Shown: piece after piece, positions 1 through 64,000 of the stretch
How the letters are laid out: each line of letters opens with the position of its first letter
How positions within the stretch are numbered: position 1 is the first letter of the stretch
Assembly: GCA_036504535.1 (NCBI GenBank)
Contig: DASXUY010000022.1
Coordinates: 5,650 to 69,649 of the forward strand
Direction of reading: 5' to 3'
Source of the DNA: Capsulimonadaceae bacterium
Lineage (GTDB): Bacteria > Armatimonadota > Armatimonadia > Armatimonadales > Capsulimonadaceae
DNA: 64,000 nucleotides
Position numbers and translations under genes: made by a program
Notes under the pieces: generated by a model
Seen by the model: only the letters and a program-made list of their open reading frames with translations
What the model was told of the DNA's origin: nothing
Database searches by the model: none

Positions 1-59
1 TCCAAGACGCATTCCCCGACAGAATCCATCTCGCTGGCTTTAAGGGCCTCGAGGTTGCG

Positions 60-2102
60 ATGGAAAGCCGCCGTTCGTCTCTCTCCATCATTTACCAACC
101 GACCATGAAGAAGTGGTTCGAGGTTCGCTACTATCCAACGCGGTCGGGCGTCACGGTTAACTTTCGCGATATAACCCACGCCAAGCAATCTGACGATGCC
201 GTGAAGCAACTTGCAGCGATAATCCGCTCAACTCCCGACGCGATTATCGCGAAGGCCATTGACGGCACGATTTTGAGTTGGAACCGAGGGGCCGAAAAAC
301 TGTATGGATACACCTCCGAAGAAGCCGTCAACAAACACGTGAGCCTCCTTGTGCCCGAAGGCTATGCGAACGACCTTGAGCAGATCATGGGGAGGCTTCG
401 GCACAACGAGACAATCGAGAACCATGAAACTCTGCGGCGACGCAAGGACGGAACTTTCGTCCATGTGTCTCTGACGATAGCCCCAATTGTCAACGAAAGC
501 GGCGAAGTTATCGGTGCGTCGACTATCGCCCGCGACATCTCTGACCGCATCGCCGCAGAGCAACAACTGCGTGAAAGCGCTCTGGCGCTTCAGCAAAGCG
601 AAGAGCGGTTGCGTTTTTCAGTGGTCGGCGCGGGTGTCGGCACATGGCACTACGATTTGCGAACGAGCGAACTCATGTGGTCGCAGAAAACGTATGAGCT
701 ATTCGGAATTCCGTTGGATCAACCCGTTACGCTCGACCTATTCTATTCAGCTATCCACCCTGACGACCGAAGCCGCACGACTGTGGCCGTCCAACGGGCT
801 ATTGAGTTGGGAACGCCACTCGAGGTCGAATTCTGTGCCGTGAGACCCGGAGGTAACACACTTTGGATATCGTCCAAAGGCAACGTGCACTATGATAAGG
901 ACGGCAATCCGATCACGTTCGAGGGGATTGTGCAAGACATTGACGCCCGCAAGAGAGCTGAATCGGCGCTGAGCGAAAACGAGGAGAGAATGCGGCTCGC
1001 GCTCTCTGCGGCTCACATGTATACGTGGTCGATTGAACTCACGGGCGATAGCCAAGCCCAGACGGATGATCCAGATACCATTCTTGCGCACCTTATGACC
1101 GCCGATCCGACCGCAGGACCTATAGGCTCGATACACGAGGCGTATCGGCGGGCAGTCATTGACATCCTTCGTGTAGCGGTGGAGCAGCGCTCAGAGTTCT
1201 CGACCGAATATCGCATTCTCGTCGGTCGCGATACGCGCTGGTATGCGTCTCGTGGTCAGGTGCAGACGAGCGGCGACGGCAAGACTGAGCGGATGATTGG
1301 CGTTGCGCTCGACATCACGGACCGCAAAGTCGCCGAGCAGGACTTGGCGGCGGCCCTGGAGCGGGAACACAACATAGCCGCTACACTTCAGCGGTCATTG
1401 CTGCAAATGCCCCCGTCTGACGCATTTCCCGGCATTGCCGTTACGACCATGTATGAGGCGGCGTCGACGGATATGGAAGTTGGCGGCGACTTTATGGACG
1501 CCTTCGCGCTGGAGGGTGGACGAGTGGCGCTTGTCGTAGGCGACGTGTCCGGCAAAGGGCTATCGGCAGCTGCGCGGACGGCGGAGATCAAATACACCCT
1601 GCGTGCCTACCTGCGCGAGTCGACGTCGCCGCAGCGGGCAATGGAACGCCTCAACGGCTTCCTTGCCGACGGACTCGCGCTTGAAAACACGCTGACTGCA
1701 GGCTTCGTCTGCCTGATGCTGGCAATATATGACCCCGCTACCGGGCAAACGGAATTTACCGTAGGCGGCTCTGAACCGCCACTGATCATCAAGCCCGATG
1801 GCACCGTTTACGAGGTCGACGCTCACGGCATGCCTCTGGGCGTGATGGTCGGGGCGGACTATGAGGCAGTCTCTGCTACGCTCGATAAAGGCGACATGAT
1901 CTTAATGGTCACCGACGGCATCACGGAGTCCCGCCGCAATGGGAACTTCTTCGGCATGGATGGCCTCAAGCGAATCGCGCAGCAAACATATTCTCTCGGC
2001 TCGCTTCGGCAAATGGCTACCACGTTTCTCGAAGCCGCTCGTTCCTTTGGCGGTGGAGTACTTACCGACGATGCCTGCCTGCTGCTCGCAAAGCGGCAGT
2101 GA
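60..2102 (+). CDS. PAS/PAC (x3) sensor fused to a PP2C/SpoIIE-type serine phosphatase (RsbU/RsbP-like). The reading frame is open back to nt 3, so the gene may be 5'-truncated by the window edge.
   Basis: Three PAS/PAC-like segments (e.g. ILSWNRGAEKLYGYTSEEA). The C-terminal half has PP2C/SpoIIE motifs GGDFMDAFAL...VALVVGDVSGKG and MVTDGITE. There is no stop codon between nt 3 and the ATG at 60. A paralog lies at 55377-56594. Confidence 0.8.
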   Translation: MESRRSSLSIIYQPTMKKWFEVRYYPTRSGVTVNFRDITHAKQSDDAVKQLAAIIRSTPDAIIAKAIDGTILSWNRGAEKLYGYTSEEAVNKHVSLLVPEGYANDLEQIMGRLRHNETIENHETLRRRKDGTFVHVSLTIAPIVNESGEVIGASTIARDISDRIAAEQQLRESALALQQSEERLRFSVVGAGVGTWHYDLRTSELMWSQKTYELFGIPLDQPVTLDLFYSAIHPDDRSRTTVAVQRAIELGTPLEVEFCAVRPGGNTLWISSKGNVHYDKDGNPITFEGIVQDIDARKRAESALSENEERMRLALSAAHMYTWSIELTGDSQAQTDDPDTILAHLMTADPTAGPIGSIHEAYRRAVIDILRVAVEQRSEFSTEYRILVGRDTRWYASRGQVQTSGDGKTERMIGVALDITDRKVAEQDLAAALEREHNIAATLQRSLLQMPPSDAFPGIAVTTMYEAASTDMEVGGDFMDAFALEGGRVALVVGDVSGKGLSAAARTAEIKYTLRAYLRESTSPQRAMERLNGFLADGLALENTLTAGFVCLMLAIYDPATGQTEFTVGGSEPPLIIKPDGTVYEVDAHGMPLGVMVGADYEAVSATLDKGDMILMVTDGITESRRNGNFFGMDGLKRIAQQTYSLGSLRQMATTFLEAARSFGGGVLTDDACLLLAKRQ

Positions 2103-2117
2103 TTAAGCCGTTTCGCG

Positions 2118-5100
2118 CTACTCCACGCCCGATATCGCGATCAGAATCGGAGTTGCCCCCGTATCCGACGAGACAAAGTCGATAGAGCTGATTGCCACGT
2201 CGCGCTTGATGTTCTGCCACTCCCACACCCGAAGGTATCGCCACGCGGGCTTGCCGTCGGCCGTCGATGTCACCCTCACCGGCACCAGCCGCGAGTCTTC
2301 GTTAGGCTGCGCGCCCACCCACCAGTTAGCGCAGTTGCGCGGTATCGATATCATCGCCGTGGCTGTATTTCCATCGGCATAGCGTATCAGGTACCGACCG
2401 ATCTCCCCGGGAGCATCCCACGAACACGATTGCAGGAAGTAAAGCACTCGCGCCTTGTGATTCACCGCAATACCCGTTACCCACTGTGGAAACGACGGCG
2501 TCGCTCCCTTGCCGCGCAGGGTGATCACCGCCGTTTCGTGGTTTGTGGCGGGGTCAACGATGTCAAACGGGACGCCAAAATACGATTGCTTCCCCACAGG
2601 CATGGTCGCAAGCGAGTTGAATGGTCCCTCGTCGCTCCATCCACCCTTGCGGTCACCTGCGGCGGCATCGTAGAAGCCCATGTTGGCGTAGCGCCGTAAA
2701 TCCACGGCGAAGAGCCCGCGCGGGTTTTCCATCGGTGCCGAGTAGTTGGCGCGGGCCGGACCGATATTCGGCGCATCGGATATGGCCGCCTTGCCTGGAA
2801 GCGCGACCGGAGTACGGAGCACGTCGATCGCCGCCGCCTTAAGCGCTTTGATCACATCGACAGCGTTGGCGGGGACGTGGAGATAGCTTGGCTCGTCAGT
2901 GACAATGGGCGCAGCGGTCACGGCGCGATCATTGCCCATGAAATCCACTGCCCGTAAATTCTTGCCTAGCCCTTTCGCGTTAATACGCACCTGACCGCCG
3001 TCCCCGACCCACCTAACGATTACTGACCCTTTCCCGGCTGGCTTTTGATAAACCACCGCCCAGAACCGCCCCTGCGGTCTGCGAACCATCCCGGCGCATC
3101 GGGCACCGTCCACTTGCGCGGCCATTGCGACCCGGGCGATCACCTGCGGCTTCTGCGCGTTCGTGATATCCGTGGTGCTGAGCGACTCATATGGCCCCGC
3201 ATCGCCAGCGCTCTGCAGGTACGAGAACGAGCGCACGTAACCGATCGCCTGTTGTAGCGCATCGAACTGCACCTGCCGCCGCGCGGCAGCAGCGGCGTTA
3301 CACGCTGGCCGGACGCTTTCCGGCAGAGCGGTCCATGCGTCCAGTCCGCGAAGCCAGCTGGTCGACGGCAATCCCGACTCCGTGTTCCAGATGGGCAGCG
3401 CCTTCCCGTGTCCGTACACAATAGGGAGGCGCTCAAAATGGTCGTATGTCGCCTTCATATTGGCGTATGCCTCTTCCGGGCTCTGCGACGCAGTGTAGTA
3501 AACGTGGCACGATACAGCATCGCCATACTTGAACGCTCCCGCCTTCGCAGCCTGCTCCTCCCAATTCCAAGCGCTAGTGTAGCCTGCGTGCATCACATTG
3601 CATGTCGGGTCGGCTGCCTTCGCGGCTTCATACGCCACCTTGATCATCTCGGCAAGCTGCTCGGGGCTGCCGTTCCAGAACATACTGACCTCTGGCTCGT
3701 TCCAAGTCTCCCAGTCGTGGATGGTTCCCTTGAATCGGTTGACCGTGCGCGTCACGTATTCGCGGAACGCATCCAGTTTTGGCGCCGAACCCGACGGGTA
3801 CGCGTTCACCTCGTCTTGGGGAATAGGGACACCGCCCGATGCTGCAGCCCAGTAAGGTGTTCCGAAGAACTGACCCAGGATGTTCATCTTCCGCTTCTTC
3901 AGGTTGTCGATTTGGAAATCGTGGTTGTAGTCCCAAGCTCCTTCGCGAGGTTCGGCACGAATGAACCATGTCGCCTGCAGCATGTTGTGACCGCGCTCCC
4001 AGCCCAGGCCCAGACGAGCTGCCGCGTCGAGCATATCCTGGCTCCAAGAGTTCACGTGGTAGCCAAAAAAAGAACCGGCGCTTGGTGCGCCGGTCGGCTG
4101 TGGCCAGGACGCCAAACTTGCAACATCGCGTTCCCACCGATCCGCGCCAACCTGCACACATGCAGCGACCTTGAACGCGCCACGCTCTGGTATACGGAAC
4201 GACACCGGCAAGGGACGCGATTCCCCGGGCGTGAGCGTAACAGCGATGCGCTGCTTCGCACGGACCGCATCGCGGACGTCAAGCAGCGAGAACTCGATCT
4301 CGCCAGTCCATGGGGCGATGCTTGCGTTCTTAATCGGCACCTTCGCTGTGAACGACTCGCTGGGCGCCACAATCGTGTCCTGTGCACGCATCGGTGCGAC
4401 CACGCTTACGATGATCGGCCACGGCTTCGCGAGCGACACTTTGACCTGTGCCGTCGACGAGAGCGCCTTAGCGGCCGCCTCGGGGTTATCGTGAAGCTGG
4501 GCGATCTCGGTGGCGGTCAGCGGACGCGTCCAGAATGCGACCTCATCATAGTCGCCAGGTGCGTTTTCGCGGCCGAGGGTGAACGTTACAGCGTCAACAA
4601 TGGGATCGGTGCGAATCAGGTCGGTCACATTTGACGCCACAACCTTGCCGTCCATATACATCGCCTTTGCGCCGGTCGAGCTGTCCCATGTGATCGCCAC
4701 ATGCCGCCACTCACCAGCCTTCCACGATTTCGCAACATTGTAATCGGCGTTGCCGTAGTCCCATTGATAGCCCACCTGTGGCTTGGATGTGCCCGTCATA
4801 AAGAACATCACGTTCTTGCTGGGCTGAATGCAAACCTGGAAGTTATCGGTACCCGCAAGCGTGCGAAACGAGTTCGTCGGATCGGAAACCGACCACGTCG
4901 GCTTCATCCAAAGTGAAATTGTCCCAGCTTTACGATCAAAGTTTGCTGCACCGGGGATGACAATCGCCTTGTCAGTCAATGCTGCCGCTTGACCGACAAC
5001 CCCCGCTTCGTATGTCATCGCTCCAGCCGTCACAGCCGTCGAGCCCGCAGCAACCTTTGGCGTCGTGGAACCGTCGAGCGGCAGGTATAAGCTCAGTCCG

Positions 5101-5204
5101 CTGCGTAAACCAGACAGGTCAGGAGCAGCGGGAACTGTGGAGCATGCCGCGAGCGAGACCGCAGCAAGAGCGGAGAGATGATACAAGGTCTTGAGGTTCA
5201 TCAT
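2118..5204 (-). CDS. Secreted glycoside hydrolase with a clan GH-A TIM-barrel, a LamG/concanavalin-like domain and a signal peptide.
   Basis: N-terminal signal peptide MMNLKTLYHLSALAAVSLAACS. LamG_3-like block (GTDNFQVCIQ...GEWRHVAITWDS...MYMDGKVV). Catalytic-acid motif WETWNEPE typical of GH-A families (GH5/GH39/GH30-like). Start confirmed as ATG-ATG at 5199-5204. Confidence 0.7.
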   Translation of the reverse strand: MMNLKTLYHLSALAAVSLAACSTVPAAPDLSGLRSGLSLYLPLDGSTTPKVAAGSTAVTAGAMTYEAGVVGQAAALTDKAIVIPGAANFDRKAGTISLWMKPTWSVSDPTNSFRTLAGTDNFQVCIQPSKNVMFFMTGTSKPQVGYQWDYGNADYNVAKSWKAGEWRHVAITWDSSTGAKAMYMDGKVVASNVTDLIRTDPIVDAVTFTLGRENAPGDYDEVAFWTRPLTATEIAQLHDNPEAAAKALSSTAQVKVSLAKPWPIIVSVVAPMRAQDTIVAPSESFTAKVPIKNASIAPWTGEIEFSLLDVRDAVRAKQRIAVTLTPGESRPLPVSFRIPERGAFKVAACVQVGADRWERDVASLASWPQPTGAPSAGSFFGYHVNSWSQDMLDAAARLGLGWERGHNMLQATWFIRAEPREGAWDYNHDFQIDNLKKRKMNILGQFFGTPYWAAASGGVPIPQDEVNAYPSGSAPKLDAFREYVTRTVNRFKGTIHDWETWNEPEVSMFWNGSPEQLAEMIKVAYEAAKAADPTCNVMHAGYTSAWNWEEQAAKAGAFKYGDAVSCHVYYTASQSPEEAYANMKATYDHFERLPIVYGHGKALPIWNTESGLPSTSWLRGLDAWTALPESVRPACNAAAAARRQVQFDALQQAIGYVRSFSYLQSAGDAGPYESLSTTDITNAQKPQVIARVAMAAQVDGARCAGMVRRPQGRFWAVVYQKPAGKGSVIVRWVGDGGQVRINAKGLGKNLRAVDFMGNDRAVTAAPIVTDEPSYLHVPANAVDVIKALKAAAIDVLRTPVALPGKAAISDAPNIGPARANYSAPMENPRGLFAVDLRRYANMGFYDAAAGDRKGGWSDEGPFNSLATMPVGKQSYFGVPFDIVDPATNHETAVITLRGKGATPSFPQWVTGIAVNHKARVLYFLQSCSWDAPGEIGRYLIRYADGNTATAMISIPRNCANWWVGAQPNEDSRLVPVRVTSTADGKPAWRYLRVWEWQNIKRDVAISSIDFVSSDTGATPILIAISGVE

Positions 5205-5283
5205 TGAGGTCTTTCACGTGATCGCGGACGCTGGCGGGCTAATCCGCTACGGTTCATCGTAATAGAGAGACACCGACGTCTCG

Positions 5284-6105
5284 TTAATGGTAGCCAAACG
5301 TTGCAGCAATAGTGGAGTCGGCGCAGCCGGAGTTAGCGGAGTTGCCGGGGTTGTTGCCGCTATAGACGCCGCAGTCGCCCGCAGTAGGGTTATCTTTGCC
5401 TGTCGTCACCGCATTGGGCTTTAGCCATTTGACGTGACCGTCGGCCAGCAGGAAGCAGGAGCCTCCTGAGTGTCGCCCGTCGACGCTCTGATACGTTTCG
5501 CAGGTCGAGCCGTGCCATGTCGAGTAGCGCATCCAGCCAGTCGCATAGAGCAGTGTCTGCCCCGAGCACGGCCATCCCGTTTGCCCCGCGCCATGTGGCT
5601 CATACGGGCCACCTGTGCCGTAGCCAGTAGGATCGTATTGCCCCATGTCAGTCGCCGGGTCGTATCCGCCGGCAATGTTGTTACCGGTGACTTCGAAGTA
5701 AATCACGGACTTCGCTGTCGATCCGAACATTGACAATTGTACGCCGGGGCTCACGCTCATGCCAGTGACGAAGCTGTTGAGGTTGCCGTTGTAGCCATAC
5801 GAACAGGACTTACCCGAAATGCTCACATCATCGGGGCAGTGGTATGTGTGGACTGACTTAACGTATGGGTTAATATCGGCCGCCCAGTGCTGACCGGCCG
5901 TGTACTGTCCCATGAAGAGCGTCTCATCGTAGTCCTGCGCATACTGAAGCGTGGCAAGCCCCATCTGCTTGAGGTTGGACGAGCACGACGTTTGCCGTGC
6001 CTTTTCACGAGCAGTCGCGAACACAGGGAAAAGTACAGCTGCGAGTATCGCAATAATAGCTATAACGACTAAAAGCTCAATAAGGGTAAATCCTGAACGC
6101 TTCAT
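5284..6105 (-). CDS. Prepilin-type N-terminal cleavage/methylation domain protein with a DUF1559 (H-X9-DG) C-terminal domain.
   Basis: Internal start [38 protein letters not shown] (ATG at 6103-6105). The C-terminus carries [11 protein letters not shown]. The longer ORF reaching 6195 has a non-homologous N-terminal extension. Confidence 0.8.
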
Positions 6106-6234
6106 AGGAGAAACCGCATCCTTTCGGTCACCATGCTGATTCCACGGTGCCAGGGGCGACGACAAACAACGATGAACCCATGATAGCACGAGCAATTAAC
6201 CTTGTCAAGGACTTCAATGACATTTTTTTTGACG

Positions 6235-6263
6235 TTGACATCCATGATTGTCCGTGCTATCAT
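6235..6263 (+). promoter_or_regulatory. Sigma70-like promoter (TTGACA-17 nt-TATCAT) upstream of the lacI-family gene at 6306.
   Basis: TTGACA at 6235-6240, a 17-nt spacer, TATCAT at 6258-6263, about 42 nt upstream of the ATG. An 11-bp palindrome CCTTGTCAAGG lies at 6200-6210. Confidence 0.4.
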
Positions 6264-6305
6264 CACATATCCGGTTCTTGACTGACCGCGAGGGATGGGG
6301 CGACC

Positions 6306-7316
6306 ATGACAATCACGATGAAAGATATTGCGCGGCGGGCGGGAGTCTCGCGGCAGGCGGTCTCAGCGGCCCTTGGCAGCTCCAAAACGTCAATTCGCGT
6401 AAGCGACGAGACTAAGTGGCGCGTCGAGCAGGTTGCTAGCGAACTCGGCTATCGCCCCAATAGCGCCGCGCGCACCATGGTGACCGGCAAGTTCGGCTGT
6501 GTCGCTATGCTCCTTACGCCGACGGCGGACCTAAGCACAATATCGTGGCCGTTCCTGTGGGGAATCCACGATGCCCTCGAAGCCCGTAATCTGCATCTGC
6601 TCCAAGCAATGTTGCCAAAACACGACCCGAAGCGCATCGATTCCATGCCCAAGTTCCTGCGCGAGTGGATGATCGACGGTGTTCTCGTCAACTACATGGC
6701 AGCCATCCCCCCGGCCCTGGAAGCTGCCCTCGACAACCCGTCGCAGCCAGCAGTATGGATGAACGTGAATCGTGAGTTCGATGCGGTGCGGCCCAACGAT
6801 TACGAAGCGTCTCGCGAGTTAACCCAACGCCTCATTGGCCACGGCCACACGAGAATTACGTTTGCGATGCATGGGACTACCCACTACAGCAAACACGACC
6901 GAATCGCTGGCTACACTGATGCTATGCGTGCCGCTGGGCTGCAGCCTAGCGTCGCCGAGAAGCTAGTGGGCACGCGAGGTTGGGTTGAAGTCGGTCGCGA
7001 ATGGTTCAGCAGCATCGAGAGGCCGACAGGCGTGATCGCGTACGATCAGTTCACCGCTAGCCCGCTCTTGTTCGCCGCGAAGATGGAGGGGCTCGATGTG
7101 CCCGGCGACCTTACGCTGGCGACATTTCGAGGCGAGTCGCGCGAAGACGACGCTGCTGGCGTAATCATCAGCTCCATGCTCGTCCCCTGGTACCAAATGG
7201 GCTCCGCGTCGGTTGGCATGCTTGTCGACAAGATCGACCACCCAGAAGCGCAGTATCCCGTCCGCCTGATACCCTTCACCTTCGACCCTGGTGAAACCGT
7301 GGGACCGCCTCGATAA
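6306..7316 (+). CDS. LacI-family transcriptional regulator.
   Basis: N-terminal helix-turn-helix MKDIARRAGVSRQAVSAAL...SDETKWRVEQVASELGYRPNSAAR, followed by a periplasmic-binding-protein-like sugar-binding core. Confidence 0.85.
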   Translation: MTITMKDIARRAGVSRQAVSAALGSSKTSIRVSDETKWRVEQVASELGYRPNSAARTMVTGKFGCVAMLLTPTADLSTISWPFLWGIHDALEARNLHLLQAMLPKHDPKRIDSMPKFLREWMIDGVLVNYMAAIPPALEAALDNPSQPAVWMNVNREFDAVRPNDYEASRELTQRLIGHGHTRITFAMHGTTHYSKHDRIAGYTDAMRAAGLQPSVAEKLVGTRGWVEVGREWFSSIERPTGVIAYDQFTASPLLFAAKMEGLDVPGDLTLATFRGESREDDAAGVIISSMLVPWYQMGSASVGMLVDKIDHPEAQYPVRLIPFTFDPGETVGPPR

Positions 7317-7429
7317 GCCAGATATGGCACCATTTGTAACAATGCTCACTACGTCATCGCTTTTTATCTCTGCCGTGGTAACATCTCGATCTAGTTGATC
7401 GTTTGTGCTTGAAATCACGGAGAAAAATC

Positions 7430-10360
7430 ATGACGCGCGCCATTGCAAGCTGCCTTTCGGCTTTCGTCGCTGCCGTCGTCTTCACGGCCTTTGCGGCGCG
7501 TGCGGATGAGCCTCCTACCGCGCCGATCCTTCGGGTAGAAACTGGTACGCACCTGGGCAATATTGGGCAGATCGCCACCGATTCCGCCGGTCGATACCTC
7601 GCATCCGCCTCCTTCGACAAAACTCTCCGAGTGTGGGATCTGGCGACAGGCCAACTTGAAACAACGATTCGCCCGCCGTGCGGTGATTCCTACGAAGGAG
7701 CCGTATACGCCGTCGCAATGTCCCCGGATGGCAATGTGGTCGCGTCCGGAGGCAATACCGGATACAGTTGGGATGTTCAATACTGCGTCTACCTGTTCGA
7801 TCGCCGCACAGGTGAGATGAAGCGCCGTTTGACTGAACTGCCCAGCACGATTGATCGCATGGCGTGGTCGTCCGATGGGCTCTACCTGGCTGTTGCCTGC
7901 TCCTCTGGAGAGGTGCGCGTTTACAAAACCACGAACTGGAAAGTCGCTGGCGCGGATACGAAATGCATTGCGCAGCGCTGGGGAATCTCATTTTCGAATA
8001 CTGCGCCGGATAGTTCCGAGCGCCTCGTCACTACCGCATTTGACGGTTCCATTACGACGTACTCGCTGACCGCCAGCGGCCTCAGCCAACTTGCACGCGT
8101 TGCTGCGCCCGGCGGCAAACAGCCTTATAGCTGCGCCTACTCCCCAGACGGCACGCGCATAGCCATCACCTACAACGATTCGATCCGAGTAGACGTACTG
8201 TCCGCCAAAGATCTATCTCGCCTCTATTCGCCGTCGGTAGAGGGCTTAACGCCTAACTGGAACCTCGCTACCACCTGGTCGCGGGACGGAAGCACTCTGC
8301 TGGCCGGTGGCGCTGGGTATTCTAGCCTGTCCCCCCAGTCTACCCTTGTGCGGAGTTGGCAGCACGGCGGCCAGGGCGCCTATTCGGACACTCCCATAGC
8401 ACCGAACACAATTACCAGCCTTTTGACGCTACCGTCCGGTGGGTACGTCGCCGCAAGCGCCGACCCGACTATCACCGTGTTTGATTCCGCTGGTCGGAAA
8501 ACGGTCGCCATTTCGCCATCAATCGCGAACCTTCACGGCAGTTTTGACAACTTCACAACGTCTGCCGACGGCACCGACACTTCCTTTTCATTCAAGGGCT
8601 ATGGTATTGAACCAGCAACGTTCTCGTTAGCGTCCCGCCAAATGCAGCAGGGCAGTTCAAACGCCAAATTCGTCAAGCCGATCACCTACGCGCCAGGTGT
8701 GGATATCAAAAATTGGCAAAATATGCGAACGCCATCGGTGAATGGCGTAGCGCTAACGCTGCAAAGCAACGAGTTCGCACGGTCGGTTGCCATAGCTCCC
8801 GCCCGCACACGATTTCTGCTAGGCGCGGAATGGACCCTTTATTGCTTCGCTCCAAACGGCGCGAAGCTGTGGTCAAACGCGCTTCCCGCCGATGCGTCGG
8901 CCGTGAACGTGTCCGCGGACGGTCGCGTTGGAATTGTCGCGTGTGATGATGGGACTATCCGCTGGTACCGCATGATCGACGGGCAAGGATTGCTGACATT
9001 CTTTCCCCACGCCGACCAAAAGCGCTGGGTCGCCTGGACTCCATCTGGTTATTACGATTGTTCCCCCGGCGGAGAAGACCTGATAGGCTGGCAAGTAAAT
9101 CGCGGAAAGGATCACTCCGCAGACTTCTTTCCTGCGTCACGATTCAGGGATCAGTTCTACCGCCCCGATGTGATAGCCAAAGCTATCACAGCACTCGATG
9201 AGAAAGTCGCCGTCAGTCAGGCCGATGCAGAAGCTGGCCGCAAAACAGTCGTCGCCGATATTGCGACGAAACTACCGCCCGTCGTAACAATCCTGTCGCC
9301 GACCGGCAGTGATCCGATCTCATCCGACACCGTTACCGTCCGCTACTCGGTGCGTACGCCATCAGGCGAGCCCGCGACCACGGTACGCGTGCTGGTCAAT
9401 GGCCGCCCCGCTGTAGCCGCCAAGCGCATTCAACTCGTTTCCGCCGACGGCCAAACTGACACTGCCACGGTGACCGTGCCGCACGCCGACTGCACGATAA
9501 GCGTGATTGCCGAGAACAGGTTCGCGTCGTCGGAGGCGGCAACCGTATCGCTGAAGTGGTCAGCGGGTACGGGCAACGCGAATGCTCCCACCGCCCTTAC
9601 GCCGGATGCGCTCAAACCCAAGCTATATATTCTCGCCGTCGGTGTCGCCGCATATAAGGACAAAGATCTGACGCTCACCTACCCAGGGAAAGACGCTGCT
9701 GATTTTGCGGCCAAGATGGTCTCGCAAAAGGGGTTGCTATATGGCGCGGTGACCGTCAAGGCGCTCACCGACGCTGGCGCTGACAAGGCCAGCATCGAGG
9801 ATGGCTTACAGTGGATACAGCAGGAAACCACCAGCCGAGACGTCGCCATGGTCTTTCTCTCCGGCCACGGAGCTCTCGACCCGAACGGCAACTATCTCTT
9901 CGTGCCCTACGATTTCGACCGCGCGCGCTACAAGAGCACTGGCATCCCGTTCTCGGACTTCACGAACACGCTCCAGGCAATCGCGGGCAAGGCGATCTTC
10001 TTCTTCGACTCGTGTCATTCCGGCAACGTTTCCGGTCGCGCTCACAAGGGCATCGCCCCCGACGTCACCCGCATCGTCAACGACCTCTCCAGCGCGGAGA
10101 ACGGCACCGTCGTGTTCTCATCGTCAACGGGTAGCGAGTCGTCGTACGAGGACCCGGTATGGGGGAATGGCGCATTCACAAAGGCGCTGCTTGAGGGCCT
10201 GAACGGCAAAGCCGACGCGTTCGGTAAAGGCAAGATCACAATTGCGACGCTCGACGCGTGGATCGCCGAGCGCGTGAAGGACCTGACCAACGGTACCCAG
10301 CACCCAACGACCCAAAAGCCCCCCAGCGTCCCAGACTTCCCGCTCGCCATCGTGCACTAG
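7430..10360 (+). CDS. Secreted WD40 beta-propeller protein fused to a C-terminal caspase-like (peptidase C14) domain.
   Basis: Signal peptide MTRAIASCLSAFVAAVVFTAFAARA. WD repeats (SFDKTLRVWDLATGQ etc.). C-terminal caspase His/Cys dyad context: AMVFLSGHGALDPNGNYLFVPYDFD and IFFFDSCHSGNVSG. GGAG ribosome-binding site 7 nt before the ATG at 7430. Confidence 0.8.
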   Translation: MTRAIASCLSAFVAAVVFTAFAARADEPPTAPILRVETGTHLGNIGQIATDSAGRYLASASFDKTLRVWDLATGQLETTIRPPCGDSYEGAVYAVAMSPDGNVVASGGNTGYSWDVQYCVYLFDRRTGEMKRRLTELPSTIDRMAWSSDGLYLAVACSSGEVRVYKTTNWKVAGADTKCIAQRWGISFSNTAPDSSERLVTTAFDGSITTYSLTASGLSQLARVAAPGGKQPYSCAYSPDGTRIAITYNDSIRVDVLSAKDLSRLYSPSVEGLTPNWNLATTWSRDGSTLLAGGAGYSSLSPQSTLVRSWQHGGQGAYSDTPIAPNTITSLLTLPSGGYVAASADPTITVFDSAGRKTVAISPSIANLHGSFDNFTTSADGTDTSFSFKGYGIEPATFSLASRQMQQGSSNAKFVKPITYAPGVDIKNWQNMRTPSVNGVALTLQSNEFARSVAIAPARTRFLLGAEWTLYCFAPNGAKLWSNALPADASAVNVSADGRVGIVACDDGTIRWYRMIDGQGLLTFFPHADQKRWVAWTPSGYYDCSPGGEDLIGWQVNRGKDHSADFFPASRFRDQFYRPDVIAKAITALDEKVAVSQADAEAGRKTVVADIATKLPPVVTILSPTGSDPISSDTVTVRYSVRTPSGEPATTVRVLVNGRPAVAAKRIQLVSADGQTDTATVTVPHADCTISVIAENRFASSEAATVSLKWSAGTGNANAPTALTPDALKPKLYILAVGVAAYKDKDLTLTYPGKDAADFAAKMVSQKGLLYGAVTVKALTDAGADKASIEDGLQWIQQETTSRDVAMVFLSGHGALDPNGNYLFVPYDFDRARYKSTGIPFSDFTNTLQAIAGKAIFFFDSCHSGNVSGRAHKGIAPDVTRIVNDLSSAENGTVVFSSSTGSESSYEDPVWGNGAFTKALLEGLNGKADAFGKGKITIATLDAWIAERVKDLTNGTQHPTTQKPPSVPDFPLAIVH

Positions 10361-10429
10361 GGCGATGGCATTTGCGCGATCCTGACGTCTCACAAAACTC
10401 GGCAGGGCCGGGTTGAATAAGCTGCGCTT

Positions 10430-10438
10430 TGGTATAAT
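10430..10438 (+). promoter_or_regulatory. Extended -10 promoter (TGgTATAAT) for the minigene at 10473.
   Basis: tttGgTATAATgg, with a perfect TATAAT at 10433-10438 and TG at 10430-10431. A GGAGGG ribosome-binding site lies at 10464-10469 and the ATG at 10473. Confidence 0.5.
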
Positions 10439-10472
10439 GGAGATGAGGGCGAGGGCTACAAACGGAGGGCGT

Positions 10473-10676
10473 ATGCTGACAGCAATTGAAGGTGTGTATA
10501 AAGACGGTCACGTGCACCTAAACGAACAGCCGCAGGGAATCGATAGCGCCGACGTTGTCGTTACGTTCCTGCAACGGGAGCGACAGCCGGACCGAAGCAC
10601 GCGCATGAGATTCGGCCAATTCCCCGCTGATGGCGCATTTGACGAGGATGATTTCAAGCTCGCCATCGTGGGCTAG
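10473..10676 (+). CDS. Small DUF104/AF2212-like protein (putative antitoxin-like) with no partner toxin gene.
   Basis: MLTAIEGVYKDGHVHLNEQPQGIDSADVVVTFL matches the DUF104 pattern (xIEAIYENGVxKPLEKxDLKEGxxVxV). The longer ORF from 10413 would read through its own promoter. Confidence 0.5.
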   Translation: MLTAIEGVYKDGHVHLNEQPQGIDSADVVVTFLQRERQPDRSTRMRFGQFPADGAFDEDDFKLAIVG

Positions 10677-10775
10677 CGGCAGCGAGGGGATGATCGATGC
10701 GCTGTGCCGCAGAGAAGTTTCCTTCCCGTTTCGGGAAGGTCCCGAGTCCGCGAGGGGGATGGGGATTTCCCGCCC

Positions 10776-11981
10776 CTAAGACGTCAGCGCGACCAGCTGC
10801 TCAACGTCCACCAGGGCGACATCAATCGACCCGCGCACATTGGTCGTGTACGCAATCATCCTGTCCCCGTTGCAGAATTGCGGGTGTGGGTGGACATGGT
10901 ACTGCGTTGCGTCGTAGCCAGCCGTCGTCGCCGGAAGGCTCGAGCAGCCGCAAGCGCCATTGTACACTGGGAACTCGGTCACGATGGCGATCTCTCGTCC
11001 GGTGGCGATGTTGTAAAACGCCATCGCCCAGTGTCCCGGAGGCGTGAAGGTATCGCCCACAAGGTAGCGCCCAGCCCGGTCGCAGTGAGAGTGCGTGTGG
11101 CCGTTCGCCCAGATGGTTTCGCGGACGCCCGTGTGGATGTTGACACGCTCAGTGCCGTTGCGGTAGTCGATGTACCAGACATGCTCGCCATCCGCATCCC
11201 ACCACTCATGACCGCGGCGGTTCGACGCTGCTGGCGCATCGGGGCAGAGCGGTCGCGCTTCGCCGCCCCGTGTCAGCAGCCACAGTCTGTCCTCGCCTTC
11301 GCCCTTCTCGCCGGTTGCTGAATCGAACCAGCCATCTTGCGCGACAAGTATCGTATTCGGGTCGGTCGGGCTGAACTGCGCGTGGTTATAGCATCGGTCA
11401 AATTGTTGCCAGATACGCGCTGGCGATGATCCGTCGACTGGTATATCGCCCACATACCAGTCAGGGCTGAACTCGGCGTCGATTGCGAACGATTTGCCGT
11501 CCGCTGACCGTGTCAAGTGTGTCGCGATCCGCCGCGGCCGCCGGTTATTGGCGACATCCGCCGGGAACGCCCCCACGCGTTGCGCGATATCGGTCGACCG
11601 AGGCCCGCGACGCCATATCTCCAGTCCCGTCGTCCAGTAAGCGTCGCCGGTTGCGAGGTCTACATAAGGCGATGCGTCCTGAAACATCGTCTCCGGATAA
11701 ACGCGAATGGTGTCGGCCTCGAAGTCCACTACGCCCAATTGCCACCCATAGGCGTTTCGACCTCCGGGCGGATACACGCAGTAAAACCACAAGTACCGCC
11801 CATCGTCGGTGAGGCTGGGGTTGACGAAATAGAACGACAGTTGCATCGGCGCGACACGCGAAGTCAAAACACGGCTTTCCACTCCGCTAACCGGGTCGCG
11901 CCAGCGAGTGAACAGACGGGAGCCATTGGCCACGTGCTCGCATTGTGATCCCGGGCGATTGCCGGCAAGGGTACTACTCAC
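10776..11981 (-). CDS. ogl: Oligogalacturonide lyase (PL22 family).
   Basis: Recalled similarity to Yersinia/Dickeya Ogl: FYFVNPSLTDDGRYLWF versus YFYQKCFTRDGSKLLF, and HVHPHPQFCNGDRMIAYTTN versus THPHPSFTPDDKHVLFTSD. Comparable length. GTG start at 11981, overlapping the upstream gene by 8 nt. Confidence 0.7.
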   Translation of the reverse strand: MSSTLAGNRPGSQCEHVANGSRLFTRWRDPVSGVESRVLTSRVAPMQLSFYFVNPSLTDDGRYLWFYCVYPPGGRNAYGWQLGVVDFEADTIRVYPETMFQDASPYVDLATGDAYWTTGLEIWRRGPRSTDIAQRVGAFPADVANNRRPRRIATHLTRSADGKSFAIDAEFSPDWYVGDIPVDGSSPARIWQQFDRCYNHAQFSPTDPNTILVAQDGWFDSATGEKGEGEDRLWLLTRGGEARPLCPDAPAASNRRGHEWWDADGEHVWYIDYRNGTERVNIHTGVRETIWANGHTHSHCDRAGRYLVGDTFTPPGHWAMAFYNIATGREIAIVTEFPVYNGACGCSSLPATTAGYDATQYHVHPHPQFCNGDRMIAYTTNVRGSIDVALVDVEQLVALTS

Positions 11982-14649
11982 GGCTCAACTCACATTCATT
12001 CCATGCTGTCACGGGGAGCTGAACCGCTCCGCCCGCACTCGGTGCCACAACCGCCGAAGTCGGCGTTGGCCGTGTCACGCTCATCGACCATTTTCCCTTC
12101 GCCAGACTATTCAGCGTCACCGCGAGAGAGTTCGACTCGGCCTTGCCATCGTTGTACGTGCGGCTGACGAGTATCCGCTTCGATGTTGCGAGCGGCAAAT
12201 CGTCGAGCGCGACGATCATAACGGTCGCGAACCCGCTTGTGCCACCGATGCTCAGAACCGACAGCTTCGCGGCGGGTTTGCCGTCGAGTTGCCCGCTGAA
12301 TCCCTCAGCCTTTGGAGCCGCGAACGACACCTGCTGGCGCGCAGGGTCATTGACGATCTGCCCGGTGTCTGAAACGATGGGGCCCGCGGGCAGCGGTTTT
12401 GTCCAAGGAGCGGTAGCCTGCGTTGCCGGAATCGCGCTGAACGCTTTCCGGAACCCGTGCACCGCCTGCCATCCGGGCTGCAGCACAGTTTGCCCCGCCA
12501 TCAATTGAGCGTACCCATTCGGCGTGTAGGTCGGACCTACAGCGATCAACTGCGGGTCGCTGCTAGGTGCAAGATACCGATTCTTGTAGATCAGTCCCGC
12601 CGTCCGGAGATGGTCGAGCATAGGTCCAGCGCCGCTCAGCGTGCCGATGATCCCTGGGAATGCCGGGTTTCGCGAGTCGCCCTTGCCCCAGCCGTCAGGC
12701 ATCGTCGAGAAGATGCCGTGTGCCCAAGCGAACCATACAATCCCGGCGTAGTTTTGAAGCGAAGCGTACGCCGCAGTCGCTGCGGGCATCATCGTATATG
12801 AAAGCTTGCGCTGATCATACATCTGGCGGCTCTCGCTCTGATTGAGCTCGCCGATTACCACAGGCTTGCCCGAAACCGCTGACTTCGTGATGCTGTACAG
12901 GAACTTGCTTCCTGGCTGTGTTGCCAGAGGGTCGTCATACGCATGATCCTCGATAACGCCGTCGGTCTGCGTTCGCATCCGAAGGTTGGCATCGCCGCGC
13001 CAGAGGTTCGAGCACTCGATTGGGCCCGCATATCCTGCCTTCCGAATCACTGCCTCCATACGGGTCGCGTATGACCTATCCAGGTCGTTGCAGAAGTCTG
13101 AGAAGCATCGAACCTGCTCCGGTGTGCGTGCATTGTAGAGCGTGAACGGTGCTACCCCCTTCGCCTTGCAGTACTCCGCGAGCTTGGCGTTGAGCTTGTC
13201 GGTCCAATAAGCCGGAAATGTGTTGTGGCAGACCAGCGTGTACTCCGATGAGAACTCATTGATCAGTTCCACCGACACGACTTGCGGGTCACTGCCGTAT
13301 GCGAGACCGGTGTACGGGTTAACATGCTTCAGCATCCGCGTTGCATATTCGGCGGCCAACGCGAAGCAGCGATCATCTATTACGGGGAGCATCTTGCAAG
13401 GGTCGATCTGCTTCTGCCAGCCCCAGTGGTTGAGCTCGTCCATCGCGTCGCCCCACGCCTCTTCATCGTCGGGGGTCCCCTTGATGATAGACACGTCGTT
13501 TGGCCTGTAGGAGCGGCTGCAGTGAATCGAGAGCGCCAGGTAGATTCGCTTCTGCCTCAGCACGGCGTTCATGTAATCGTAGCGGTCCCACGCCTTCAGG
13601 TTCGGCGTCCGCGAGTCTCCATCGTATGTGAGCAGCGACGCCACATCCGCCGGGTCCCAATCGCGGCTGTCACGAAGATTGTGGTGCGGGCGGACCAAGT
13701 TGACACCCACCGACGCCAGGTTATCAGCGGTCTTGTCCGCGAGCGCATGGTCGGGATAGAACGCCACTAGGTTCATTCCCCAGAAGCGGACAGGCTTCCC
13801 GGCAGCGTCAACAAAATCCTCACCGCGAGGGCGCAACGCGGGTAGGGGAGTCACCTTCGGCAGCATCGCGGCAACGGCGGCGGGGTCGGTTTCGTCCTTC
13901 TGCGGCTTCGGTGGCGCGGGCTTGGGACGCGCAGGCTTCGTCGCGTTCGGGTTATACTTCACCGCGAGCGGATTAGTCGACGAGACTCGATTGAAGCTCA
14001 GCTCCAACTTGGACGAATCGATACTGCCCTTGGATGGATCAAACCCTATCTGGATGTTGATATGCTCGGCCCCATAAGCGCGAATGTCTTGAACGTAGGC
14101 GCTGAGGTCGCCCGTGATGACGAGAGTTCCCTGGTTGCGCAGTGGGATTCGGATCGACTTGATATGCTTGACATTCGCCAATCCCTCACTCTTGAACCAC
14201 CACGGCATCTCAAGCGCTTGATCGCCCAGCATGATTGTCTGCGCCTTATAATCACCTACCGGTAGGTCGACGAGCAGACACAGCACATTCGTTAGCTTCG
14301 CCGGACTCCCAATCAGCGACGCGCTATACGTGACCGTGTCGCCATCCACTGCCTTCAGCTGCTCGTTTAACAGATACGTGCCCGATGGCGTCTTGAAGCT
14401 CCCCTTAGTTTCAAACCCGGCCGGTGTCGCTTGCGGAAACCCCGAGTCGACCGCGACGCTGTTCTGCATCGTATTCGCCCACTGGTCAGACTTGTGCAGG
14501 ATACCGAACGCAACCCCGTCAACCGTGAATGCACCGGTCTTGTCGGGGGCCATCGCCTCAAGCAGTGTGGGGGCTGCCAACCCGTTCGTGGTGGCAAGCA
14601 CTGAAAGGGCGACAGACAGTGCGAGAGTAGCCAGTAAATTGAGCTTCAT
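11974..14649 (-). CDS. Secreted putative glycoside hydrolase (TIM-barrel, cellulase/GH5-like) with a Pro-rich linker.
   Basis: Signal peptide MKLNLLATLALSVALSVLATTNGLAAP. Linker KPARPKPAPPKPQKDE. A VELINEFS block resembling the GH-A catalytic-acid (ELxNE) region. Confidence 0.5.
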   Translation of the reverse strand: MKLNLLATLALSVALSVLATTNGLAAPTLLEAMAPDKTGAFTVDGVAFGILHKSDQWANTMQNSVAVDSGFPQATPAGFETKGSFKTPSGTYLLNEQLKAVDGDTVTYSASLIGSPAKLTNVLCLLVDLPVGDYKAQTIMLGDQALEMPWWFKSEGLANVKHIKSIRIPLRNQGTLVITGDLSAYVQDIRAYGAEHINIQIGFDPSKGSIDSSKLELSFNRVSSTNPLAVKYNPNATKPARPKPAPPKPQKDETDPAAVAAMLPKVTPLPALRPRGEDFVDAAGKPVRFWGMNLVAFYPDHALADKTADNLASVGVNLVRPHHNLRDSRDWDPADVASLLTYDGDSRTPNLKAWDRYDYMNAVLRQKRIYLALSIHCSRSYRPNDVSIIKGTPDDEEAWGDAMDELNHWGWQKQIDPCKMLPVIDDRCFALAAEYATRMLKHVNPYTGLAYGSDPQVVSVELINEFSSEYTLVCHNTFPAYWTDKLNAKLAEYCKAKGVAPFTLYNARTPEQVRCFSDFCNDLDRSYATRMEAVIRKAGYAGPIECSNLWRGDANLRMRTQTDGVIEDHAYDDPLATQPGSKFLYSITKSAVSGKPVVIGELNQSESRQMYDQRKLSYTMMPAATAAYASLQNYAGIVWFAWAHGIFSTMPDGWGKGDSRNPAFPGIIGTLSGAGPMLDHLRTAGLIYKNRYLAPSSDPQLIAVGPTYTPNGYAQLMAGQTVLQPGWQAVHGFRKAFSAIPATQATAPWTKPLPAGPIVSDTGQIVNDPARQQVSFAAPKAEGFSGQLDGKPAAKLSVLSIGGTSGFATVMIVALDDLPLATSKRILVSRTYNDGKAESNSLAVTLNSLAKGKWSMSVTRPTPTSAVVAPSAGGAVQLPVTAWNECELSRE

Positions 14650-14888
14650 TGGGTGGGCTTTCTTTCAGGGGGGTGGTAGTTCCGAAGGCGTCTTGTCGAC
14701 GCGAACTCCGGTGCAGTTATCAAGGCGGCCCAAGCCGCTCCGACGTCCCGGCAGGGACAATCAGAAACTCGCTAGCCACTGAATTCATTCAGTGGACATC
14801 GTTGCCGCAAAGCTTAGGTCCTTAACAATTCAGTTGCGTTCAAATGAACGCAAGTCCCTGTTTGGTTCAGGCTGAGAAGCGGTCCGCT

Positions 14889-14960
14889 ATCGCGACTTCC
14901 TAGGCGCGGAAAGGGGTGACTTCGCGGTCTTCCGCGCACCTAGGCTCAGCCTGGTTGAGC
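14889..14960. repeat. REP-like hairpin repeat immediately 3' of the stop codon of the gene at 14960-15802. Related copies at 47261-47320 and 59118-59140.
   Basis: atcgcgacttcCTAGGCGCGGAAaggggtgacttcgcggtcTTCCGCGCacCTAGGctcagcctggttgag. A long inverted repeat plus the shared aaccaggctgagc motif. Confidence 0.6.
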
Positions 14961-15802
14961 TAGTGGACGCTGAACGTGGCGGAGAATGTGCCGCCGCTGA
15001 CCGCGCTCACGCCCGAGAATGACGTCGATGCCGCGACCATGGATGTCGTCGTGTTTGGCCCAATGGTGATATTCGGCGCTTCATCGCCTGTCGCCGTCGC
15101 CTTGGAGCCGTAGTTATCCCAACCAGGTGACACCTTCTCGCCCTTCAGCCACTTGACATGACCATCTGCGAGAACATAGTTCGCACCATCATTGTGCCAA
15201 CCCGGCAATACCGTTACATAGGTGCCAGCGTTGTTGACCGTGAGCGGCTCTCCGCCAAGATAGCCTGTCGTCAGGTAGATCCACTGGCCATTGCCCGGCA
15301 TCATCCACTGGATATTGCCCGCCGGGGATCCGCCCCAGTTGTCGACCGTCTGCTCGCCCGACGCCAGTCCCACCGCCTGGTACCCTTTGCACTCGAACAG
15401 GACCACACTCTTCGTCGGGTCCCCGAATTTAGATATATTCGAGACGTTGGCGATGTTCATGTTGTAGATATACGACATCGTCGTTCGCCCCGTGTAATCG
15501 CCCGTCGGATCGTTCGGGCACTTGTACACCCTCTCAGACTTCACATACGAATAGATGCGCCCCGCCCATCCCTGACCTGACGTATTTGCCCAGCGAATCA
15601 AGCCCATTGGGTAACATTCATCGTAGTCTGTGGAATACTGAATAAAGGCAAGCCCTAACTGCTTTTCGTTGGATAAACAAGCCGTCTGACGCGCCTTTTC
15701 GCGGGCTGTCGCAAACACAGGAAAGAGTATAGCTGCGAGAATCGCTATGATTGCGATAACTACGAGTAGCTCAATAAGAGTGAAACCCTTCAACTTCGTC
15801 AT
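14960..15802 (-). CDS. Prepilin-type N-terminal cleavage/methylation domain protein with DUF1559; paralog of 5284-6105.
   Basis: [39 protein letters not shown] ... [17 protein letters not shown] ribosome-binding site 8 nt before the ATG at 15800-15802. Confidence 0.85.
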
Positions 15803-15834
15803 CTCGATGCTCCTTGTGGGGTAACCACGTTGCC

Positions 15835-16857
15835 CTACTTAATCGCTGGGCCAGTCGTGCCCCGTTTAACCAATTCGGCATTGAACTCGATACGCTCGGG
15901 ACATTTCCCGACATGCTCCAATTGACCAATCACCATTTTCGCCGCCGCAGCGCCAATCTCCGGCAGCGGCCTGCGAATCGTCGTTAGCGGAGGCTGAGTC
16001 AATGCCGCACCCCGCACATCGTCGAACCCGATCACCGACACTTCGCCCGGAACATCGATATTCAGTTCCGCAAGTGCCTTTAGTACGCCAAACGCGATAG
16101 GGTCCGACTCGCAGAAGATCGCCGTTGGCTTCTCGCCGTTCGACGTCATCATCGCCAGCGTTCGCGCAAATCCCGATTCGCTGCGATAGTCGCCTTCCGG
16201 CATCCACTCGGCGCGCACCGGCAAGTTCCGGCTCGTAAGGGCGTTCAGATATGCCTCATCGCGCGGCCGCCCCTTCGACCAGTTGCCCGCAAGATACGCT
16301 ATCCGCGTGTGACCAAGACTCACCAGATAGTCCATCGCAATCGTCGCGCCGTGGTAAAGGTCGATACCTACATAGTTGTTCGTCGGGTCTTCAATCTCCG
16401 AACTTACCAGCACGTAAGGGTAATTCCGCTCCTTCAACGCACTGATAATCTCCTCGCATCCTGCCGGGTTCAACAGCAAAAGCGCATCGCACCTACCGTC
16501 AACATACACACGAAGCGCCTTAGTAGCGCTCTCCCACGAGTGTGTCGGCACCAACATCACGTTACATCCACTTCGGAGCGCGACCGCTGAGATACCGGAA
16601 ACGATAGAGAGATAGTATTCGTCCAGCTCTTCCGACACTTCATCGAGCGACGCGTTGACCACGACTCCCAGAGTCGTCAGCGTTTGCCCCTTGTTGCCAT
16701 AAAACATCGGGCTGGGCACATAACGCAATTCCCGCATCACTTCGATAATACGCTCGCGAGTGGACGCCTTCACGCGCTCGGTCTTACCGGTAAGCACCGC
16801 CGAGACCGTACTCGGCGCCACCCCACTCATTCTAGCGATGTCCTTAATGTTAGCCAT
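15835..16857 (-). CDS. LacI-family transcriptional regulator.
   Basis: Internal start [25 protein letters not shown] (ATG at 16855-16857), helix-turn-helix plus sugar-binding core. The upstream part of the long ORF overlaps the neighbouring gene and is rejected. Confidence 0.8.
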
Positions 16858-16868
16858 TGGTGTCTTCG

Positions 16869-16888
16869 TTATCGAACTAGTTCGATAA
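16869..16888. promoter_or_regulatory. 20-bp perfect palindrome, a candidate LacI-family operator.
   Basis: TTATCGAACTAGTTCGATAA, 12 bp upstream of the lacI start codon at 16857. Consistent with autoregulation of the lacI-prepilin-GH-ogl operon. Confidence 0.55.
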
Positions 16889-17012
16889 TAACACGGCGAG
16901 GGGAATGTGTCAATAGGGTGAGAGGAATAAATCAAACATCGAGTCATTTTCCGCGCCATGGGGAGCGCTTGCTTTGCTTGGCGCAAGCGCTCCATGAACG
17001 CGTTCGCTACGC

Positions 17013-19103
17013 CTACGTCCGCGCCGTCAACGTCAGCAACAACGGATAGTCCTTCACGAGCAGCCCCGCGATCACCGTTTCGCCGCTGGCCCGCGTCACG
17101 TTCAGCGGTGCCGCGTCCCCGTTCAACGTGTCGTACACGTAGGCGTCCCACAGCCCCTCCACCGCGACATCGACCGCCGTCCCCACGCAATCATCTGTGG
17201 CAAGACCCGGAGTCCAAATCGCGATCATTCGCTCACCGCCGCGTACGAACGTGTACACCTCAACCTCCGCCTGACCGCTGTCAATACGATGATCGACCTC
17301 GGCTGGCTCGAGCGAATCCAGCGCGGTCGAGAGATTGCGCATGGCGTAATACGCCGCCTGGGGCTGCTGGCGCGACTGCGGGTCGGAGAATGTGCTCCGG
17401 CGCAGCAAGCTCAAGTCGAGCGGGTAGTTGTCGTTCCACTGTTCACAGAAAATCGACGTCACCCCCAGTCCAACGTGGCGAACGGTCATCTGGGCGACAT
17501 ACTTAGCCTTTTGCAGCTCCGAGCAAACAAAGCTTCCCCACCAGTTTGGCGGCGTGGGCGGGGGATAGCTCGCACCGTATGTCCATTCCGATGCGATGTA
17601 CTCCCCCCGGAAGCCATGCTTGTGGCAGTAAGCTTGGAACGCGCGAACATCCGCTGGGTACTCCCGATACCGATCCGCCTCGGGGCTTGTCTGGTAGAAC
17701 GGGTGCCATTGGATCGCGTCGACCTCGCTGGCCAGCCTCTCGACCACATCGAGAAAGATCGCGTTCGGCGTATCCGGCCCGCGTTTCCCGTCGGGCCATT
17801 TGGCGATCCCCGCCACCCAGCCAGCGTATCCGCCAACCGACACCGTAGCCTCCGGGGCTTCTTCCCGTAAAATGTCGATAGCCACTCGCGCGATAGCGAC
17901 ATAGCGTTCGACACTCGCCTCTCCGCCAAAGTAGAGCGACCCGTTCCACTCGTTCCAAATCTCAAAACACTTCACACGATCTCGAAAATGCCGTGCCATG
18001 AACCGCACATAGCGGCCCCACGCCTCCAGCGCATCGGGCGTTGTTGGCGGGGCAGGGTTCTCGTAGTACCACTCCCAGAGCTGCGGCAGGTGCCTGGCCG
18101 GATCCGTCTGCGTGTACAGACGATTTCCGAACCCCAGCGCTATGACGGTATCGATCCCGTTTTCGGCCAGCCACGTAATCGACGCGTCCGTTTCGTAGTC
18201 CACCTCAAGCTTTCCGCGCTCGCGCTCCACCCAGTGCCAGTTCACCGGATCGTCGTGGTAGCCCACTCGTACCCACTTCACCCCAAGGTCCGCGCTCATC
18301 GGCCACAACTGCCGGTGCGCCTCGATGGTCTGCCCGAAGACGTGCTGCGTCGAGCTCACCGACACCCCGGCCCCGCGAGTGGCAAGCGCGACATTCACCC
18401 CGCCCATGTCGTACACTTCGACGCTGGCGATCGAGAACCCGAAGAGCCAGTTTTCCAGCCGGCAAAGGTGGCGGCCGTCGATCAAAATCTGCTTCGCGAT
18501 TCGCCCACGAGCGTCAAACGTGAACTCCCGCCGCGCCGCGTCATCATCGACTATCGCGGTCACCACGGTCTCCCACGTTTCCGCGTCGCGGCTCAGGGAG
18601 ACCGAAATCTCGCCCGGCATCGCCATCCCAATCTCCACCGCGCCTTCGTCAAGCGGCATCGAGCCTGGGACATTGCGCTTGGCGCCCGGGACGCGCTTCC
18701 GCAGCACAATGCGCGAAATGGCGGTTTCGGCGACCAGGTCGATCCGGATCCAGGGCGAATCGGCATCCGCACTTGGTGACGTGTGACTGCACCAGCACGT
18801 TGTCGGGTCGCCGTCGATCAGGTGGATCGCTTCCAGAGGCAGATAGTCAACCGCCGTCGAATGCGGCATGCGCGACGAGTTCACGCCCATCCGGTTCGAC
18901 ACGATCTCCGAACTCCGCTTGACCGGAACCTTTACCATCGCAGCCGCATTCCCCACCTGAGGCACAGGCGCTGGAGCGAGATCAGGCGGATCGCTCACCA
19001 CCCACGTGTACCCGTACGCCAATATCGGCTTCCCGCCGCAATGGGCAATCACCTGCGGCTCAGCGAAAAGTGCTTTGTGAAGCGGAACCTGTTCCATCAT
19101 CAT
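17013..19103 (-). CDS. Glycoside hydrolase (GH-A TIM barrel) with an F5/8 type C (discoidin) domain; no signal peptide.
   Basis: Discoidin-like block IDGDPTTCWCSH...PWIRIDL. GH-A motif CFEIWNEWNG. Starts with ATG x3 at 19095-19103. Confidence 0.6.
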   Translation of the reverse strand: MMMEQVPLHKALFAEPQVIAHCGGKPILAYGYTWVVSDPPDLAPAPVPQVGNAAAMVKVPVKRSSEIVSNRMGVNSSRMPHSTAVDYLPLEAIHLIDGDPTTCWCSHTSPSADADSPWIRIDLVAETAISRIVLRKRVPGAKRNVPGSMPLDEGAVEIGMAMPGEISVSLSRDAETWETVVTAIVDDDAARREFTFDARGRIAKQILIDGRHLCRLENWLFGFSIASVEVYDMGGVNVALATRGAGVSVSSTQHVFGQTIEAHRQLWPMSADLGVKWVRVGYHDDPVNWHWVERERGKLEVDYETDASITWLAENGIDTVIALGFGNRLYTQTDPARHLPQLWEWYYENPAPPTTPDALEAWGRYVRFMARHFRDRVKCFEIWNEWNGSLYFGGEASVERYVAIARVAIDILREEAPEATVSVGGYAGWVAGIAKWPDGKRGPDTPNAIFLDVVERLASEVDAIQWHPFYQTSPEADRYREYPADVRAFQAYCHKHGFRGEYIASEWTYGASYPPPTPPNWWGSFVCSELQKAKYVAQMTVRHVGLGVTSIFCEQWNDNYPLDLSLLRRSTFSDPQSRQQPQAAYYAMRNLSTALDSLEPAEVDHRIDSGQAEVEVYTFVRGGERMIAIWTPGLATDDCVGTAVDVAVEGLWDAYVYDTLNGDAAPLNVTRASGETVIAGLLVKDYPLLLTLTART

Positions 19104-19227
19104 TCACCTCGTTATTGACTGACGTACAATCTGTTTCGACAAACGATACGAATAATGCTCTTTATTATTTCGCTTCTTTGCGCACATTCACATAGCACGC
19201 ACCTACAGCCAAGCCTCTCGCCACCAC

Positions 19228-19296
19228 CCGCCGCGAAGCGGCACAAGGATGCAACGTCACGTTGCCGCACCGCGCGTAGCGGCCTGCGGAGCAATC
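19228..19296. repeat. Dispersed ~70-bp structured repeat, copy 1 (also at 39914-39989 and 42688-42765).
   Basis: ccgccgcgaagcggcacaaggatGCAACGtcacGTTGCcgcaccgcgcgtagcggcctgcggagcaatc. The central palindrome is preserved in all three copies through compensatory changes. Confidence 0.6.
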
Positions 19297-19455
19297 TGGA
19301 GTTCGCTATCACTACCGTTACTGCCCAATGCATCCGCTAACTGGCCGATTTCGGGTAAAACAGATTCCTGACTATTTGGCCCGATGTTGTGCCGAGTGTG
19401 GGCGAACAATCTGCCCGCCACTTTGAGAGACAAGCGAAAGGATACGACTTGATCC

Positions 19456-22400
19456 ATGGGCACAGCCACCTTACTACCCAACGTCTTATTGGCGAACGCT
19501 AACGGTTCCACGCCTCCCCCTGCTGACCCGGCGCGCGAGGAGCTTGTCGACTACATCAAGCTGCGCCTCGCCGTCGCCGGATGGGAGTTCGCCGACGACG
19601 ATTACCGCAAGCACACCACACTTCCACGGGAAGTCATCTCGCACCTCAAAGAGCGGATACGCCTGTCATATGGTAAGCGTAGCCCTATTGAGAAGCGCGC
19701 CCAGGCCTTCCTTGACCGCTATCTCGCCGACGTCCCTGACATCCCGCCAGTTCGCCTCCCCGGCCTTGGCCAGACGTACATTCTGGACCGCTCCGGAATG
19801 GCGGAAGAACTGTCCCTCCCCGCCGACGGTGACAACTTTATGTCTGACATCGTCAGCTCCTACCGGCTGACCAATGGCCAGGGCGTTCTCCACAACCCGA
19901 AGAGCGACCGCCGTACCACCGAGGGCGTTTTCCACGTAACCGAAGGCGGCGCACCGGTGCCGAACGACAAGAAGGCAGTGCCCAAAGCCGTCTTCGCGCG
20001 CATGCTCAATGCCGCGCTGACCCCGCCGCCATCCATTCTTGAACTGCCCTTCACGTCCAGTCAATTGCACCCGTTTCGCTCCCTCGTGACGTTGATGCTG
20101 CGACCGATGGTCGTGCCGCAGGTGGACGGCATCACGCCCCAGAAGTCGGCGGAGATCCAGTTTATCGCGCCCGGCAACCTTGTCAGTAACCTCGACTTCA
20201 TCGAGCGCATATTCGGCAACGCAGGCGACCCGCATCTGCCGGAAAACGACGCCGGCTTGGATGTCGAGCATTGGACCGGTCAGACGGGCATGGTCATCCT
20301 AGCGCCGCACCTCATTACGTTGACGAAGGAAGAACTTGGCCTTCCGCACATCGACAACGCCACCGAGAGGCAGAAGCGTGACGGCATGTGCTGGACCGAG
20401 ATTAACGAAATCTATAACGGCGGGAACGCGTTCAAGCTCACCTGTCGCAACGATGAAGGCGTGATCGTCACTATCATTGCCGACAACTACTTTGGCTACT
20501 GCAAGAAAGAAGTCAAAACCCAGATCTCCTACTGCGCCAACCTCCTCGGCGGCGTCGAGGAGGAGCATTCCGGCGGCGCGCTTGTCTTCCCGCGATACGA
20601 TCTCGGCAAGGAATTCACCGTCCCGACACACCTCCCAAAGACCGACCACACATTCGCAAAGGTCGTGGCGATGTTTGGCGACACCATGGATGTGATGCCC
20701 GAAGGTTATGCCGTAGACCGCTCTTACCCTGAGATCGTCTACGTCCCCGAGGATGTCCGCATCGACGTCACCACCCAGACCGTGTCGTGGACAACTGAAT
20801 GCGGTCCCAAATCGCTTCCGCTGGCTCCCGGAAAGCTTTACATTGTCCCGTCTGGCTTCAAAGTCAGTCTCGAATACGAAGCTGAGTCGGCTCAGTGGCG
20901 CCTAATCGGTACACGCGCCGAGGGCACATTCTGCCATAAGCCCAGTACCGTGTCCGGCGGCGGCAAGTCGGAGATCAGCAAACCGATCACCGACGCCATC
21001 ACCCACGCGCCGTTCTTCGTCGCCAACTTCGAAAGCGACATGGACCATGTGCAGCGCCTGCTCGATCACGACTACAGCCACCGGTTCCGCCACGGTCGCA
21101 CCGAAGTGAGCCGCCCCATCCTCAGCCCGCAGCGCTCACTCGGTTCCGTCATCAAGCTGCTGACACCATCCGAGACGCTGTACACCGACGAGTACAACAA
21201 GTGGCTGTTGTCCATCCCGCACTCCATCCGCGAGCTTGTGTTTGCTGTCAAGCGCTATTACCGGCCCGAGATGGGCGATGATTGGCGCTCCGATTTCAGT
21301 GTCAATGTGGTCAATGGCCGCCCCAGCAACACGCTCAAATTCGCCCACGAGCCCCTGATCGCCCGCTACATGCGCGTCGGCTTCGCGCTCGACGGTAGCT
21401 GGCGCATGTTCTCGCTGCGTAACGATTACGCCCCCGCCGAGAAGCTGCAGCGAGAGGACGATATCACTGTCTCAATGGTGATCCCAAACACCAAATTGCC
21501 CGGCCTTAACCCGCGCTATGTTGGCCCGGTGTCATCGAAGCTAGTGTCGCCGCGCAACCCGGAAAGCCGCCTGTTCCAGCGCCCCGACGATGCCGTGCAC
21601 CGCGGCTACGACAAGGCAACCGAAGCGCATTTTGCACGCAAGTCCAACTTCTTCTCCAACTACGAGCCGCTCACCGAAATCGATGCCGCCGCTATTCTAG
21701 CGAAGCCCATCGAGTTTGCCCAGTTCACTGAGCCGATGCGTGACGTTATCCGCAACGCCGCCGCGAACCGCGGCTACTTCGTCTCGTCCGCGCACCCTCG
21801 CATCGTCGACGGCAAGCCGACCAAGAACCCGCGTTACCTCCAGATCCCGTCGGAACTCGACGATAGCCGCCCCGATTATATCGCTCAGATAGGCGCGCGA
21901 CTGCACCGCAACATCCCCGAGAGCGGCGCCCTGCATCGGCCGGTGAATGCTGTTCTACCGGGCCGTCGCCTCAACCCGCCCGACGCCAAAGCTGGAATTC
22001 GATCGTTGGCCTGCTACAACCCGATCCACTACCAGGAGACGCCTGAACTCTTCATGGAGCTAATCAGCAGCCTCACTGGAAAGTCGCCCAGCACCACCGG
22101 AGCGGGGTCCGAGGGTGCGCTCACCAAGGGCCCATTCAACGCCCTCCTGCCCATCATCGACCTCAACGCCGCGTTCGTGTCGCACGTCCTCACCGGCACG
22201 CGCTGCTTCGTCACCGCCGCAGGATACGTCGGCCCCAAGTTCCGTGTGGATCACGACATCAGCCTTCTGATACCCGAGATCTGGTCGCGAATGGACGTTG
22301 AGCAGCGCTCGCCAGCATATCTCATCGAGAACCAGTTCCTCGAAAAGATCGAAGATTTCGAAGCCGACGGCCGCGTCGTACTTGCAAGCCGCCTGGGATA

Positions 22401-22938
22401 CCGCATAACGAACCATTTCGTCCGGACATTCTTCGGCATCGTCTTCGACAATCCGAACGACCTCTTCACCGACGAGATGCTGCGTCCGGAACTGCAGGAC
22501 CCTGAGTCTTTCAACGATGCCATCGACAACATCGTCGGCACCCAGAAGAGCATCGCCGAGCACTACTTCGCTGACGGTGGCATCGAGCTCGCATGCCCGC
22601 CGCTGCGCGTCCTCCTGCATATCATGCGCGACGGCCACTACGAAGGCAAGAGCATCCACGATCCCGAGATCCGCAAGATGTTCTCCGCCAGCGCCGTGCT
22701 CGAAAGCGGCTGGTACCGCGCCCGTCTCGAAGCTCAAAGCGCGGGCGATGTGCGCCTCTGGTCCCGACACGTCGAATATCTCGACGCTGCCCTCGACAAC
22801 GCAAACAAGGCCAGCTGGGAACTCAAGAGCCGCGCCAAAGCTGGCCTCCGCACCGCCAAAGCCATGCTAGAAACGGTCAAGGCAGAAGGCTACACCGAAT
22901 CGCTCATCGGATACATCGGCGCGACCCCGTCGAGTTAG
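19456..22938 (+). CDS. Large (1160 aa) conserved hypothetical protein.
   Basis: Long uninterrupted ORF with coding-like composition. No signal peptide, transmembrane segment or recognisable domain. The only motif is a P-loop-like STVSGGGKSE. Confidence 0.6.
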   Translation: MGTATLLPNVLLANANGSTPPPADPAREELVDYIKLRLAVAGWEFADDDYRKHTTLPREVISHLKERIRLSYGKRSPIEKRAQAFLDRYLADVPDIPPVRLPGLGQTYILDRSGMAEELSLPADGDNFMSDIVSSYRLTNGQGVLHNPKSDRRTTEGVFHVTEGGAPVPNDKKAVPKAVFARMLNAALTPPPSILELPFTSSQLHPFRSLVTLMLRPMVVPQVDGITPQKSAEIQFIAPGNLVSNLDFIERIFGNAGDPHLPENDAGLDVEHWTGQTGMVILAPHLITLTKEELGLPHIDNATERQKRDGMCWTEINEIYNGGNAFKLTCRNDEGVIVTIIADNYFGYCKKEVKTQISYCANLLGGVEEEHSGGALVFPRYDLGKEFTVPTHLPKTDHTFAKVVAMFGDTMDVMPEGYAVDRSYPEIVYVPEDVRIDVTTQTVSWTTECGPKSLPLAPGKLYIVPSGFKVSLEYEAESAQWRLIGTRAEGTFCHKPSTVSGGGKSEISKPITDAITHAPFFVANFESDMDHVQRLLDHDYSHRFRHGRTEVSRPILSPQRSLGSVIKLLTPSETLYTDEYNKWLLSIPHSIRELVFAVKRYYRPEMGDDWRSDFSVNVVNGRPSNTLKFAHEPLIARYMRVGFALDGSWRMFSLRNDYAPAEKLQREDDITVSMVIPNTKLPGLNPRYVGPVSSKLVSPRNPESRLFQRPDDAVHRGYDKATEAHFARKSNFFSNYEPLTEIDAAAILAKPIEFAQFTEPMRDVIRNAAANRGYFVSSAHPRIVDGKPTKNPRYLQIPSELDDSRPDYIAQIGARLHRNIPESGALHRPVNAVLPGRRLNPPDAKAGIRSLACYNPIHYQETPELFMELISSLTGKSPSTTGAGSEGALTKGPFNALLPIIDLNAAFVSHVLTGTRCFVTAAGYVGPKFRVDHDISLLIPEIWSRMDVEQRSPAYLIENQFLEKIEDFEADGRVVLASRLGYRITNHFVRTFFGIVFDNPNDLFTDEMLRPELQDPESFNDAIDNIVGTQKSIAEHYFADGGIELACPPLRVLLHIMRDGHYEGKSIHDPEIRKMFSASAVLESGWYRARLEAQSAGDVRLWSRHVEYLDAALDNANKASWELKSRAKAGLRTAKAMLETVKAEGYTESLIGYIGATPSS

Positions 22939-23459
22939 CACTTCAGCGGGTCAAGCCGCCCACAAAGGATAGCAGCGATGGTTCCAGCCGCAACTCTGGA
23001 CTCTTTCTCATCCGGGTGCGCTTCACGAAAGTGGCAAGCGGCCAATGATCGGGCAGTTTGATAGCGATCACCATGCCCGTGGCGCACCCGTAGCCCCGGA
23101 GGGGTGCTCTTCGTCAGACCGGGAGTTCTAGTCCCGGTGAATGCTTCTCATCCCCAGGGAGGAAGGGGCCCACGAAGTGGGAAGGTAGGTCGAGCGACGC
23201 GAGTCTGGTGGCAGTCGCTGCCAGCCGTGGTGCCTTCTTCCTCTGCGGCGACACAATATTGGGCCATCATAACGCTGGCTCAAAACAACCAACCATAAAT
23301 ATTCGGCTAGAATCCGGTCGGTAGGATGTATACTCTTCAAGGAATTGTTATTTGCACCACAATGCATAATAGTGACCGGTTGTGGAGGCACTTTCGCCGG
23401 TATCGTTTCAGTTCTGATCCGCATGGTAAGCAACGGCATCCCAGTGGAGATATTCTTTC

Positions 23460-24200
23460 ATGACCTTCCTTTCGCGCGCACAACGCCTCGCACTAGCGAC
23501 AGTCGTCACGCTCGTCCTATTCGCAATCGCTGGCCATTCGACGGCATCGGCGCAGACATACAACGTTTCAGTTGCCCTCGCTGGACCGCCAGTTTCGACA
23601 GAGGTCTTTGCCTTCTATCTTGTTCATAACGACGCTTTGAATTCGCCGAGCGCAGTCAGCATGTCGAACTTCGCCTATGGTGGCGGTGTGGGCGGCGTAG
23701 CTCCATTCATCGCTCTGCACACGACTGGCAACTTGACATCCGGTGTAAACTTCGCCGTCGATAATGCCAATCCACTTTCTGCATATGAGCCTGGTGGGAG
23801 CGTTACGGCCCCTGGATTTATCTCTTTCCAGATAGATGCATCGCAATTGAGCACGCCCAACGCCGGAAGTACTTCCGACGAATTCGGCCTCATACTTCTT
23901 GACCTCCCTACGAACCAGACGATCATAACGACTGCGCCTCCCGAGCTAATCAATGGCACTGGTCCATACACCCCCGTGTTCACATTCAGGCGGGACTCTT
24001 CCGGCGCCGTTCAAACGGGCTCATATACCTATGAGAGCGGCGGTCAGACTTGGAGTACGACCATTACGCCCGCAATTGCAGCTGCCCCAGAACTCGCTAC
24101 ATCGGTAAGCTTCGGGTTCCTGATCACCTTATTCGGTATGACAATCATTGCGGCCAAACGAAAAGGCGACACTAACTCTGCCTGTAACGATATCGCCTGA
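23460..24200 (+). CDS. Secreted protein with a PEP-CTERM-like C-terminal anchor.
   Basis: Signal peptide MTFLSRAQRLALATVVTLVLFAIAGHSTASAQ. C-terminus APEL-ATSVSFGFLITLFGMTIIAA-KRKGD (a PEx motif, a ~20-residue hydrophobic stretch, then a basic cluster) plus 9 extra residues. Confidence 0.55.
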   Translation: MTFLSRAQRLALATVVTLVLFAIAGHSTASAQTYNVSVALAGPPVSTEVFAFYLVHNDALNSPSAVSMSNFAYGGGVGGVAPFIALHTTGNLTSGVNFAVDNANPLSAYEPGGSVTAPGFISFQIDASQLSTPNAGSTSDEFGLILLDLPTNQTIITTAPPELINGTGPYTPVFTFRRDSSGAVQTGSYTYESGGQTWSTTITPAIAAAPELATSVSFGFLITLFGMTIIAAKRKGDTNSACNDIA

Positions 24201-24327
24201 CTCGTGCCGAACGGAATCGGATACAAACCAGGCGCTTTCGTGTATCGCGATTTGCGAACCATTCGTATATGATAGGCTGTCGCGGCATTATGCTGCGGCA
24301 GCCTATTTTCTTGGCGGAGGGTGACGA

Positions 24328-25797
24328 ATGGCAACCGGTACAATGGTTAGAGAATTGTTGGTGACGGCGCAGTCTGGCAAGAAGCCACTGATCGTTCAGC
24401 GGATGAACGAGTGGCACTACCTCGAACGGTCCCTGCACCGCCTCGTCGCCGCGTGGGCGCGACGGTTTCCCGACTGGGAGGACAAACGCGCCGTCTGCCG
24501 TCACGTGTGGGAGCAGGCGGAATGCGTCCGCCGCCTCCGCGAGCGCCTCGTCGAATTCCCCGGCACCAGCACCAACCTCGATGCGCCCGTATCGGCCCGC
24601 CTGGAGCACCTTACGAACACAGTGCTGCTCGCGCCCACCCATCAGGATGCCGTCGACGGCGTCTACCAGATCCTCACCGGTGCGCTGGTCCACGCTTACC
24701 TGCGCTATGTCGAGCACGCGCACCCGGTCCACGATGCGCCAACCGTTGCCATGCTGCAAGAAATCGTCCGCATCAAGGAGCAGCAGCGCCTCTGGCTGCG
24801 CGACTATCGCAGGCGGTACCCGCACACCGTCAACGCTGCCTACCGCGGCGCCATCGAAGCCGCCATCGCGGACTGCGCCGACTTCCGTGAATCGCTTCCC
24901 GTCGACCCTGCCGATCCCGCGCAGCCCGTCGGTGTCCGCACAGGTTTCCGGCTGCCCGCCGCCGCCGCAAGCCCGTTCGGCGGCTTCGTCGGCGCGGCAG
25001 AGATCGAGGACGCCAGCCCCATCGGTGACGCGCCCAAAGCCGTAACACCCGCGCAGCGCCTCGACTTCATGCCATGCATCGAGCGCGACTTCGTAACCAG
25101 CATCGAAGCGCGCCGTCTGTTCTGGATGTACGGCTACATGCTCGAACAAGGCCTGGCAGACGATCAGATGACGTGGATCTGGGCGTCGCATTCGCTGCCG
25201 TGGGAGTTCCAGCAGGACGTTTCCCGTCACCTGTGGGACGAATCCCGCCACGGCGACTCCGGCTACTCGCGCTTCCTCGACTTTGGCTTCGTCCCCGAGC
25301 GCATTGGCTTTGCTAACGACACTGAGCCTTACAAAGCCAACTACGTCGCTGGGGAAGTGCCTACCATGCCGACCCTGACCCCGCGCGAGCTGTACGACCG
25401 CGTCTTCTTCATCGGCATGTGCGCCGAAACCGGTCACTTCGCCGTCAAGCACGAAGCCTACGCCGACTTCAAGGACGGCGGCGACCTCGAATCGGCCGAG
25501 ATGGTTCTGTTCGACATCATCGACGAAACCAGCCACGTCCAGTACGCTCACCACTGGCTTCCAATGCTCGCCGAACGCGCCGACGTCGACCCCGCCGAGT
25601 TCCGCGACAAAGGCCGCACCGAACGTGACCGCTACCAGCAAGTCGCCGACACCCGCCTCGCCGCCCTCCAAGCCACACCTCTAGACACGAGCGCCCCCCA
25701 ATACGTCTACTACCAGCGCCTGCTCCAGATCCTACGCGACAAACAACCCCTCACCAACGCCAACACCTGCCCCCCAAGATCGTTCAAGCCGATGTAG
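24328..25797 (+). CDS. Ferritin-like di-iron carboxylate superfamily protein of unknown function.
   Basis: Two E...ExxH motifs about 100 aa apart (LEQG...WDESRHGD and CAETGH...DETSHVQYAHHW), typical of four-helix-bundle di-iron proteins. A ~230-aa N-terminal domain precedes them. Confidence 0.5.
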   Translation: MATGTMVRELLVTAQSGKKPLIVQRMNEWHYLERSLHRLVAAWARRFPDWEDKRAVCRHVWEQAECVRRLRERLVEFPGTSTNLDAPVSARLEHLTNTVLLAPTHQDAVDGVYQILTGALVHAYLRYVEHAHPVHDAPTVAMLQEIVRIKEQQRLWLRDYRRRYPHTVNAAYRGAIEAAIADCADFRESLPVDPADPAQPVGVRTGFRLPAAAASPFGGFVGAAEIEDASPIGDAPKAVTPAQRLDFMPCIERDFVTSIEARRLFWMYGYMLEQGLADDQMTWIWASHSLPWEFQQDVSRHLWDESRHGDSGYSRFLDFGFVPERIGFANDTEPYKANYVAGEVPTMPTLTPRELYDRVFFIGMCAETGHFAVKHEAYADFKDGGDLESAEMVLFDIIDETSHVQYAHHWLPMLAERADVDPAEFRDKGRTERDRYQQVADTRLAALQATPLDTSAPQYVYYQRLLQILRDKQPLTNANTCPPRSFKPM

Positions 25798-25824
25798 GGG
25801 CAGAGCTTGTCTCTGCCCTCCGGA
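25797..25824. repeat. Hairpin repeat GGGGCAGAGcttgtCTCTGCCC directly at the stop codon of 24328-25797, with a second copy at 26114-26143.
   Basis: The two copies share a 30-bp near-identical sequence, tgtaggggcagagcttgtctc(t/c)gccctccg. A 9-bp GC stem with a 5-nt loop; possibly a terminator or REP. Confidence 0.5.
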
Positions 25825-26030
25825 TTGCACCGACGCGCCACGTTACGGTCCGAATCCCTCGCCCGCCTCGGGAGAGGGTGGGGTGAGGGCAATTCGTGAA
25901 CGCTGCGTCGCCGTGAAATCCTGCCGCGTCTGAACGCCTAGTCCGCAGGCGGACGCAAGCGGCCTGACGCAGAGCACCCCAGCGCGGCTTAATCTCTGCA
26001 CCGACACGCTGGGTTAAGGTCCGAATGCAT

Positions 26031-26257
26031 CTCTGACTCCCCCTCGTCCTTATCTTAGGAGAGGGGGCGGGGGGTGAGGTATTTGCCCAAATTGGGGTGG
26101 CGCGCCGGGCATTTGTAGGGGCAGAGCTTGTCTCCGCCCTCCGACAGCAACGGCAAGCAAGCGGGACATATAGCCACTGTCCGGCCGCTTCTGACTCCCC
26201 TTCTCCTTATCCTAGGAGAAGGGGTCGGGGCTTGAGCTAGTCTTCTGGCCAGTTGAG
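26031..26257. repeat. Family of hairpin repeats (CCCCTTCTCC-ttatccta-GGAGAAGGGG type); two copies here and a third at 50108-50157.
   Basis: 26031-26078 tctgactccccctcgtccttatcttaggagagggggcgggg. 26189-26257 tctgactccccttctccttatcctaggagaaggggtcggggcttgagctagtcttctggccag. 50108-50157 gtccttatcttagggggctgggcttgagcctgtccgctggccag. Confidence 0.55.
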
Positions 26258-26265
26258 GTATTCCC

Positions 26266-27273
26266 CTACTCGAACTCGACCGACTCCGACTTCCCGCTCT
26301 TCGACGACTTCTCAGCCGCCTCGATAATCGCGATAATCCGCCGCGACTGCTCACCAGTCACCTTCAGCGGCGCGCCTTCGGTGAGGTGGGCGTTCAGGTC
26401 CTTATAGTACGTGTTCCACGCCGTCGGCTTGTTCTTCACCTCGCCCGTCAGCGCCATACCGTCCACCTGACGCACCAGCTTGAAGCCGTCCTTCACCGAT
26501 CCGTCTTCGACAATGCCGCCCTTGGTGCCGAGAATGCGCCACTTGGGCTGCCCGATACTGCAGATGGTCGATTGGGTAAGTTCCGCCGCAGCGCCGTTGT
26601 CGAAGCGGACAATGATCTGGCCGTGGTCCTCAATCGTGGCTTCGCTCCAGACGCTCTTCTGCAGGAACCCGGTCACCTGGGTCACCTTATGCGGTGCCAT
26701 GATGTTGAGGATCCAGTCGAGGAAGTGTGCGCCCCAGTCGTACATCAGGCCGCCGCTGATCTCCTTGCTCGAACGCCACCACGTTCCCGGCTTGCTGTAT
26801 CCGCCGCCGCCCGCTTGGATCTGGAAGACATCGCCGATAAAGCCCTTGTCGATGGTCTCCTTAATCGCCAAATAGTCGCCGTCCTCGCGCCGGTTGTGGA
26901 AGATGGACAACACCTTGCCCGCCGCCTTGGCGGCATCGATCATCGCCGTACATTCCGCCACCGTAATCGCCATCGGCTTTTCGACGACCACATGCTTGCC
27001 GGCTTTCGATGCCTTCACCGCAAGGTCCGCGTGCGAGTTGTGCGGCGTGATCACCGTGATCAAGTCGACGTCCTTATCGGCAAGCAGCGCCTCGACCGAC
27101 GAGTACGTCTTGATACCCGGGAAATCGGTGCCCGCGCTCTCGGTGCGAGTAGGGTCGATATCGCAGGCTGCTGCGGCGACCATACCGGCGTCCTGCATAT
27201 AACTAAGGTGGGCTTTGCCCATGTTAAAAGCGCCGCCGTAACCGATGACGGCGCCGCGAATTGGCTGTGACAT
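26266..27273 (-). CDS. Gfo/Idh/MocA-family NAD(P)-dependent oxidoreductase.
   Basis: MSQPIRGAVIGYGGAFNMGKAH...ITPHNSHADLAVKASKAGKHVVVEKP, a Rossmann fold followed by EKP. ATG at 27271-27273 with an AAGGAG ribosome-binding site 8 nt upstream. Confidence 0.85.
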   Translation of the reverse strand: MSQPIRGAVIGYGGAFNMGKAHLSYMQDAGMVAAAACDIDPTRTESAGTDFPGIKTYSSVEALLADKDVDLITVITPHNSHADLAVKASKAGKHVVVEKPMAITVAECTAMIDAAKAAGKVLSIFHNRREDGDYLAIKETIDKGFIGDVFQIQAGGGGYSKPGTWWRSSKEISGGLMYDWGAHFLDWILNIMAPHKVTQVTGFLQKSVWSEATIEDHGQIIVRFDNGAAAELTQSTICSIGQPKWRILGTKGGIVEDGSVKDGFKLVRQVDGMALTGEVKNKPTAWNTYYKDLNAHLTEGAPLKVTGEQSRRIIAIIEAAEKSSKSGKSESVEFE

Positions 27274-27537
27274 ACGAGAATCTCCTTGGATGTGTACTGA
27301 AAAATGTGAAGCTTGCCAACGAGTTCGCCACATCTAACGAATGGACCTGCTAATCGCGAGACATTTTCGCGGTACCTGGCTGGCTATTTCTACGGGGGGA
27401 AAGGTGACGTCAAACTTATGTTGCGGTCCGCAACAAAGTTGTCCCAGTGCCCTGGGCATTCTTATGCCGGGTACTTTCAAGCACTTCGCAGCCGTATGTT
27501 TCAACATACGGAAGGGCTTAGGCCCTCGCCCCCACAC

Positions 27538-28371
27538 CTACACCAGGTGGTGGACCATGTTCTGCGTGAAGTGGGTCATCACCGCAAGAACGAGGCAAAC
27601 GATCAGGATATAGTTGGCCCGAATGCCGCGCTCCATCGCCGTAGCGTGGACATACAGGTAGACACCCAGCGACAGCCACGTAAGCACCGAAAGCGCCGTG
27701 TGCATGTCGGCGATGGGGAGTTGTCGAGACACCGCCGTGATGATGCCAGCCGCGAGGCCGATTGTCAGAAGTGGGAACGCGAGCGAGACAAGACTGAACG
27801 ACAGCCCATCAAGTGTCGAAAGAGGCGGCAGCCTTGAAAACAGGCCGCCAACCACCTTCTTTTGCTTCAACAGCCTGTGTTCGAACAAGTAGATAAGCGC
27901 GCAGCCGACAGCGAGGAAAAGCAGGGCGAACGAAAACAGGAACGCCATCACGTGCAGGCTGATCACAGCGCTGTCCATGCCCATCGACGCTTCCGGTCGA
28001 TGCGGCAGGCTGGCGTGGATCACCGATCCCGTGAACACCGACAAAAAGCTGAGCCCGAATGCCAGAGAGCCAAGGGCGAGCGGAGGCCGTTCACGCATAA
28101 AAGCTTCGACGACCAGGTACGCCAGCGCTAGCGACCACCCTGTCGCAGCGATCAGGTCCACAGGCGTCGCGAACGGCGTGTGGTGGTTCTGCACGCAACT
28201 GATCCCAATCGCCGACGTGTGCAAGAACACGCCAACCAGTCCGCACACACGCGCCGTCGTCTGCCATGCGGCGCGATTCGCTGACGGTGCCTCGATCACC
28301 AGCTTGCCGTAAAATACCGCCGCAAGCAGGTAGCCGATCGCAGCCATGATGGTTTCCAAACCGCCGTTCAT
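27538..28371 (-). CDS. HemX-like, CcsA-family integral membrane protein (cytochrome c assembly family) downstream of hemA.
   Basis: Polytopic membrane protein of 277 aa. Its start overlaps the hemA stop by 4 nt (ATGA). The arrangement is the same as in Bacillus hemA-hemX. Confidence 0.6.
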   Translation of the reverse strand: MNGGLETIMAAIGYLLAAVFYGKLVIEAPSANRAAWQTTARVCGLVGVFLHTSAIGISCVQNHHTPFATPVDLIAATGWSLALAYLVVEAFMRERPPLALGSLAFGLSFLSVFTGSVIHASLPHRPEASMGMDSAVISLHVMAFLFSFALLFLAVGCALIYLFEHRLLKQKKVVGGLFSRLPPLSTLDGLSFSLVSLAFPLLTIGLAAGIITAVSRQLPIADMHTALSVLTWLSLGVYLYVHATAMERGIRANYILIVCLVLAVMTHFTQNMVHHLV

Positions 28372-29696
28372 TGGTGGATACCCTTCTCGATCGCGTCCTC
28401 TTCCAACCCGAATGCCGCGCGTATCGCGTCCAGCCGCTCGTAAGTCGACTCGCCGTCGCCGCCTGCGCTGCGCTTAATCGCGACCGTGGCCGAGTGCGCC
28501 ACCTTGTTGGCGTAGGCCTGCATGCTCGCCTCGACCGCCTTCATGTCGCGCTCCGAAAGGTGAGGGAACTTGGCCCGTAGCTTGGCCATCTCTTCCAGCC
28601 GCAGCGACTCCAGCCGCTGCCGGACCGCCACAACTAGTGGCGCCACTTCAAGCGACCGCCACCACGTCAAAAACTCGGTCACAGCGTGGTCGACGACGAC
28701 CTGCGCCTTCCCGATCTCCGCCGACCGCCCAGCCCTTGCTTCGGCGACCACCTGCTCAAGATCGTCAATGTTGAACAGATACACATTATCCATATCCCCG
28801 ACCGCCGACTCAACATCTCGGGGGACGGCAATGTCAATCAAGAACAGGGCACGGTTCCGACGCCCTTTCATCGCAGTTCGCACGAGGTCGCGGGTGACGA
28901 CGGGGTGCGGGGCTGCGGTGGAACAGATGACGATGTCAGATGACACTAATAAGCTGGGAAGCTCATCGAAGCTGCGCGCCTCGGCACCAGCGCCAAGCTG
29001 CTCGGCCAGTTGCTGAGCGCGCTCGAACGTGCGGTTGGCCACAAACACCGATGGGGTCCCGCGCGCCTGCAAGTGGCGTGCAGTGAGATCGCTCATCTTG
29101 CCCGCGCCAAGGATCAGCACCTTGTGCGACGCCAGCGAGTCGCCGAAGATCTGCCGCGCCAGCTCCACCGCCGCCGAGCCGATGCTGAATGCCCCCCGGC
29201 TAATCTCGGTATCGGTACGGACGCGTTTGCCGGCAGCAAGCGCGCTCTGTATCAAAGAGTTGAGGATCGCGCCGACGGAGCCTGCGGCTTGGGCAGCCGC
29301 ATATGCCGCCTTCACTTGAGCCAAAATCTGATACTCGCCGAGCACCATCGAGTCAAGCCCCGATGTCACATTCATCAGGTGATTCGCCGCAGCACCGTCG
29401 CGATACGTGTACGTGTGCCCCTCAATCAGGGGGCGCGCAATCCCGTGGAGCCCGACCAGAAAGCCGATCAGCTCGTCCTCGCCAAACGCTTCCCGGTCCG
29501 ATAGCGGGGCAGCGTCCTCGACCACACAGTAGATCTCCGTACGGTTGCACGTCGACAGTAGTACCGCCTCGCGGACACCGTCCATTGCTGTCAGCGAGCT
29601 AAGGCACGACGGTAGCGTGTGCTCAGGGATGACGACCCGCTCACGCACCTCGACAGGTGCGCTGGTATGGTTCACGCCAAATGCGATCAGATGCAA
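28368..29696 (-). CDS. hemA: Glutamyl-tRNA reductase.
   Basis: MHLIAFGVNHTSAPVEVRE...LSTCNRTEIY signature, an NADP-binding domain and a dimerisation helix. TTG start. Confidence 0.92.
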   Translation of the reverse strand: MHLIAFGVNHTSAPVEVRERVVIPEHTLPSCLSSLTAMDGVREAVLLSTCNRTEIYCVVEDAAPLSDREAFGEDELIGFLVGLHGIARPLIEGHTYTYRDGAAANHLMNVTSGLDSMVLGEYQILAQVKAAYAAAQAAGSVGAILNSLIQSALAAGKRVRTDTEISRGAFSIGSAAVELARQIFGDSLASHKVLILGAGKMSDLTARHLQARGTPSVFVANRTFERAQQLAEQLGAGAEARSFDELPSLLVSSDIVICSTAAPHPVVTRDLVRTAMKGRRNRALFLIDIAVPRDVESAVGDMDNVYLFNIDDLEQVVAEARAGRSAEIGKAQVVVDHAVTEFLTWWRSLEVAPLVVAVRQRLESLRLEEMAKLRAKFPHLSERDMKAVEASMQAYANKVAHSATVAIKRSAGGDGESTYERLDAIRAAFGLEEDAIEKGIHQ

Positions 29697-30107
29697 GACA
29701 AACCAGCCGTTTCGGACCCATCTTCCACGCGATCAACAGTGATCGGCGTGTCGTTACTCCACTCGCGGGCGGCAGGCGCGCGCTCCGAGCAAGGCTTGTT
29801 GTGAATCGAGTAATACATGGAATCGTTATCTTATTATGGGGTAGGTCCGCTCAGAAGTCAACCAACGCGCAAATCTGAACGCCAGTACGCCATTTGCACC
29901 CTGAATCAGAGTACATTACGATTCTTTGGGAGGTGAATGCAACTATATTGGCGCAATTGGTTCTAACACATTGAGGCGTATTCGGTCAATGAGACGCAAT
30001 CGCGAACGATTATCAACCGATATCGAAGCACGTCTTGCGGACTTCAGCCGACTCTTACTTAGCCGTCTGCGGCTAGACAAGCGTCCCTGAGACACGCTGG
30101 TTAAAGG

Positions 30108-30893
30108 ATGAGTGTAATGAACGGAGTCAACGACCTGACGACGTGGCAGTATTTGATCTTCGAGCTACCGCTTGCTGCTGGCGCATTCATGATCATCATG
30201 ACAGTCGTGCATCCACACGGTGATCATGGTGATGGACACGGGGCCGATGCAGGGCACGGTGACATGGGGCACGGAGATGCTGGCCACGGGCACGTTGGGA
30301 TTACCGATGCCGGGCACGGGCACGACATCGGGCATTCGCATCCGGGGCATGTGCACATCGATCACGCCGCGCATCCTCCGCATGGCCCGGGGCACGGTCA
30401 CGCTCACGGCCACGCGGCGAGCCATGGCAGAGACGTGGGCGGGTTTATCCTTGGGCTATTCGGTGCCCGGAAAGCGCCGCTGCCATTGGTGCTCGAAGCT
30501 GGGCTGCTTGGCTGGGGCGTGTTCGGCTTCTGCGCCAACATGTTCTTCCAGGTCGGCGCTTCGCCATCGGCGTTGCTGGCTATGCCTGCAATAGCCGTCG
30601 CCGCAGTCGGCGGTTTTGCCACGATGCATATTGCAGGTGCCACATTCGCCCGCTTTATGCCGGAGGATGAGTCGTCGGCGTTGAGCCGAAACTCCTTGTT
30701 CGGAATAGCTGGGGAGGTCGTCTACCCGGTCAGCGAAACTGGTGGCCGCATCCACGTTTACGACCCGTACGGCACGATGCACGACGAATCGTGCCGCGTT
30801 GCCGCAGGGCAGCAGACCATCGAACGGGGCCGTCGGGCAATGGTTGTCGATATCGACGCCAAAGGCACTCTCATTGTAGAAGAGGCGCCATAG
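30108..30893 (+). CDS. NfeD-like membrane protein with an extremely His-rich low-complexity segment; upstream partner of a flotillin.
   Basis: N-terminal transmembrane helix. A ~70-aa segment with ~27 His (HGDHGDGHGADAGHGDMGHGDAGHGH...GHGHAHGH). Membrane region, then a C-terminal NfeD-type beta-barrel (GEVVYPVSETGGRIHV...GRRAMVVDIDAKGTLIVEE). The real start may be the ATG at 30117. Confidence 0.65.
   Translation: MSVMNGVNDLTTWQYLIFELPLAAGAFMIIMTVVHPHGDHGDGHGADAGHGDMGHGDAGHGHVGITDAGHGHDIGHSHPGHVHIDHAAHPPHGPGHGHAHGHAASHGRDVGGFILGLFGARKAPLPLVLEAGLLGWGVFGFCANMFFQVGASPSALLAMPAIAVAAVGGFATMHIAGATFARFMPEDESSALSRNSLFGIAGEVVYPVSETGGRIHVYDPYGTMHDESCRVAAGQQTIERGRRAMVVDIDAKGTLIVEEAP
30205..30420 (+). repeat. 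Imperfect short tandem repeats (ggncacggnga...) encoding the His/Gly/Asp-rich region.
   Basis: Reiterated GGGCACGG/GGACACGG units read directly in the sequence. Confidence 0.6.
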
Positions 30894-30958
30894 CGAGCGC
30901 TTACTAATCATCGCTAGCTGTCGGCGGAACAGCCGCCGACACGGGAAAGAGGCATATC

Positions 30959-32977
30959 ATGTTCGCAGTGTCGCTTATAATTGTAGGTTTGCTACTCATT
31001 TTTGCTCCCATAGGAGCGAGTGCCATGACTGGCGCTCACAATATCCTGGGAACGCTCATTTGTATGATTTCTGGTCTTGCCCTTGCGCTCGTCGGGCTTG
31101 TTGTCGCCGTCTGGCAGGCGTGGTATCGACGCACCAGCGCTGACCAGGCGTTCGTCCGCACAGGCAAGGGCGGAAGTCGCGTTGTGCTCGATGGCGGCAC
31201 ACTTGTTGTACCGATGTTCCACCGGGTCATCGAGATCAACCTCAAGACCATGAAACTTGGCGTCAACCCGCGAGGCGCTAATGCGCTGATCACCCGCGAT
31301 AACCTTCGCGCCAACGTCCTTGCACAGTTCTATATTCGAGTTGCCGCCGACGAGGAGCATATCCTCAACGCTGCCCGCTCGCTTGGCGAAAACAGCGTTA
31401 ATGCGGAAGCTGTCGAGGCGCTCGTTAGCGAAAAGCTCGTGTCGGCCCTCCGCGCAATCGCATCGCAAATGGACCTTTTCGAGATCCATACGAAGCGCGA
31501 CGAGTTCGCGGAAAAGGTCAAAGAGCATGTCAAGTCCGACCTTGAGGCGAACGGCTTGTTACTGGAGTCGGTCACCATCTCCGAACTCGACCAAACGGAT
31601 CCGTCCGAGCTGAGCGACAACAACGTGTTCGACGCGCAAGGTAAGCGCAAGATCACCGAGATTACGGCAGCTGCGGCAATCGAGCGCAATAATCTGGAGC
31701 GCGACGCGGAACGTGCCCGAAAGATCAAGGACGTCGATACGCGGCAGCAAGTGCTCGCCCTTGAGCGCCAGCAGGCTGAGGCCGAGGCGTCGCAGGCAAC
31801 AGAAATCGCCAAAGTACGGGCCGATAAAGAGCGCGAGGCGCAGGAGGCCGTCATCACCCAGCAGCGGCAGGTTGAATTGGCCAAGATCGAGAAAGAGCGC
31901 CAGGTGCAGGCGCAGGAGATCGCCCGCGAGCAGGCCATCGAAGTAGCACGCACGCAGCAAGAGCAAGCCGTTCAAGCCGCCCAGGTCCAGCGCGACGGCG
32001 CCATTCAAATGGCAAATGTCGAGCGCGAGAAGTCCGTCGCCGTTGCGGATCGCCAGCGAGAGATTGCGCTCGCCGAACAGGAGATGGCGCGAGCCAAGGC
32101 CGAAGAGGCCGCACTTAACGCCAGTGCTGAGCGAGAAAAGGCAGGCCAGCAGGTCACGACAGTCACGCAGCTCGCAGAGGCAGACCGAGAGGCGAGCAAG
32201 AAGATCATCGCCGCCAAGCAGGAGATCGAGCAAGGACGACTGCGCCAGCAAACAGCCGCTGACATCGAGGCCTATACAAAGGTGAAGCAAGCCGAGGCCG
32301 AACGAGAAGCGGCGACCAAGCAGGCGGAGGCGAAACTGCAACTCGCACAGGCTGAATCAGCGTCTATGGAGCAGATCTCGAAGGGCCAAAACGCGCTCCA
32401 AATGGTTGCGGTCAACGTAGCCCGAGAGCAGGTCAACGTCGAGCAGGCCAAGGTCGCCGTGGAACGCCAGCAGCTTGAGAACCGGCAAGAGTTCGCCGAG
32501 GCTGGCATCCAGCTTGAGATCCAGCGCCTGACCATCCAGGCCGGCCGAGATGTCCAGATGGAGTTCGCAAGGTCGCTGGCGGCGTTCCTCAGCAACGGCC
32601 ACATGACCCTCTACGGCACACCGGAAACCGCGACGACTATGCTCGACAATATGTCGAAAGGCTTCGCGGCAAGGTCCCTCGTCGACGGCTTCATCAGCGG
32701 CCCCGCGTCGAACGGATCTTCCGGTGACGGCCTATCAACCCTGCTTTCCGGCATGGGGAGCATTTTGCAGCCGATGATCGACAAGGCATCAGGAGGCACA
32801 AAACTGTCGCCGGACGCTGCGGCGGACCTAGCACGCAACCTTGCAAACAACCCCGTGTTCCTTGCGGTGCTCAACGAGGCTGTTCAGAAAGCACCCTCGG
32901 AATCGCCCGCCACAGCCGCGCCGGCAGCCGAACCCAAGGCAGCCGCCGCCGACGGAGCAAGCGCCAAACGCAAATAA
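30959..32977 (+). CDS. Flotillin-like SPFH/band-7 protein (FloT/YuaG-like) with a long coiled-coil.
   Basis: N-terminal transmembrane segment. SPFH domain. An EA/QA-rich coiled-coil (EAEASQATEIAKVRADKEREAQEAVITQQRQVELAKIEKERQ...). Follows an NfeD gene, as in yuaF-floT. Confidence 0.8.
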   Translation: MFAVSLIIVGLLLIFAPIGASAMTGAHNILGTLICMISGLALALVGLVVAVWQAWYRRTSADQAFVRTGKGGSRVVLDGGTLVVPMFHRVIEINLKTMKLGVNPRGANALITRDNLRANVLAQFYIRVAADEEHILNAARSLGENSVNAEAVEALVSEKLVSALRAIASQMDLFEIHTKRDEFAEKVKEHVKSDLEANGLLLESVTISELDQTDPSELSDNNVFDAQGKRKITEITAAAAIERNNLERDAERARKIKDVDTRQQVLALERQQAEAEASQATEIAKVRADKEREAQEAVITQQRQVELAKIEKERQVQAQEIAREQAIEVARTQQEQAVQAAQVQRDGAIQMANVEREKSVAVADRQREIALAEQEMARAKAEEAALNASAEREKAGQQVTTVTQLAEADREASKKIIAAKQEIEQGRLRQQTAADIEAYTKVKQAEAEREAATKQAEAKLQLAQAESASMEQISKGQNALQMVAVNVAREQVNVEQAKVAVERQQLENRQEFAEAGIQLEIQRLTIQAGRDVQMEFARSLAAFLSNGHMTLYGTPETATTMLDNMSKGFAARSLVDGFISGPASNGSSGDGLSTLLSGMGSILQPMIDKASGGTKLSPDAAADLARNLANNPVFLAVLNEAVQKAPSESPATAAPAAEPKAAAADGASAKRK

Positions 32978-33007
32978 GCCATTGCAGCCAATCAATTTGG
33001 CACGATC

Positions 33008-33040
33008 TAGGCCCGCCATCGGCAACGCTGGCGGGCTTAG
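33008..33040 (+). terminator. Possible terminator hairpin after the flotillin gene.
   Basis: GCCCGCCA-tcggcaacgc-TGGCGGGC followed by ttaggcatt. The U-tract is weak. Confidence 0.3.
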
Positions 33041-33209
33041 GCATTAGTACAACCAACAAATCCATCACTCTCACCCTCGCCAAACCCACTCCACACCCCG
33101 TCCCCCACCGCGAAGCGATCCAAAAAAGGCCCGCCCGGCCTGAGAGGGCTCCTACCATCTCTCCCCCTCACACGCAGGATTCACCATCAAAAACGAGTAA
33201 CATTCTCAC

Positions 33210-33929
33210 GTGGACGCAACCGTACTCCAACATTTTGCTCCGTTCACCCTATCGTCGGCCTGCTATGCCGCCGGATACAGCGTCGGGCTGGGCGCGTTCG
33301 CGTGGATGGCGCATCGGCGGCGGTTGTGGACGTCGGGGATGATCCGCCTGATGGCGGCGGGGCTGATCGGCGGCCTCGTTTTCGCCAATCTCGCCCAGCT
33401 TATCTTCGCTCACGAGCCTGGCAAGTCGGTCTTGGGGGCGCTAGCGGGTGGGTATCTCGTGGTCGCGATCTACAAACGCCGCCTCGGCATCCGACGCGCG
33501 ACTGGCGACCTCTTCGCTGTGGCGCTCTCGGCTGGGGAGGCTGTGGGGCGGTTTGGCTGCCTTTTCGGCGGCTGCTGCTACGGCCGCGCAACGGCTATGC
33601 CGTGGGCCATCGCGCAGCACGGAGCCATGCGCCACCCCACGCAGCTTTACCTTGCGGCGGCAAGCGCAGCTATTCTAGCGGTTCTGCTTGTGCTGGAGCG
33701 GCGACGCCCGCCGGAGAATACGCTGTTCTATGTGCAAGGTGTTCTCTATTGCACCGCCCGTTTTACCATCGAGTTCTTCCGTGACACCAGCACCCTCGCC
33801 CTGGGGCTGACGTCGGCGCAATGGGCCTGCATCGCTGGCGTCGCCTTCTTCGGCACGATGCTCGCTCGGCTGCGTCAAGTGGAGGCAGCGCGGGCAGGAG
33901 GGACTGCGTCGGAGGCGGCGACAGCATGA
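33210..33929 (+). CDS. lgt: Prolipoprotein diacylglyceryl transferase (Lgt) family.
   Basis: Polytopic membrane protein. GRFGCLFGGCCYGR...PWAI...RHPTQLYL matches the Lgt signature region (GRxGxFxNxE / HPTQLYE); this is a Cys-containing variant. GTG start. The TGA overlaps the ATG of the next gene. Confidence 0.65.
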   Translation: MDATVLQHFAPFTLSSACYAAGYSVGLGAFAWMAHRRRLWTSGMIRLMAAGLIGGLVFANLAQLIFAHEPGKSVLGALAGGYLVVAIYKRRLGIRRATGDLFAVALSAGEAVGRFGCLFGGCCYGRATAMPWAIAQHGAMRHPTQLYLAAASAAILAVLLVLERRRPPENTLFYVQGVLYCTARFTIEFFRDTSTLALGLTSAQWACIAGVAFFGTMLARLRQVEAARAGGTASEAATA

Positions 33930-34342
33930 TGCGATGTTCGAACTGCAATGCCGAGGTATTCAACAATAAGACTGTGTGCCCAAACTGCGGCAATAACGTT
34001 CCGACAGCCACACCAACGCCTTTTACCGACGACCTACCGGCAATTACGAACTCGCAACGCCTGCCAGATCGCGAGGCATATTTTGCGGGGGTGTGGTTAG
34101 CCATCTTCACTGTTATTCTCGCCAGTATCGTAACGATGGCAACAGGAGCGTGGCCGCTGTTCTTTGCTGGTCCGATATCAGCGTTACTGCTCTCCTTTCG
34201 CCAGCGGGCAAGTTCTCCAGATAATGCACGTGGATTGATCATGGGTCTTGTTTATTGCTTTGGCGGCGTCGCGACACTTTACCTGGGGGCACTTGCTTTG
34301 TGTAGAGTCGCCGCACTGTATCTGGTGATGCTCGCGCAATAA
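33926..34342 (+). CDS. Zinc-ribbon membrane protein, array member 1 of 14.
   Basis: MMRCSNCNAEVFNNKTVCPNCGNNV, then transmembrane helices, then ...DNARGLIMG... and a C-terminal LALC. The ATG overlaps the lgt stop (ATGA). Confidence 0.7.
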   Translation: MMRCSNCNAEVFNNKTVCPNCGNNVPTATPTPFTDDLPAITNSQRLPDREAYFAGVWLAIFTVILASIVTMATGAWPLFFAGPISALLLSFRQRASSPDNARGLIMGLVYCFGGVATLYLGALALCRVAALYLVMLAQ

Positions 34343-34365
34343 GGCGTTGCGGGAGTTCGGTGATC

Positions 34366-34926
34366 ATGGTTATCAAATGCCCTAACTGTGCGAGCAACAT
34401 TTCCGAGGATACAATCATCTGTCCGGAATGCGGCTACAAGCCCATGACGGATTTGTCGCTGGAAGTCAGTGGGGAATCACAGGAACCGATTGGTTGCGTG
34501 CAACCTGCCAAATGCCCAAACTGTGCCGCTAGCATACCAGAGGGTGCGATCCTGTGCCCGGAATGCGGCTACGATACCAAGACCATTTGGCCGCCGTCCC
34601 CAAGAGGTCGATTCGCCTCGCCAGCGGCGACAACTGGTGCCGAAAAGCGTGCTCGTGCAGGCGGCGTTGTGGTCTCGGTAGCGGTTCTCGTGCTTTTCGG
34701 CGTCGTTTCGTCACAGCTAGGCTACGGTCCGATTGTCTTTTTGGGCCCTTTAGCGGTGCTGGCGATATCATCATTAACAAGCGAGCACTACCCACAATTC
34801 GCTGTGGGGCTTCGTATCACTCTCAAGTTTGTACGTGGAGCGATAATCATCGTGGTCCTGGGCGCCCTCGGCGCGTTTTCAATATGCGTATGTTTTTGGC
34901 TGTTGGAGGCGCTATTTCATCGATGA
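34366..34926 (+). CDS. Zinc-ribbon membrane protein, array member 2 (duplicated zinc ribbon).
   Basis: MVIKCPNCASNISEDTIICPECGY followed by a second ribbon KCPNCAASIPEGAILCPECGY, then 2-3 transmembrane helices. GGGAG ribosome-binding site. Confidence 0.7.
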   Translation: MVIKCPNCASNISEDTIICPECGYKPMTDLSLEVSGESQEPIGCVQPAKCPNCAASIPEGAILCPECGYDTKTIWPPSPRGRFASPAATTGAEKRARAGGVVVSVAVLVLFGVVSSQLGYGPIVFLGPLAVLAISSLTSEHYPQFAVGLRITLKFVRGAIIIVVLGALGAFSICVCFWLLEALFHR

Positions 34927-35321
34927 CCGCCAAATGCCCACACTGTGCTGCCGACATACCGGGGCGCCCCACGCTGTGTCCGAACTGCGGTCACAAGATC
35001 ACGGCGGCGTGGACCCAGCGTTTAGGGCTTATGCCGCTCAATATGGACGCCGATCTGCGTCCCTTTTTTGCCGGAATTAGGGCGCCCATTTTACTTGTAG
35101 TTCTATTCACCTGGCTCGCGTTCCAGTTCAACGACTGGGAGCTAGGGTTTGGCGGCCCGGCGACAGCGCTCACAGCTGCTGCGGCGTTGTGGTGGAAGCA
35201 CCGTCAACTTTCGCGCGGCCTCGGCATGGGCATCATGTGGATATTGGCGACAATCGGCGTGATATTCCTCGGCGCTCTGGTGATCTGCGGCGTTGAGACG
35301 GCGATTGGGGCGAACAAGTGA
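34923..35321 (+). CDS. Zinc-ribbon membrane protein, array member 3.
   Basis: MTAKCPHCAADIPGRPTLCPNCGH, transmembrane helices, RQLSRGLGMG, C-terminal LVICGV. The ATG overlaps the previous stop (ATGA). Confidence 0.7.
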   Translation: MTAKCPHCAADIPGRPTLCPNCGHKITAAWTQRLGLMPLNMDADLRPFFAGIRAPILLVVLFTWLAFQFNDWELGFGGPATALTAAAALWWKHRQLSRGLGMGIMWILATIGVIFLGALVICGVETAIGANK

Positions 35322-35328
35322 GACGGCA

Positions 35329-35718
35329 ATGACAACCAAATGCCCTAACTGCGCTACTGGCATCTGCGGTGACGAAAAGATGTGCCCGAACTGTGGCAAG
35401 CTCGTGCTGATTCAAGCCGTTGGGTCGTCTGGCACGAGAAGCTCTCTCGGCGCAATCGGCTGCTTTCAAGCCTTTATTTTGGTGTTGATTGCTATGTTGG
35501 CGATTGATCGTATTGCCAACATAGCATGGGAGAGGAAGTCATTTCTCGTGTATGCCGTCGGCTCTCTTGCCGTTTTGGCAGCGATCGTCGCCGCAAAGGC
35601 ACGGTTGCCGCGCTTCGCAAGTAATGTCCTTGTTGTTGTGCTTGTCTTCACCTTGATCGTCGCGATGATGGGCTTGGGAGCATTCGTGGCCTGTTGGGGA
35701 CCGGGGAACGGCTTATGA
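35329..35718 (+). CDS. Zinc-ribbon membrane protein, array member 4.
   Basis: MTTKCPNCATGICGDEKMCPNCGK, transmembrane helices, KARLPRFASN, C-terminal FVACWG. Confidence 0.7.
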   Translation: MTTKCPNCATGICGDEKMCPNCGKLVLIQAVGSSGTRSSLGAIGCFQAFILVLIAMLAIDRIANIAWERKSFLVYAVGSLAVLAAIVAAKARLPRFASNVLVVVLVFTLIVAMMGLGAFVACWGPGNGL

Positions 35719-36116
35719 CCATCAAATGCCCAAACTGCGCTACTAGCATCTCCAATGACGTGGCCCTGTGTCCGGAATGCGGCTGCGAAATCGCGGTGGA
35801 TGCGTCGGCTGTCAAGAACGAGATGGCTACACCATCGGGGAAAAGTGTTCCGCCAATCTGGTACCGCACGCCAGCCGCGATTTACATCTGGATAGGTGGT
35901 TTAGGTATGGTGTTTATAATCGCTGCTCTTCAGCGGACATTGGCGTCATTCTTCTGTGGCCTGACCTTATACTTCGTGGTTGCTACGGTCGCGATCTGGA
36001 AGGCGCCCCGTAGTCCAAAACGGACCATAGACTTGGTCTTGTTACTGTTGTTGATGGCAACTCTGATTTGCCTAAGTGGTTTCTTTACTTGCTGTGCTGT
36101 GATTTCGAAGGACTGA
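35715..36116 (+). CDS. Zinc-ribbon membrane protein, array member 5.
   Basis: MTIKCPNCATSISNDVALCPECGC, three transmembrane helices, KAPRSPKR, C-terminal FFTCCAV. ATGA overlap with the previous gene. Confidence 0.7.
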   Translation: MTIKCPNCATSISNDVALCPECGCEIAVDASAVKNEMATPSGKSVPPIWYRTPAAIYIWIGGLGMVFIIAALQRTLASFFCGLTLYFVVATVAIWKAPRSPKRTIDLVLLLLLMATLICLSGFFTCCAVISKD

Positions 36117-36124
36117 GCGGCTCA

Positions 36125-36532
36125 ATGACAACCAAATGCGCGAACTGTGGCGAGCCGCTCTCTAGCGACGATAAGCTATGCCCGAACTGCGGGGCGGCAC
36201 TGGGCGAGATGTGGCCGCCGCCGCCCTCGTCTCGGGGCGACGAGCTTCCGGGCCCAGCTAGAAGCTTGCCACCGTGGCTTCAGTGCTTGATAGGCGTCTT
36301 TATTGTCTTCGCTCTTTCTACTGGACTGGCGTTGGTAGCGAGAGAAGCTAAGCTGTTCTCCGTTTATGCGGTCGGTGTTGGGCTTCTTCTACTGGTCGCG
36401 ATTATAGCCGTTCGAAACTCACCTGGATTCAAAAAGAACTCAGTGGCCGTAGCCGCTCTCTTCCTCGGTGGGTCGCTGGTCGTATTCTGGAATGGCTTAA
36501 TAACGTGCTACGGTATTTTTCGGCACAGATAA
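36125..36532 (+). CDS. Zinc-ribbon membrane protein, array member 6.
   Basis: MTTKCANCGEPLSSDDKLCPNCGA, transmembrane helices, RNSPGFKKN, C-terminal LITCYG. Confidence 0.7.
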   Translation: MTTKCANCGEPLSSDDKLCPNCGAALGEMWPPPPSSRGDELPGPARSLPPWLQCLIGVFIVFALSTGLALVAREAKLFSVYAVGVGLLLLVAIIAVRNSPGFKKNSVAVAALFLGGSLVVFWNGLITCYGIFRHR

Positions 36533-36537
36533 ACGCT

Positions 36538-36927
36538 ATGACCATCAAATGCCCAAACTGCGCTAGCGCCATTCCCGAGGACACGGCACTGTGTCCGGAA
36601 TGTGGCTACGAGCACGTCGCCGACTGGCCGCACGTTACGATGGGCGAAGCATATGGTCCGCTTGGCTGCCTTCAGACATTCTTGGTTGTGTTCGCAACGT
36701 TGCTCGCGATCGCAGGGGTCGGCTATATCGCGGCGGAGAAGAGCTCGCTCATCGTATATATCATCGGGGCGGCGTGCGTTGTGCTGGCAAGTGCCCTCGC
36801 AACCCGTCGGTTACCGCGAATAATGAAGAACACCCAGGCACTTCTGTTCGTGATCATTGTAATTGGGGTTATGACCTGGTTTGGCGCTTTCGTGACATGT
36901 TCTAGGTCGATGGGGCCCGTATGGTAA
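36538..36927 (+). CDS. Zinc-ribbon membrane protein, array member 7.
   Basis: MTIKCPNCASAIPEDTALCPECGY, transmembrane helices, RRLPRIMKN, C-terminal FVTCSR. Confidence 0.7.
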   Translation: MTIKCPNCASAIPEDTALCPECGYEHVADWPHVTMGEAYGPLGCLQTFLVVFATLLAIAGVGYIAAEKSSLIVYIIGAACVVLASALATRRLPRIMKNTQALLFVIIVIGVMTWFGAFVTCSRSMGPVW

Positions 36928-37322
36928 CCAAATGCCCAAACTGCGCCGCGACGCTTACTGGCGACGAAACCTTGTGCCCGAACTGCGGACACGAGATCGC
37001 TAGCGCATGGCCGCCCCCGCTCGCCGAAGAGCTGCCGGATATGCCCAAGTTCCCGCCGCAACGCGATACGCAGGCGTATAATGCTGGCGGCTTAGCATCA
37101 CTTGGTCTCGTGTTCCTATCGCTTTACCTTGCGTCGGTTACTGGAAAGTGGCTGGTCATCTGTGTGGGCCCAATCATCGCGTTCTTGTGTGCTGCGTACC
37201 AATGGAATAGATATCGCGACCTGGCACGCGGGCTGATCATGGGCGTCGTCATCTTTTACGGAGGCGTCGCGGTACTCTGGCTGGGACTGCTTGCTATTTG
37301 TAGCTGGGGTACATACCGATGA
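36921..37322 (+). CDS. Zinc-ribbon membrane protein, array member 8 (nearly identical to member 9).
   Basis: MVTKCPNCAATLTGDETLCPNCGH...NRYRDLARGLIMG...LAICSW. Overlaps the previous gene by 7 nt (ATGGTAA). Confidence 0.75.
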   Translation: MVTKCPNCAATLTGDETLCPNCGHEIASAWPPPLAEELPDMPKFPPQRDTQAYNAGGLASLGLVFLSLYLASVTGKWLVICVGPIIAFLCAAYQWNRYRDLARGLIMGVVIFYGGVAVLWLGLLAICSWGTYR

Positions 37323-37723
37323 CACCCAACTGCCCAAACTGTACCGCGAAGCTTATCGGCGACCAAACCCTGTGCCCGAACTGCGGACACGAGATCGCTA
37401 GCGCATGGCCGCCCCCGCTTGCCGAAGAGCTGCCGGATATGCCCAAGTTCCCGCCGCAACGCGATACGCAGGCGTATAATGCTGGCGGCTTAGCATCACT
37501 CGGTCTCGTGTTCCTATCGCTTTACCTTGCGTCGGTTTCCGGAAAGTGGCCGGTAATTCTGGTTGGCCCCATCATCTCATTCTTGTGTGCCGCGCACCAA
37601 TGGAATAGATATCGTGATCTCGCACGCGGCCTGATCATGGGCGTCGTCCTCTTTTACGGCGGCGTCGCGGTACTCTGGCTTGGACTCCTTGTTATTTGTA
37701 GTAATATGGCAGGATACCGATGA
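37319..37723 (+). CDS. Zinc-ribbon membrane protein, array member 9 (recent tandem duplicate of member 8).
   Basis: MTPNCPNCTAKLIGDQTLCPNCGH. About 90% identical to member 8 at nucleotide and protein level. ATGA overlap. Confidence 0.75.
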   Translation: MTPNCPNCTAKLIGDQTLCPNCGHEIASAWPPPLAEELPDMPKFPPQRDTQAYNAGGLASLGLVFLSLYLASVSGKWPVILVGPIISFLCAAHQWNRYRDLARGLIMGVVLFYGGVAVLWLGLLVICSNMAGYR

Positions 37724-38136
37724 CACCCACATGCCCAAACTGCTCTGCGACGCTTACCGGTGCCGAGACCCTGTGTCCGGAATGCGGGTTCTCGCTACTG
37801 GGTGTCTGGCCGCCGCCGCCCGACACAGTACCGGCACCAGCGCCGAAGCGCACATGGCGCGAACGGCGTCCGTATATTCTCGGCAACGTGGCCGGCATCG
37901 CGATCATTCTAGGGTCCATATTCCTCACCGGTTTTATCGATGCTTGGTGGCTATTCCTCGTGGGAATTGGACTCTCTGGGATCATCGGTCGGTTAATTCA
38001 ACCTCGCGCACCTGAATTCGGGCGGGGTATGTCCATCAGCCCGCTATACTTTGTCCTCATCGTCGCCGTTCTGATCCTCGGCGCACTCGCCACCTGCTTC
38101 GTGGGCCTGCTGTTTAGCCGCGCTCATTCGCCGTAA
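37720..38136 (+). CDS. Zinc-ribbon membrane protein, array member 10.
   Basis: MTPTCPNCSATLTGAETLCPECGF...RAPEFGRGMSISP...LATCFV. ATGA overlap. Confidence 0.7.
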   Translation: MTPTCPNCSATLTGAETLCPECGFSLLGVWPPPPDTVPAPAPKRTWRERRPYILGNVAGIAIILGSIFLTGFIDAWWLFLVGIGLSGIIGRLIQPRAPEFGRGMSISPLYFVLIVAVLILGALATCFVGLLFSRAHSP

Positions 38137-38152
38137 ATGAAACAGAGTCGCC

Positions 38153-38542
38153 ATGCCCAACGTATGCAAAAACTGTGGAGCCGAGCAAACCGGAACGTCA
38201 ACGGTCTGCCTGAACTGCGGAGTGAGTGTTGCGCCGCTGACGCCGCAAGTCCAGACCTTGATGATAGGCAGGCGTCGCGACCCGTATTTAGGGTTCATAC
38301 TCTCTGTATTGGGCCCGCTTGGCGTGGCGGCGATATGCCTGAGCTTTTGGCCGTCGTATACTATTTTTGCGTGGATCGTATCTATCATCGGGACGCATGG
38401 GATTGGCGATGCCATAAAAGAGAAGTGGCCCCTTTTCGGCGGTGCCCTAAAGCGGGGCATCGAATTACAGTTCACAGTACTGGTCGTACTTGTCCTTGGA
38501 GGCTTGGCCATTTGCGCCGGAGCAGCGCGTCAAGGTGCTTGA
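38153..38542 (+). CDS. Zinc-ribbon membrane protein, array member 11.
   Basis: MPNVCKNCGAEQTGTSTVCLNCGV, then transmembrane helices, C-terminal LAICAG. Confidence 0.65.
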   Translation: MPNVCKNCGAEQTGTSTVCLNCGVSVAPLTPQVQTLMIGRRRDPYLGFILSVLGPLGVAAICLSFWPSYTIFAWIVSIIGTHGIGDAIKEKWPLFGGALKRGIELQFTVLVVLVLGGLAICAGAARQGA

Positions 38543-38599
38543 ACGTCCGAAGCACAATCTGTGTGCTATTCGTTTGGGCGGTAGGGAGCGTAAAGTGCT

Positions 38600-38962
38600 A
38601 TGACCTACATATGCAAAAACTGCGACTCCGAGCTAACCGAAACGTCGAACGTCTGCCCAAACTGCGGCGAGCCCGTCGCGCGGAAGCCGACGTGGCACGA
38701 GCGGCGTTTGTATATTGGCGGCATCATTACGGGACTCGTTATAATAATTGGGACAATATTTATCACGTCTACGCTTACCTCTACGCGGGCATTTATAGTC
38801 CCCGCTGCAATGGCGGCGTTTGTTGGAGTGGCCATTCTAAGCACCTCGTTTCAGTTTCGGTCCCCGGAATTCGGGCGCGGCCTTCGAATCAGCCCTGCGT
38901 ATTTTTTCGTTGTTGTAGCGGTAATGCTTCTTGGTCTATTCGTCGTATGCCTCGCTGAATGA
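38600..38962 (+). CDS. Zinc-ribbon membrane protein, array member 12.
   Basis: MTYICKNCDSELTETSNVCPNCGE...RSPEFGRGLRISP...FVVCLAE. Confidence 0.7.
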   Translation: MTYICKNCDSELTETSNVCPNCGEPVARKPTWHERRLYIGGIITGLVIIIGTIFITSTLTSTRAFIVPAAMAAFVGVAILSTSFQFRSPEFGRGLRISPAYFFVVVAVMLLGLFVVCLAE

Positions 38963-38983
38963 TGAACCGAAACCGATTTACCG

Positions 38984-39415
38984 ATGACATACACCTGCAA
39001 AAACTGTGGAGATGAGCTAACCGAAACATCGATCGTCTGCCCGAACTGCGGCGAGCGTGTCGTCACGCACTGGCCCCCGTTCATCATGCAGGATGACGCG
39101 CCCGAGCCCGAGACCGAGCCCCAGCCAAAGCCGCTCATTCGGCGCGGCGACAAAGCGGTGGGCTTCGCCTTGTCGTGCATCCCAGCGCCGGTTACGATCC
39201 TCGTGGAGCGCCTGCTTCCGAACGTCGGCGCGACGGCAGCGCTTCTTGGCTATGGACTTGTGATTGTTGCAGCGAGCAGTATTCAGTATCGCAGACCAGA
39301 CGTTTTCGCGGGCATGGTGCGCGGACTCAAACTACAGCTACTCGTAGCAGCATTGCTCATGCTGGGGTCAATATATACTTGCTTTACTACCGGCCCTTAT
39401 AGCCAACGCCAATAA
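38984..39415 (+). CDS. Zinc-ribbon membrane protein, array member 13.
   Basis: MTYTCKNCGDELTETSIVCPNCGE...RRPDVFAGMVRGLKLQ...IYTCFT. Confidence 0.7.
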   Translation: MTYTCKNCGDELTETSIVCPNCGERVVTHWPPFIMQDDAPEPETEPQPKPLIRRGDKAVGFALSCIPAPVTILVERLLPNVGATAALLGYGLVIVAASSIQYRRPDVFAGMVRGLKLQLLVAALLMLGSIYTCFTTGPYSQRQ

Positions 39416-39491
39416 TCTTTACGTTTGTTCGAGTGCTACCGGGGTTGGCTAAGGGAGTCGCATACCTTTGCGGCCCGCAAGAACGAAAACA

Positions 39492-39869
39492 ATGAACACT
39501 ACGTGCAAGAATTGCAATAAGCCGATCAGTGACGACGACATCAAATGTCCATCCTGTGGCCATGTGCCCCCCGAGCCGTGCACCAAGGGCCAGTCACCGG
39601 GGATGGCCCTTGGAATGATAGGCGGGATAGGGGCCACACTTGTGTTGGCATTCATGGGTAGCATTTTAATCTATTGTGGCTTGTTCATAGCGGTCCCGGT
39701 TTGGCTTGGTTGTCTTTTTGCACTCGACTCACACGCGGTTAAGGTTTCCGCACGGACGCCAGGGTTTGCGCGAGGGTTGCGGCTAGGAATCCGTCTGCAA
39801 ATTCTCGGATTTATGGTGTTGATTATCGAAACCACCATCAAGCTTCACAACTGGTATGGAGTGCAATGA
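39492..39869 (+). CDS. Zinc-ribbon membrane protein, array member 14.
   Basis: MNTTCKNCNKPISDDDIKCPSCGH...RTPGFARGLRLG. An alternative upstream start exists at 39468. Confidence 0.65.
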   Translation: MNTTCKNCNKPISDDDIKCPSCGHVPPEPCTKGQSPGMALGMIGGIGATLVLAFMGSILIYCGLFIAVPVWLGCLFALDSHAVKVSARTPGFARGLRLGIRLQILGFMVLIIETTIKLHNWYGVQ

Positions 39870-39913
39870 AAATCACCCGATGCTCCCTGCTCGCCAACCC
39901 ATCGCCCCGCCTC

Positions 39914-39989
39914 CTAGCGGCGAAGCCGTTCAAGGGTGCAGCGTCACGCTGCCGCCAGCCGCGTAGGCTACCCCTGCGGCGAGCAGTCC
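39914..39989. repeat. Dispersed ~70-bp structured repeat, copy 2.
   Basis: ctagcggcgaagccgttcaagggtGCAGCGtcacGCTGCcgccagccgcgtaggctacccctgcggcgagcagtcc. Confidence 0.6.
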
Positions 39990-40034
39990 TAAACCGTTAC
40001 CTTACAACCGACACCATACCCTGAACACCAAACC

Positions 40035-41441
40035 ATGACCCAACCCGCCGCGATCACCGATCCCTGGACCGAAGACACCGCCAGCCTGTGCCCGACATGC
40101 CTTGCGCACGTCCCGGCGCGCATTGCGGTCGACGGCGGCGGAGTCTGGATCACGAAGCGCTGCCCCGCGCACGGCGAATCCAGCGCGCTGCTGGCTAGCG
40201 ACGCCACCGAGTACTTGCGCCTGCGCCAGTTTGTCCCGGACCGCAGCGGAGCGAACTGCTGCTGCGGACCCGGCGACTCGTGCACCGGCGCGCCTCCCGT
40301 GTGTGTCCTGCTGCTGGAGATCACGCAAGCCTGTAACCTGCGCTGCCCAACATGCTACGCCGACGCGCACGGGCACGAGTTTATGACCGTCGACGAAGCT
40401 CGGCGGCGACTCGATTCGTTCTTCGTAAAGCAGCCAGTGCTCGATGTGCTCATGATCAGCGGCGGCGAGCCCACCATCCACCCCCAGTTTCGCGAGATCC
40501 TCGACCTCGCGCTGTCGTACCCGATCAACCGTGTGCTCATCAACACCAACGGCCTCCGCCTTGTCCAGAGCGACACTGTGCTCGATGCCATCGCCGCGCA
40601 CCGAAACCGCGTCGAGCTGTTCCTGTCGTTCGCCAGCTTCCGCGCCGACGTCCACGAGCGGCTCTACGGCCGTGACCTGCGAACCGAAAAGACCGCCGCC
40701 GTCGATCGAGCGCGTGACGCCGGACTCTTCACGACCATCGTGCCGACAATCGAACGCGGCGTCAACGACGACGAGATCGGCGACCTTTACCGGTTCGCCC
40801 TGTCCCGCGACAACATCAACGGCATCAACTTCCAGCCCGTCATGAGCGCGGGGCGCTACGATCACGGATACGATCCCGCCGGGCGCATGACCCTCACCGA
40901 CGTGATCGCCGCCCTTGAGTCGCAAACCAACGGCCACCTCATCCGCACCGATTTCGTCGGCCTGCCGTGCTCGCATCCCGACTGCTGCGCACTCACATAC
41001 GGCTTTCTCGACGCTGCCCGCACCCGAATCGCTCCGCTCCCGCGATCGCTCGACGTTGCCCGGTACATGGACCTGTTCACGGACCGCATCAGCTTCTCGG
41101 GTCTCGTCGGCGGGGCGTTGCGACGCGTCTGGAGCGACATGGCGCATATGCGAGCAGCGCAAACCCTGCGCGACCTCGGGACCCTCTTCGCCACCGCTGG
41201 CATACGCGACGTGCTCCCACTTATCGGTCGCCCGGAAGAGTTTGGCAAACGTGTCCTGCGTATCGTCGTCAAGCCGTTTATGGACGCGCACACGTACGAC
41301 CAGCATCGTGTTGAGCAGTGCTGCACGAAGATCATCGACGAGACGGGTCAGCCCGTCTCGTTCTGCGAATACAACGTTCTGCGCCGCGGGGTAACGCTCC
41401 CGGCGCGCCGTGGCTCCGTGCCGTTGTCGGTCGTCGGGTAG
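40035..41441 (+). CDS. Radical SAM enzyme with an N-terminal Cys/His-rich (zinc-ribbon/rubredoxin-like) extension and a C-terminal Cys cluster.
   Basis: CNLRCPTCY (CxxxCxxC) plus the GGEPTIHPQF SAM-binding motif. N-terminal LCPTC...(22)...CPAHG and CCCGPGDSC. C-terminal CSHPDCC and QCCTKIIDETGQPVSFC. Confidence 0.8.
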   Translation: MTQPAAITDPWTEDTASLCPTCLAHVPARIAVDGGGVWITKRCPAHGESSALLASDATEYLRLRQFVPDRSGANCCCGPGDSCTGAPPVCVLLLEITQACNLRCPTCYADAHGHEFMTVDEARRRLDSFFVKQPVLDVLMISGGEPTIHPQFREILDLALSYPINRVLINTNGLRLVQSDTVLDAIAAHRNRVELFLSFASFRADVHERLYGRDLRTEKTAAVDRARDAGLFTTIVPTIERGVNDDEIGDLYRFALSRDNINGINFQPVMSAGRYDHGYDPAGRMTLTDVIAALESQTNGHLIRTDFVGLPCSHPDCCALTYGFLDAARTRIAPLPRSLDVARYMDLFTDRISFSGLVGGALRRVWSDMAHMRAAQTLRDLGTLFATAGIRDVLPLIGRPEEFGKRVLRIVVKPFMDAHTYDQHRVEQCCTKIIDETGQPVSFCEYNVLRRGVTLPARRGSVPLSVVG

Positions 41442-41623
41442 GGGATTTAGGACGGCTCGTGCCGCCGGGGCATCTTTTATATAAGGGTGGCGGTGCGGTA
41501 AACCCGCTATCCCAGCCCACTCGACTTTCCAGCACACCGACAAGCATAGTCAGATAGAGGGAGCGAAGCGAGAAAAAATGCCCAAGCGGCACGAGCGATC
41601 CTAATATTATAAGTGGGGGAGAT

Positions 41624-41905
41624 ATGAGCGAATTCGATAGACAAGAACAGGGTCGACGGTATGAGGGGTGGGCGTTTACGTACTGCAAAGCGGCGCTGCT
41701 GGTGCTTATCTTCCAGCGTTACTCGCTCATCGCCCTATCAGCGCTCTCGGTGATCTTCTACCTCGCCGCCGCCGCGAAGGGCGTTGACAAGTACCGCTGC
41801 TTCGTCAAGCCGCCCTGGGTCACCATCGCCTGGACCATCGTCCTCATCGCCCAGCTTTACGCCATCCACATCCACGGTTGGCCCCCATGGCGGCTGATCG
41901 GGTAG
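41624..41905 (+). CDS. Small (93 aa) two-transmembrane-helix membrane protein of unknown function.
   Basis: GGGGGAG ribosome-binding site before the ATG. Two hydrophobic helices (AALLVLIFQRYSLIALSALSVIFYLAAAA; VTIAWTIVLIAQLYAI). Confidence 0.4.
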   Translation: MSEFDRQEQGRRYEGWAFTYCKAALLVLIFQRYSLIALSALSVIFYLAAAAKGVDKYRCFVKPPWVTIAWTIVLIAQLYAIHIHGWPPWRLIG

Positions 41906-42003
41906 AGGGGTAGACTTGATCCTCTCCGCCCCACCTCCCGCCAAGCCGCAGAGCCTCATCAACACCCCAAGCATTGGGGTGCGAGCCAAGCGAGCGGGGT
42001 CCC

Positions 42004-42624
42004 TCACACACACAGCCGCGCCGCTTCTTCGGCTTCGTTCAGCTTGCCGGCGGCGATCAGCGAACGTATCTCGTGCGTCTCCATGATGCGGTTCACCCAC
42101 GCTTTGCGGCGCGCAATCCCCTCCATGCCTTGGATCGTGTTGCGAAGCCGCCCAAACAGCTGTATCCAGAGGTCGTATTCGGGACCGTACTGCTTCTCCA
42201 CCCGGTCGCGCAGCACGGACGCGAACGTTGGGCTTTCACCACCCGTCGAGATTGACAAGAGCAGCTTCCCGCGCGCAACCGTGCTGGGGGTGATGAACGA
42301 GCCCTCAGTCGGCGCATCGGCGCGGCAGACAAGCGCGCCCGCAGCCTCGGCGGCCCTGGCAACAGCCTCGTTCACCGTCTGCGAGTTGGTCGCCGCGTGC
42401 ACCAGAAACGCGCCCGCGACATCGCTCTCAGCAAACTCGCGGCGTATAATCTCGCATGCCCGCGAACGCGCCAGGTCCTCGATCTGCGCCGTGACACTGG
42501 GAGCAACAACACGCACCGTTGCTCCCTGGCCGTGCAATGACTCCACACGCCTCGTCGCTACCGATCCGCCGCCGACCACCACCACGAGCCGACCGGTCAA
42601 ATTCAATATCACTGGGTATGGCAT
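42004..42624 (-). CDS. sirC: Precorrin-2 dehydrogenase / sirohydrochlorin ferrochelatase (SirC/CysG N-terminal domain type).
   Basis: MPYPVILNLTGRLVVVVGGGSVATRRVESLHGQGATVRVVAP Rossmann motif typical of the siroheme synthase N-terminal domain. About 200 aa. Confidence 0.75.
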   Translation of the reverse strand: MPYPVILNLTGRLVVVVGGGSVATRRVESLHGQGATVRVVAPSVTAQIEDLARSRACEIIRREFAESDVAGAFLVHAATNSQTVNEAVARAAEAAGALVCRADAPTEGSFITPSTVARGKLLLSISTGGESPTFASVLRDRVEKQYGPEYDLWIQLFGRLRNTIQGMEGIARRKAWVNRIMETHEIRSLIAAGKLNEAEEAARLCV

Positions 42625-42687
42625 ATCTTTATTATAAGCTTCTTGCTCTTACAATCAGCACTAAAACGCTAATAGGGTATCGCAACA

Positions 42688-42765
42688 CTCGCGGCGAAGC
42701 CGCATAACGGTCCAGCGGACTCGCTGGCTCCCGCCGAGTAGGCGGCCCCAGCGGCGAGCGTTCCT
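42688..42765. repeat. Dispersed ~70-bp structured repeat, copy 3.
   Basis: ctcgcggcgaagccgcataacggtCCAGCGgactCGCTGGctcccgccgagtaggcggccccagcggcgagcgttcc. Confidence 0.6.
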
Positions 42766-42780
42766 ACTCCCTCATTCTAC

Positions 42781-42826
42781 GGAAACAAACAGCCCCTCGT
42801 TTCACACAACGTGCAATTCGAGGGGC
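42781..42826 (-). terminator. Rho-independent terminator for pntB (minus strand).
   Basis: On the minus strand: GCCCCTCG-(19-nt loop)-CGAGGGGC followed by TGTTTGTTT. It lies 28 nt after the pntB stop. Confidence 0.5.
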
Positions 42827-42853
42827 CGTTAACCAACATTCACAACCCAGCCG

Positions 42854-44299
42854 CTACATCTCTTTCACGGCGCGGGCGAGTTTGTCGACCGAGTCCTTGG
42901 CGTCGCCAAAGAGCATGACCGTCTTCTCGTTTTCGTACAGCGGGTTCGCGATACCGGCGAATCCGGAGCGCATGGAGCGCTTCAGGACGACGATATTCTG
43001 AGCCTTGTCCACGTCGAGAATAGGCATGCCGTAGATTGGGCTGCTGGCGTCGTTGCGCGCCGCCGGGTTGGTGACGTCGTTCGCGCCGATGACCAGGGCG
43101 ACATCCGTGCGAGCGAACTCGGGGTTGATGTCTTCCATGTCGAACAGCGCGGGATACGGCACATCCGCTTCGGCGAGGAGGACGTTCATGTGCCCGGGCA
43201 TTCGTCCGGCGACCGGGTGAATGGCGTACTTGACGACAACATCCTTGGCTTCGAGCTGATCGGCCAGCTCTTTGACCGCATGCTGCGCCTGAGCGACTGC
43301 CATGCCGTAGCCGGGGACGATGATCACCTGACTGGCGTACGCCAGCATGGTCGCGACATCGTCAGCTGATGCGCTCCGGACATTCATGTCAGCCGCGGGA
43401 CCGGCAGCAGCGGTCGTGTCGACAGCGCCGAATGCGCCGAAGAGGACGTTGCTGATCGGCCGGTTCATCGCCTTGCCCATTTCGACGGTGAGCAGAGTAC
43501 CGGATGCGCCGACGAATGCGCCGGCGACCACGAGGGCGTTATTCCCCAGTGCAAAGCCGCCCGCCGCCACCGCGATACCGGTGAATGCGTTCAGCAGTGA
43601 GATCACAACGGGCATATCCGCGCCGCCGATTGGGAGCACGAACAGGACACCGAGGAACAACGACACAATCGCAGCGACTGTGAACGCTACTTCGGGGTTA
43701 ATGACGCCAAGGAACGACGCGATCATGACGCCGATGACAGCAACAAAGCCGCCAATGTTCATGATATTTGCGCCTGGCCACGTGATAGGTCGGCCCGAGA
43801 TCAGTTCTTGGAGCTTCCCGAAGGCAATCAGCGAACCGGTGAAGCTAAGGCAGCCGATGATCACGCTTAGGAAGATAGACGCGACCGCATCGGGCGGGAG
43901 CTTTGTGGCGTTATGCAGACCAGCTTCTTGAAGCGCGAGGTGCAGGTCGTAGACCGCAACCAACGCCGCCGTCGCGCCTCCAGCACCGTTGAAGATCGCC
44001 ACCATTTGTGGCATCGCGGTCATCTTCACCCGCAGCGCGGAAATGGCGCCGATGCCGCCTCCGAGGAGCAGACCGACAACAATGATGCCAGTTTGGCAGG
44101 GGCTGTAGTTGACAAGCTTGGCGCCCATGGCATCGGTGCCGATGAACACGCCAATTACGGTGATCAGCATGCCAACCATGGCGATACGGTTACCGAGCTT
44201 GGCAGTCGCTGGCGCGTTCATGTACTTAAGCGCCAGGTAGAACAGAAACGCCGTGACAAGATAGGCGATTTCGATAGGTGAAACAGTCGTGGTAGGCAT
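42854..44299 (-). CDS. pntB: NAD(P) transhydrogenase subunit beta.
   Basis: N-terminal polytopic membrane domain and a C-terminal NADP(H)-binding domain (IIVPGYGMAVAQAQH...AIHPVAGRMPGHMNVLLAEA). Confidence 0.9.
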   Translation of the reverse strand: MPTTTVSPIEIAYLVTAFLFYLALKYMNAPATAKLGNRIAMVGMLITVIGVFIGTDAMGAKLVNYSPCQTGIIVVGLLLGGGIGAISALRVKMTAMPQMVAIFNGAGGATAALVAVYDLHLALQEAGLHNATKLPPDAVASIFLSVIIGCLSFTGSLIAFGKLQELISGRPITWPGANIMNIGGFVAVIGVMIASFLGVINPEVAFTVAAIVSLFLGVLFVLPIGGADMPVVISLLNAFTGIAVAAGGFALGNNALVVAGAFVGASGTLLTVEMGKAMNRPISNVLFGAFGAVDTTAAAGPAADMNVRSASADDVATMLAYASQVIIVPGYGMAVAQAQHAVKELADQLEAKDVVVKYAIHPVAGRMPGHMNVLLAEADVPYPALFDMEDINPEFARTDVALVIGANDVTNPAARNDASSPIYGMPILDVDKAQNIVVLKRSMRSGFAGIANPLYENEKTVMLFGDAKDSVDKLARAVKEM

Positions 44300-44614
44300 T
44301 TAATTTTTGCCTCCCGTTGTCGGTTTCTTCTTCTTGAACATCTGGAGCATTCTTTCGGTAACGACGAAGCCGCCGAACACATTGACTGCGCCAAGCGTGA
44401 CCGCAGCAAACGAGCCGATGTATCCTAGTCCGTTGTTCGGGAACAGCGCCGAGCCCGTCGCGATTATAGCGCCGACGACAACGATCCCGTGGATCGCATT
44501 GGTTGCCGACATAAGCGGTGTGTGAAGGGTGGTAGGAACGTGGGAAACCACTTCCAGACCGATCAGAATCGCGAACATCAAGACCGCGACATGGGTGAAC
44601 ATTTCCGGAGTCAT
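44300..44614 (-). CDS. pntAB: NAD(P) transhydrogenase subunit alpha, part 2 (membrane).
   Basis: A ~100-aa, three-helix membrane protein (HVAVLMFAILIGLEVVSHVP...NAIHGIVVVGAIIATG) between pntAA and pntB. Confidence 0.85.
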   Translation of the reverse strand: MTPEMFTHVAVLMFAILIGLEVVSHVPTTLHTPLMSATNAIHGIVVVGAIIATGSALFPNNGLGYIGSFAAVTLGAVNVFGGFVVTERMLQMFKKKKPTTGGKN

Positions 44615-45762
44615 TTTCCTTCTCCTTCCGGTAAGCCGAGCGCGGCACGAGTCACTTTGTGCAGAACCTCGCCGTCATGGGTCAGCGTCGAACTCGCGAT
44701 GATCTCATCCTTGAAGTCAAGATTGAGCGCCCCTTCTTTGTTGACGATCAGCGCCAAAAGGCTCGTGATGTTTCGCGAGTAGAGCTGACTGGCGTGGAAA
44801 GGAACCGTTGCAGGCAAGTTGAGCGTGCCGTCAATGGTGACCCCGTGAACGGACACAACTTCGCCCTTCACCGTGAGCTCGCAGTTGCCGCCGGTTTCAG
44901 CTGCCATGTCGATAATCACCGATCCAGGCTTCATCGCCTTGACCGCGTCGGCAATCACCATTAGTGGAGCGGGGCGTCCCGGGACGAGCGCGGTGGTGAT
45001 GACTATGTCAGACGCTGCGACATACGGGATCATCATCTCACGCTGCTTCTGCGCCTCTTCGGGAGTCAGTGCGCGAGCATAACCGCCCGCCGCTTCCCCG
45101 TCGCCAGTGACATTGATCTCAATGAACTCAGCCCCAAGGCTGTGAACCTGCTCTTTGACCACCGCCCGGACATCGAACGCCGACACGACGGCACCAAGAC
45201 GCCGCGCTGTTGCGATAGCCTGAAGGCCCGCAACACCCACACCAAGGATGAGCACCTTGGCTGGCGGGATAGTGCCAGCCGCCGTTGTCATCATCGGCAG
45301 GATCTTCGGCAAGTGGTTCGCCGCGATTAGCACCGACTTATAACCTGCGAGGTTGCTCTGCGATGACAGGACGTCCATCGACTGAGCGCGCGTGATTCGA
45401 GGAACCATTTCCATGCTGATAGCCGTCAGCTTGTGGTCCGCGAGCGACTTCACATAGTCCGGGTGGCCGAGAGGTGAGAGTAGTCCGACAACAATTGCGC
45501 CGCTGGGAATAGCGGCGAGTTCATCGGCATCGGGGCGAGCTACTTTGACGACAATGTCAGCGCCCTTGTAAAGTGAAGCAGTATCCGGGGCGATTTCGGC
45601 TCCGGCAGCCGCGTACGCTTCATCGAGAAATCCGGCGCTGACGCCCGCTCCTGATTGGACACGAACAGTCAGGCCGCTTTTTATGAGTCGGGTAATACCA
45701 TCGGGAATAAGCGCGACTCGGCGCTCTCCGGTATTCCGCTCCTGCGGCACGGCGACGATCAT
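44611..45762 (-). CDS. pntAA: NAD(P) transhydrogenase subunit alpha, part 1 (alanine-dehydrogenase-like NAD(H)-binding).
   Basis: MIVAVPQERNTGERRVALIPDGITRLIKSGLTVRVQSGAG...; ATG at 45760-45762 with a GGAGG ribosome-binding site 7 nt upstream. The longer ORF reaching 45828 is rejected. Confidence 0.88.
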   Translation of the reverse strand: MIVAVPQERNTGERRVALIPDGITRLIKSGLTVRVQSGAGVSAGFLDEAYAAAGAEIAPDTASLYKGADIVVKVARPDADELAAIPSGAIVVGLLSPLGHPDYVKSLADHKLTAISMEMVPRITRAQSMDVLSSQSNLAGYKSVLIAANHLPKILPMMTTAAGTIPPAKVLILGVGVAGLQAIATARRLGAVVSAFDVRAVVKEQVHSLGAEFIEINVTGDGEAAGGYARALTPEEAQKQREMMIPYVAASDIVITTALVPGRPAPLMVIADAVKAMKPGSVIIDMAAETGGNCELTVKGEVVSVHGVTIDGTLNLPATVPFHASQLYSRNITSLLALIVNKEGALNLDFKDEIIASSTLTHDGEVLHKVTRAALGLPEGEGK

Positions 45763-45966
45763 AGTGAAACCTCCGTGCAATCTTCGCCAGTCAGTGGATT
45801 CGGGGGAATTGACCGCCCGGTGAAACATGGCGATTTGTTAGATAATTCTACTAGCGTGGCGGCCAGACAGTCATCCGCCTTATGGCCGTTCTTACGCTAT
45901 TATTTGGACATATGACCCACTTTGTGACTATTTTCACGATTTCCCTGCGTTAACGCTGGGTATACT

Positions 45967-46950
45967 TTGGCCATGATTAAGTCGTTTTTTGATGGGAATG
46001 TGCATCCTGCCTGGTATATACCCCTTTCGCGCGGCATCGTACGCGTCGCGGGCCGCGACCGCCTTGCGTTCCTGCACGGACAACTGAGCAACGATGTCCT
46101 GTCGCTTCAACCAGGCGAAGGCATTCGCGCCTGCCTGCTCAATAATACTGGCCATTTGCTCGCAGATATCATCGTCCACGCGTTCGACGGACACGTTTTC
46201 CTCGAAACAGATCCATCGCAAGCCCCTATTCTGTTGAGGGCCCTCGACAGGTTCATCATACGCGAAAAGGTGCTGCTGGAAGATGTCAGCGCGTCGTGGC
46301 AAATCGTGACGCTGCAAGGACCGGGCGCGCGCGACGCGTGGGAACGCCTAGATTCCACACCGCTGACCGTCGCCGACGGCCCACTCTACGCCCACGCCCC
46401 GCTTCCGTTCACCGCAGCCGACGGCTCCGCGCACGGCGAGATCGCTAGGCGTCCCCGAATAGGTGCGCCCGACGGATACGACCTCTGGCTGCCCGTGAGC
46501 ATTGCCGCCGAAATCATTGCCGCGCTTTCCGCGAATCCTGGTGTGGCTGAACTCGACGACTCCACCTACGAAACCCTGCGCATCGAATCCGCTGAGCCTG
46601 CCTGGGGGGCCGAACTCACCGAAGCCGTCATCCCGCTAGAAGCCGGGCTGCTGGACGCGATCAGCTTCACCAAAGGATGCTACATGGGCCAGGAAATCAT
46701 CGCCCGCATCCACTCGCGCGGCCACACAAACCGCACCCTGCGCCGCCTCACACTCGCCGCACCCGCAAACCCCGCCGACAAAATCGTCGCCGTCGGCGGC
46801 CCCAAAAACGGCGAAGAAGTCGGCTGGCTCACATCAACCGCCACATCGCCGCGCCTCGGCCCAATAGCCCTAGCCTACATCCGCAACGAATACGCCGCCG
46901 CAGGGAGCACGGTCAAGGTGAACGAGGCTGGGGCGACGGTGGATGGGTGA
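45967..46950 (+). CDS. ygfZ: YgfZ-type folate-binding protein (GcvT-like fold; Fe-S cluster repair/tRNA modification family).
   Basis: C-terminal signature KGCYMGQEIIARIHSRGHTNR (the KGCYxGQE motif). Confidence 0.8.
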   Translation: MAMIKSFFDGNVHPAWYIPLSRGIVRVAGRDRLAFLHGQLSNDVLSLQPGEGIRACLLNNTGHLLADIIVHAFDGHVFLETDPSQAPILLRALDRFIIREKVLLEDVSASWQIVTLQGPGARDAWERLDSTPLTVADGPLYAHAPLPFTAADGSAHGEIARRPRIGAPDGYDLWLPVSIAAEIIAALSANPGVAELDDSTYETLRIESAEPAWGAELTEAVIPLEAGLLDAISFTKGCYMGQEIIARIHSRGHTNRTLRRLTLAAPANPADKIVAVGGPKNGEEVGWLTSTATSPRLGPIALAYIRNEYAAAGSTVKVNEAGATVDG

Positions 46951-46965
46951 GTGCGGGGGAGGCGA

Positions 46966-47169
46966 CTACAAAGATTCGTAAGCGTTAAGGAAATCGTTGC
47001 GATCAATACCCGATTGAGTGAGGATAGTTCTCAGTGTTGAACTGCGAAGCTGGCGGTGGTTGGGGATAGTCATCGGGGTTGTGGTCCCGTCTGGGTTTCG
47101 GCGTTCGAGAGCGATGTGATTGCCCTCGCGAACAACTGTGAATCCAAGCATTCGGAGGGCTGTGAGCAC
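46966..47169 (-). CDS. hicA: HicA-family mRNA interferase toxin.
   Basis: GFTVVREGNHIALERRNPDGTTTPMTIPNH...SSTLRTILTQSGI matches the HicA pattern (GSHHxxxxxxGxxxxxPxHxxKDLKxGTLKSIxKQAGL). GTG start. Confidence 0.7.
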   Translation of the reverse strand: MLTALRMLGFTVVREGNHIALERRNPDGTTTPMTIPNHRQLRSSTLRTILTQSGIDRNDFLNAYESL

Positions 47170-47260
47170 GCGATCAATGGGAGCGTCGACGGTAGATATC
47201 GCAGTTGCGCAGTTCTGGCTTCAAAGTTAAAGTAATACCCAGTTAGGTTTTTGCTTTGAT

Positions 47261-47320
47261 GCGGGCCATCATCGCGACTTCCTAGGCGCGGAATGGGTCC
47301 AGGCTCAGCTTGGTTTGGCA
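47261..47320. repeat. REP-like element (partial copy) between hicB and hicA, immediately 3' of the hicB stop.
   Basis: atcgcgacttcctaggcgcggaatgggtccaggctcagcttggtttggca is related to 14889-14960. Confidence 0.55.
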
Positions 47321-47545
47321 TTACGCCGCGATCCTTGCCTCGGCAATGAACGCTTCCAGCACAGGTTGGTCGGCTTCAAGCACGACTCGTCCAAATGTCT
47401 CGATATGAAAATCGAGCGCAGACCTCATGTCGGCTAGCGCCTCGTCGTACGTGTCTCCTTCGCCAATCACAACCCCGGTGACACCCAGCGGGTACGCCAC
47501 ATACCCGTCGGCGTGCCTCTCTACAACGACTTTCACTTGTTCCAT
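47321..47545 (-). CDS. hicB: HicB-family antitoxin (N-terminal UPF0150 domain only).
   Basis: MEQVKVVVERHADGYVAYPLGVTGVVIGEGDTYDEALADMRSALDFHIETFG. ATG at 47543-47545 with an AGGA ribosome-binding site. The 56-aa upstream extension of the long ORF is rejected. Confidence 0.65.
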   Translation of the reverse strand: MEQVKVVVERHADGYVAYPLGVTGVVIGEGDTYDEALADMRSALDFHIETFGRVVLEADQPVLEAFIAEARIAA

Positions 47546-47703
47546 ATTCGTGATTCCTCGAACCAGCGTGACGCTGGAGCCCTGTCTCGCCGCAGACGGC
47601 TCGGTGACAGCCGGGTACAGTCCCTTGTCGCGAGCGACGCAAGCCGGAGCTTGCTCCGTGTAAGGTTTGTTGCCCAGTCGGACCAGCCTCCTGAAATTAT
47701 ACC

Positions 47704-47793
47704 ACCGCCACATCCCCGCGCCTTGGTCCCAATAGCGCTAGCATACATCCGCAACGAAGCGCCGCTGGCGTCGCAGAGCCGAGTTGCCGCCGG
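47704..47793 (+). pseudogene. Displaced duplicate of the ygfZ 3' end (fragment A).
   Basis: ccgccacatccccgcgccttggtcccaatagcgctagcatacatccgcaacgaa is ~85% identical to ygfZ 46838-46892. It encodes PIALAYIRNE... and ends with a TAG. Confidence 0.7.
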
Positions 47794-48665
47794 GTTGAAG
47801 TAGTTCACCTGATTGGTCTCCTCCCAAGCGCGGCGCTAGCCCGTCACGTCGCCGCAATTCCATCTGCTCTTTCGGGTGACCCGGCATAATCCGAAAATAC
47901 GATGTGGGTATGCGTTTTCCTCGTGAGGGATATGAAATGAGTCGATAATCGATGAAATCGTTGGATAAGAAGGCGCATAATATGTGCTTTGCGGGCAGTT
48001 ATGCGTTGTGCCGCCGTCCTGCGAGCGATGAGACGCAGAGCAAGAGCATAGGCCTGTCGAAGTTGGTTGTCAATGTGCACTCGAAGGCCCCCTTTAGGTT
48101 ATCCGCCTTCACATTAAGTATATCATTGTTATATCTAAAAGTCAACTATAGAGTTAAAAATAGTTTATTTGATCGTACATACGACCTGTTCAAATGGCCG
48201 ACGCGTGTGGTCTACGGATGCATCCGCTGAAGCGGTGCCTGTGAAAAGCAGATCGCCCTTTGGGCTAAGAGCAATCAACCCGCAGCCACCATCTCCGAAC
48301 GAACCCCACCCTGGGGACTGCCCCGCAGAAGGTGACGTCGGGCACAAGCAAGTTGCCCCGCTCGCGGCGTAGGAGCCGGCCTACCCACCGCCACCGCCCA
48401 ATCCCATCATCCCAATCGTGGCGCGTCGCCGCTGTTGGGGGGCGCCTTCGAGGAGCGGGCGCCCGAAAAGTTTGGCGCCAACCCTCGCTACAGAGCGGTG
48501 CATCCTCCGTGAGGGGCTGCCGTCGCCATGCCGCTATATGTTGTGATCCAGTCAGTTGCCCCGAAATGGACAATAGCTGAAAATTTGCTTCACGAGATCG
48601 GTAATCAATGTCGCAGGATTAATCCAATAGATAGCGAATGTTAGCATATCGAAAAGGTTGCGACG

Positions 48666-49154
48666 ATGCACAAACTAGCTGGCCTTCTATCTCTTGCCGC
48701 ACTCAGCTTCGCCGCCTGCCGTATCAACGCTATCGCCACGCGTCACGCGGCAATCGCTGCCGCGCGCGCTCACCGTCAGGCCGATCTGTGGCCCTTTGGC
48801 GCAGACAATCGGGTCACAAACGACTCACCCATTGTTCGAATTGCATATACGATCATAGTTCAAGGCGCTAAAGAAAACGCCACTGAAATCTACATTATCC
48901 CTGGCGAAACAGGCGTGCGAATCGACGTTGAAATCGAAGGTGAACGTAGTCCGATGATGCAACTCCCCAAGCACATCCAAAGGCCAATCGAATTCTGTCT
49001 GCGCTCTGGTGCCGCTCGCAGCACCGAGACCGACCCCATTGGTGGCTGCTTGTTGATCGCGCACGACGGCACCCGCTACCGCTATCGCTTAACACGGTCC
49101 ATCGGCGCGTACGGTAGCATTTTGAAGTTCACGCGGTACGAGCCAGTCGGGTGA
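48666..49154 (+). CDS. GspE/PilB N-terminal (N2) domain-only protein with an N-terminal signal/anchor; paralog 1.
   Basis: IVRIAYTIIVQGAKENATEIYIIPGETGVRIDVEIEGE...LPKHIQRPIEF...GGCLLIAHDGTRYRYRLTRSIGAYGSILKFTRYEP resembles the segment before Walker A in T2SS/T4P ATPases (ASDIHIEP...VRxRIDG...RLPQDGRI...RVSTLPxxYGExVVxRLL). There is no ATPase core. Confidence 0.6.
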   Translation: MHKLAGLLSLAALSFAACRINAIATRHAAIAAARAHRQADLWPFGADNRVTNDSPIVRIAYTIIVQGAKENATEIYIIPGETGVRIDVEIEGERSPMMQLPKHIQRPIEFCLRSGAARSTETDPIGGCLLIAHDGTRYRYRLTRSIGAYGSILKFTRYEPVG

Positions 49155-49190
49155 CGGAACAGCTTCGCCCCTCTGGCGTCGCACAATGAG

Positions 49191-49763
49191 GTGATCGCGA
49201 TGATGCAGTTTACACCCGCATATGCTGTCCTCGTTGGCCTCATCCTGGGTGCCCTTGTGGCGCGATACAAGCACCGGCAACGGGTTCGGCTTATCCTCTC
49301 CGAGCGCTTGAAGCGCAGATTGGATGAGATCCCGCGAACCGACGAAAACGGCGTGTGGCACGAAACTGGCAACTCCCCGATTCAAACGATATGCGTAACG
49401 ATTCTCATTCAATCCATACGCGAAAACGCTACTGCGATCGACCTTATCCCGCCGACGGAAGCCTATGTTGATCCCGAGGACAACTACGTCGAGCCTATCG
49501 ACCGGAAACCGGAAGCGCCGTACGGCTTGACTGTGCAATATCTGATAGATGGAGTGCCCAAGACAGTCATGGTGATGCCGTGCCACGTTGGCTGGCCCGC
49601 CGAATATACATTCATAATGGCAGCCGCGACAAGCACCGCCGCAGATCCCTGCGGTGGCGCGCTGCACATCGACTTCGAAGGCTCTCTGTACCATTTCCGC
49701 CTATCGCGCGTCGCGACGCCTTACGGCAACCACGTGACGCTCGACCGGTACGAACCCACGTGA
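49191..49763 (+). CDS. GspE/PilB N2-domain-only protein with an N-terminal transmembrane helix; paralog 2.
   Basis: IQTICVTILIQSIRENATAIDLIP...GLTVQYLIDGVPKTVMVMP...CGGALHIDFEGSLYHFRLSRVATPYGNHVTLDRYEP. Confidence 0.6.
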   Translation: MIAMMQFTPAYAVLVGLILGALVARYKHRQRVRLILSERLKRRLDEIPRTDENGVWHETGNSPIQTICVTILIQSIRENATAIDLIPPTEAYVDPEDNYVEPIDRKPEAPYGLTVQYLIDGVPKTVMVMPCHVGWPAEYTFIMAAATSTAADPCGGALHIDFEGSLYHFRLSRVATPYGNHVTLDRYEPT

Positions 49764-49921
49764 GATCGCTATCGGTACGTCCGTCACAGTGGCGGCAAGA
49801 TTGGTGCATTTGTTTGTAAATAGATATCGTAGTAGTCGCTCTGAGTGATGCAGTATAACCATAAATGACATTTCTCGCTCTGGCAACGTGCACCCGCGCC
49901 TCATAACACCGCGACGCCCAC

Positions 49922-50047
49922 CAGGGCCGCCGCCGCCTCGCTCTGACCGCGCTCGCAAACCCCGCCGACTAAATCGTCGCCGTCGTAGACCCGAATGGCG
50001 CGAAGAAATCGGCTGGCTGACGTCCACCGCCCAATCCCCTCGCGCTT
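49922..50047 (+). pseudogene. Degenerate duplicate of an internal 3' portion of ygfZ (fragment B).
   Basis: gccgcctcgctctgaccgcgctcgcaaaccccgccgactaaatcgtcgccgtcg...gaagaaatcggctggctgacgtccaccgcc aligns with ygfZ 46742-46845 and carries in-frame stops. Confidence 0.65.
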
Positions 50048-50285
50048 AGTCGCCGGGCTCTCATCGGCCTTTGGCGCTGGGCACAATTCACATGCGATAC
50101 AAGGCAAGTCCTTATCTTAGGGGGCTGGGCTTGAGCCTGTCCGCTGGCCAGGTACGGTCTTGCCCTTGGCACCCTATTGACTAGCTTAACCAAGTCTGAG
50201 CCCACGTCTATCCGGACCTCAGTAAACACTTCTTCGCTGCAGGACTTCTGCAATGACTGGCGAATATGTGCATATCAGAGAGATT

Positions 50286-50771
50286 CCGATAATGAATAAA
50301 CTAGCCGCCTCTTTATCCCTCACTGCACTCGCCTTTGCCGCAAGCCGCATCAACGCCATCCTCAAGCATCGCGCGGCAATTGCTGCCTCGCGTGCGAGCC
50401 GGCAAGCTGATCTCTGGCGCGGTGACGGCTCCATGGACTTCGCTGACGATTCGCCGCTTGTCCAGATCACGTTTATCATCATTGGGAAGGCTATGGCCGA
50501 GGACGCCTCCGAAATCTACCTCGTACCCGACAAGACCCACATCCGTGTCGATTACAAAATCCACGGTGAGCGCTGCGAGGTCATGAAAATTCCGAAGCAC
50601 TACCAGCGCCCCATCGAGTTCTGCTTTCGTGCCGCCGCAGCCGTAAGCACTGACATCAATCCGCTGGGCGGAGACCTCTCCGTCGTGCGGCGTGGCGTCC
50701 GGCAAAGATTTCACCTGCGCCGAGTTGTCGGTTCCGACGGCAGCGAGTTGACGTTCACTCGGTATGAATAA
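50286..50771 (+). CDS. GspE/PilB N2-domain-only protein; paralog 3.
   Basis: MNKLAASLSLTALAFAASRINAILKHRAAIAASRASRQADLW...LVQITFIIIGKAMAEDASEIYLVPDKTHIRVDYKIHGE...IPKHYQRPIEF...LTFTRYE. Confidence 0.6.
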   Translation, partial: PIMNKLAASLSLTALAFAASRINAILKHRAAIAASRASRQADLWRGDGSMDFADDSPLVQITFIIIGKAMAEDASEIYLVPDKTHIRVDYKIHGERCEVMKIPKHYQRPIEFCFRAAAAVSTDINPLGGDLSVVRRGVRQRFHLRRVVGSDGSELTFTRYE

Positions 50772-50816
50772 GCCACAATAGAAACCATCGAGATTATACG
50801 AAAGGCATCGTCCAAC

Positions 50817-52016
50817 ATGCTAAAGGCCTTAGCTCTCACTCTCACATCGTTGGTGAGCCTTGGCGGCGTGACAGCCGCGACGCCAATCGCGACGATGAAG
50901 GTTGCGAGAATTTCCGTTTTTGAATCTGGTTACGGCTGGGCACTGGGCCGTCAAAGAGATCGACTTGCGGTGTTGCGGATTCAGGAGCGTCACGATATCG
51001 CACAAATTGTAAGCACGCAAACTTGGGCCACTTCTTCGGCCTGTGAATGCGATAACTACGAGGACGTCGGAACCGCATTTGTTACGTCACGACTTGCCTT
51101 TGTCGCTTTGTTTAGCGCCGTAAACGAATTATCGATAAAGCGTACCGACAATGGCGGCGGAAGTTGGACTTCGGCGAAATTCGTGGTTCCTGACAGTATG
51201 GAGGAGGGGACAATCCTGCTCACTTTCGCCGATAGCCTACACGGGTACTTGTTGCTGTCGTCACCCCACCGAGGCTTTCACGGCCAACTTGCTCTCTATA
51301 CCACCGCAGACTCGGGGCGATCATGGAGCCGAAAAGCAAGCTCTAGTGACGTAACTGCGGGCCTGCCAACGCAGGGCAGGCCCAAAACCATATCGTTCAT
51401 TTCCCCCCGCGAAGGCTGGATTGGCATGGACCTCGGGGGAATATCCCCCAAATCACTTCTGCATACGACCGATGGGGGCTCGCATTGGACAGGAATAAAT
51501 GTAGATAACTTTCAGGATATCCATCCTCAGCGCTACACAATCCCGGTCTTAATCCGTCCGTTTCATAAAGGAGGAGCGAAGGCCATTCTGTTCTTCAAAG
51601 TGATGGGAGACTCGCGTAACAAATGCGTCGTCTACCTCCTCAAAGGAACCCCGTCGCATCCGATTTATACAAAATCAGGCGAGGTGACCGTCAATTCGAG
51701 TGGCAGTGACCTTGCTATAGCGTCGTTCGGCGCATCATTGTATTTTGTCGATCCCAGCAAAAAGGAGCTGTACGTAGGAAGTTCCGTCGGTGCCAAATGG
51801 CGCTCCGTTCGTTATTCCGCCCCTTTAGGCGGCGAATACGACACTGCCTGGCTCTATGCTGGGCAGTCACATGTCCTCTACTTCGTACAGGCAGTTGATG
51901 GGGCGCAAGGCGTGGCCAGGACAACGACTTTGTTAAGATCAGGTAATGACGGAAAAACGTGGCAACGGCTCAGCTTACGCCAACCTCCCGACAAAGTCCG
52001 TCAAAGACACCGATAG
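50817..52016 (+). CDS. Secreted BNR/Asp-box repeat beta-propeller protein (Ycf48/sialidase-like fold).
   Basis: Signal peptide MLKALALTLTSLVSLGGVTAA. Asp-box repeats TDNGGGSWTS, TADSGRSWS, TTDGGSHWT, GNDGKTWQRL. Confidence 0.6.
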   Translation: MLKALALTLTSLVSLGGVTAATPIATMKVARISVFESGYGWALGRQRDRLAVLRIQERHDIAQIVSTQTWATSSACECDNYEDVGTAFVTSRLAFVALFSAVNELSIKRTDNGGGSWTSAKFVVPDSMEEGTILLTFADSLHGYLLLSSPHRGFHGQLALYTTADSGRSWSRKASSSDVTAGLPTQGRPKTISFISPREGWIGMDLGGISPKSLLHTTDGGSHWTGINVDNFQDIHPQRYTIPVLIRPFHKGGAKAILFFKVMGDSRNKCVVYLLKGTPSHPIYTKSGEVTVNSSGSDLAIASFGASLYFVDPSKKELYVGSSVGAKWRSVRYSAPLGGEYDTAWLYAGQSHVLYFVQAVDGAQGVARTTTLLRSGNDGKTWQRLSLRQPPDKVRQRHR

Positions 52017-52516
52017 CGCTTCCACCGGGATTCGCCAGTTGGTGCGCTAAGCCCGCCCAAACCTCACTGCAAATGTCGACCAACCCGCATTCCATATAAT
52101 AGGATGTGATTCTATTACGATGATTGCTGGAACTGGCCAAAGCCTCTTTGATCATTCAATGAAATGTGACTTGCCGTCCAATGTCGCTGATTACGAACGT
52201 GTGTAATTATAAAATAGCTTAACAGAAATAGATATTGTCAAATTAAAATGTTTTGGGTATAATATCATCAAGGCGATAATCCCAAAGAGGCCGCCCCATT
52301 GCGTTCCGACGCATCTGCACCTTAAAAATCGAAATCGCCTATCGTCGCCGAGCAAAAACTGTAGCGCTGCACACAATAATATCCATGAATATTGCGATTC
52401 CAAAATGCCAAAATATTCACAACTCGCCACTGCCAACTCCGTCCGCCAACGTGGTTGGAAATCATAAACCCCACGCGTGGGGTGGCGTGGTACGCGCCGG
52501 GGTAATCCGGCCACAA

Positions 52517-52551
52517 TTTTGCGCAAAAAATAGAATCGCGTTGCGCAACGC
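52517..52551. promoter_or_regulatory. Two TTGCGCAA-core perfect palindromes 22 bp apart; a candidate operator in the AT-rich region upstream of the GT2 gene.
   Basis: TTTTGCGCAAAA (52517-52528) and GCGTTGCGCAACGC (52538-52551), followed by cgcaaaacgcgcaaaac direct repeats. Confidence 0.45.
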
Positions 52552-52644
52552 AAAACGCGCAAAACAATACCGAATATTGGTCGCCCTCCGCACGCCAACG
52601 CGGTCGGTGACCTCGCTTCTGAGCGCAACATCATAGTCCCTAAT

Positions 52645-52775
52645 CACTTGGGGACAGCGAGCCGAACGAGCAGGGGTAATCCGTCCTCAACCCACCCGGC
52701 CTCGCCAAGAAGTGGTCGGACAACACCGTCCCCACTCGTGGGGACAGCTCGCCCGAGCGAGCAGGGGGTACCCTA
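52645..52775 (+). repeat. Tandem ~40-bp direct repeats in the 5' leader of the GT2 gene; a third related copy at 52472-52510.
   Basis: cacttggggacagcgagccgaacgagcaggggtaatccg (52645-52683) and cactcgtggggacagctcgcccgagcgagcagggggtaccc (52733-52774). Distal copy: cacgcgtggggtggcgtggtacgcgccggggtaatccgg. Confidence 0.55.
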
Positions 52776-52780
52776 TACGC

Positions 52781-53923
52781 GTGTCTGTAGCAATCGTTTA
52801 CCATTTGCTCGTTCTCGCAGCGTCCTGCGTACTCGCCGGGATCGCCGTCGCCAACTTCTTCGCGTTTCGTCGCCCGCGAGCCGTCGTCGGGCACACTGAA
52901 TTGCCGTTCGTGTCCGTCCTCATCCCCGCGCGCAACGAAGAAAAGCACATCGCGGCGTGTGTTCGCTCCCTGCTGGCCCAGAACTATCCCGCATTCGAGG
53001 TGATTGTGCTTGACGATAGCTCGGACGATGCCACGTACGATATCGTCCACAAGTTGCGCGACGAAGACCACCGCTTGCGGGTGCTCGTCGGGGCTGAGTT
53101 GCCAGATGGCTGGTGCGGAAAGCCCCACGCATGTGTCCAACTCGCCAATGCCGCGCGTGGCGAGTGGCTGCTCTTTACCGACGCCGACTGCCGCTTCTCG
53201 CCCGACGCGCTCTTACTTGCGCACGGCGCACATGTGGAGCACGATGCCGAGATGGTCTCGCTCATGCCTGACTATATCGCAGTTACGTTCTGGGAACGTG
53301 TCGTTATCCCGCTGCTCATCATGATCCCCATCGCATTTCTCCCCGTCGCAGGAGTGCGGCGATCCCGGTTTGGCCTGTTCGCCGCTGCGAACGGCTCGTT
53401 CATTTCGATCTCTCGCGACGCGTACCAGCGGATCGGCGGGCATGGAGCGGTACGTGCTCAACTCGCCGAGGACGTCAAGCTCGCGCAGCTTGCCAAACGG
53501 ATGGGCGTGACTCAGTGGTACGGTGATGGAACACGCGCCTATTCGGTTCGCATGTACGAATCGTGGGGCGAGATCTGGCGAGGCTTCACCAAGAACCTGT
53601 TCGCAGCGTTCTCGCGCAAAGTCTGGATTCTCGCACCGACACTCGTCATGCTCGCCGTAGTCATGATCCTGCCTCCGTTCTTCGCCATCGTTGGTGTCGT
53701 AACCGGGGCGCCGTGGACCATGTTGCCAGTGATCAGCTACGCTTTGATGGTCGGGATTAGGCTGGGGATTGTGTGGCGGATCGGCCAGGATTCGCCATGG
53801 TACGCGTACCTGAACCCGCTCTCCTGGCTGGTAGCGATCATGGTCGCAATTGCATCGGTAGTCGTTTCAAACGGCAAAGGCGCTGAATGGAAGGGACGCG
53901 TCTACCGCAAACCGGCAGATTAG
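52781..53923 (+). CDS. Family 2 glycosyltransferase (GT-A fold, membrane-anchored).
   Basis: LPFVSVLIPARNEEKHIAACVRSLLAQNYPAFEVIVLDDSSDD (DxD-type motif). N-terminal transmembrane helix and C-terminal transmembrane helices. GTG at 52781 is suggested as the start because upstream ORF sequence is made of the leader repeats. Confidence 0.7.
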   Translation: MSVAIVYHLLVLAASCVLAGIAVANFFAFRRPRAVVGHTELPFVSVLIPARNEEKHIAACVRSLLAQNYPAFEVIVLDDSSDDATYDIVHKLRDEDHRLRVLVGAELPDGWCGKPHACVQLANAARGEWLLFTDADCRFSPDALLLAHGAHVEHDAEMVSLMPDYIAVTFWERVVIPLLIMIPIAFLPVAGVRRSRFGLFAAANGSFISISRDAYQRIGGHGAVRAQLAEDVKLAQLAKRMGVTQWYGDGTRAYSVRMYESWGEIWRGFTKNLFAAFSRKVWILAPTLVMLAVVMILPPFFAIVGVVTGAPWTMLPVISYALMVGIRLGIVWRIGQDSPWYAYLNPLSWLVAIMVAIASVVVSNGKGAEWKGRVYRKPAD

Positions 53924-53937
53924 CATTGAACAGAACC

Positions 53938-54255
53938 ATGCCACTCTACGAATACACTTGCAGCAGTTGCCATAAGCGCTTCACCTGGCTCGTCGGGGTA
54001 GTCGCGAACTCGGGAGTGCCGACATGCGACCGATGCGGCTCGATTGCGGCGACACGCCGCGAGGTCTCGCGCTTCCGGCAGGCAAGATCGTCAGCGGACT
54101 CCATTCCCGCTATCGATGACCCGGCCGCACTGGGCGATCCGGCCGACCCGGCAACCATGGAGAGGTGGGCGAAAAGCGTCTCAAACGAGATGGGCGAAGG
54201 GTTGGGCGAAGAGTTCGACGAATACATCGCGGACGCCCATGACGATGCTGGCTAG
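53938..54255 (+). CDS. FmdB-family zinc-ribbon protein with an acidic tail.
   Basis: MPLYEYTCSSCHKRFTWLV...VPTCDRCGS matches the FmdB pattern (MPxYEYxCxxCxxxFE...CPxCG). Confidence 0.65.
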   Translation: MPLYEYTCSSCHKRFTWLVGVVANSGVPTCDRCGSIAATRREVSRFRQARSSADSIPAIDDPAALGDPADPATMERWAKSVSNEMGEGLGEEFDEYIADAHDDAG

Positions 54256-54410
54256 CGCCATTACGAGATTACGAGCGGCAACATGTTGTCGGTCACGAAT
54301 TCGTTGCAAGCACAGTCGTAGAACATCGCCAGTTGCCGCCGATTCCGGCGTCCCGGAGGGACATTCAGAAATTCGCTAGCCCTCGACTTCAGTCGGGGGT
54401 AGTCGGGGAC

Positions 54411-55247
54411 CTACGCTATACGCGAGGGCATTTGCGGGCTCTGCATGCCGCTCCCCGGCTTCGATTGGCTGCGCTCCAGGAGTAGTCGCCGCATCCGCTT
54501 GCAGGCATCGTGGTAGTCGTCTACCGTGTCGATGTCGAACGCGAGTGACGGACTCACGCCGCGAACGACCTTGCAGCGGCACTCGGTTAACGCGCTGGCA
54601 CGCTCTTCGATGTCCGACACCGACAGCTTGCCTCGCATGAGCTTGAACATGAACGCGAGCCCGAGAGTCATAGCCATGCCCGCCGCAGAACCACGGTGCG
54701 CCATCGCGTGACCGAGTAGCTTGAGGTTGGCTGAGATGATGCGCGAGTCGACAATCGCCATGCTCCCGATGGCAATGCCACCGTCGTGCAGGTTGACGAA
54801 TCGCTTGTTGTTATCGGGGAAACGCTTATCGAAATCGACTTGGGTGATGAGTGGGAGACAGATCTCCGCGTCGATGGACGCGCCCTGGACAAAGCCAGTG
54901 ATCGCTTTGGAGGACACAAGTGGAAGATCGCACGCAGTAACGAGGACGCGCCTCGTTGTGCTGCCAAGGCTCTCGATGCCTGTCCGCAGGTTATCCATGA
55001 CAGAGCCCTCGTCATGGGTCCAGATGTCCGCTGCCTGGGTGGCGTCGCGGACCGATTCAGGACCGACGAGGCATATCCGCTGGATGCAAGGCGCGCCACG
55101 GAGCGCGGTTGCCAGCAGGTCAACGACGGGCGTCCCGGCAATTGGCGCGAGTGCCTTGATGGACGTATGCGCAGCTTGTGAATAAGCGCCCCGAATGCGA
55201 CCGCCCGCTAGGACGATCACATCGATACAGTCGTCGGTTCGGCTCAT
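54411..55247 (-). CDS. MobA-like nucleotidyltransferase domain protein with a C-terminal extension.
   Basis: MSRTDDCIDVIVLAGGRIRG...KALAPIAGTPVVD (NTP_transf_3-like). A DIDTVDDY motif near the C-terminus resembles MobA/CofC. ATG at 55245-55247 with an AAGGAG ribosome-binding site. Confidence 0.55.
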   Translation of the reverse strand: MSRTDDCIDVIVLAGGRIRGAYSQAAHTSIKALAPIAGTPVVDLLATALRGAPCIQRICLVGPESVRDATQAADIWTHDEGSVMDNLRTGIESLGSTTRRVLVTACDLPLVSSKAITGFVQGASIDAEICLPLITQVDFDKRFPDNNKRFVNLHDGGIAIGSMAIVDSRIISANLKLLGHAMAHRGSAAGMAMTLGLAFMFKLMRGKLSVSDIEERASALTECRCKVVRGVSPSLAFDIDTVDDYHDACKRMRRLLLERSQSKPGSGMQSPQMPSRIA

Positions 55248-55376
55248 AGCCAAGCTCCTTTCGACGATCTAACTGAAGATGTACCAGTTAGTACCGAAAG
55301 CTAAACATGACAAGTGAGCCGATTTTGTACGATATACAGGAGGAAAGATCTGCGGCCGACACACTAACAAGTCGAA

Positions 55377-56594
55377 TCATTGACGACGCGCTAGTAAGAG
55401 ACAGACATCGTCGCGCAACGGGCCTTGAGCGAACAAGCGCGCACCACGGTAGATCGATTGTGTGAGCTCAAGCAGCGATGATTCGTTGCCATGCTCTTCG
55501 GCCAGAGCTCGCATGCCCTCCGATCCGAGGAAGTCTTTGCCGTGGCGGGCTTCAGTGATGCCATCTGTCGCCATGAGAATCGTTTCGCCGGGGAGCAGGG
55601 TGGTCGTCACTTCAACGTATGATTCGCCCGGTTGAACGCCGAGTGGTGTGCCGACAATCTCGATGGCTTCCGCCAAGCCACTTTCTCGAAGGATAATTGA
55701 CGGCTCAGCGCCAGCGGCTGAGAACGTTACCTCGCCAGTGTATGGATTGAGCACGGCGATGCCCAAGACGATGAACGTTTCCTGAGCGTTCGCGTCCGTT
55801 CGGTGGGATTCGCAGATGAAATCGTTGAGGTGCGTGAGAGCCAACGCTGGCGTGTGGTTTTCGTGTAGGAAGGCGCGTAACGCGTACTTCACTTCCGCTG
55901 TACGACCCGCTGCAAGGAGACCCTTGCCGGAGACGTCACCAACGACCAGAGCGACCTTTTCGGGGCTTAAAGCGAATGCGTCAAAGAAGTCGCCGCCAAC
56001 TTCGGCCTCATTCAGTGCGGCCGCGTAAAGCGTCTCAACTTCGAGGCCGGAGAACATGCCGGTCGGCGACGCTTGCAGCATGGAGCGTTGAAGCGTTTCC
56101 GCTATTCGCTCGTTCCGAGCCGCCGCAGTCGCCAAAAGGTGCTCAACCGTCTTGCGATCAGTGATGTCGCGAATGTTGCATTGGATGACCGTATGCCCGT
56201 TTTCGCGATAGAGGTTGCTAACGAACTCGACATCGCGGCGGTCGCCGGCACGGGTTTCAAGCGGTATGCTTTCATACCGAATGTAGTGGTCGCGTTGGAG
56301 CTTGAGGAACGCATCCTGGCTAGTCTTCTTGTCCTTGAGGAGGCCTATCTCCCAAAGCTCTTTGCCCAGGAATTCGGCGTGACTATACCCAAGGAGCTCA
56401 GCCATAAAGGGGTTCGCATCGGTGATCTGGCCCGTTTGGGAGTCGAGAAGCAATATCCCATCGCGGGCAGCTTCGAAGAGGCGGCGGTAGCGAAGTTCGG
56501 TTACCTTAAGTGCATCCGCAATGCTTTCGGCGGAGGCTTGGGCAGCTTGTGCGGCGGCTAATGCGCCAGCTGCGAGATGTGGAGGATCGGACAT
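55377..56594 (-). CDS. PAS sensor fused to a PP2C/SpoIIE serine phosphatase; paralog of the gene at 60-2102.
   Basis: PAS (ILLLDSQTGQITDANPFMAELLGYSHAEFLGK) plus PP2C motifs GGDFFDAFAL...VALVVGDVSGKG and MATDGITE. Confidence 0.8.
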   Translation of the reverse strand: MSDPPHLAAGALAAAQAAQASAESIADALKVTELRYRRLFEAARDGILLLDSQTGQITDANPFMAELLGYSHAEFLGKELWEIGLLKDKKTSQDAFLKLQRDHYIRYESIPLETRAGDRRDVEFVSNLYRENGHTVIQCNIRDITDRKTVEHLLATAAARNERIAETLQRSMLQASPTGMFSGLEVETLYAAALNEAEVGGDFFDAFALSPEKVALVVGDVSGKGLLAAGRTAEVKYALRAFLHENHTPALALTHLNDFICESHRTDANAQETFIVLGIAVLNPYTGEVTFSAAGAEPSIILRESGLAEAIEIVGTPLGVQPGESYVEVTTTLLPGETILMATDGITEARHGKDFLGSEGMRALAEEHGNESSLLELTQSIYRGARLFAQGPLRDDVCLLLARRQ

Positions 56595-56850
56595 GTCGAA
56601 GTTCCTGCTTTCTGACGCTTTCTACGACCGTTCCAAATCTCCCTCAGGAACGAGAGAGACAGGAATGTATGAAGGCAGAATAGTCTTCACGCATATCGAT
56701 ATAAGGTGGGCGAATTGCTCAACCCGCCTTTAATATTACCCCACTAGAGCGTTTTCATAAACGCAAAAGATTCTTATCAATATAGATTTGTTTTCGATTT
56801 ATGTTAACGTTTAGCAACTGTTAATGAGTAATATTTATAAGTCTCTGTAG

Positions 56851-56900
56851 TTGCAAAAAAGTAAGCCTGCTACATTCGACAAAGTGAATGGGCAGGCTTG
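56851..56900 (-). terminator. Rho-independent terminator of the CorC-family gene.
   Basis: On the minus strand: AAGCCTGC-(loop)-GCAGGCTT followed by ACTTTTTTGC, about 25 nt after the stop at 56922. Confidence 0.6.
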
Positions 56901-56921
56901 CTCAGCGTGTCGCGAGTAATG

Positions 56922-58289
56922 CTATGGCTGATCGACGACGGTTTCGACACCTTCAGTGTCCTCGTCATCCTTGGGCTTGATCTCAATCCGTAGGCGGTAG
57001 ATACGGCGCCCGTCGGCCTCGGTCACCGTGAACGATAGCTCTTCATGATCCACCGTCTCGCCCTTCACGGGCATATGCCCCAACAGGCCGAATACGAAGC
57101 CTCCGATGGTGTCGAAATCGTCCGATGAGATGTTGAGATCTAGCTCGTCGTTCACGTCGTCAATGTTGAGGCGCGCGTCGATATCGGCAGCTCCATTTTC
57201 CTCGCGAACGATCTTGGGTTGCTCCACGTCGTACTCGTCTTGGATCTCACCGACAATCTCCTCGAGCAAATCCTCCACTGTCACAAGGCCCGCGGTGCCG
57301 CCGTACTCGTCTTGAACAATGGCGATCTGCGAACGAGCGCGCCGGAACTCCTCAAGCAAGTCGTCGACCCGCTTGTTCTCCGGAACGTGGCCGATACGCC
57401 GCATCATAGAGCGCAGATCAGTTGTCGGCACACCGGTCGCCAGCGCTGGCAGCAGGTCTTTGGCGTGGATGATGCCGATGACGTTGTCGACGCTGCCCTC
57501 GAAGATGGGAATGCGAGAGTGACCACAGTCGACGATCAGGTTGACCAGCTTAACAATGGTAGTGCCAACATCCGCCGCGCGCATATCGATACGCGGGGTC
57601 ATCACTTCATGCACCATGGTATCGCCGAAGCTGATGACGTTTCGCAGCATCTCCTTCTCGTCCTGCTCAATCACGCCCTCTTCCTGGCTTGTGTCAAGCA
57701 GAGTTCTGAGCTCTTCCTCAGTGATCACCGGGGCGGAGAACGAAGCGGTCATTCCAAACGGCTTAACGATCACATTGCTCAGTCCGAGCACCAGAGCGGT
57801 AACAGGACGTTCGATGAGTTCCAGCCACCTCAATGGTTCAGCGACCAACAGTGCTACGCGCTCCGGCTGTCTCTGTGCGATAGCGCGCGGGACGATCTCG
57901 CCCACGACAAGCGTCAGCAGCGCTACAAGCGCAACAAGGCTGACGACCGAAATCACGTGCGGGTCGGGGACGTGCTCCGCCTTCAGCCAATCCGCCATAC
58001 GCGGAGCCAGGACGCTCACCGAAATCGCAGCGGCGGTCAGGCTGAGGACCGTGAGGCCAATTTGCACGGCGGCAACGATGCGGGTAGGTTCACGGAGGAA
58101 CGCATTGATGGCCGCGTACCGCCTGTCGGCGCGTCGGCTAGACCTATCAGCGTCGCGCAGCTTTTCGATCACCTGCTCCAACCGGCTTGATCGGCACGAG
58201 ACGAGAGCCGTTTCGGCGAGCGAAAAGAAAAAATTGAACAGTGTACAGGCCAGGATGGCGGTTATCGCCAGCCATTCGTTTAGTGCCAC
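56922..58289 (-). CDS. CNNM/CorC/HlyC-family transporter (DUF21 membrane domain, CBS pair and CorC_HlyC domain).
   Basis: N-terminal DUF21 with four transmembrane helices (MALNEWLAITAILACTLFNFFFSLAETALVS), then a CBS pair, then a C-terminal transporter-associated domain. GTG start. Confidence 0.8.
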   Translation of the reverse strand: MALNEWLAITAILACTLFNFFFSLAETALVSCRSSRLEQVIEKLRDADRSSRRADRRYAAINAFLREPTRIVAAVQIGLTVLSLTAAAISVSVLAPRMADWLKAEHVPDPHVISVVSLVALVALLTLVVGEIVPRAIAQRQPERVALLVAEPLRWLELIERPVTALVLGLSNVIVKPFGMTASFSAPVITEEELRTLLDTSQEEGVIEQDEKEMLRNVISFGDTMVHEVMTPRIDMRAADVGTTIVKLVNLIVDCGHSRIPIFEGSVDNVIGIIHAKDLLPALATGVPTTDLRSMMRRIGHVPENKRVDDLLEEFRRARSQIAIVQDEYGGTAGLVTVEDLLEEIVGEIQDEYDVEQPKIVREENGAADIDARLNIDDVNDELDLNISSDDFDTIGGFVFGLLGHMPVKGETVDHEELSFTVTEADGRRIYRLRIEIKPKDDEDTEGVETVVDQP

Positions 58290-58336
58290 TTTTGCCTCAA
58301 CCAGTATTTCGCTGGACTAATGATCGCCGAAGTCGC

Positions 58337-59068
58337 TCAATGAATGCCCAAGCGGAAATAATAGACACCCGCCGTCATGCAGATACCCAGAAGACCGCCG
58401 ATGATGACTTCCTGCAGAGTGTGGATCTTGCCTTCCACGCGGCTTTGTGCGACCATCAAAGCCAATACCATGACAAGAAGAATGGTCATCGCATCCCATC
58501 CCACGCGCTTGATGATACTCACTGCAAGCACGAATGCCACTGCCGCGTGGCCGCTGATAATGCCGCCTTGTAGCATCGTGCCCTTGCCCCCTAGGACTTT
58601 TGCGATTAGGGTAATTACCACGACAAGCACCACAAGGATAATCAGCGCAGTCGGAAGCAGCGTGTGATCTTCCTTGAGGACGATTGGCTGCGCGTCCTTG
58701 AGGCTCCAAAATTTGCTAATGAACAGGATCAGACCCACTGAAGCTGCCGTGATCGCGGTCACCAGAACCGCTCCTGCCGCGATATCCTTCGAGAGCTTCG
58801 CCAGCGGGTGGTACGACTGCGTGATCATATCGACAACAGTCTCTATAGCCGTATTCATCATCTCAGCCACGATGACGCTGGAGCAGACTACGCTCAACAC
58901 AGCCATCTCGATAGCGCTGAAGCTGCAGAAAAGACCTAGCAGCAACACGAGCACCACAATAATCATGTGGAAACGCATGTGCCGTTGAGTCCGGAATACA
59001 TGCGCCACGCCTTCTACGGCATATCGAAAACTGTCTATATGGTTTTTGGGACGCGGAACCGGACGCAT
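58337..59068 (-). CDS. dgkA: Diacylglycerol kinase (DgkA-type) fused to a PAP2 phosphatase-like C-terminal domain.
   Basis: N-terminal DgkA motifs (IDSFRYAVEGVAHVFRTQRH...EMMNTAIETVVD). C-terminal PAP2 motifs SGH and SRVEGKIHTLQEV. Confidence 0.7.
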   Translation of the reverse strand: MRPVPRPKNHIDSFRYAVEGVAHVFRTQRHMRFHMIIVVLVLLLGLFCSFSAIEMAVLSVVCSSVIVAEMMNTAIETVVDMITQSYHPLAKLSKDIAAGAVLVTAITAASVGLILFISKFWSLKDAQPIVLKEDHTLLPTALIILVVLVVVITLIAKVLGGKGTMLQGGIISGHAAVAFVLAVSIIKRVGWDAMTILLVMVLALMVAQSRVEGKIHTLQEVIIGGLLGICMTAGVYYFRLGIH

Positions 59069-59139
59069 ATACTCTTATTATTACATTACCAGGGAAAATC
59101 CATACAATCAGTACAGAATTTGGTCCAAGCTCAGCCTGG

Positions 59140-59634
59140 TTACGGAGCTATTGATTGAAAGAATGGATGCTCGGACGGTGGAAGGGCAATTTCGGCTTTC
59201 GTAAGAATCAGCCTCGTTAACCGCTCCATCTCGGCGGCACCGTCTTCGTCCTCATCGTCATGTCCCACCAAATGCAGCAATCCGTGCACCGCCAGAAGCG
59301 CCAGCTCAGACTCCAGGGGCCACGACGCTGCAGCAGCCTGACGCTCCGCCGTATCAATAGAGATGACGATATCGCCCAGACATTCAGGGTCATCCTGCGG
59401 GAAAGAAAGCACATCGGTGGGCTTGTCGAGGGAGCGGTAGCGGTAGTTAAGATCGCGTATGAACGTGTCTCCGCAAAGCAAGACGCTCACTTCCGCGTTG
59501 CGAGCAACCTCAACGATAGGGGTGCTCTTGCGTAGAGCTGACCGAAGCGGGCTCAGGGTCGTCGCTGAGAGAGGCGATAAGAAGCGACTCCCGGAGGTCG
59601 TCGTTTCCGTTTCTTGGCGGAGCAGTATCTTCAT
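59140..59634 (-). CDS. ybeY: rRNA maturation endoribonuclease YbeY.
   Basis: AEVSVLLCGDTFIRDLNYRYRSLDKPTDVLSF and LLAVHGLLHLVGHDDEDEDG (the H-x-H-x-x-G-x-D-H zinc motif). The 5' 125 nt overlap the upstream gene. Confidence 0.85.
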   Translation of the reverse strand: MKILLRQETETTTSGSRFLSPLSATTLSPLRSALRKSTPIVEVARNAEVSVLLCGDTFIRDLNYRYRSLDKPTDVLSFPQDDPECLGDIVISIDTAERQAAAASWPLESELALLAVHGLLHLVGHDDEDEDGAAEMERLTRLILTKAEIALPPSEHPFFQSIAP

Positions 59635-61321
59635 CGTGTGCTATTTTACCGTTAGCTTGTTGCGGCTTGCCTGCTGGCAGTTCGGGGTATTCCACTCGGC
59701 TGTGGAGCATTCCGCATAACAGGCGAACAAACGTCGCCTTGATCGATGCGAGATCCTGCAATGTGATCGGTGCTTCTTCGAGTTGCTTGTCCCGCAGCTT
59801 CTCGTCGATCATCTTCTGCACGAACTCCTCGACTCGGGCCGGGGTGGGGCGCTCGAGAACGTGCGAGGCGGCTTCGACGCAGTCCGCGAGCATCATAATG
59901 ACCGCTTCACGCGTCTGCGGCTTTGGCCCAGGGTAGCGAAACTGATGCTCAAGTGCGCCTGCCTGGTTGTCGGCGCAGCCCTCGGACGCGCGATGGTAGA
60001 AGTAGCGAATCAGGCTCGTGCCATGGTGCTGGGAAATGAGATCGCGAATCGCTGGTGGAAGTTTGGCTTCCTTCGCAATTTCGACCCCATCCTTGACGTG
60101 CGCGGTCACGATTAGCGCTGACAGGGACGGGTTGAGGCGCTCATGGACGTTGTCGCCGCTCTGGTTCTCCACAAAAAAGTGCGCTCGCCGGAGCTTCCCA
60201 ATATCGTGATAGTACGCGGCCACGCGACAAAGCAGCGAATCCGCCCCGATCGAGTCGGCAGCCGCAGAGGCTAAATTGCCCACTGAAATCGAGTGTGCAT
60301 AACTGCCGGGGCACTCGTGGCAGAACTGCTGCAACAGGGGGCGGTTTGGATCGGAAAGCTCAAGCAGTCCGAGATGGGTGCAGAGGCCAAAGGGACGCTC
60401 GAAGATGGCGACACCGATGGAGAACAGGGCGACGGACAGCATTCCCGCAACGGCGGCCCACAACGACCCCTCGAATATCTTCGCCGCAGAGTCGCTGGAG
60501 ACTTCGCCCAGCAGCACTGTCAGCACCACATTCGTGAGTGCCAAAATACCGCCAGCCCGAAGTACGTCTCCACGGCTCTTAAGCGCGCTCACGCTTATCA
60601 GGGCGACCAGCGACGATGCGTACGTCATCAAGCAGTATTGCAGTTCGTTGCCGAGAATGAGAGTCGAGAGCACAGACAGCAAAGCAGCCACGATGAGCGC
60701 TATATACGGTTCGAGCAGCACGGTGATTGCCATTGTGACGGCAGTGATGCACAGGAGCGATATATAACCAAACTGAAGGTTGTCGAGGTTAACGCCAAGT
60801 AGCATGCCGCCTATCTTGAGACCGAGAACGCACAGCGCGGTCAAAATGGCGAGCAGCGCCATACGGCTGTCGCTGCGATACAGCGCGGGATCAAAGCGGT
60901 TAAGATACAGCGCTACAAACCCCACCATCAATGCGACGAGAAGCCCGACCCCAAGCACGAGGCTGGACGACAATCGCAACGTTTGGGATGCCCACTTCTC
61001 AATCGCTGTGTTAACGCTGGGAGCAGGATGTGCGGGTGCTAGGATTGAGGCATTTGGTGACGCGCCAACAAGCGCCGCGCCAGGATGGGACGCGTTATAT
61101 GTCGCGACGGCGGCGCCGCGGCGCGGAAGTGGTAATAAGAGCAGGGCTGACAGAACGAAGACGGAGGCAATGCAGAGGAGGAGCCTGGTGGGCGAAATAC
61201 CCGAAACCCACGCGGCAACCTTTTCCTGAATAATCCCTAATGCGCGTGTAATGGCACGCAAAGGTCGCCCGTCCGTTCTGCCTCCCTTGTGGGATTTCAT
61301 TGCGAGATTAGTATACACCAC
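59510..61321 (-). CDS. 7TM receptor with an intracellular HD hydrolase domain (7TMR-HD; YqfF/PgpH-like).
   Basis: Seven transmembrane helices followed by an HD domain (YYHDIGKLRRAHFF...LISQHHGTSLIRYFY). The start is uncertain: GTG at 61321 or ATG at 61300. Confidence 0.75.
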   Translation of the reverse strand: MVYTNLAMKSHKGGRTDGRPLRAITRALGIIQEKVAAWVSGISPTRLLLCIASVFVLSALLLLPLPRRGAAVATYNASHPGAALVGASPNASILAPAHPAPSVNTAIEKWASQTLRLSSSLVLGVGLLVALMVGFVALYLNRFDPALYRSDSRMALLAILTALCVLGLKIGGMLLGVNLDNLQFGYISLLCITAVTMAITVLLEPYIALIVAALLSVLSTLILGNELQYCLMTYASSLVALISVSALKSRGDVLRAGGILALTNVVLTVLLGEVSSDSAAKIFEGSLWAAVAGMLSVALFSIGVAIFERPFGLCTHLGLLELSDPNRPLLQQFCHECPGSYAHSISVGNLASAAADSIGADSLLCRVAAYYHDIGKLRRAHFFVENQSGDNVHERLNPSLSALIVTAHVKDGVEIAKEAKLPPAIRDLISQHHGTSLIRYFYHRASEGCADNQAGALEHQFRYPGPKPQTREAVIMMLADCVEAASHVLERPTPARVEEFVQKMIDEKLRDKQLEEAPITLQDLASIKATFVRLLCGMLHSRVEYPELPAGKPQQANGKIAHDEDTAPPRNGNDDLRESLLIASLSDDPEPASVSSTQEHPYR

Positions 61322-61495
61322 CTATTTGGTGGGTGTCAAATGACGTCTGCTTCCACGAATAGTGAAGCCGTTGCTCCCTTGAGGTACAATTTGAGACTAT
61401 ACCCGTGTTCTCGATGGTTGCCTTACACTGAAGGCAATTCAGACCCTCTTAGTCGGTAGTTTGGCTGGCACAACAGGAAAGACGAAGAGAACCGA

Positions 61496-63289
61496 ATGCA
61501 CGAACCTCGGCATGAATCCGCCGTCCCTCTGCAAGTAAGCGCTCTGAAGCGCGTCGCCCCGGCTATCTTGTTCCTTATCTGGTTTGTTGCGGGCTACTTT
61601 CTCACCTACCAGCTTGGGGTAGCGTTCTTCTACAAATCCGCAAGCGCAACTACACTGTGGCTGTCCAATGGCTTTCTGCTGGCCGTTCTCCTCCTCCAAA
61701 CCCGATCACGCTGGCCGCTTACAGTCTCTACCGCACTAATCACTCACATCCTCATCTTTTACAGCAACCATCCAAGAGATCAGGTGTGGGGATATCAAAC
61801 CGCCCTGATCGATGTTGGTGAGGCACTGCTTGCAGCGGTGATTGCTAAGCGCTGGATCCACGACGAGTTCGACATTTCTCGTCTCCGGCACACCCTTACC
61901 CTCGCCAGCGCAATCGTCGTAGGTACGGCGGCATCGTCCGTCGTGGCGGCGGCGATCATCACCAGCAAAGTGGGCGGACCTGATTACTGGCGGGCGCTCC
62001 GCCTCTGGTGGTTTGGCGATTTTGTCGGCGATATCGTGTTGACCCCGCTCATTCTCGCGTGGGCGCATGTCAACTACAGAACAGTAAAGGCGCTCAGCCC
62101 GCAACGCGTTATCGAAGTGTTGGCGTTGGGCTTTGTCATGGCCACGGTGACCTATGAATCGTTCAACGTCACCGCCGGACTTCTCCCGGCAAACTGGCTG
62201 CTTCCGGTCTTTCTGTGGGCTTCGCTCCGCTTCCATCCACGTGTCGTTCTCGCTCTGCTCATGCTCGCGACCTTTCACGCCGTCGATGCGTCTATCAACG
62301 GTTTCGGACCGTTCGTTGCAGCGGGCATGCCCATTATCGACACGGTCATTTCCCTTCAGTCGTACATTGCGGTGCTGTCGTTGTCCATGCTGATAGTCAG
62401 CTCGCTCACATCCGACCGTAATCGCGTGTTGGAACTCAATGTAGCTGCGCAGAAAACGATGAAAGCTCTCAACGCGGATCTTGAGGATCGTGTCGCCGAG
62501 CGGACAGTGCAGCTCGAAGAGGCAAATCGCGAACTCAAGCTGGAAATGGCCGTCAGAGCTGACGCTGAAGCGGCTCTCCGCGCCAGGAACGATGAACTGC
62601 GATCCTTTGCCTACACAGTGTCGCACGATCTCAAGGCGCCCCTTCGAGGGGTAGCCGGGTACGCTAACGAACTCGAAAAGAAACACGCGTCGTCGCTGAG
62701 TGAGAGAGCATCATTCTGCCTTAAGCAGATCCTGGCCGCCACCCATAATTTGGACGAGCTTATCGAAGACCTTCTTAAGTATTCGCGCTACGACTCAGAG
62801 CGGCCCATATTTGTCCCAACAAACCTTTCGTTGATCGTGGAGCGCATCTTGGCTGAGAGGTCGCATGAGATTGCGTCGCGCAACGTCAATGTCGAGATTA
62901 ATCTAGCAGTTGTTTCTCTCGTCGATTGGGAACGAGGCTTAGCGCAGACTCTAGCAAACCTGATCGACAACGCCATCAAGTACGCCCGGCACTCAGACCC
63001 ACCGCGCATCATCGTTTCGTCGGTGCAGGACGGTGACATAATCGCCATTAGCGTGGCCGACAATGGGATCGGGTTCGACATGAAGTACCACGACCGTCTC
63101 TACGGCCTCTTTAACCGGCTCGTGCATCAGGACGAGTTTGAGGGCACCGGAGCAGGCTTGGCCATCGCAAAGAAGCTGGTCGACAAGTCGGGCGGCCGTC
63201 TGTGGGCAACCTCCCGGCCCGGACATGGGGCCACGTTCACTATCGAAATGCCGGTGAGGATGCCGGATATCGTTGAGGCGCAGCAATGA
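61496..63289 (+). CDS. Sensor histidine kinase with an N-terminal MASE1-like membrane domain.
   Basis: A polytopic N-terminal sensor. HisKA motif (SFAYTVSHDLKAPLRGV). HATPase_c motifs (DNGIGFD...GTGAGLAIAKKLV). Confidence 0.85.
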   Translation: MHEPRHESAVPLQVSALKRVAPAILFLIWFVAGYFLTYQLGVAFFYKSASATTLWLSNGFLLAVLLLQTRSRWPLTVSTALITHILIFYSNHPRDQVWGYQTALIDVGEALLAAVIAKRWIHDEFDISRLRHTLTLASAIVVGTAASSVVAAAIITSKVGGPDYWRALRLWWFGDFVGDIVLTPLILAWAHVNYRTVKALSPQRVIEVLALGFVMATVTYESFNVTAGLLPANWLLPVFLWASLRFHPRVVLALLMLATFHAVDASINGFGPFVAAGMPIIDTVISLQSYIAVLSLSMLIVSSLTSDRNRVLELNVAAQKTMKALNADLEDRVAERTVQLEEANRELKLEMAVRADAEAALRARNDELRSFAYTVSHDLKAPLRGVAGYANELEKKHASSLSERASFCLKQILAATHNLDELIEDLLKYSRYDSERPIFVPTNLSLIVERILAERSHEIASRNVNVEINLAVVSLVDWERGLAQTLANLIDNAIKYARHSDPPRIIVSSVQDGDIIAISVADNGIGFDMKYHDRLYGLFNRLVHQDEFEGTGAGLAIAKKLVDKSGGRLWATSRPGHGATFTIEMPVRMPDIVEAQQ

Positions 63290-63759
63290 CGAACGATCAC
63301 AATCAGGTCGTAATCAAGAGGCCAATTCTGCTGGTCGAAGACAACCCAATGGATGTCGACCTTACAATCCAAGCCTGCCGCGAGCTGGGGATTACCCACC
63401 AAATCGAGGTGTGCCGCGATGGTGAAGAAGCGCTTGAGTACATAAAATCGCACCCGTCCGCAGCCGATGCCAAGTTTCCAGCGCTGGTTTTGCTTGACCT
63501 CAGGATGCCCAAAGTTTCCGGCTTCGAAGTGCTGACCGCTGCTCGCGGCGACGTCAATTGGCGTCAGGTTCCCATCGTTGTCCTGACCACCTCCACGCAG
63601 CTTTCTGACGTTAATGCGGCCTATGAGAATGGCGTTAACTCCTATCTCGTCAAGCCAGTGGATTCAAGCGACTTCGCCAGCCTCATGCAGGCTGTGAACA
63701 TTTACTGGCTGCAAGCCAACCACCCGCCATACCCAACGCTCATCGGGAGGATCCTGTGA
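63286..63759 (+). CDS. Single-domain response regulator (CheY-like REC).
   Basis: ILLVEDNPMDVDLT...LVLLDLRMPKVSGFEVL...VVLTTS. Its start overlaps the kinase stop (ATGA). Confidence 0.85.
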   Translation: MTNDHNQVVIKRPILLVEDNPMDVDLTIQACRELGITHQIEVCRDGEEALEYIKSHPSAADAKFPALVLLDLRMPKVSGFEVLTAARGDVNWRQVPIVVLTTSTQLSDVNAAYENGVNSYLVKPVDSSDFASLMQAVNIYWLQANHPPYPTLIGRIL

Positions 63760-64000
63760 AACCAACCATTCGTGTGTTGAACGCTGAAGACAATGCGTTT
63801 GACGCTGACTTAACGGAACGCTACTTTCAAGAGAATGCTCCCGAGTTCAAGATACACACGGTTCGAACAGCCAAGGCATTCTTGTCATGCCTGCGTGAGC
63901 CCGTGTTCGACATTGTTCTGCTGGACAACCACCTGCCTGACCGCGATGGTATCGACTTGCTGCGCGACCTCCACAAGTCCGGCATTTCTGTCCCCATCGT
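63756..64000 (+). CDS. Response regulator receiver domain protein, truncated by the window end.
   Basis: GTG start overlapping the previous stop. IRVLNAEDNAFDADL...DIVLLDNHLPDRDGIDLL. Confidence 0.7.
   Translation, partial: MKPTIRVLNAEDNAFDADLTERYFQENAPEFKIHTVRTAKAFLSCLREPVFDIVLLDNHLPDRDGIDLLRDLHKSGISVPI

Follow-up and report, generated by a model that had tools for sequence, protein, structure and literature searches.

What kind of element recurs three times in a 64,000-nucleotide stretch of a Capsulimonadaceae (Armatimonadota) genome, hereafter the window, with a central hairpin whose two arms change together? The original prediction read the paired substitutions as a sign of selection on secondary structure, as in a small RNA, a REP-type element or a protein-binding hairpin. 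Of these candidates, the evidence set out below tends to favour an interspersed element of the REP type and to disfavour a protein-binding site on duplex DNA, with an RNA as a possibility.

Copies of the repeat and their surroundings

The three predicted copies are present as full, three-hairpin copies at 19224..19300 (c1), 39911..39992 (c2) and 42685..42767 (c3), all on the + strand. A repeat search of the window places them in a single family. BLASTN within 185 kb of sequence from the organism aligns c2 with c3 at 77% identity over 79 nt (E=2.7e-11) and c1 with c2 at 78% over 50 nt (E=7e-6), bearing out the reported similarity; overall identity among copies is approximately 67–78%. A covariance model run over the whole window with filters off recovers exactly these three as full copies, at 87–101 bits. 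The next best match scores 15 bits at 47563–47585 and belongs to a minus-strand partial copy (p4, 47563..47595), therefore the common orientation originally described holds for the three full copies and does not extend to the partial one.

Copy c1 lies in a divergent intergenic region between a galactose-binding/GH39-like gene (17013–19103, -) and a PPi-type PEPCK gene (19456–22938, +). As predicted, c2 separates the last zinc-ribbon ORF of a tandem array (stop at 39869, +) from a radical-SAM gene (start at 40035, +). Copy c3 is located between the stop of pntB (42854, -), which has its own hairpin and T-run at 42791–42827, and the start of a sirohaem-synthase-like (cysG-like) gene (42624, -), and is antisense to both. 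All three copies are intergenic, as reported. A 66-aa ORF called by JGI across c1 has no Pfam hit and is taken here as a spurious call.

Searching further sequence of the same organism with the covariance model, as had been proposed, identified a fourth full copy (c5) on another contig (L087 7465–7543; 45 bits, E=4.5e-10). It is located downstream of genes, next to a fucosidase gene, and is antisense to its flanking genes. The four full copies thus adjoin unrelated genes (PEPCK, radical SAM, pntB/cysG-like and fucosidase) and are found upstream of, between and downstream of genes in both orientations. They are homologous and dispersed in unrelated intergenic contexts. The genome is 55–63% GC and short GC-rich hairpins are common, so that a chance likeness of intergenic sequences, or the remnant of a segmental duplication, has to be weighed. 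This is refuted by BLASTN E-values down to 3e-11, covariance scores some 70 bits over background, a copy on a separate contig and the lack of any relationship between the copies in the sequence outside the ~95-nt unit. A weak covariance match left of the window (L082 16348–16423, 13 bits), antisense over the first coding bases of an Nramp gene, was judged to be chance.

Four full copies in approximately 185 kb, scaled to a genome of 5–7.6 Mb, would correspond to ~100–170 copies; both this number and the mobility of the family are extrapolations from these four. No presence/absence polymorphism or further sign of insertion, terminal inverted repeats or target duplication were seen at the four copies. 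Likewise, the features of a MITE are absent: the two ends, ATCGC... and ...TCCTA, lack complementarity, pairing of the outer parts varies between copies, and the aligned flanks have no consistent direct repeat. The syntenic pnt loci of two relatives (P0002 and P0003, with 83% and 81% PntB identity) do not contain a copy. Blastn against the PLSDB plasmids gave no matches. A strict exact pattern produced only chance hits in 185,579 species-representative reference genomes (52 hits), JGI metagenome contigs (20) and IMG/VR viral contigs (1); all of these are single and lack the central hairpin, and most resemble GC-rich coding sequence. Because these collections exclude the source contig and copies that have diverged would escape so strict a pattern, the scans argue only weakly for the absence of the family elsewhere.

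Pairing and covariation in the three hairpins

The unit, approximately 80–95 nt long, is made up of three hairpins (H1, H2 and H3), linkers rich in purines (AAGGGT ahead of H2) and a single-stranded conserved tail, GCGGCGAGC. H1 has 5 bp and a GAA loop (GCSGC-GAA-GCSGC), H2 has 6 bp and a loop of TCA (c1 and c2) or GACT (c3), and H3 has 4 bp and a loop of GCGTA or GAGTA. In c1 these are at 19230–19242 (GCCGC-GAA-GCGGC), 19251–19265 (GCAACG-TCA-CGTTGC) and 19270–19282 (CCGC-GCGTA-GCGG), followed by a shortened 3' tail, GCGG---AGC. The hairpins of c2 are at 39917–39929 (with one G-T pair), 39938–39952 (GCAGCG-TCA-CGCTGC) and 39957–39969 (AGCC-GCGTA-GGCT), with the tail at 39976–39984. Those of c3 are at 42691–42703, 42712–42727 (CCAGCG-GACT-CGCTGG) and 42732–42744 (CGCC-GAGTA-GGCG), with the tail at 42751–42759.

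The compensatory changes reported for the central hairpin are real, with two of the six H2 pairs changed on both sides; the boundaries first given for it were slightly off, the stems being 6 bp and the loops TCA or GACT. The observation is also stronger than first reported, since H1 and H3, which the original prediction did not mention, covary as well. Over the three hairpins of c1 to c3, standard pairs occupy 45 of 45 cells, and 6 of the 15 base pairs are changed on both sides with none broken. This combination of pairing and covariation was reached by 1 of 500 shuffles, and slid registers pair at 20–53%. RNAalifold predicts the identical three hairpins, and the minimum-energy fold of c1 with DNA parameters reproduces H1–H3. 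Copy c5 was not used to define the structure, and wherever it has letters on both sides of a pair, that pair is intact. Pair types not seen in c1–c3 appear in its H3 (GUCC/GGAC) and H2 (CCAACG/CGTTGG). With c5 included, 58 of 58 cells are paired and the observed values were reached by none of 500 shuffles. The case for selection on secondary structure, originally made from one hairpin, therefore extends to three, and a further copy strengthened the covariation rather than dissolving it.

All three stems stay complementary although their sequence diverges as fast as that of the linkers: column identity is 67% in the stems, 63% in the unpaired linkers and 77% in the loops. Conservation is highest in the loops and at the base immediately 5' of H2. 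The folding z-scores of the whole element are unexceptional, at -0.6 to -1.9 with RNA parameters and -0.8 to -2.6 with DNA parameters. Three additional structures were considered and rejected. A fourth mini-hairpin in the tail (CTGC-GGCGA-GCAG) has 4 bp in c2 and 2–3 bp in the other copies, with RNAalifold keeping 2 bp; a pseudoknot between AAGGG and CCCCU suits c1 and c2 but, when checked by eye, not c3; and the single long REPIN-like hairpin of the c3 minimum-energy fold has outer helices only 56–71% paired over the four copies, with covariation confined to H2.

In three copies (c1, c2 and c5) H2 forms a perfect 7+1+7 palindrome, and c1 and c3 are located in promoter-proximal intergenic DNA. 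Both features would suit clustered operator palindromes that dimeric regulators recognise in duplex DNA. The half-sites, however, change symmetrically (G-C to C-G, A-T to G-C), which a single regulator reading the bases would neither tolerate nor require. A fixed order of three different palindromes with a conserved asymmetric tail is atypical of operators, and c2 and c5 are away from promoters. Operators are for these reasons a very improbable explanation.

The partial copy, core hairpins and the case for an RNA

The partial copy p4 has the structure CTGCGGCGAG-ACAGGGCT-CCAGCG-TCA-CGCTGG, a tail-like motif and an H2 core without H1 or H3, and stops ~17 nt short of the ATG that opens a 74-aa ORF (47321–47545, -), which has no Pfam hit. 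Hairpins of the H2 type are also found alone. One (14940..14954, +; CTAGGC-TCA-GCCTGG) is 6 nt past the stop of a DUF1559 gene (14960–15802, -). Another (47299..47313, +; GGGT-CCAGGC-TCA-GCTTGG-TT) is 8 nt past the stop of the 74-aa ORF, such that it and p4 bracket this ORF in inverted orientation. A third (59125..59139, +; TGGT-CCAAGC-TCA-GCCTGG-TTA), with one A.C mismatch, directly abuts the ybeY stop codon (gene 59140–59634, -). The H2 core is over-represented in this organism: of 57 half-site matches in 185 kb, 7 form perfect hairpins, versus 0 of 120 in 524 kb of DNA from elsewhere. Imperfect pairs comprise three G.T on the strand with the TCA loop and two on the opposite strand, so that no single strand is favoured.

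Perfect pairing at such divergence would also fit a functional RNA. The copies could belong to a structured non-coding RNA family, either as cis-acting leader or intercistronic elements or as small RNA genes, with their helices under selection. Complete pairing, two-sided changes in 6 of 15 pairs and loop conservation are what such a family would show. In addition, c1, c2 and p4 each precede a start codon on the sense strand, by ~160, 43 and 17 nt respectively, and the full copies contain a single wobble pair, which is in H1 of c2 and reads G-U on the + strand. Against this, c3 and c5 lie downstream of genes and run antisense to the neighbour on either side, and the flanking genes have no function in common. 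No promoter common to the copies was found by scanning and by eye at c1–c3. TACAAT boxes are present upstream of c1 (19125–19130, also found by the scan) and c3 (42650–42655, by eye) at differing distances, and c2 has none. A terminator scan found no intrinsic terminator at the three window copies, where no hairpin is followed by a T-run on either strand. The whole window has no match in Rfam 15 at the gathering score, and c2 and c3 have none even at E up to 10; ARAGORN found no tRNA or tmRNA.

The hairpins themselves also count against an RNA. In the related core hairpins, A.C mismatches are as frequent as G.U, on either strand. Loops of 3 nt and G...A-closed loops of 5 nt, such as those seen here, occur more often in palindromic DNA than in the hairpins of functional RNAs, and the folding z-scores are weak. 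An RNA family is thus an unlikely explanation, though one to be kept in mind. Its more specific form, an undescribed Armatimonadota structured RNA with three covarying helices, is likewise doubtful; this would be either a small RNA present in several copies or an element that governs processing or stability in cis and is recognised by a nuclease or RNA-binding protein of its own. Its minimal form would be the H2-type hairpins after stop codons.

A probable interspersed repeat family and its known counterparts

On balance, we favour a family of short repeats, lineage-specific and interspersed between the genes of this Capsulimonadaceae genome, of the broad REP/BOX/bcr kind. Such an element would work or spread as a folded single strand, either as single-stranded DNA during replication or transposition or as co-transcribed RNA. 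Its recogniser would read the shape of the hairpins and their loops rather than the sequence of the stems. New copies may arise by non-autonomous transposition or by recombination, and the stems may be kept perfect by selection on foldability or by arm-to-arm correction in a hairpin intermediate. The shorter module, the H2-type hairpin alone, would have spread separately, often directly after stop codons. REPs are known to protect mRNA 3' ends, and the H2-type hairpins in this location could shield them in the same way.

The Armatimonadota have barely been studied, and no description of interspersed repeats or regulatory RNAs of this phylum was found in the literature searched. Covariation in three helices is unusually clean here for only four copies. 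Repeats of this kind break assemblies, one Logan contig beginning inside c1, and can draw spurious gene calls such as the ORF across that copy. If the family is ordinary REP-like DNA, its wider significance is small.

The repeats share several properties with the REP/REPIN and RayT systems of Pseudomonas and Enterobacteria, being short, GC-rich, intergenic and species-specific (PMC3116915, PMC3337134). In both, hairpins are kept while sequence outside the recognised parts drifts, and action as a folded single strand is presumed (PMC3116915, PMC3337134). The organism also encodes RayT-like Y1 transposases, two of which were inspected (L087 14135–14539 and L088 10001–10405). GTAG is present in the H3 loop of c1–c3. 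These similarities would suit a canonical REP/REPIN population mobilised by RayT. However, GTAG is replaced by GGAG in c5, and both RayT genes are flanked not by the three-hairpin element but by a different REP, CCGGGnCTGAAnnCCCGG...CTGACG. This flanking repeat, CCGGGTCTGAACGCCCGG...AGCCCGCTCCTGCGGG, has inverted arms of 68 nt that are 87% complementary. RayT was on this evidence rejected as the mobiliser of the three-hairpin element for the two genes inspected. A REPIN is an inverted doublet forming one long hairpin, whereas here there are three separate small hairpins in fixed order without an inverted REP doublet, and the long hairpin of c3 is not conserved. REPIN systems run to tens to hundreds of closely alike copies per genome. 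Copy identity in active REPIN populations is 94–98% (PMC3337134), far above the 67–78% found here. Taken together, a canonical RayT-mobilised population is improbable. The genome is repeat-rich, with further structured intergenic repeats besides the three-hairpin element.

The PATEs, non-autonomous elements derived from IS200/IS605, have neither terminal inverted repeats nor target duplications. A Y1 transposase recognises their subterminal hairpins on one strand of single-stranded DNA, and they insert strand-specifically beside a fixed tetra- or pentanucleotide. The three-hairpin element resembles them in lacking both terminal inverted repeats and target duplications and in carrying a similar motif, directly oriented, at its 5' (GCGGCGAAGC) and 3' (GCGGCGAGC) ends. 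It differs in that there is no cognate TnpA beside any copy, and no cleavage tetranucleotide is inferable from four copies.

The pneumococcal BOX, the enterobacterial ERIC/IRU and the bcr1–bcr18 repeats of the Bacillus cereus group are intergenic units of 60–150 nt made up of several stem-loops. They are found in both orientations beside unrelated genes. Some are reported to show compensatory base changes, and for most of them no function is known. The repeats described here have no sequence similarity to these and come from a different phylum, the Armatimonadota; they are alike in being modular multi-hairpin intergenic units.

Copies and structure of the repeat

The original prediction placed a dispersed repeat at three positions, and these are correct. 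The copies c1 (19224–19300), c2 (39911–39992) and c3 (42685–42767), all on the + strand, cluster as one family (D12) in a repeat search of the window. Aligned by BLASTN within some 185 kb of the organism's DNA, c2 and c3 are 77% identical over 79 nt (E=2.7e-11) and c1 and c2 78% identical over 50 nt (E=7e-6). A covariance model made from these copies (R1), run with filters off across the entire window, finds c1, c2 and c3 alone at 87–101 bits, the next best match scoring 15 bits. Recovery of exactly these copies, far ahead of any other match, shows that the repeat is real and that the window holds three full copies of it.

Contig Ga0376481_000111 of JGI metagenome 3300035523, 220.7 kb long, includes the window, and its proteins are labelled 'MAG TPA: Capsulimonadaceae bacterium', phylum Armatimonadota, by NCBI. 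Loci of DUF1559 pilin-like paralogues from the same MAG, together with extension of the window at both ends, provided about 164 kb of same-organism DNA, or about 185 kb once a second RayT locus (L088) was added. In this DNA R1 found one more full copy, c5, on the minus strand of locus L087 (7465–7543; 45 bits, E=4.5e-10). Scans with an exact pattern, covering 185,579 reference genomes as well as JGI metagenome and viral contigs, collections that do not contain the source contig, gave isolated chance matches only, without the central hairpin and mostly resembling GC-rich coding sequence. The repeat has no match in Rfam even at E up to 10, ARAGORN gives no call, PLSDB plasmids hold nothing similar, and the syntenic pnt loci of relatives (PntB identity 81–83%) are without a copy.

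In alignment the unit is ~80–95 nt long, with a weakly conserved ATCGC at one end and ...TCCTA at the other. In between are three short hairpins. H1 has a 5 bp stem and a GAA loop (GCSGC-GAA-GCSGC in c1, c2 and c3). H2, the central palindrome first noticed, follows an AAGGGT-like linker and has a 6 bp stem (GCAACG, GCAGCG and CCAGCG in c1, c2 and c3, with exact complements) and a TCA or GACT loop. H3 has a 4 bp stem (CCGC/GCGG, AGCC/GGCT and CGCC/GGCG, in the same order) and a GCGTA or GAGTA loop. In the 3' tail, GCGGCGAGC is a direct echo of the H1 5' arm and loop.

Among c1–c3, standard pairs are present in 45 of 45 pair cells, with both sides changed in 6 of the 15 pairs. This level of pairing and covariation is reached by 1 of 500 column shuffles, and sliding the partners by 1–3 columns reduces pairing to 20–53%. 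The paired substitutions originally described for the central palindrome are therefore real, and they span three helices rather than one. The search for more copies by covariance model, also proposed originally, bears this out through c5, which had no part in defining the structure and pairs at every position with letters on both sides (H1 shortened to CGC-TAA-GCG, H2 CCAACG-TCA-CGTTGG, H3 GUCC-GCGGA-GGAC). With c5 included, all 58 cells of the four copies pair, 11 of them with double changes, and neither the pairing nor the covariation score is matched in any of 500 shuffles. RNAalifold, on the model-fitted four-copy alignment, returns the same three hairpins, and they also appear in the DNA-parameter minimum-energy fold of c1. 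Pairwise identity is 67% in stem columns, 63% in unpaired columns and highest, at 77%, in the loops. Stems as variable as unpaired columns, with the loops most conserved, are the sequence signature of a repeat that would be constrained in shape and recognised at its loops.

Solitary H2-type hairpins and other repeats

When the 5' half of H2 and its TCA loop serve as the search pattern, with the 3' arm left unconstrained, the organism's 185 kb yields 57 matches, of which seven have a fully complementary 3' arm, one has 5/6 pairs and the rest have at most 4. In the other DNA fetched (524 kb, two relatives included) none of 120 such half-sites is fully paired. A T lies directly 5' of the stem in 8 of 8 paired cases, usually within GGGT or GGAT. 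Apart from those in the full copies, the H2-type hairpins include one in the partial copy p4 (47563–47595, − strand), with upstream CTGCGGCGAG, and one at L085 8450, with an ACA loop, that comes from the covariance model rather than the H2-core scan. The 15-nt hairpins at 14940–14954, 47299–47313 and 59125–59139 of the window, L087 6394–6408 and L082 16324–16338 share the form (G)GGT-CCAGGC-TCA-GCCTGG-TT, which is absent from the 517–524 kb of other DNA examined. Four of these five sites are 0–8 nt from a stop codon with no T-run after them, the gene's sense carrying the TGA-loop strand (TAA-CCAGGC-TGA-GCCTGG-ACC); the fifth, at L082 16324, is 16 nt upstream of an Nramp start. The presence of H2-type hairpins beyond the full copies, several abutting stop codons, shows that the H2 module occurs on its own.

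Two of the stop-codon hairpins are adjoined by a 74-nt dispersed repeat (14842–14915 and 47224–47297, 74% identity, ending ...GACTTCCTAGGCGCGGAA[A/T]GGG), which may be a second composite element sharing an H2-type module. A 470-nt intergenic mosaic of structured repeats at 25790–26270 contains a pair of GTAG-plus-hairpin units that match at 97% identity (TGTAGGGGCAGAGCTTGTCTCTGCCCTCCG, at 25793 and 26114), a pair of palindromes (CCCCTCGTCCTTATCTTAGGAGAGGGG, at 26040 and 26197), a further 35-nt direct repeat and a degenerate RayT-associated REP. Among small ORFs without Pfam hits (47.3–50.8 kb) there is a duplicated segment of ~110 nt (46741–46854 and 49931–50043, 82–83% identity).

Genomic context and the nature of the element

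Copy c1, in a divergent region, has a galactose-binding/GH39-like gene on one side and a PPi-type PEPCK gene on the other. Copy c2 follows the last ORF of a tandem zinc-ribbon array and precedes a radical-SAM gene, on the strand of both. Copy c3 is 3' of the pntB terminator and ahead of a sirohaem-synthase-like gene, and c5 separates a hypothetical gene from a fucosidase gene; each is antisense to both neighbours. No function links the genes adjoining the four copies, which differ in their placement with respect to genes and in their orientation to transcription.

Across c1, JGI calls a 66-aa ORF without a Pfam hit (19257–19457, − strand; L081), which is probably spurious. The Logan contig SRR11794808_7302 begins inside c1, which suggests that assembly breaks at the repeat. 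In the array at 33900–39870 (+) some 14 paralogous ORFs stand in tandem, each roughly 130–140 aa long and starting with a CxxC...CPxCG zinc ribbon (repeat families D1/D3/D4/D6; Pfam Zn_ribbon_3/DZR). The radical-SAM gene directly after it (40035–41441) has an N-terminal Zn_ribbon_HMPTM domain, and the enzyme could have its substrates or partners in the array, as an expanded family.

Perfect covariation would also be expected of a structured non-coding RNA family; c1, c2 and p4 are sense-upstream of start codons, and the full copies have a single wobble pair, G-U on the + strand. Such an RNA is the less likely reading. Two full copies run antisense to every neighbouring gene, no promoter-like or terminator-like signal is common to the copies, and whole-element folding z-scores are unremarkable. 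Imperfect pairs across all the family's hairpins are G.T three times on one strand and twice on the other, and all loops class as triloops or G...A-closed pentaloops. Loops of these kinds are more typical of DNA palindromes, and the d(GCGAAGC) minihairpin, which is very stable, has C(GAA)G as its loop. A double-stranded operator is disfavoured because the half-sites vary symmetrically. The most likely explanation, favoured by a little over even chances, is that the three hairpins make up an interspersed, REP-like element specific to the lineage. A folded single strand would be the form in which it is maintained and has probably spread, and its loops and flanks are the putative recognition features.

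Comparison with REP/RayT systems

Two RayT-like loci were found, at L087 14075–14789 and L088 10001–10480 (contig Ga0376481_000259, same organism). The first encodes a 134-aa Y1 transposase, named RayT by JGI and below the IS200 cut-off in NCBIfam. Inverted repeats of 68 nt, 87% complementary, lie on both sides of it, as is typical of RayT genes (PMC3337134). These flanks are a repeat other than the three-hairpin element: CCGGGTCTGAACGCCCGG...CTGACG...AGCCCGCTCCTGCGGG. The second paralogue (134 aa, 64% identical) has the same kind of REP downstream, with no three-hairpin element within 10 kb. The REP of both genes has the form CCGGGnCTGAAnnCCCGG-yCTGACG...CACCC and recurs elsewhere, with two copies ~4.1 kb to the left of where the window starts, one at L087 2142 and a degenerate one at 25924 in the window. 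The two RayT genes and their own REP look like a canonical REP/RayT system in Armatimonadota.

The three-hairpin element was also considered as an inverted REP doublet and rejected as such, the long hairpin that c3 can form not being conserved and its outer helices being only 56–71% paired. With a different REP at the RayT genes and no inverted doublet, the membership tests run place the element outside the REPIN/RayT system, and its mobilising or binding factor is neither of the two RayTs seen. Its behaviour is however REP-type in the broad sense, and the repeat is a new family of a kind already known.

Follow-up and report, generated by a model that had tools for sequence, protein, structure and literature searches.

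Several described systems resemble the locus considered here. Lgt acts at the outer end of a transmembrane helix, on substrates whose signal peptide presents a basic n-region, a hydrophobic h-region and a lipobox Cys. Membrane proteins of the Zn_ribbon_3/DZR type, for example TcaA, carry an N-terminal CxxC…CxxC ribbon followed by transmembrane (TM) helices. RiPP precursors and the sorting-signal arrays of sortases and exosortases are small paralogs of variable copy number with a conserved terminal motif, encoded alongside an enzyme. In E. coli Lgt, N146 and H103 are essential by mutagenesis (PMC13251419). Variants in which N146 is replaced by Cys, with a second Cys nearby, are found in M. smegmatis (MSMEG_5408) and in the Lgt of Leptospira interrogans; these are discussed as weak or alternative housekeeping Lgt, with neither a radical SAM partner nor a neighbouring client described, and for the Leptospira protein the Cys pair at N146/W153 has been proposed as a disulfide (PMC13251419). 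Homologues of the archaeal tetraether lipid synthase Tes (GDGT-MAS) are lipid enzymes (PMC8941075); bacterial homologues are known and experimentally uncharacterised (PMC8941075; PMC11868695).

The window, i.e. the whole stretch of 64,000 nucleotides that was analysed, originates from contig DASXUY010000022.1 of a Capsulimonadaceae bacterium. The gene at 33210..33929 (+ strand, 239 aa, GRFGCLFGGCCYG motif), taken for lgt in the original prediction, encodes a protein that does belong to the Lgt family but is not shown to be the housekeeping enzyme: the product scores 96 bits against Pfam LGT (cut-off 24.9) and 49.8 bits against the NCBIfam Lgt equivalog TIGR00544, short of the cut-off of 118.9. 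Unlike Lgt, the protein lacks the head domain and H103, carries the substitutions N146C and E151C, and is encoded in an operon with a radical SAM enzyme. The phosphatidylglycerol-binding arginines are retained. Since N146 and H103, essential in E. coli, are both absent, the chemistry of the Lgt-like enzyme may differ. Where Lgt has its signature motif, the Lgt-like protein has an invariant triad of C117, C122 and C123 (GCxxxxCC, facing the periplasm), which is found as well in phyla without the zinc-ribbon family described below. The replacement of N146 by Cys and the second Cys nearby are shared with the variants of M. smegmatis and Leptospira, whereas the third invariant Cys (CC) and the short head region are not. 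One related contig harbors both the Lgt-like type and an Lgt with the canonical signature.

The TGA stop codon of this gene overlaps the ATG of the next one as ATGA, and here begins an array of 14 intact, co-directional genes (33926-39869, all on the + strand and all starting with ATG): m1 (33926-34342, 138 aa), m2 (34366-34926, 186 aa), m3 (34923-35321, 132 aa), m4 (35329-35718, 129 aa), m5 (35715-36116, 133 aa), m6 (36125-36532, 135 aa), m7 (36538-36927, 129 aa), m8 (36921-37322, 133 aa), m9 (37319-37723, 134 aa), m10 (37720-38136, 138 aa), m11 (38153-38542, 129 aa), m12 (38600-38962, 120 aa), m13 (38984-39415, 143 aa) and m14 (39492-39869, 125 aa). The genes are small, as had been predicted, with measured lengths of 363-561 bp (products of 120-186 aa) rather than the 390-560 bp first given. 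The predicted couplings are likewise present: besides the overlap with the Lgt-family stop codon, 4-nt ATGA overlaps occur at m2/m3, m4/m5, m8/m9 and m9/m10 and a 7-nt overlap at m7/m8, the other junctions being gaps of 5-76 nt. The GC content of the array is 0.556-0.568, with slightly higher values in most flanking windows. An independent Logan assembly matches positions 26195-37002 of the window with 0 mismatches; the match stops at the start of the 90% repeat of m8 and m9, hence only the copy number of m8/m9 depends on the MAG assembly alone.

The array very probably comprises 14 in-paralogs of one small, unnamed family of membrane proteins. With the ribbon removed, BLASTP at E<1e-3 connects 13 of the 14 membrane domains, and a profile of those 13, searched against all six-frame ORFs of the window, has m14 as its sole further match, a weak one (E=0.01). 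The median pairwise identity is 30% over the full length and 25% outside the ribbon; judged from these comparisons, the membrane domains are truly homologous despite an identity of ~25%. Gene calls, BLASTP and profile thereby confirm the 14 paralogs of a single family that had been predicted. For 12 of the 14 members the best match lies inside the array. The 14 copies arose by old tandem duplications and a recent one (m8/m9), and the expansion is lineage-specific. The recent duplicates m8 and m9 are identical at 87% of the amino acid and ~90% of the nucleotide positions, with their differences concentrated in the ribbon loop and in the tail behind the terminal Cys. This pair, the only unsaturated one, has a dN/dS of 0.28, which shows purifying selection; the array copies very probably remain under such selection, and the diversifying evolution that had been suggested is not supported.

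All 14 members possess the predicted zinc ribbon (CxxC…CxxCG), whose four Cys and following Gly are invariant; m2 is the only array member reported with two ribbons, again as predicted. Matches to Pfam Zn_ribbon_3/DZR are obtained for all of them and cover the ribbon only. The membrane part, with its FARGLG loop and LGAxxxC end, differs from Zn_ribbon_3/DZR proteins in being covered by no Pfam or NCBIfam model in searches with the 14 members, and the large extracytoplasmic domain of TcaA has no counterpart here; no published description of the family was found, which agrees with the earlier statement that no such family coupled to Lgt is known. In the AlphaFold model (pLDDT 81), a disordered linker connects the ribbon to 3 helices. 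Consistent across 113 sequences is a signature in the order ribbon, WPPxP, LxTGxxxGD, TM helix, LRxxYPxFARGLG, TM helix, LGAΦxxC and a short tail, in which WPPxP is the linker and LRxxYPxFARGLG a basic loop; the density of K+R is 0.23 in loop 2 versus 0.11 in loop 1 and 0.10 in the tail. LxTGxxxGD and LRxxYPxFARGLG are the most conserved motifs outside the ribbon, and both are predicted to be cytoplasmic.

The last helix ends with L-G-A-[L/F]-x-x-C, followed by a tail of 2-15 residues (LGALALC and 12 residues in m1, AFSICVC and a tail in m2). Because the N-terminal ribbon is predicted to be cytoplasmic and the number of TM helices is odd (~3 per array member, 1 or 3 in the family as a whole), the terminal Cys is predicted to lie at the outer end of this helix. 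It is present in 66 of 76 members. Upstream of it, position -3 is L or F in 54 of these 66 and the commonest residue at position -2 is A, a lipobox-like pattern; position -1, however, is bulky (L/I/V/T/W) rather than G/A/S, and the motif is therefore not a canonical lipobox. Among the 10 members without the Cys, some are truncated at contig ends; they include m14, the most divergent member of the array, which keeps the ribbon and an RTPGFARGL loop. Minimal single-TM members are reduced to ribbon, one TM helix, Cys and tail, without the cytoplasmic loop motif. Tails are kept within orthologous subtypes, for example LGAFFTC[RQ]P[LV][TL]Y and LSLCKPN.

Downstream of the array, the gene at 40035..41441 (+ strand, 468 aa) encodes a Tes/GDGT-MAS-like radical SAM enzyme with an N-terminal HMPTM-type ribbon (Pfam Radical_SAM and Zn_ribbon_HMPTM). 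The protein shares this ribbon with the archaeal synthase and aligns with GDGT-MAS over the full length (PDB 7TOL, E=9e-49). It differs from Tes and TrsS in that it stays below both NCBIfam cut-offs (229 bits versus 490 for TrsS, 195 bits versus 450 for Tes) and in that its gene is always paired with an Lgt-like gene, in Armatimonadota also with the zinc-ribbon family. The Tes-like gene adjoins the Lgt-like gene in most loci and is its conserved partner; the original prediction had not drawn a link between it and the array. The last conserved gene of the cassette (41624..41905, + strand) codes for a membrane protein of 93 aa, small93, with two invariant Cys (FTFCK, WRCW) at helix ends, for which searches of Pfam and NCBIfam gave no match. 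Homologues of small93 are found 3' of the Tes-like gene in most loci of Armatimonadota, Eremiobacterota and Chloroflexia.

The order in Armatimonadota is Lgt-like gene, zinc-ribbon membrane gene(s), Tes-like radical SAM gene and the gene for the 93-aa two-Cys membrane protein. Five genomes with unrelated flanks show an Lgt-like gene, 1-3 small zinc-ribbon membrane genes, a radical SAM gene with HMPTM ribbon and a ~90-aa ORF, and the same order is found in 80 genome loci and 80 metagenome loci; the ATGA coupling of the Lgt-like and the family gene is seen again in two of the related loci (L002 and L004). Among 58 non-redundant close loci, the middle slot holds 0, 1, 2 or 3 copies in 10, 27, 17 and 4 cases, respectively, which makes the 14 copies an outlier. 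The family thus recurs in the same slot next to the Lgt-family gene, as anticipated, but the 14-gene array is not a conserved state. Pairs of Lgt-like and Tes-like genes without a nearby family gene occur in Chloroflexota, Actinomycetota, Myxococcota, Marinimicrobia and others. The zinc-ribbon family is a lineage-specific insert, present in Armatimonadota and a few Eremiobacterota; the operon that receives it is far more widespread and consists of a divergent Lgt-family transferase, a Tes/GDGT-MAS-like radical SAM enzyme and the 93-aa two-Cys membrane protein.

We tentatively propose that the family proteins serve the Lgt-like enzyme, whose gene is translationally coupled to theirs, as putative dedicated clients, a role that appears plausible, if short of probable. 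Their last helix is built much like a type II signal peptide, with a basic loop in front, ~22 hydrophobic residues, L or F at position -3, in many cases A at position -2, and the Cys, so that a membrane protein would present the geometry of a lipoprotein signal peptide at its C-terminal end. Having kept its phosphatidylglycerol-binding arginines, the Lgt-like enzyme would attach a diacylglyceryl group to the terminal Cys by alkylation. Through their ribbon and the two conserved motifs on the cytoplasmic side, the family proteins would then engage the cytoplasmic Tes-like enzyme, which would act on lipid tails. The 14 paralogs, whose greatest differences lie on the surface of the ribbon and in the tail behind the Cys, would constitute a diversified client set. 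Unlike in lipobox substrates, the putative acceptor motif lies at the C-terminal end of a protein with 1 or 3 TM helices, its -1 residue is bulky, and only 2-15 residues come after it. Compared with RiPP and sortase-type arrays, the candidates are polytopic and no protease or transpeptidase is present; their order of basic loop, helix and Cys is that of a signal peptide, whereas sorting signals have motif, helix and basic residues. A copy number that varies is more readily expected of clients than of fixed subunits. As the enzyme pair also exists without the family, the enzymes do not need it, and what they primarily act on may be a lipid or small93. Against a client role stand the bulky -1 residue, the missing Cys in 10 of 76 members and the absence of N146, E151 and H103 from the Lgt-like protein; most of the conserved motifs, moreover, are predicted to be cytoplasmic, which would equally suit an adaptor of the radical SAM enzyme.

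Such an adaptor or scaffold is the main rival, possible though rather unlikely in our estimate: the family would tether the Tes-like enzyme to the membrane beside the Lgt-like one, or regulate the pair. Both enzymes would act on membrane lipids, e.g. in membrane-spanning lipid synthesis, with the paralogs tuning activity or localisation. This reading accommodates the predicted cytoplasmic position of LxTGxxxGD and LRxxYPxFARGLG, the role of Tes homologues as lipid enzymes (PMC8941075), the location of the family gene, always between the two enzyme genes and often overlapping both, and the fact that the pair works without the family in many phyla, as expected for an optional accessory. A range of 0 to 14 copies is, however, rare for stoichiometric adaptors, and both the strongly conserved Cys and the subtype-specific tails across the membrane are left unexplained; single-TM members lack the cytoplasmic loop motif, yet have the TM helix, Cys and tail.

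It is improbable that the outer Cys instead takes part in a transient disulfide or thiol relay with the Cys triad of the Lgt-like protein or the Cys pair of small93, which would make the proteins redox or assembly cofactors rather than lipid acceptors. The invariance of C117, C122 and C123 at the signature motif and of the two small93 Cys at helix ends is consistent with such a relay, as is the disulfide proposed for Leptospira Lgt (PMC13251419). The triad, however, is shared by phyla that lack the family, the cassette in the relatives' loci has no conserved thioredoxin- or DsbD-like component, and the 14-fold amplification would remain unaccounted for.

Ribosomal lipopeptide precursors are very unlikely. 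Here the Cys would be lipidated and a cut of the signal peptidase II type would free the 2-15-aa tail as a diacylglyceryl lipopeptide, with ribbon and TM helices as leader and the 14 genes as a precursor library, as in RiPP clusters. A conserved 'leader', a conserved Cys motif and a variable C-terminal tail match this picture, and the precursor-like tandem genes adjoin a radical SAM enzyme; the latter, however, is Tes-like and not a SPASM/RRE peptide maturase, the tails are not hypervariable but stay conserved within orthologous subtypes, the cassette in the relatives' loci has no conserved protease or exporter, and signal peptidase II disfavours a bulky residue at -1. The originally suggested set of diversifying immunity, decoy, exclusion or anti-sigma-like proteins, with a function independent of the neighbouring enzymes, is disfavoured and highly improbable: divergent small membrane proteins in tandem, an N-terminal cytoplasmic zinc-binding module as in some anti-sigma factors and the slightly lower GC content would fit, but the family keeps its slot between the Lgt-like and the Tes-like gene in dozens of genomes with unrelated flanks, the relatives' loci share no sigma factor, toxin or mobile-element gene in the neighbourhood, PADLOC reports no defence system and only two matches, both spurious zinc-ribbon ones, the HxxxCxxC ZAS motif is absent, m8/m9 evolve under constraint, and searches of viral contigs gave no full-length relative, the sole match being to the ribbon.

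Taken as a whole, an amplified family of in-paralogs together with a client role is the best explanation, to which we assign somewhat less than an even chance. The pairing of Lgt-like and Tes-like genes, with the zinc-ribbon family added in Armatimonadota, was not found in the literature searched, and the cassette points to an unstudied membrane lipid or protein-lipidation system.

The array at 33926-39869 (+) consists of 14 intact co-directional genes (m1 to m14), the first of which overlaps the stop codon of a Pfam-LGT gene (33210-33929, +) as ATGA. Four further ATGA overlaps and one 7-nt overlap join members of the array, and the other gaps measure 5-76 nt. ORF listing and start-codon inspection thus confirm the original prediction of a co-directional array that is ATGA-coupled to an Lgt-type gene. 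Promoter and terminator scans reveal no convincing internal terminator or promoter within the array, and Rfam has no family match in the window. A C-x2-C...C-x2-C-G module is invariant in all 14 products and occurs in two copies in m2; its knuckles are two CxxC about 10 residues apart, with all four cysteines invariant among the array members. All members match Zn_ribbon_3 and DZR at E≤1 (best E=2.7e-13, with m1 below the gathering score), and by knuckles and Pfam match they belong to the Zn_ribbon_3/Zn_Ribbon_1/DZR zinc ribbons. Pfam sees these proteins only as a generic zinc ribbon, and an NCBIfam search adds nothing beyond this assignment. An AlphaFold2 model built with the 14-sequence alignment (pLDDT 81) comprises the ribbon, a disordered Pro-rich linker and three helices. 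The median pairwise identity is 30%, or 25% without the ribbon. BLASTP of the ribbon-less membrane domains joins 13 of the 14 at E<1e-3, and a profile built from these 13 retrieves, among all six-frame ORFs of the window, m14 as the sole extra match (E=0.01). The comparisons show that the membrane domains are truly homologous despite their low identity, and the claim of a single new family holds. The last gene, m14 (39492-39869), keeps the ribbon and the FARGL loop and has lost the terminal cysteine; with charged residues in its last helix, the protein may be degenerating or acquiring a new function.

The best match of 12 of the 14 members lies inside the array, and upon clustering at 45% identity every member except m8 and m9 is a singleton. 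These two genes (36921-37723) share about 90% nucleotide identity over 300 nt. Their overall dN/dS of 0.28 rises to 0.73 in the ribbon and falls to 0.15 in the central part, and the replacements are concentrated in the loop of the ribbon and in the tail after the cysteine. Diversifying evolution, as originally proposed, is not demonstrated, and the array is a tandem expansion that is old, specific to this lineage and under purifying selection. An independent short-read assembly (Logan SRR11794808) matches window positions 26195-37002 exactly and breaks at the start of the m8/m9 repeat, so that the copy number at this point is that of the MAG assembly alone. A recent horizontal acquisition of the array was set aside, since the cassette is shared across the phylum and the best matches of the array are internal. 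The GC content of the array (0.556-0.568 in window 34001-40000) is below that of most flanking windows and the AT skew is strongly negative (-0.08 to -0.16), a bias that may reflect T-rich hydrophobic codons instead of foreign origin.

The coupling to Lgt was recognised correctly as far as the Pfam family is concerned (PF01790, 96.1 bits against a gathering score of 24.9), but the gene falls short of the NCBIfam equivalog cut-offs (TIGR00544, 49.8 vs 118.9 bits; NF000778, 64 vs 334), and the NCBI label is merely 'family protein'. The product, hereafter Lgt-like, has the seven-TM Lgt body fold. The Lgt signature, in E. coli numbering G142-R143-x-G-N146-x-x-N-x-E151-x-x-G154 with N146 essential, is replaced by GRFGCLFGGCCYG, which retains R143 and G154 and has cysteine in place of both N146 and E151. 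Both cysteines are invariant in 16 orthologues (motif GCxxxxCCYG), and GRxGC is universal in Tes-linked Lgt-like proteins. The phosphatidylglycerol-binding and gating residues R239, Y235, E243 and R246 and the HPxQLY motif are present: YCTARFTIEFFR and HPTQLY align with the E. coli residues and are invariant in the orthologue alignment. The H103(Y/W)GGL motif and the periplasmic head domain are missing; a leucine aligns with H103, region 121-143 is short and of low confidence, and most of the head domain is absent. In E. coli, N146 and H103 are essential, and N146C variants have been called 'distantly related Lgt' (PMC13251419). Orthologues of the Lgt-like protein at 60-73% identity are common in Armatimonadota. 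The 64-kb window holds no second Lgt. A related metagenome contig (L137) carries a canonical-signature Lgt fragment (RLVNFINDELPG, YPSQIF; 7522-7950, -) about 4 kb from its Tes-linked Lgt-like gene, and since both occur on one contig, the Tes-linked type is probably a paralog. The window also encodes a 1028-aa protein (2118-5204, -) with a textbook lipoprotein signal peptide and a canonical lipobox (…AVSLAAC), so the organism also makes canonical lipoproteins.

Downstream of the array, a radical SAM gene (40035-41441, +), hereafter Tes-like, encodes a full-length homologue of the archaeal tetraether synthase GDGT-MAS/Tes (PDB 7TOL; E=9e-49, residues 13-453). It consists of an N-terminal HMPTM-type ribbon (PF23545) and PF04055, and contains the CX3CX2C radical SAM motif as CNLRCPTC. 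Its scores are below the NCBIfam equivalog cut-offs for Tes (NF045702, 194.9 vs 450 bits) and TrsS (NF045646, 229.3 vs 490). Bacterial Tes homologues are reported as experimentally untested (PMC8941075; PMC11868695). A role of the family ribbon as a rubredoxin-like electron donor for the radical SAM enzyme was set aside: Pfam places the module among zinc ribbons, rubredoxin is absent from the listed matches, and the knuckles lie about 10 residues apart. The Tes-like gene is followed by a 93-aa membrane ORF (41624-41905, +) with two invariant cysteines (FTFCK, WRCW), which occurs 3' of Tes-like in Armatimonadota, Eremiobacterota, Chloroflexia and UBP7. Neither Pfam nor NCBIfam has a model for it; it may act as a core subunit or serve as a substrate.

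The same order of genes is found in five genomes, including the cultured Capsulimonas corticalis: an Lgt-like gene, one to three small zinc-ribbon membrane genes, the Tes-like radical SAM gene and an ORF of about 90 aa. The family gene thus occupies the same slot next to the Lgt-like gene in relatives, and the start/stop codon overlaps of the cassette recur in two of the compared loci (L002 and L004). Its flanks differ in every relative examined; in the window they are hemA/ccsA-like, SPFH/flotillin-like, sirohaem synthase and PntAB genes, and downstream of the array only Tes-like and the 93-aa membrane ORF recur. Directly upstream of the window's cassette lie a 672-aa SPFH/flotillin-like protein with a long Q/E/A-rich coiled coil (30959-32977, +) and a 261-aa protein without family match (30108-30893, +), neither of which is kept beside the cassette in relatives. 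Surveys with an Lgt-like alignment covered 185,579 species genomes and JGI metagenomes, with loci parsed by profiles. Lgt-like and Tes-like genes are adjacent in Armatimonadota, Eremiobacterota, Planctomycetota/UBP7, Myxococcota, Chloroflexota, Actinomycetota, Marinimicrobia, a Sulfuricurvum and a Clostridia MAG, and the N146C type stands side by side with Tes-like in most of about 160 loci (L008-L167) from at least eight bacterial phyla. The zinc-ribbon membrane family occurs only in Armatimonadota and a few Eremiobacterota. In 58 non-redundant close loci, the slot between Lgt-like and Tes-like holds 0, 1, 2 or 3 copies in 10, 27, 17 and 4 cases, respectively; a 14-gene array is therefore unique. 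The original prediction was partly right; it overlooked the conserved cassette of Lgt-like and Tes-like genes, which accounts for the position of the array. In the papers searched, Lgt-type enzymes and Tes homologues are nowhere connected.

Several loci carry further genes of note. In Pirellula MAGs, Tes-like and Lgt-like genes, in this order, are followed, after other genes, by a CxxC…CWLC ribbon protein with about three TM helices and an LFLAC end plus 4-8 residues (L057 9222-9869; L058 7919-8440; L060 3483-3992; L061 7852-8481; L065 9161-9652). The architecture is that of the family and the profile similarity is borderline (E about 1e-3, lost once the ribbon is removed); these proteins are analogous to the family, with homology not established. 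A PEMT/ICMT-family (phospholipid or isoprenylcysteine carboxyl) methyltransferase gene lies directly upstream of Lgt-like, mainly in Acidimicrobiia-type loci (L081 7107-7742; also L063, L076, L077, L079, L080 and L033). It is the only neighbour recovered by single-linkage clustering of neighbouring ORFs across loci, which yielded a single giant component, since conservation extends to off-frame ORFs in GC-rich DNA. Pfam annotation of the Marinimicrobia operon around the pair is uninformative. One relative (L005) has an extra family member 3' of the small membrane ORF (12966-13400, +) with a degenerate C-terminus that lacks the terminal helix and the cysteine; the source gene call there sits on the opposite strand.

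The consensus of 113 family sequences reads CPNCG…CPNCG – WPPxP – LxTGxxxGD – TM1 – TM2 – LYxxLRxxYPxFARGLGxG – TM3 – LGAxxxC – tail. Word-indexed protein searches, with either the full family alignment or ribbon-less domains plus outside members, return self matches only, the former scoring just the 8000 candidates that share most words, probably mostly zinc-ribbon words. An exhaustive profile search is dominated by multi-ribbon proteins, among which about eight true full-length relatives were identified by eye. A cysteine ends the last hydrophobic helix in 66 of 76 members, and in 13 of the 14 in the array. It is preceded by L/F at -3, mostly A at -2 and a bulky residue (L/I/V/A/T/W) at -1, and followed by a tail of 2-15 residues; orthologous subtypes retain their own tails. 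The array members lack an N-terminal signal peptide with a [LVI][ASTVI][GAS]C lipobox, the cysteine motif being C-terminal instead. Minimal members consist of just a ribbon, one TM helix, the cysteine and a tail. Since the number of TM helices is always odd (1 or 3), the cysteine is predicted to lie on the membrane side opposite the ribbon. Lysine and arginine are enriched in loop 2, and these basic residues are consistent with an N-in, C-out topology; by prediction only, the terminal cysteine accordingly sits where a hydrophobic helix with basic residues ahead of it reaches the trans (outer) side.

The family therefore combines a conserved operon slot between two membrane-lipid-type enzymes, a variable copy number and a conserved terminal helix-Cys motif. 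A basic loop, a hydrophobic helix and L/F-A-x-C at the outer face would mimic a lipoprotein signal peptide placed C-terminally, and on account of this geometry the family is the most plausible candidate for a dedicated acceptor served by the coupled Lgt-like enzyme; its ribbon and motifs on the cytoplasmic side would be free to engage the Tes-like enzyme, itself cytoplasmic. We propose this reading tentatively. The main rival, which we consider slightly less probable and on balance doubtful, is that the family acts as a non-substrate adaptor or regulator of the lipid-acting enzyme pair: the pair exists without the family in many phyla, and the most conserved family motifs are predicted to be cytoplasmic. 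Nothing hints more strongly that the small proteins are clients, and not fixed subunits, than their 14-fold amplification. Two minor alternatives are that the family is a thiol-relay partner of the Lgt-like Cys triad, or that its members are lipopeptide precursors. The original reading of the array as immunity, decoy or anti-sigma proteins lacks any support: PADLOC yields no genuine match (two spurious Cas12a ribbon matches), a viral search with m10 returns one match to the ribbon only, the array does not pair the HxxxCxxC motif with an adjacent ECF sigma gene as ZAS proteins do, the motif being absent from all members, and sigma genes are not among the conserved neighbours of the cassette in the window or the relatives examined.

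Extending the acceptor reading, we can picture a 'reverse lipobox' system, although in this full form we regard it as unlikely. A dedicated Lgt paralog would attach diacylglyceryl to the outer cysteine in the last helix of the polytopic zinc-ribbon proteins, a ribbon-recruited Tes-like enzyme would couple lipid tails across the bilayer, and the 14 paralogs would constitute a diversified client set. The product would be a protein-linked membrane-spanning lipid anchor or, alternatively, a tail released as a lipopeptide.

Bacterial homologues of archaeal Tes are widely cited as candidate makers of brGDGT membrane-spanning lipids, which are used as palaeoclimate proxies. A whole clade of these homologues, in at least eight phyla, shares its operons with a divergent diacylglyceryl transferase of the Lgt type and a tiny membrane protein with two cysteines; in Armatimonadota a new zinc-ribbon membrane family with a lipobox-like terminal cysteine is linked as well. 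The arrangement is new, is built from known kinds of enzymes and is a useful handle on bacterial Tes homologues: it supplies concrete testable partners, of which the cultured Capsulimonas corticalis has a one-copy version. It also raises a possible second, non-canonical route of protein S-lipidation. If the 'reverse lipobox' were true, bacterial Tes homologues assumed to make brGDGT-type lipids would, in at least some phyla, act with an Lgt-type transferase.

Follow-up and report, generated by a model that had tools for sequence, protein, structure and literature searches.

Introduction

The cavity of Lgt holds its catalytic residues in the half that faces the periplasm, and a lipobox Cys has to be presented on that side of the membrane (PMC4728403). 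Signal peptidase II requires Gly, Ala, or Ser at position −1, in accordance with the lipobox definition (PMC12462473). Second Lgt copies have been reported, including MSMEG_5408 in M. smegmatis and plasmid lgt genes beside conjugation lipoproteins (PMC13251419), and the one Armatimonadetes genome in the published census carries two PF01790 genes (PMC13251419 Table S2). Operon-coupled lipidation of 'GS' lipobox-like proteins has been predicted for the Skillet-1 Lipocone system (PMC12419801), and bacterial Tes homologues have been proposed to make membrane-spanning lipids (PMC8941075). This report is focused on a window of 64,000 nucleotides from a Capsulimonadaceae bacterium, in which the gene of an Lgt-family transferase is followed by 14 tandem paralogs encoding one family of small inner-membrane proteins with a zinc ribbon, transmembrane (TM) helices, and a C-terminal Cys (ZnR-TM-Cys). 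Together with a Tes-like radical SAM (rSAM) enzyme and a membrane protein of ~93 residues, they constitute a conserved four-gene module, on which no publication was found in the literature, and the module points to an undescribed cysteine lipidation or lipid-handling system. We tentatively regard the small proteins as uncleaved acceptors of a dedicated Lgt paralog.

Organization of the Array and Architecture of Its Proteins

All module genes in the window are on the + strand. The stop codon of the transferase gene (33210–33929; 239 aa, divergent clade) overlaps the start of g1 in a confirmed 4-nt ATGA, in line with the translational coupling to lgt noted in the original prediction, and overlaps of 4–7 nt occur at five further junctions in the array. 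The array extends from 33926 to 39869, whereas the interval first assigned to it, 34923–39415, covers only g3 to g13. The array proteins share a plan comprising a cytoplasmic CxxC...CxxC zinc ribbon, a proline-rich linker, three TM helices, a Cys, and a short tail; g1 has this single ribbon, and g2 has a double one (Pfam Zn_ribbon_3, 49 bits; DZR, 38 bits). In the AF2 model of g8 (pLDDT 78.8), the ribbon spans residues 1–25, residues 26–49 are disordered, and the helices span residues 50–74, 78–93, and 99–132. Minimal members elsewhere consist of a ribbon, one TM helix, LGALAIC, and a tail (loci L023, L031, L026, and L028).

The predicted topology is N-in/C-out, with 69 Lys and Arg residues inside and 21 outside, and therefore the Cys is expected at the periplasmic face, where the active site of Lgt lies; this agreement favors an acceptor role. 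The Cys motif was originally described as sitting at the wrong end of the protein, which is misleading, because the basic loop, last helix, and Cys are predicted to run from inside to outside, just as a type II signal peptide does.

The C-Terminal Cys Motif

The Cys is located at the outer end of the last TM helix within the extended motif L-G-[AGLS]-[LFI]-x-x-C, as follows: LGALALC in g1 (gene 33926–34342; motif 34283–34303; tail of 12 residues), LGAFSIC in g2 (34366–34926; 34867–34887), LGALVIC in g3 (34923–35321; 35268–35288), LGAFVAC in g4 (35329–35718; 35674–35694), LSGFFTCC in g5 (35715–36116; 36072–36095), WNGLITC in g6 (36125–36532; 36488–36508), FGAFVTC in g7 (36538–36927; 36880–36900), LGLLAIC in g8 (36921–37322; 37281–37301), LGLLVIC in g9 (37319–37723; 37679–37699), a recent duplicate with 87% identity to g8, LGALATC in g10 (37720–38136; 38077–38097), LGGLAIC in g11 (38153–38542; 38495–38515), LGLFVVC in g12 (38600–38962; 38930–38950; tail of 3 residues), and LGSIYTC in g13 (38984–39415; 39362–39382). 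In an alignment of the 14 array proteins, these Cys positions fall into one column in 13; the sole exception, g14 (39492–39869), has IETTIKL in place of the motif, and an identical g14 protein (P0004) is present in an independent Logan assembly. Among 52 orthologs from 36 loci of Armatimonadota and Eremiobacterota, the C-terminal Cys is present in 42 and absent from 10, and at least one Cys-bearing copy occurs at 34 of the 36 loci. The motif is thus real and stronger than first described. Leu at −6 and Gly at −5 accompany the Cys in 38 and 41 of the 42 Cys-bearing orthologs, respectively.

Mean pairwise identity in the array is 0.86 for the Cys column, 0.47 for the ribbon, 0.16–0.23 for the TM helices, and 0.06 for the tail, which varies from 3 to 12 residues. 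Retention of the Cys column in paralogs and orthologs despite helix identity of approximately 20% argues for the reading as acceptors, whereas the lack of Cys in g14 and in 10 of the 52 orthologs argues against it, as does the lack of an obvious rationale for 14 substrate copies per enzyme.

The earlier description of the motif as lipobox-like holds for positions −3 ([LF]) and −2 ([AS]) but not for −1, which is L, V, I, W, F, or T, with Ala only once and never Gly or Ser; the residue is bulky in 41 of the 42 Cys-bearing orthologs. Signal peptidase II cleavage is therefore unlikely. Canonical lipoproteins encoded at the loci of the same organisms have Gly or Ala at −1 in an L-[AS]-[GA]-C motif, and a linker rich in Gly and Ser comes next; a bulky −1 residue is therefore a peculiarity of the ZnR-TM-Cys family, a contrast in favor of the acceptor reading. 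The departure from every known lipobox counts against the proteins being acceptors.

The multiple tandem precursors, the contrast between a conserved 'leader' (the ribbon) and a hypervariable tail, and an adjacent rSAM enzyme would fit a RiPP-like lipopeptide precursor array, in which the ribbon and TM region serve as leader and the tail as core, and S-lipidation and cutting before the Cys release a lipidated peptide of 3–13 residues. We give this explanation a rather slim chance: the bulky −1 residue is incompatible with the signal peptidase II requirement (PMC12462473), tails can be as short as 2–3 residues and many are hydrophobic, the rSAM enzyme belongs to the Tes type, which acts on lipids, and not to the SPASM peptide maturases, and the module lacks a conserved protease or exporter.

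The Loop Motif Preceding the Last Helix

The other motif of the original prediction, R-x-P-x-F-x-R-G-L, is aligned between TM2 and TM3 at the juxtamembrane start of the last helix, but its proposed conservation across the array proved partial. The strict form, P-x-hydrophobic-x-[RK]-[GA]-hydrophobic, is complete in only three of the 14 members, namely g10 (PRAPEFGRGM), g12 (FRSPEFGRGL), and g14 (ARTPGFARGL). R-G-L without the Pro is found in g1, g3 (WKHRQLSRGL), g8 (NRYRDLARGL), and g9, and only [RK]-x-P is left in g4 (ARLPRFASNV), g5 (WKAPRSPKRT), g6 (RNSPGFKKNS), and g7 (RRLPRIMKNT); the corresponding loops of g11 and g13 read EKWPLFGGAL and YRRPDVFAGM. The ortholog consensus is L-R-[RP]-x-Y-P-x-F-A-R-G-[LI]-G-[YF]-G, and the strict form occurs in 23 of the 52 orthologs. 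Aligned position and ortholog consensus together show that the loop motif is homologous and ancestral, and is decaying in the window array.

Distribution of the Module

A full-length profile of the family gave 18,578 matches, mostly through the ribbon. A further HMM covers the TM part with the ribbon removed. In the window, this HMM matches exactly the 14 array genes; outside it, only genes adjacent to an Lgt-like gene are matched, with no match in 40 loci from other phyla (L045–L088). Across ~40 genomes at species level from Armatimonadota and Eremiobacterota, the family is encoded beside one and the same clade of Lgt-family enzymes, and no member was located beside another Lgt type among those sampled; the link to lgt is thus far better supported than by translational coupling alone. 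The module is carried by Capsulimonas corticalis, many Armatimonadota MAGs, and Eremiobacterota in shuffled gene order, with one to three copies of the small protein at other loci, and the 14 copies in the window represent an unusual expansion of one module part. From these distributions, the ZnR-TM-Cys family appears to be the cognate partner of a dedicated Lgt-family clade. The specificity of the ribbon-less HMM and the persistence of synteny with differing gene orders both favor the small proteins being acceptors.

The same data bear on whether the motifs lack specific function and are by-products of helix composition in generic zinc-ribbon membrane proteins located near lgt by chance. Zinc-ribbon TM proteins are extremely common, as the full-length profile demonstrates, and most array members carry only a degenerate loop motif; however, L(−6), G(−5), and C are conserved by position across phyla, the ribbon-less HMM is restricted to Lgt-adjacent genes, and synteny survives the shuffling, rendering this explanation very unlikely, close to negligible.

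In Thermincola-like Firmicutes, the rSAM and Lgt-like genes are preceded by a small ribbon-less TM protein ending in ...VVCN or ...VVLCF, and the zinc ribbon is therefore not part of the conserved core. Planctomycetota loci with rSAM and Lgt-like genes encode a different, Cys-less membrane protein; this pair can thus function without the TM-Cys protein, which also argues against the acceptor role.

The Partner Enzymes

The Lgt-like enzyme has the Lgt fold and retains the Arg/Glu catalytic residues, including the PG-binding and gating Arg. Two residues that E. coli Lgt needs, H103 and N146, are substituted, which disfavors the reading of the small proteins as its acceptors; in other phyla, N146C and E151C are also seen in Lgts that appear ordinary (PMC13251419). 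Most of the head domain is missing from the enzyme, and its scores do not reach the NCBIfam Lgt cut-offs. Module-associated Lgt-like proteins cluster apart from canonical-looking Lgts without module neighbors, in favor of acceptors for a dedicated enzyme, and the two PF01790 genes of the Armatimonadetes genome in the published census point the same way. If the Lgt-like protein were the only Lgt of its genome, the neighborhood might stem from regulation or assembly and not from an enzyme–substrate pairing.

A third partner, missed in the original prediction, is the rSAM enzyme (40035–41441; 468 aa), which has the Pfam domains Zn_ribbon_HMPTM and Radical_SAM, matches GDGT-MAS (PDB 7tol; E = 9e-49), and scores 229 bits for TrsS and 195 bits for Tes in NCBIfam, both below cut-off. 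It is co-located with the Lgt-like clade at nearly all module loci. The fourth component is the 93-aa membrane protein (41624–41905; EGWAFTYCKAA ... KYRCFVKPPW), which has two conserved Cys and no Pfam family, and its orthologs are located downstream of the rSAM gene at most module loci.

Conserved Cys is abundant in all module proteins, and a thiol/redox role fits equally well, to the disadvantage of the acceptor reading. It is possible, if somewhat unlikely, that the small proteins are not substrates but belong, as subunits or adaptors, to a membrane lipid-remodelling complex of the Lgt-like, rSAM, and 93-aa proteins; the ribbon would dock the rSAM enzyme at the membrane, the Cys would form a disulfide or a metal/thiol contact with periplasm-side Cys of the Lgt-like enzyme (GRWGCFFGGCCYG) or of the 93-aa protein, and the substrates would be membrane lipids, e.g., membrane-spanning ones. 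This arrangement is consistent with the clear GDGT-MAS/Tes homology of the rSAM enzyme and the products proposed for bacterial Tes homologues (PMC8941075), with the invariant C117, C122, C123, C181, and C207 of the Lgt-like clade and the two Cys of the 93-aa protein, and with the Planctomycetota pair, which manages without a TM-Cys protein. The rSAM enzyme also has its own zinc ribbon. Conversely, the Firmicutes version drops the ribbon and keeps the TM-Cys, the GC..GCCYG cysteines are also found in Lgts without module partners, and expansion to 14 divergent copies with unconserved helices is unexpected of a structural subunit.

A relay across the membrane, in which the C-terminal Cys and the Cys-rich Lgt-like and 93-aa proteins carry sulfur, selenium, or reducing equivalents for the rSAM enzyme via thiols, persulfides, or selenium, is unlikely. 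The best NCBIfam score of the rSAM enzyme is to the selenoprotein family TrsS, and the genes after the module in the Thermincola-like locus encode an ArsP/SaoE-like permease, a protein with a Se_S_carrier domain, and a YedE-ICMT fusion; however, every TrsS score is below cut-off (210–354 vs. 490 bits), and such sulfur/selenium neighbors are absent from the window and the Armatimonadota loci. To our knowledge, no known relay uses the Lgt fold.

Under the preferred reading as uncleaved acceptors, we infer that helix 3 would enter the transferase laterally in the style of a lipoprotein signal peptide, and that a phospholipid would serve the Lgt-like enzyme as donor of a diacylglyceryl (or related) group, with the Cys thiol at the outer face of the membrane receiving it. 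The bulky −1 residue would block signal peptidase II, yielding an uncut lipid-modified integral membrane protein. The Tes-like rSAM enzyme and the 93-aa protein may work in the same pathway, and the cytoplasmic ribbon may recruit the rSAM enzyme.

Comparison With Known Systems

The module resembles the Lgt/type II signal peptide pathway in the Lgt fold with retained PG-binding and gating Arg, in the basic stretch, in-to-out helix, and outer-face Cys of the putative acceptor, and in motif positions −3 and −2. It differs in that the acceptor helix is the last rather than the first and is 20–30 residues long, only 2–15 residues follow the Cys and therefore no mature domain is anchored, the bulky −1 residue makes LspA cleavage unexpected, an extra invariant L-G is present at −6/−5, and the enzyme, which has neither H103 nor N146 and only a small part of the head domain, scores too low for the NCBIfam Lgt cut-offs. 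Second Lgt copies likewise include N146C-type substitutions, and some adjoin likely client proteins, although no report links any of them to C-terminal acceptors, zinc-ribbon partners, or a Tes-like rSAM neighbor.

The rSAM enzyme shares the Zn-ribbon and radical SAM architecture of archaeal Tes/GDGT-MAS (PDB 7TOL; E = 9e-49), although it is below the Tes and TrsS cut-offs and, in its clade, invariably accompanied by an Lgt-like gene and that of the 93-aa membrane protein. In the Skillet-1 system, as in the module, a lipid-transferase gene is tightly coupled to atypical lipobox-like proteins, and both systems emerged from comparative genomics; however, Skillet-1 belongs to another enzyme superfamily, its motif lies at the N-terminus, ahead of large extracellular domains, and its acceptor residue is Ser rather than Cys. 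Furthermore, PGF-CTERM/archaeosortase, MYXO-CTERM, PEP-CTERM, and LPXTG systems similarly combine a short conserved motif by a C-terminal TM helix and a dedicated membrane enzyme encoded nearby. Their proteins are secreted and have an N-terminal signal peptide, whereas most of each ZnR-TM-Cys protein is cytoplasmic; in these sorting signals, the helix after the motif runs out-to-in and is removed, whereas the module motif follows an in-to-out helix.

Organization of the Array

The window belongs to a 220.7-kb metagenomic contig (JGI 3300035523), which is assigned by NCBI to Capsulimonadaceae bacterium of the phylum Armatimonadota. Directly after the gene of a divergent Lgt-family protein (33210-33929, + strand; hereafter Lgt-like) lies a tandem array of 14 paralogous genes (g1–g14; 33926-39869, + strand) encoding zinc-ribbon/transmembrane (ZnR-TM) proteins, followed on the same strand by a radical SAM (rSAM) gene at 40035-41441 and, at 41624-41905, a gene of 93 codons. 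The lgt stop and the g1 start overlap by 4 nt, overlaps of 4-7 nt occur at five further junctions, and most of the remaining intergenic gaps in the array are 5-23 nt; a promoter scan returned nothing above chance, and a terminator scan found none convincing within the array. The original prediction assigned its two motifs to 34923-39415, an interval that does lie inside the array but spans g3-g13 only rather than the whole of g1-g14. The copy number of 14 is far higher than the one to three copies usual elsewhere.

The g8 and g9 proteins (36921-37723) share 87% identity against 24-40% in the other pairs, which indicates a putative, very recent tandem duplication inside an otherwise old, diverged array. 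Between 34001 and 40000, the G+C content drops to 0.556-0.568, compared with 0.62-0.63 in the flanking DNA, and the AT skew is strongly negative (-0.15 to -0.16), values that fit a coding strand on which hydrophobic residues are specified by T-rich codons. In the gene calls made by JGI for the source contig, g9, g10, g11, and g14 are missing (intervals 10403-11679 and 12496-13114 of locus L001; window ~37323-38599 and ~39416-40034), g3 and g4 are truncated, and two short antisense ORFs appear instead, so that the public annotation lacks 4 genes of the array. Immediately upstream of the Lgt-like gene, a 672-residue SPFH/Band 7 (flotillin-like) protein whose long coiled region is rich in Ala, Glu, and Gln is encoded at 30959-32977; this neighbor is not kept in Capsulimonas corticalis or in locus L003.

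Architecture and Conserved Motifs of the ZnR-TM Proteins

The g1-g14 products comprise 120-186 residues. All 14 begin with a CxxC-(10)-CxxC zinc ribbon of the PF13240/PF13248/PF12773 kind (two CxxC knuckles ~10-12 residues apart), in which C5, C8, C19, C22, and G23 are invariant in the alignment, and g2 carries two ribbons. The ribbon is the only part recognized by Pfam and NCBIfam, its Pfam scores being mostly slightly under the gathering score, which g2 exceeds. A Pro-rich linker (often WPPP) and three hydrophobic helices follow. In an AlphaFold2 model of g8, computed with the 14 paralogs as input alignment (mean pLDDT 78.8, about 85 in the membrane part), the ribbon occupies residues 1-25, a disordered linker 26-49, and the helices 50-74, 78-93, and 99-132, with Cys127 near the end of the last helix. 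Predicted cytoplasmic segments contain 69 Lys and Arg residues against 21 in predicted periplasmic segments, 38 K/R but only 9 D/E residues lie between TM2 and TM3, and a strongly basic stretch precedes the helix in minimal one-helix members of the family. Because of this charge bias and the basic segment before the helix, the C-terminal Cys is predicted to lie on the outer side of the membrane, behind a helix that runs from inside to outside.

When the 14 proteins were aligned, the Cys of the hydrophobic-Cys motif fell into one column in 13 of them, in agreement with the original prediction; g14 alone lacks it, and the same g14 sequence is present in an independent assembly. The motif is longer than first described, L-G-x-[LF]-x-x-C (e.g., LGALVIC, LGAFVAC, LGLLAIC, and LGLFVVC), and is followed in the window proteins by 3-12 unconserved residues. 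Mean pairwise identity among the paralogs amounts to 0.47 for the ribbon and 0.16-0.23 for the helices; it reaches 0.86 at the Cys position and falls to 0.06 in the tail. The Cys is therefore under position-specific selection and not a product of helix composition. That the motifs arose by chance is one of the weaker alternatives.

Full-length profile searches (word-indexed and exhaustive) were dominated by unrelated multi-zinc-ribbon proteins and returned, besides the window proteins, few true full-length relatives (P0183, P0184, P0228, P0229, and P0268). Because the multi-ribbon proteins swamped these searches, orthologs were gathered via the neighboring Lgt-like gene. Scanning for the Lgt-like protein with one genome per species gave 80 loci; one to three zinc-ribbon/TM genes flank the Lgt-like gene in about 40 loci of Armatimonadota and Eremiobacterota, and the ortholog set comprises 52 ZnR-TM proteins from 36 loci. 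An HMM of the membrane part only recovered exactly the 14 window genes, all in the array, and elsewhere only Lgt-adjacent genes. A TM-Cys within the last 3-16 residues is present in 42 of the 52 orthologs, and at 34 of the 36 loci one copy or more carries it. Among these 42 proteins, Leu at -6 (38/42), Gly at -5 (41/42), [LF] at -3 (37/42), and Ala/Ser at -2 (26/42) recur, and the -1 residue is bulky (L, V, I, W, F, T, or M) in 41, never G or S; the window proteins have I, T, A, V, or L at this position. That the proteins are precursors of released lipopeptides is likewise a weaker explanation, with the -1 residue speaking against it.

In loci with two or three copies, one often has no terminal Cys, like g14, and keeps the ribbon and loop motif (L033 8744-9142; L037 3269-3712; L038 1991-2434; L040 8716-9222; L042 9069-9485), which hints at a regulatory or decoy subtype.

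The other predicted motif, R-x-P-x-F-x-R-G-L, indeed occupies one aligned position between TM2 and TM3, at the cytoplasmic start of helix 3 in the g8 model, but it is complete only in g10, g12, and g14; g1, g3, g8, and g9 retain R-G-L, and g4-g7 have little beyond [RK]-x-P. Its ortholog form, L-R-[RP]-x-Y-P-x-F-A-R-G-[LI]-G-[YF]-G, is strict in 23 of 52 proteins. The array has retained the Cys and is in the course of losing the loop motif. Because both motifs align among the paralogs and are present in the orthologs, they are homologous features of the family, as had been proposed.

The Lgt-Like Enzyme

The Lgt-like protein is a PF01790 family member (96.1 bits; cut-off, 24.9) with the seven-TM Lgt fold, and it scores under the NCBIfam equivalog cut-offs (TIGR00544, 49.8 vs. 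118.9 bits; NF000778, 64 vs. 334 bits). The essential R143, G154, and R239 of Escherichia coli Lgt, together with E243, R246, and D129, are retained as R114, G125, R184, E188, R191, and D100, which are invariant among 22 clade members. The likewise essential H103 (of the HGGL motif) and N146, as well as E151, are replaced by L75, C117, and C122, respectively; distant Lgts vary at H103 and N146/E151 (PMC13251419), and HGGL has been proposed as the lipobox-peptide binding site (Mao et al.). In place of a periplasmic head domain of about 50 residues there are ~20 residues, with a small low-confidence hairpin at 121-141. Where the HGGL region would be, the module clade is marked by G-K-[ST]-[VI]-L-G-x-[IL]-A-G-G-Y, and a neighbor-joining tree sets this clade apart from canonical-type Lgts. 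The Cys pair at N146/E151 ('GCFFGGCCYG') was considered as the mark of a special enzyme and rejected, as it is present without the module in Lgts of ordinary appearance from Acidobacteriota, Nitrospinota, Desulfobacterota, Aquificota, and Elusimicrobia and has also been reported in the literature (PMC13251419). Relatives of the Lgt-like protein number more than 1,000; the best 120 have 58-73% identity, and those with a source name are from Armatimonadota, including C. corticalis CCAX7_006970. The sole Armatimonadetes genome in a published census, that of Fimbriimonas ginsengisoli, has two PF01790 genes (PMC13251419), an indirect hint that Capsulimonadaceae may also possess a second, housekeeping Lgt.

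The Radical SAM Enzyme and the 93-Residue Protein

The rSAM protein combines a zinc ribbon with an rSAM core (Pfam Zn_ribbon_HMPTM, 61.7 bits; Radical_SAM, 75 bits) and matches the tetraether synthase GDGT-MAS (7TOL, 7tol_A) over residues 13-315 with E = 9.2e-49. Its scores are under the NCBIfam equivalog cut-offs for Tes (NF045702, 195 vs. 450 bits) and TrsS (NF045646, 229 vs. 490 bits), as are those of its module counterparts in four further phyla or lineages. For the homologues of Tes in bacteria, a role in making membrane-spanning lipids has been proposed (PMC8941075). PADLOC defense-system models gave only generic viperin-type radical SAM matches, to the rSAM protein. In several long-read metagenome-assembled genomes (MAGs), the rSAM gene appears as two overlapping ORFs (L024 9223-10634; L025 14303-15958; L042 13331-14744), probably because of frameshift errors rather than biology. 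The ~93-residue membrane protein matches no Pfam family and has two invariant Cys residues (EGWAFT[FY]CKAA and [EK][WY]RC[FW][VA]KPPW); its gene lies 3′ of the rSAM gene in most module loci (e.g., L002 12668-12946 and L031 2050-2448) and is the fourth component of the module.

Distribution of the Module

In an HMM census of the fetched loci, the Lgt-like clade is accompanied by the rSAM gene, and usually by the 93-residue gene, wherever the flank suffices, and neither gene is present in any of the 33 canonical-type Lgt loci of other phyla (within L048-L074 and L076-L084). The gene order is Lgt-like, ZnR-TM, rSAM, and 93-residue gene in Armatimonadota, and rSAM, 93-residue gene, ZnR-TM, and Lgt-like in the Eremiobacterota loci L023 and L031, where the ZnR-TM protein is minimal, comprising a ribbon, a basic stretch, a single helix, and then LGALAIC-SNLGNGGMH. 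Loci L032 and L039 encode a ribbon-less membrane protein with F-L-R-G-L and, further on, PWPC. In Thermincola-like Firmicutes (L058 and L085), a ribbon-less membrane protein of 87-98 residues ending in LLAGVVCN or LTVVLCF precedes the rSAM and Lgt-like genes, and in Planctomycetota (L075 and L087), rSAM and then Lgt-like genes occur with a different, Cys-less membrane protein. Across these groups, the helix with its terminal Cys is thus the part of the small partner that has been kept most broadly, and the ribbon and loop motif are lineage-specific additions.

An apparent Lgt-rSAM fusion in L039 was rejected as a stop-to-stop ORF artefact in GC-rich DNA, the two genes lying in different frames. 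In a bog Armatimonadetes MAG (PLAD01000229; L047 5036-7428), the Lgt-like frame has stop codons and the zinc ribbon continues into the rSAM frame, so that this module is either pseudogenised or affected by an assembly error.

In the Firmicutes loci (L085 5716-9417; L058 8590-10235), the Lgt-like gene is followed by genes for an ArsP/SaoE-like permease, an Se_S_carrier protein, and a YedE-ICMT/PEMT-like methyltransferase fusion, and in L046 an ORF (187-771) that immediately precedes the Lgt-like gene looks ICMT-like, judging from its C-terminal sequence alone. In eukaryotes, the ICMT family carboxyl-methylates prenylated C-terminal Cys residues. A sulfur or selenium relay, another of the weaker explanations, would draw on these Se/S-carrier, YedE, and ICMT-like neighbors and on the TrsS similarity of the rSAM protein.

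Possible Functions and Significance

The reading with the best support, which still falls somewhat short of an even chance, is that a dedicated Lgt paralog has the ZnR-TM family as its cognate acceptor, that the C-terminal Cys of this family is modified without cleavage, and that the Tes-like enzyme acts in the same pathway. The main rival, which we hold to be somewhat less likely, is that the ZnR-TM proteins are adaptors of a lipid-remodelling complex with the Cys as a contact or redox residue; the presence of a conserved Cys in all module proteins speaks for it. A further reading, for which the chances are slim, would make the ZnR-TM proteins lipid carriers or primers: the Lgt-like enzyme would load diacylglyceryl on the C-terminal Cys in the outer leaflet, and the Tes-like rSAM enzyme, kept below by the cytoplasmic zinc ribbon, would couple the tails of this protein-bound lipid to an inner-leaflet lipid, yielding a protein-linked membrane-spanning lipid or feeding bacterial tetraester/tetraether synthesis, with the 14 copies tuning membrane architecture in this Capsulimonadaceae bacterium.

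In the literature searched, which covered this gene combination, C-terminal or internal lipoboxes, and TrsS, no description of the module turned up, nor any paper on a C-terminal lipobox-like acceptor or on the ZnR-TM family; what comes closest is a prediction that a Lipocone enzyme lipidates a 'GS' lipobox-like motif encoded in the same operon (PMC12419801). Lipidation of the Cys, if it occurs, would make the Lgt-like enzyme the first of its family shown to modify an uncleaved acceptor at the C-terminus, and also the first to have its own client family encoded in the operon, widening the notion of a bacterial lipoprotein and of the role of second Lgt copies. The invariable pairing with a Tes/GDGT-MAS-like rSAM enzyme furthermore offers a concrete way, open to genetics, of approaching what Tes homologues do in bacteria; these homologues bear on how the membrane-spanning (brGDGT-type) lipids that serve as palaeoclimate proxies originated. 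C. corticalis, which is in culture, carries the module in single copy. Even if the Cys is a redox or contact residue, the four genes constitute a conserved, unannotated membrane system that ranges over Armatimonadota, Eremiobacterota, and some Firmicutes and Planctomycetota.

Comparison With RiPP Arrays and Lipoprotein Precursors

A conserved leader with a hypervariable core, as in RiPP precursors, does fit the variability of the array, but the rSAM enzyme is Tes-like rather than of the SPASM/twitch kind and the module has no conserved protease or transporter. Compared with lipoprotein precursors, the g1-g14 proteins have no N-terminal signal peptide, the N-terminus being the zinc ribbon and the Cys-bearing helix the last; no mature domain follows the Cys, the tails overall being only 2-15 residues (median, 7.5). 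The lipobox, [LVI][ASTVI][GAS]C (PMC12462473), is mismatched at -1, so that the lipobox-like composition noted originally holds for L/F at -3 and A/S at -2 but fails at -1. By contrast, the likely genuine lipoproteins encoded in these loci read L-[AS]-[GA]-C, with Gly/Ser-rich linkers after the Cys. Because of the mismatch at -1, we infer that signal peptidase II would not cut these proteins if the Cys is lipidated. The motif had been said to sit at the wrong end of the protein; the predicted topology reverses this view, since a basic segment, an in-to-out helix, and a Cys at the outer face, as predicted for g1-g14, constitute the same geometry as that of a type II signal peptide and would put the Cys in the topologically right place.
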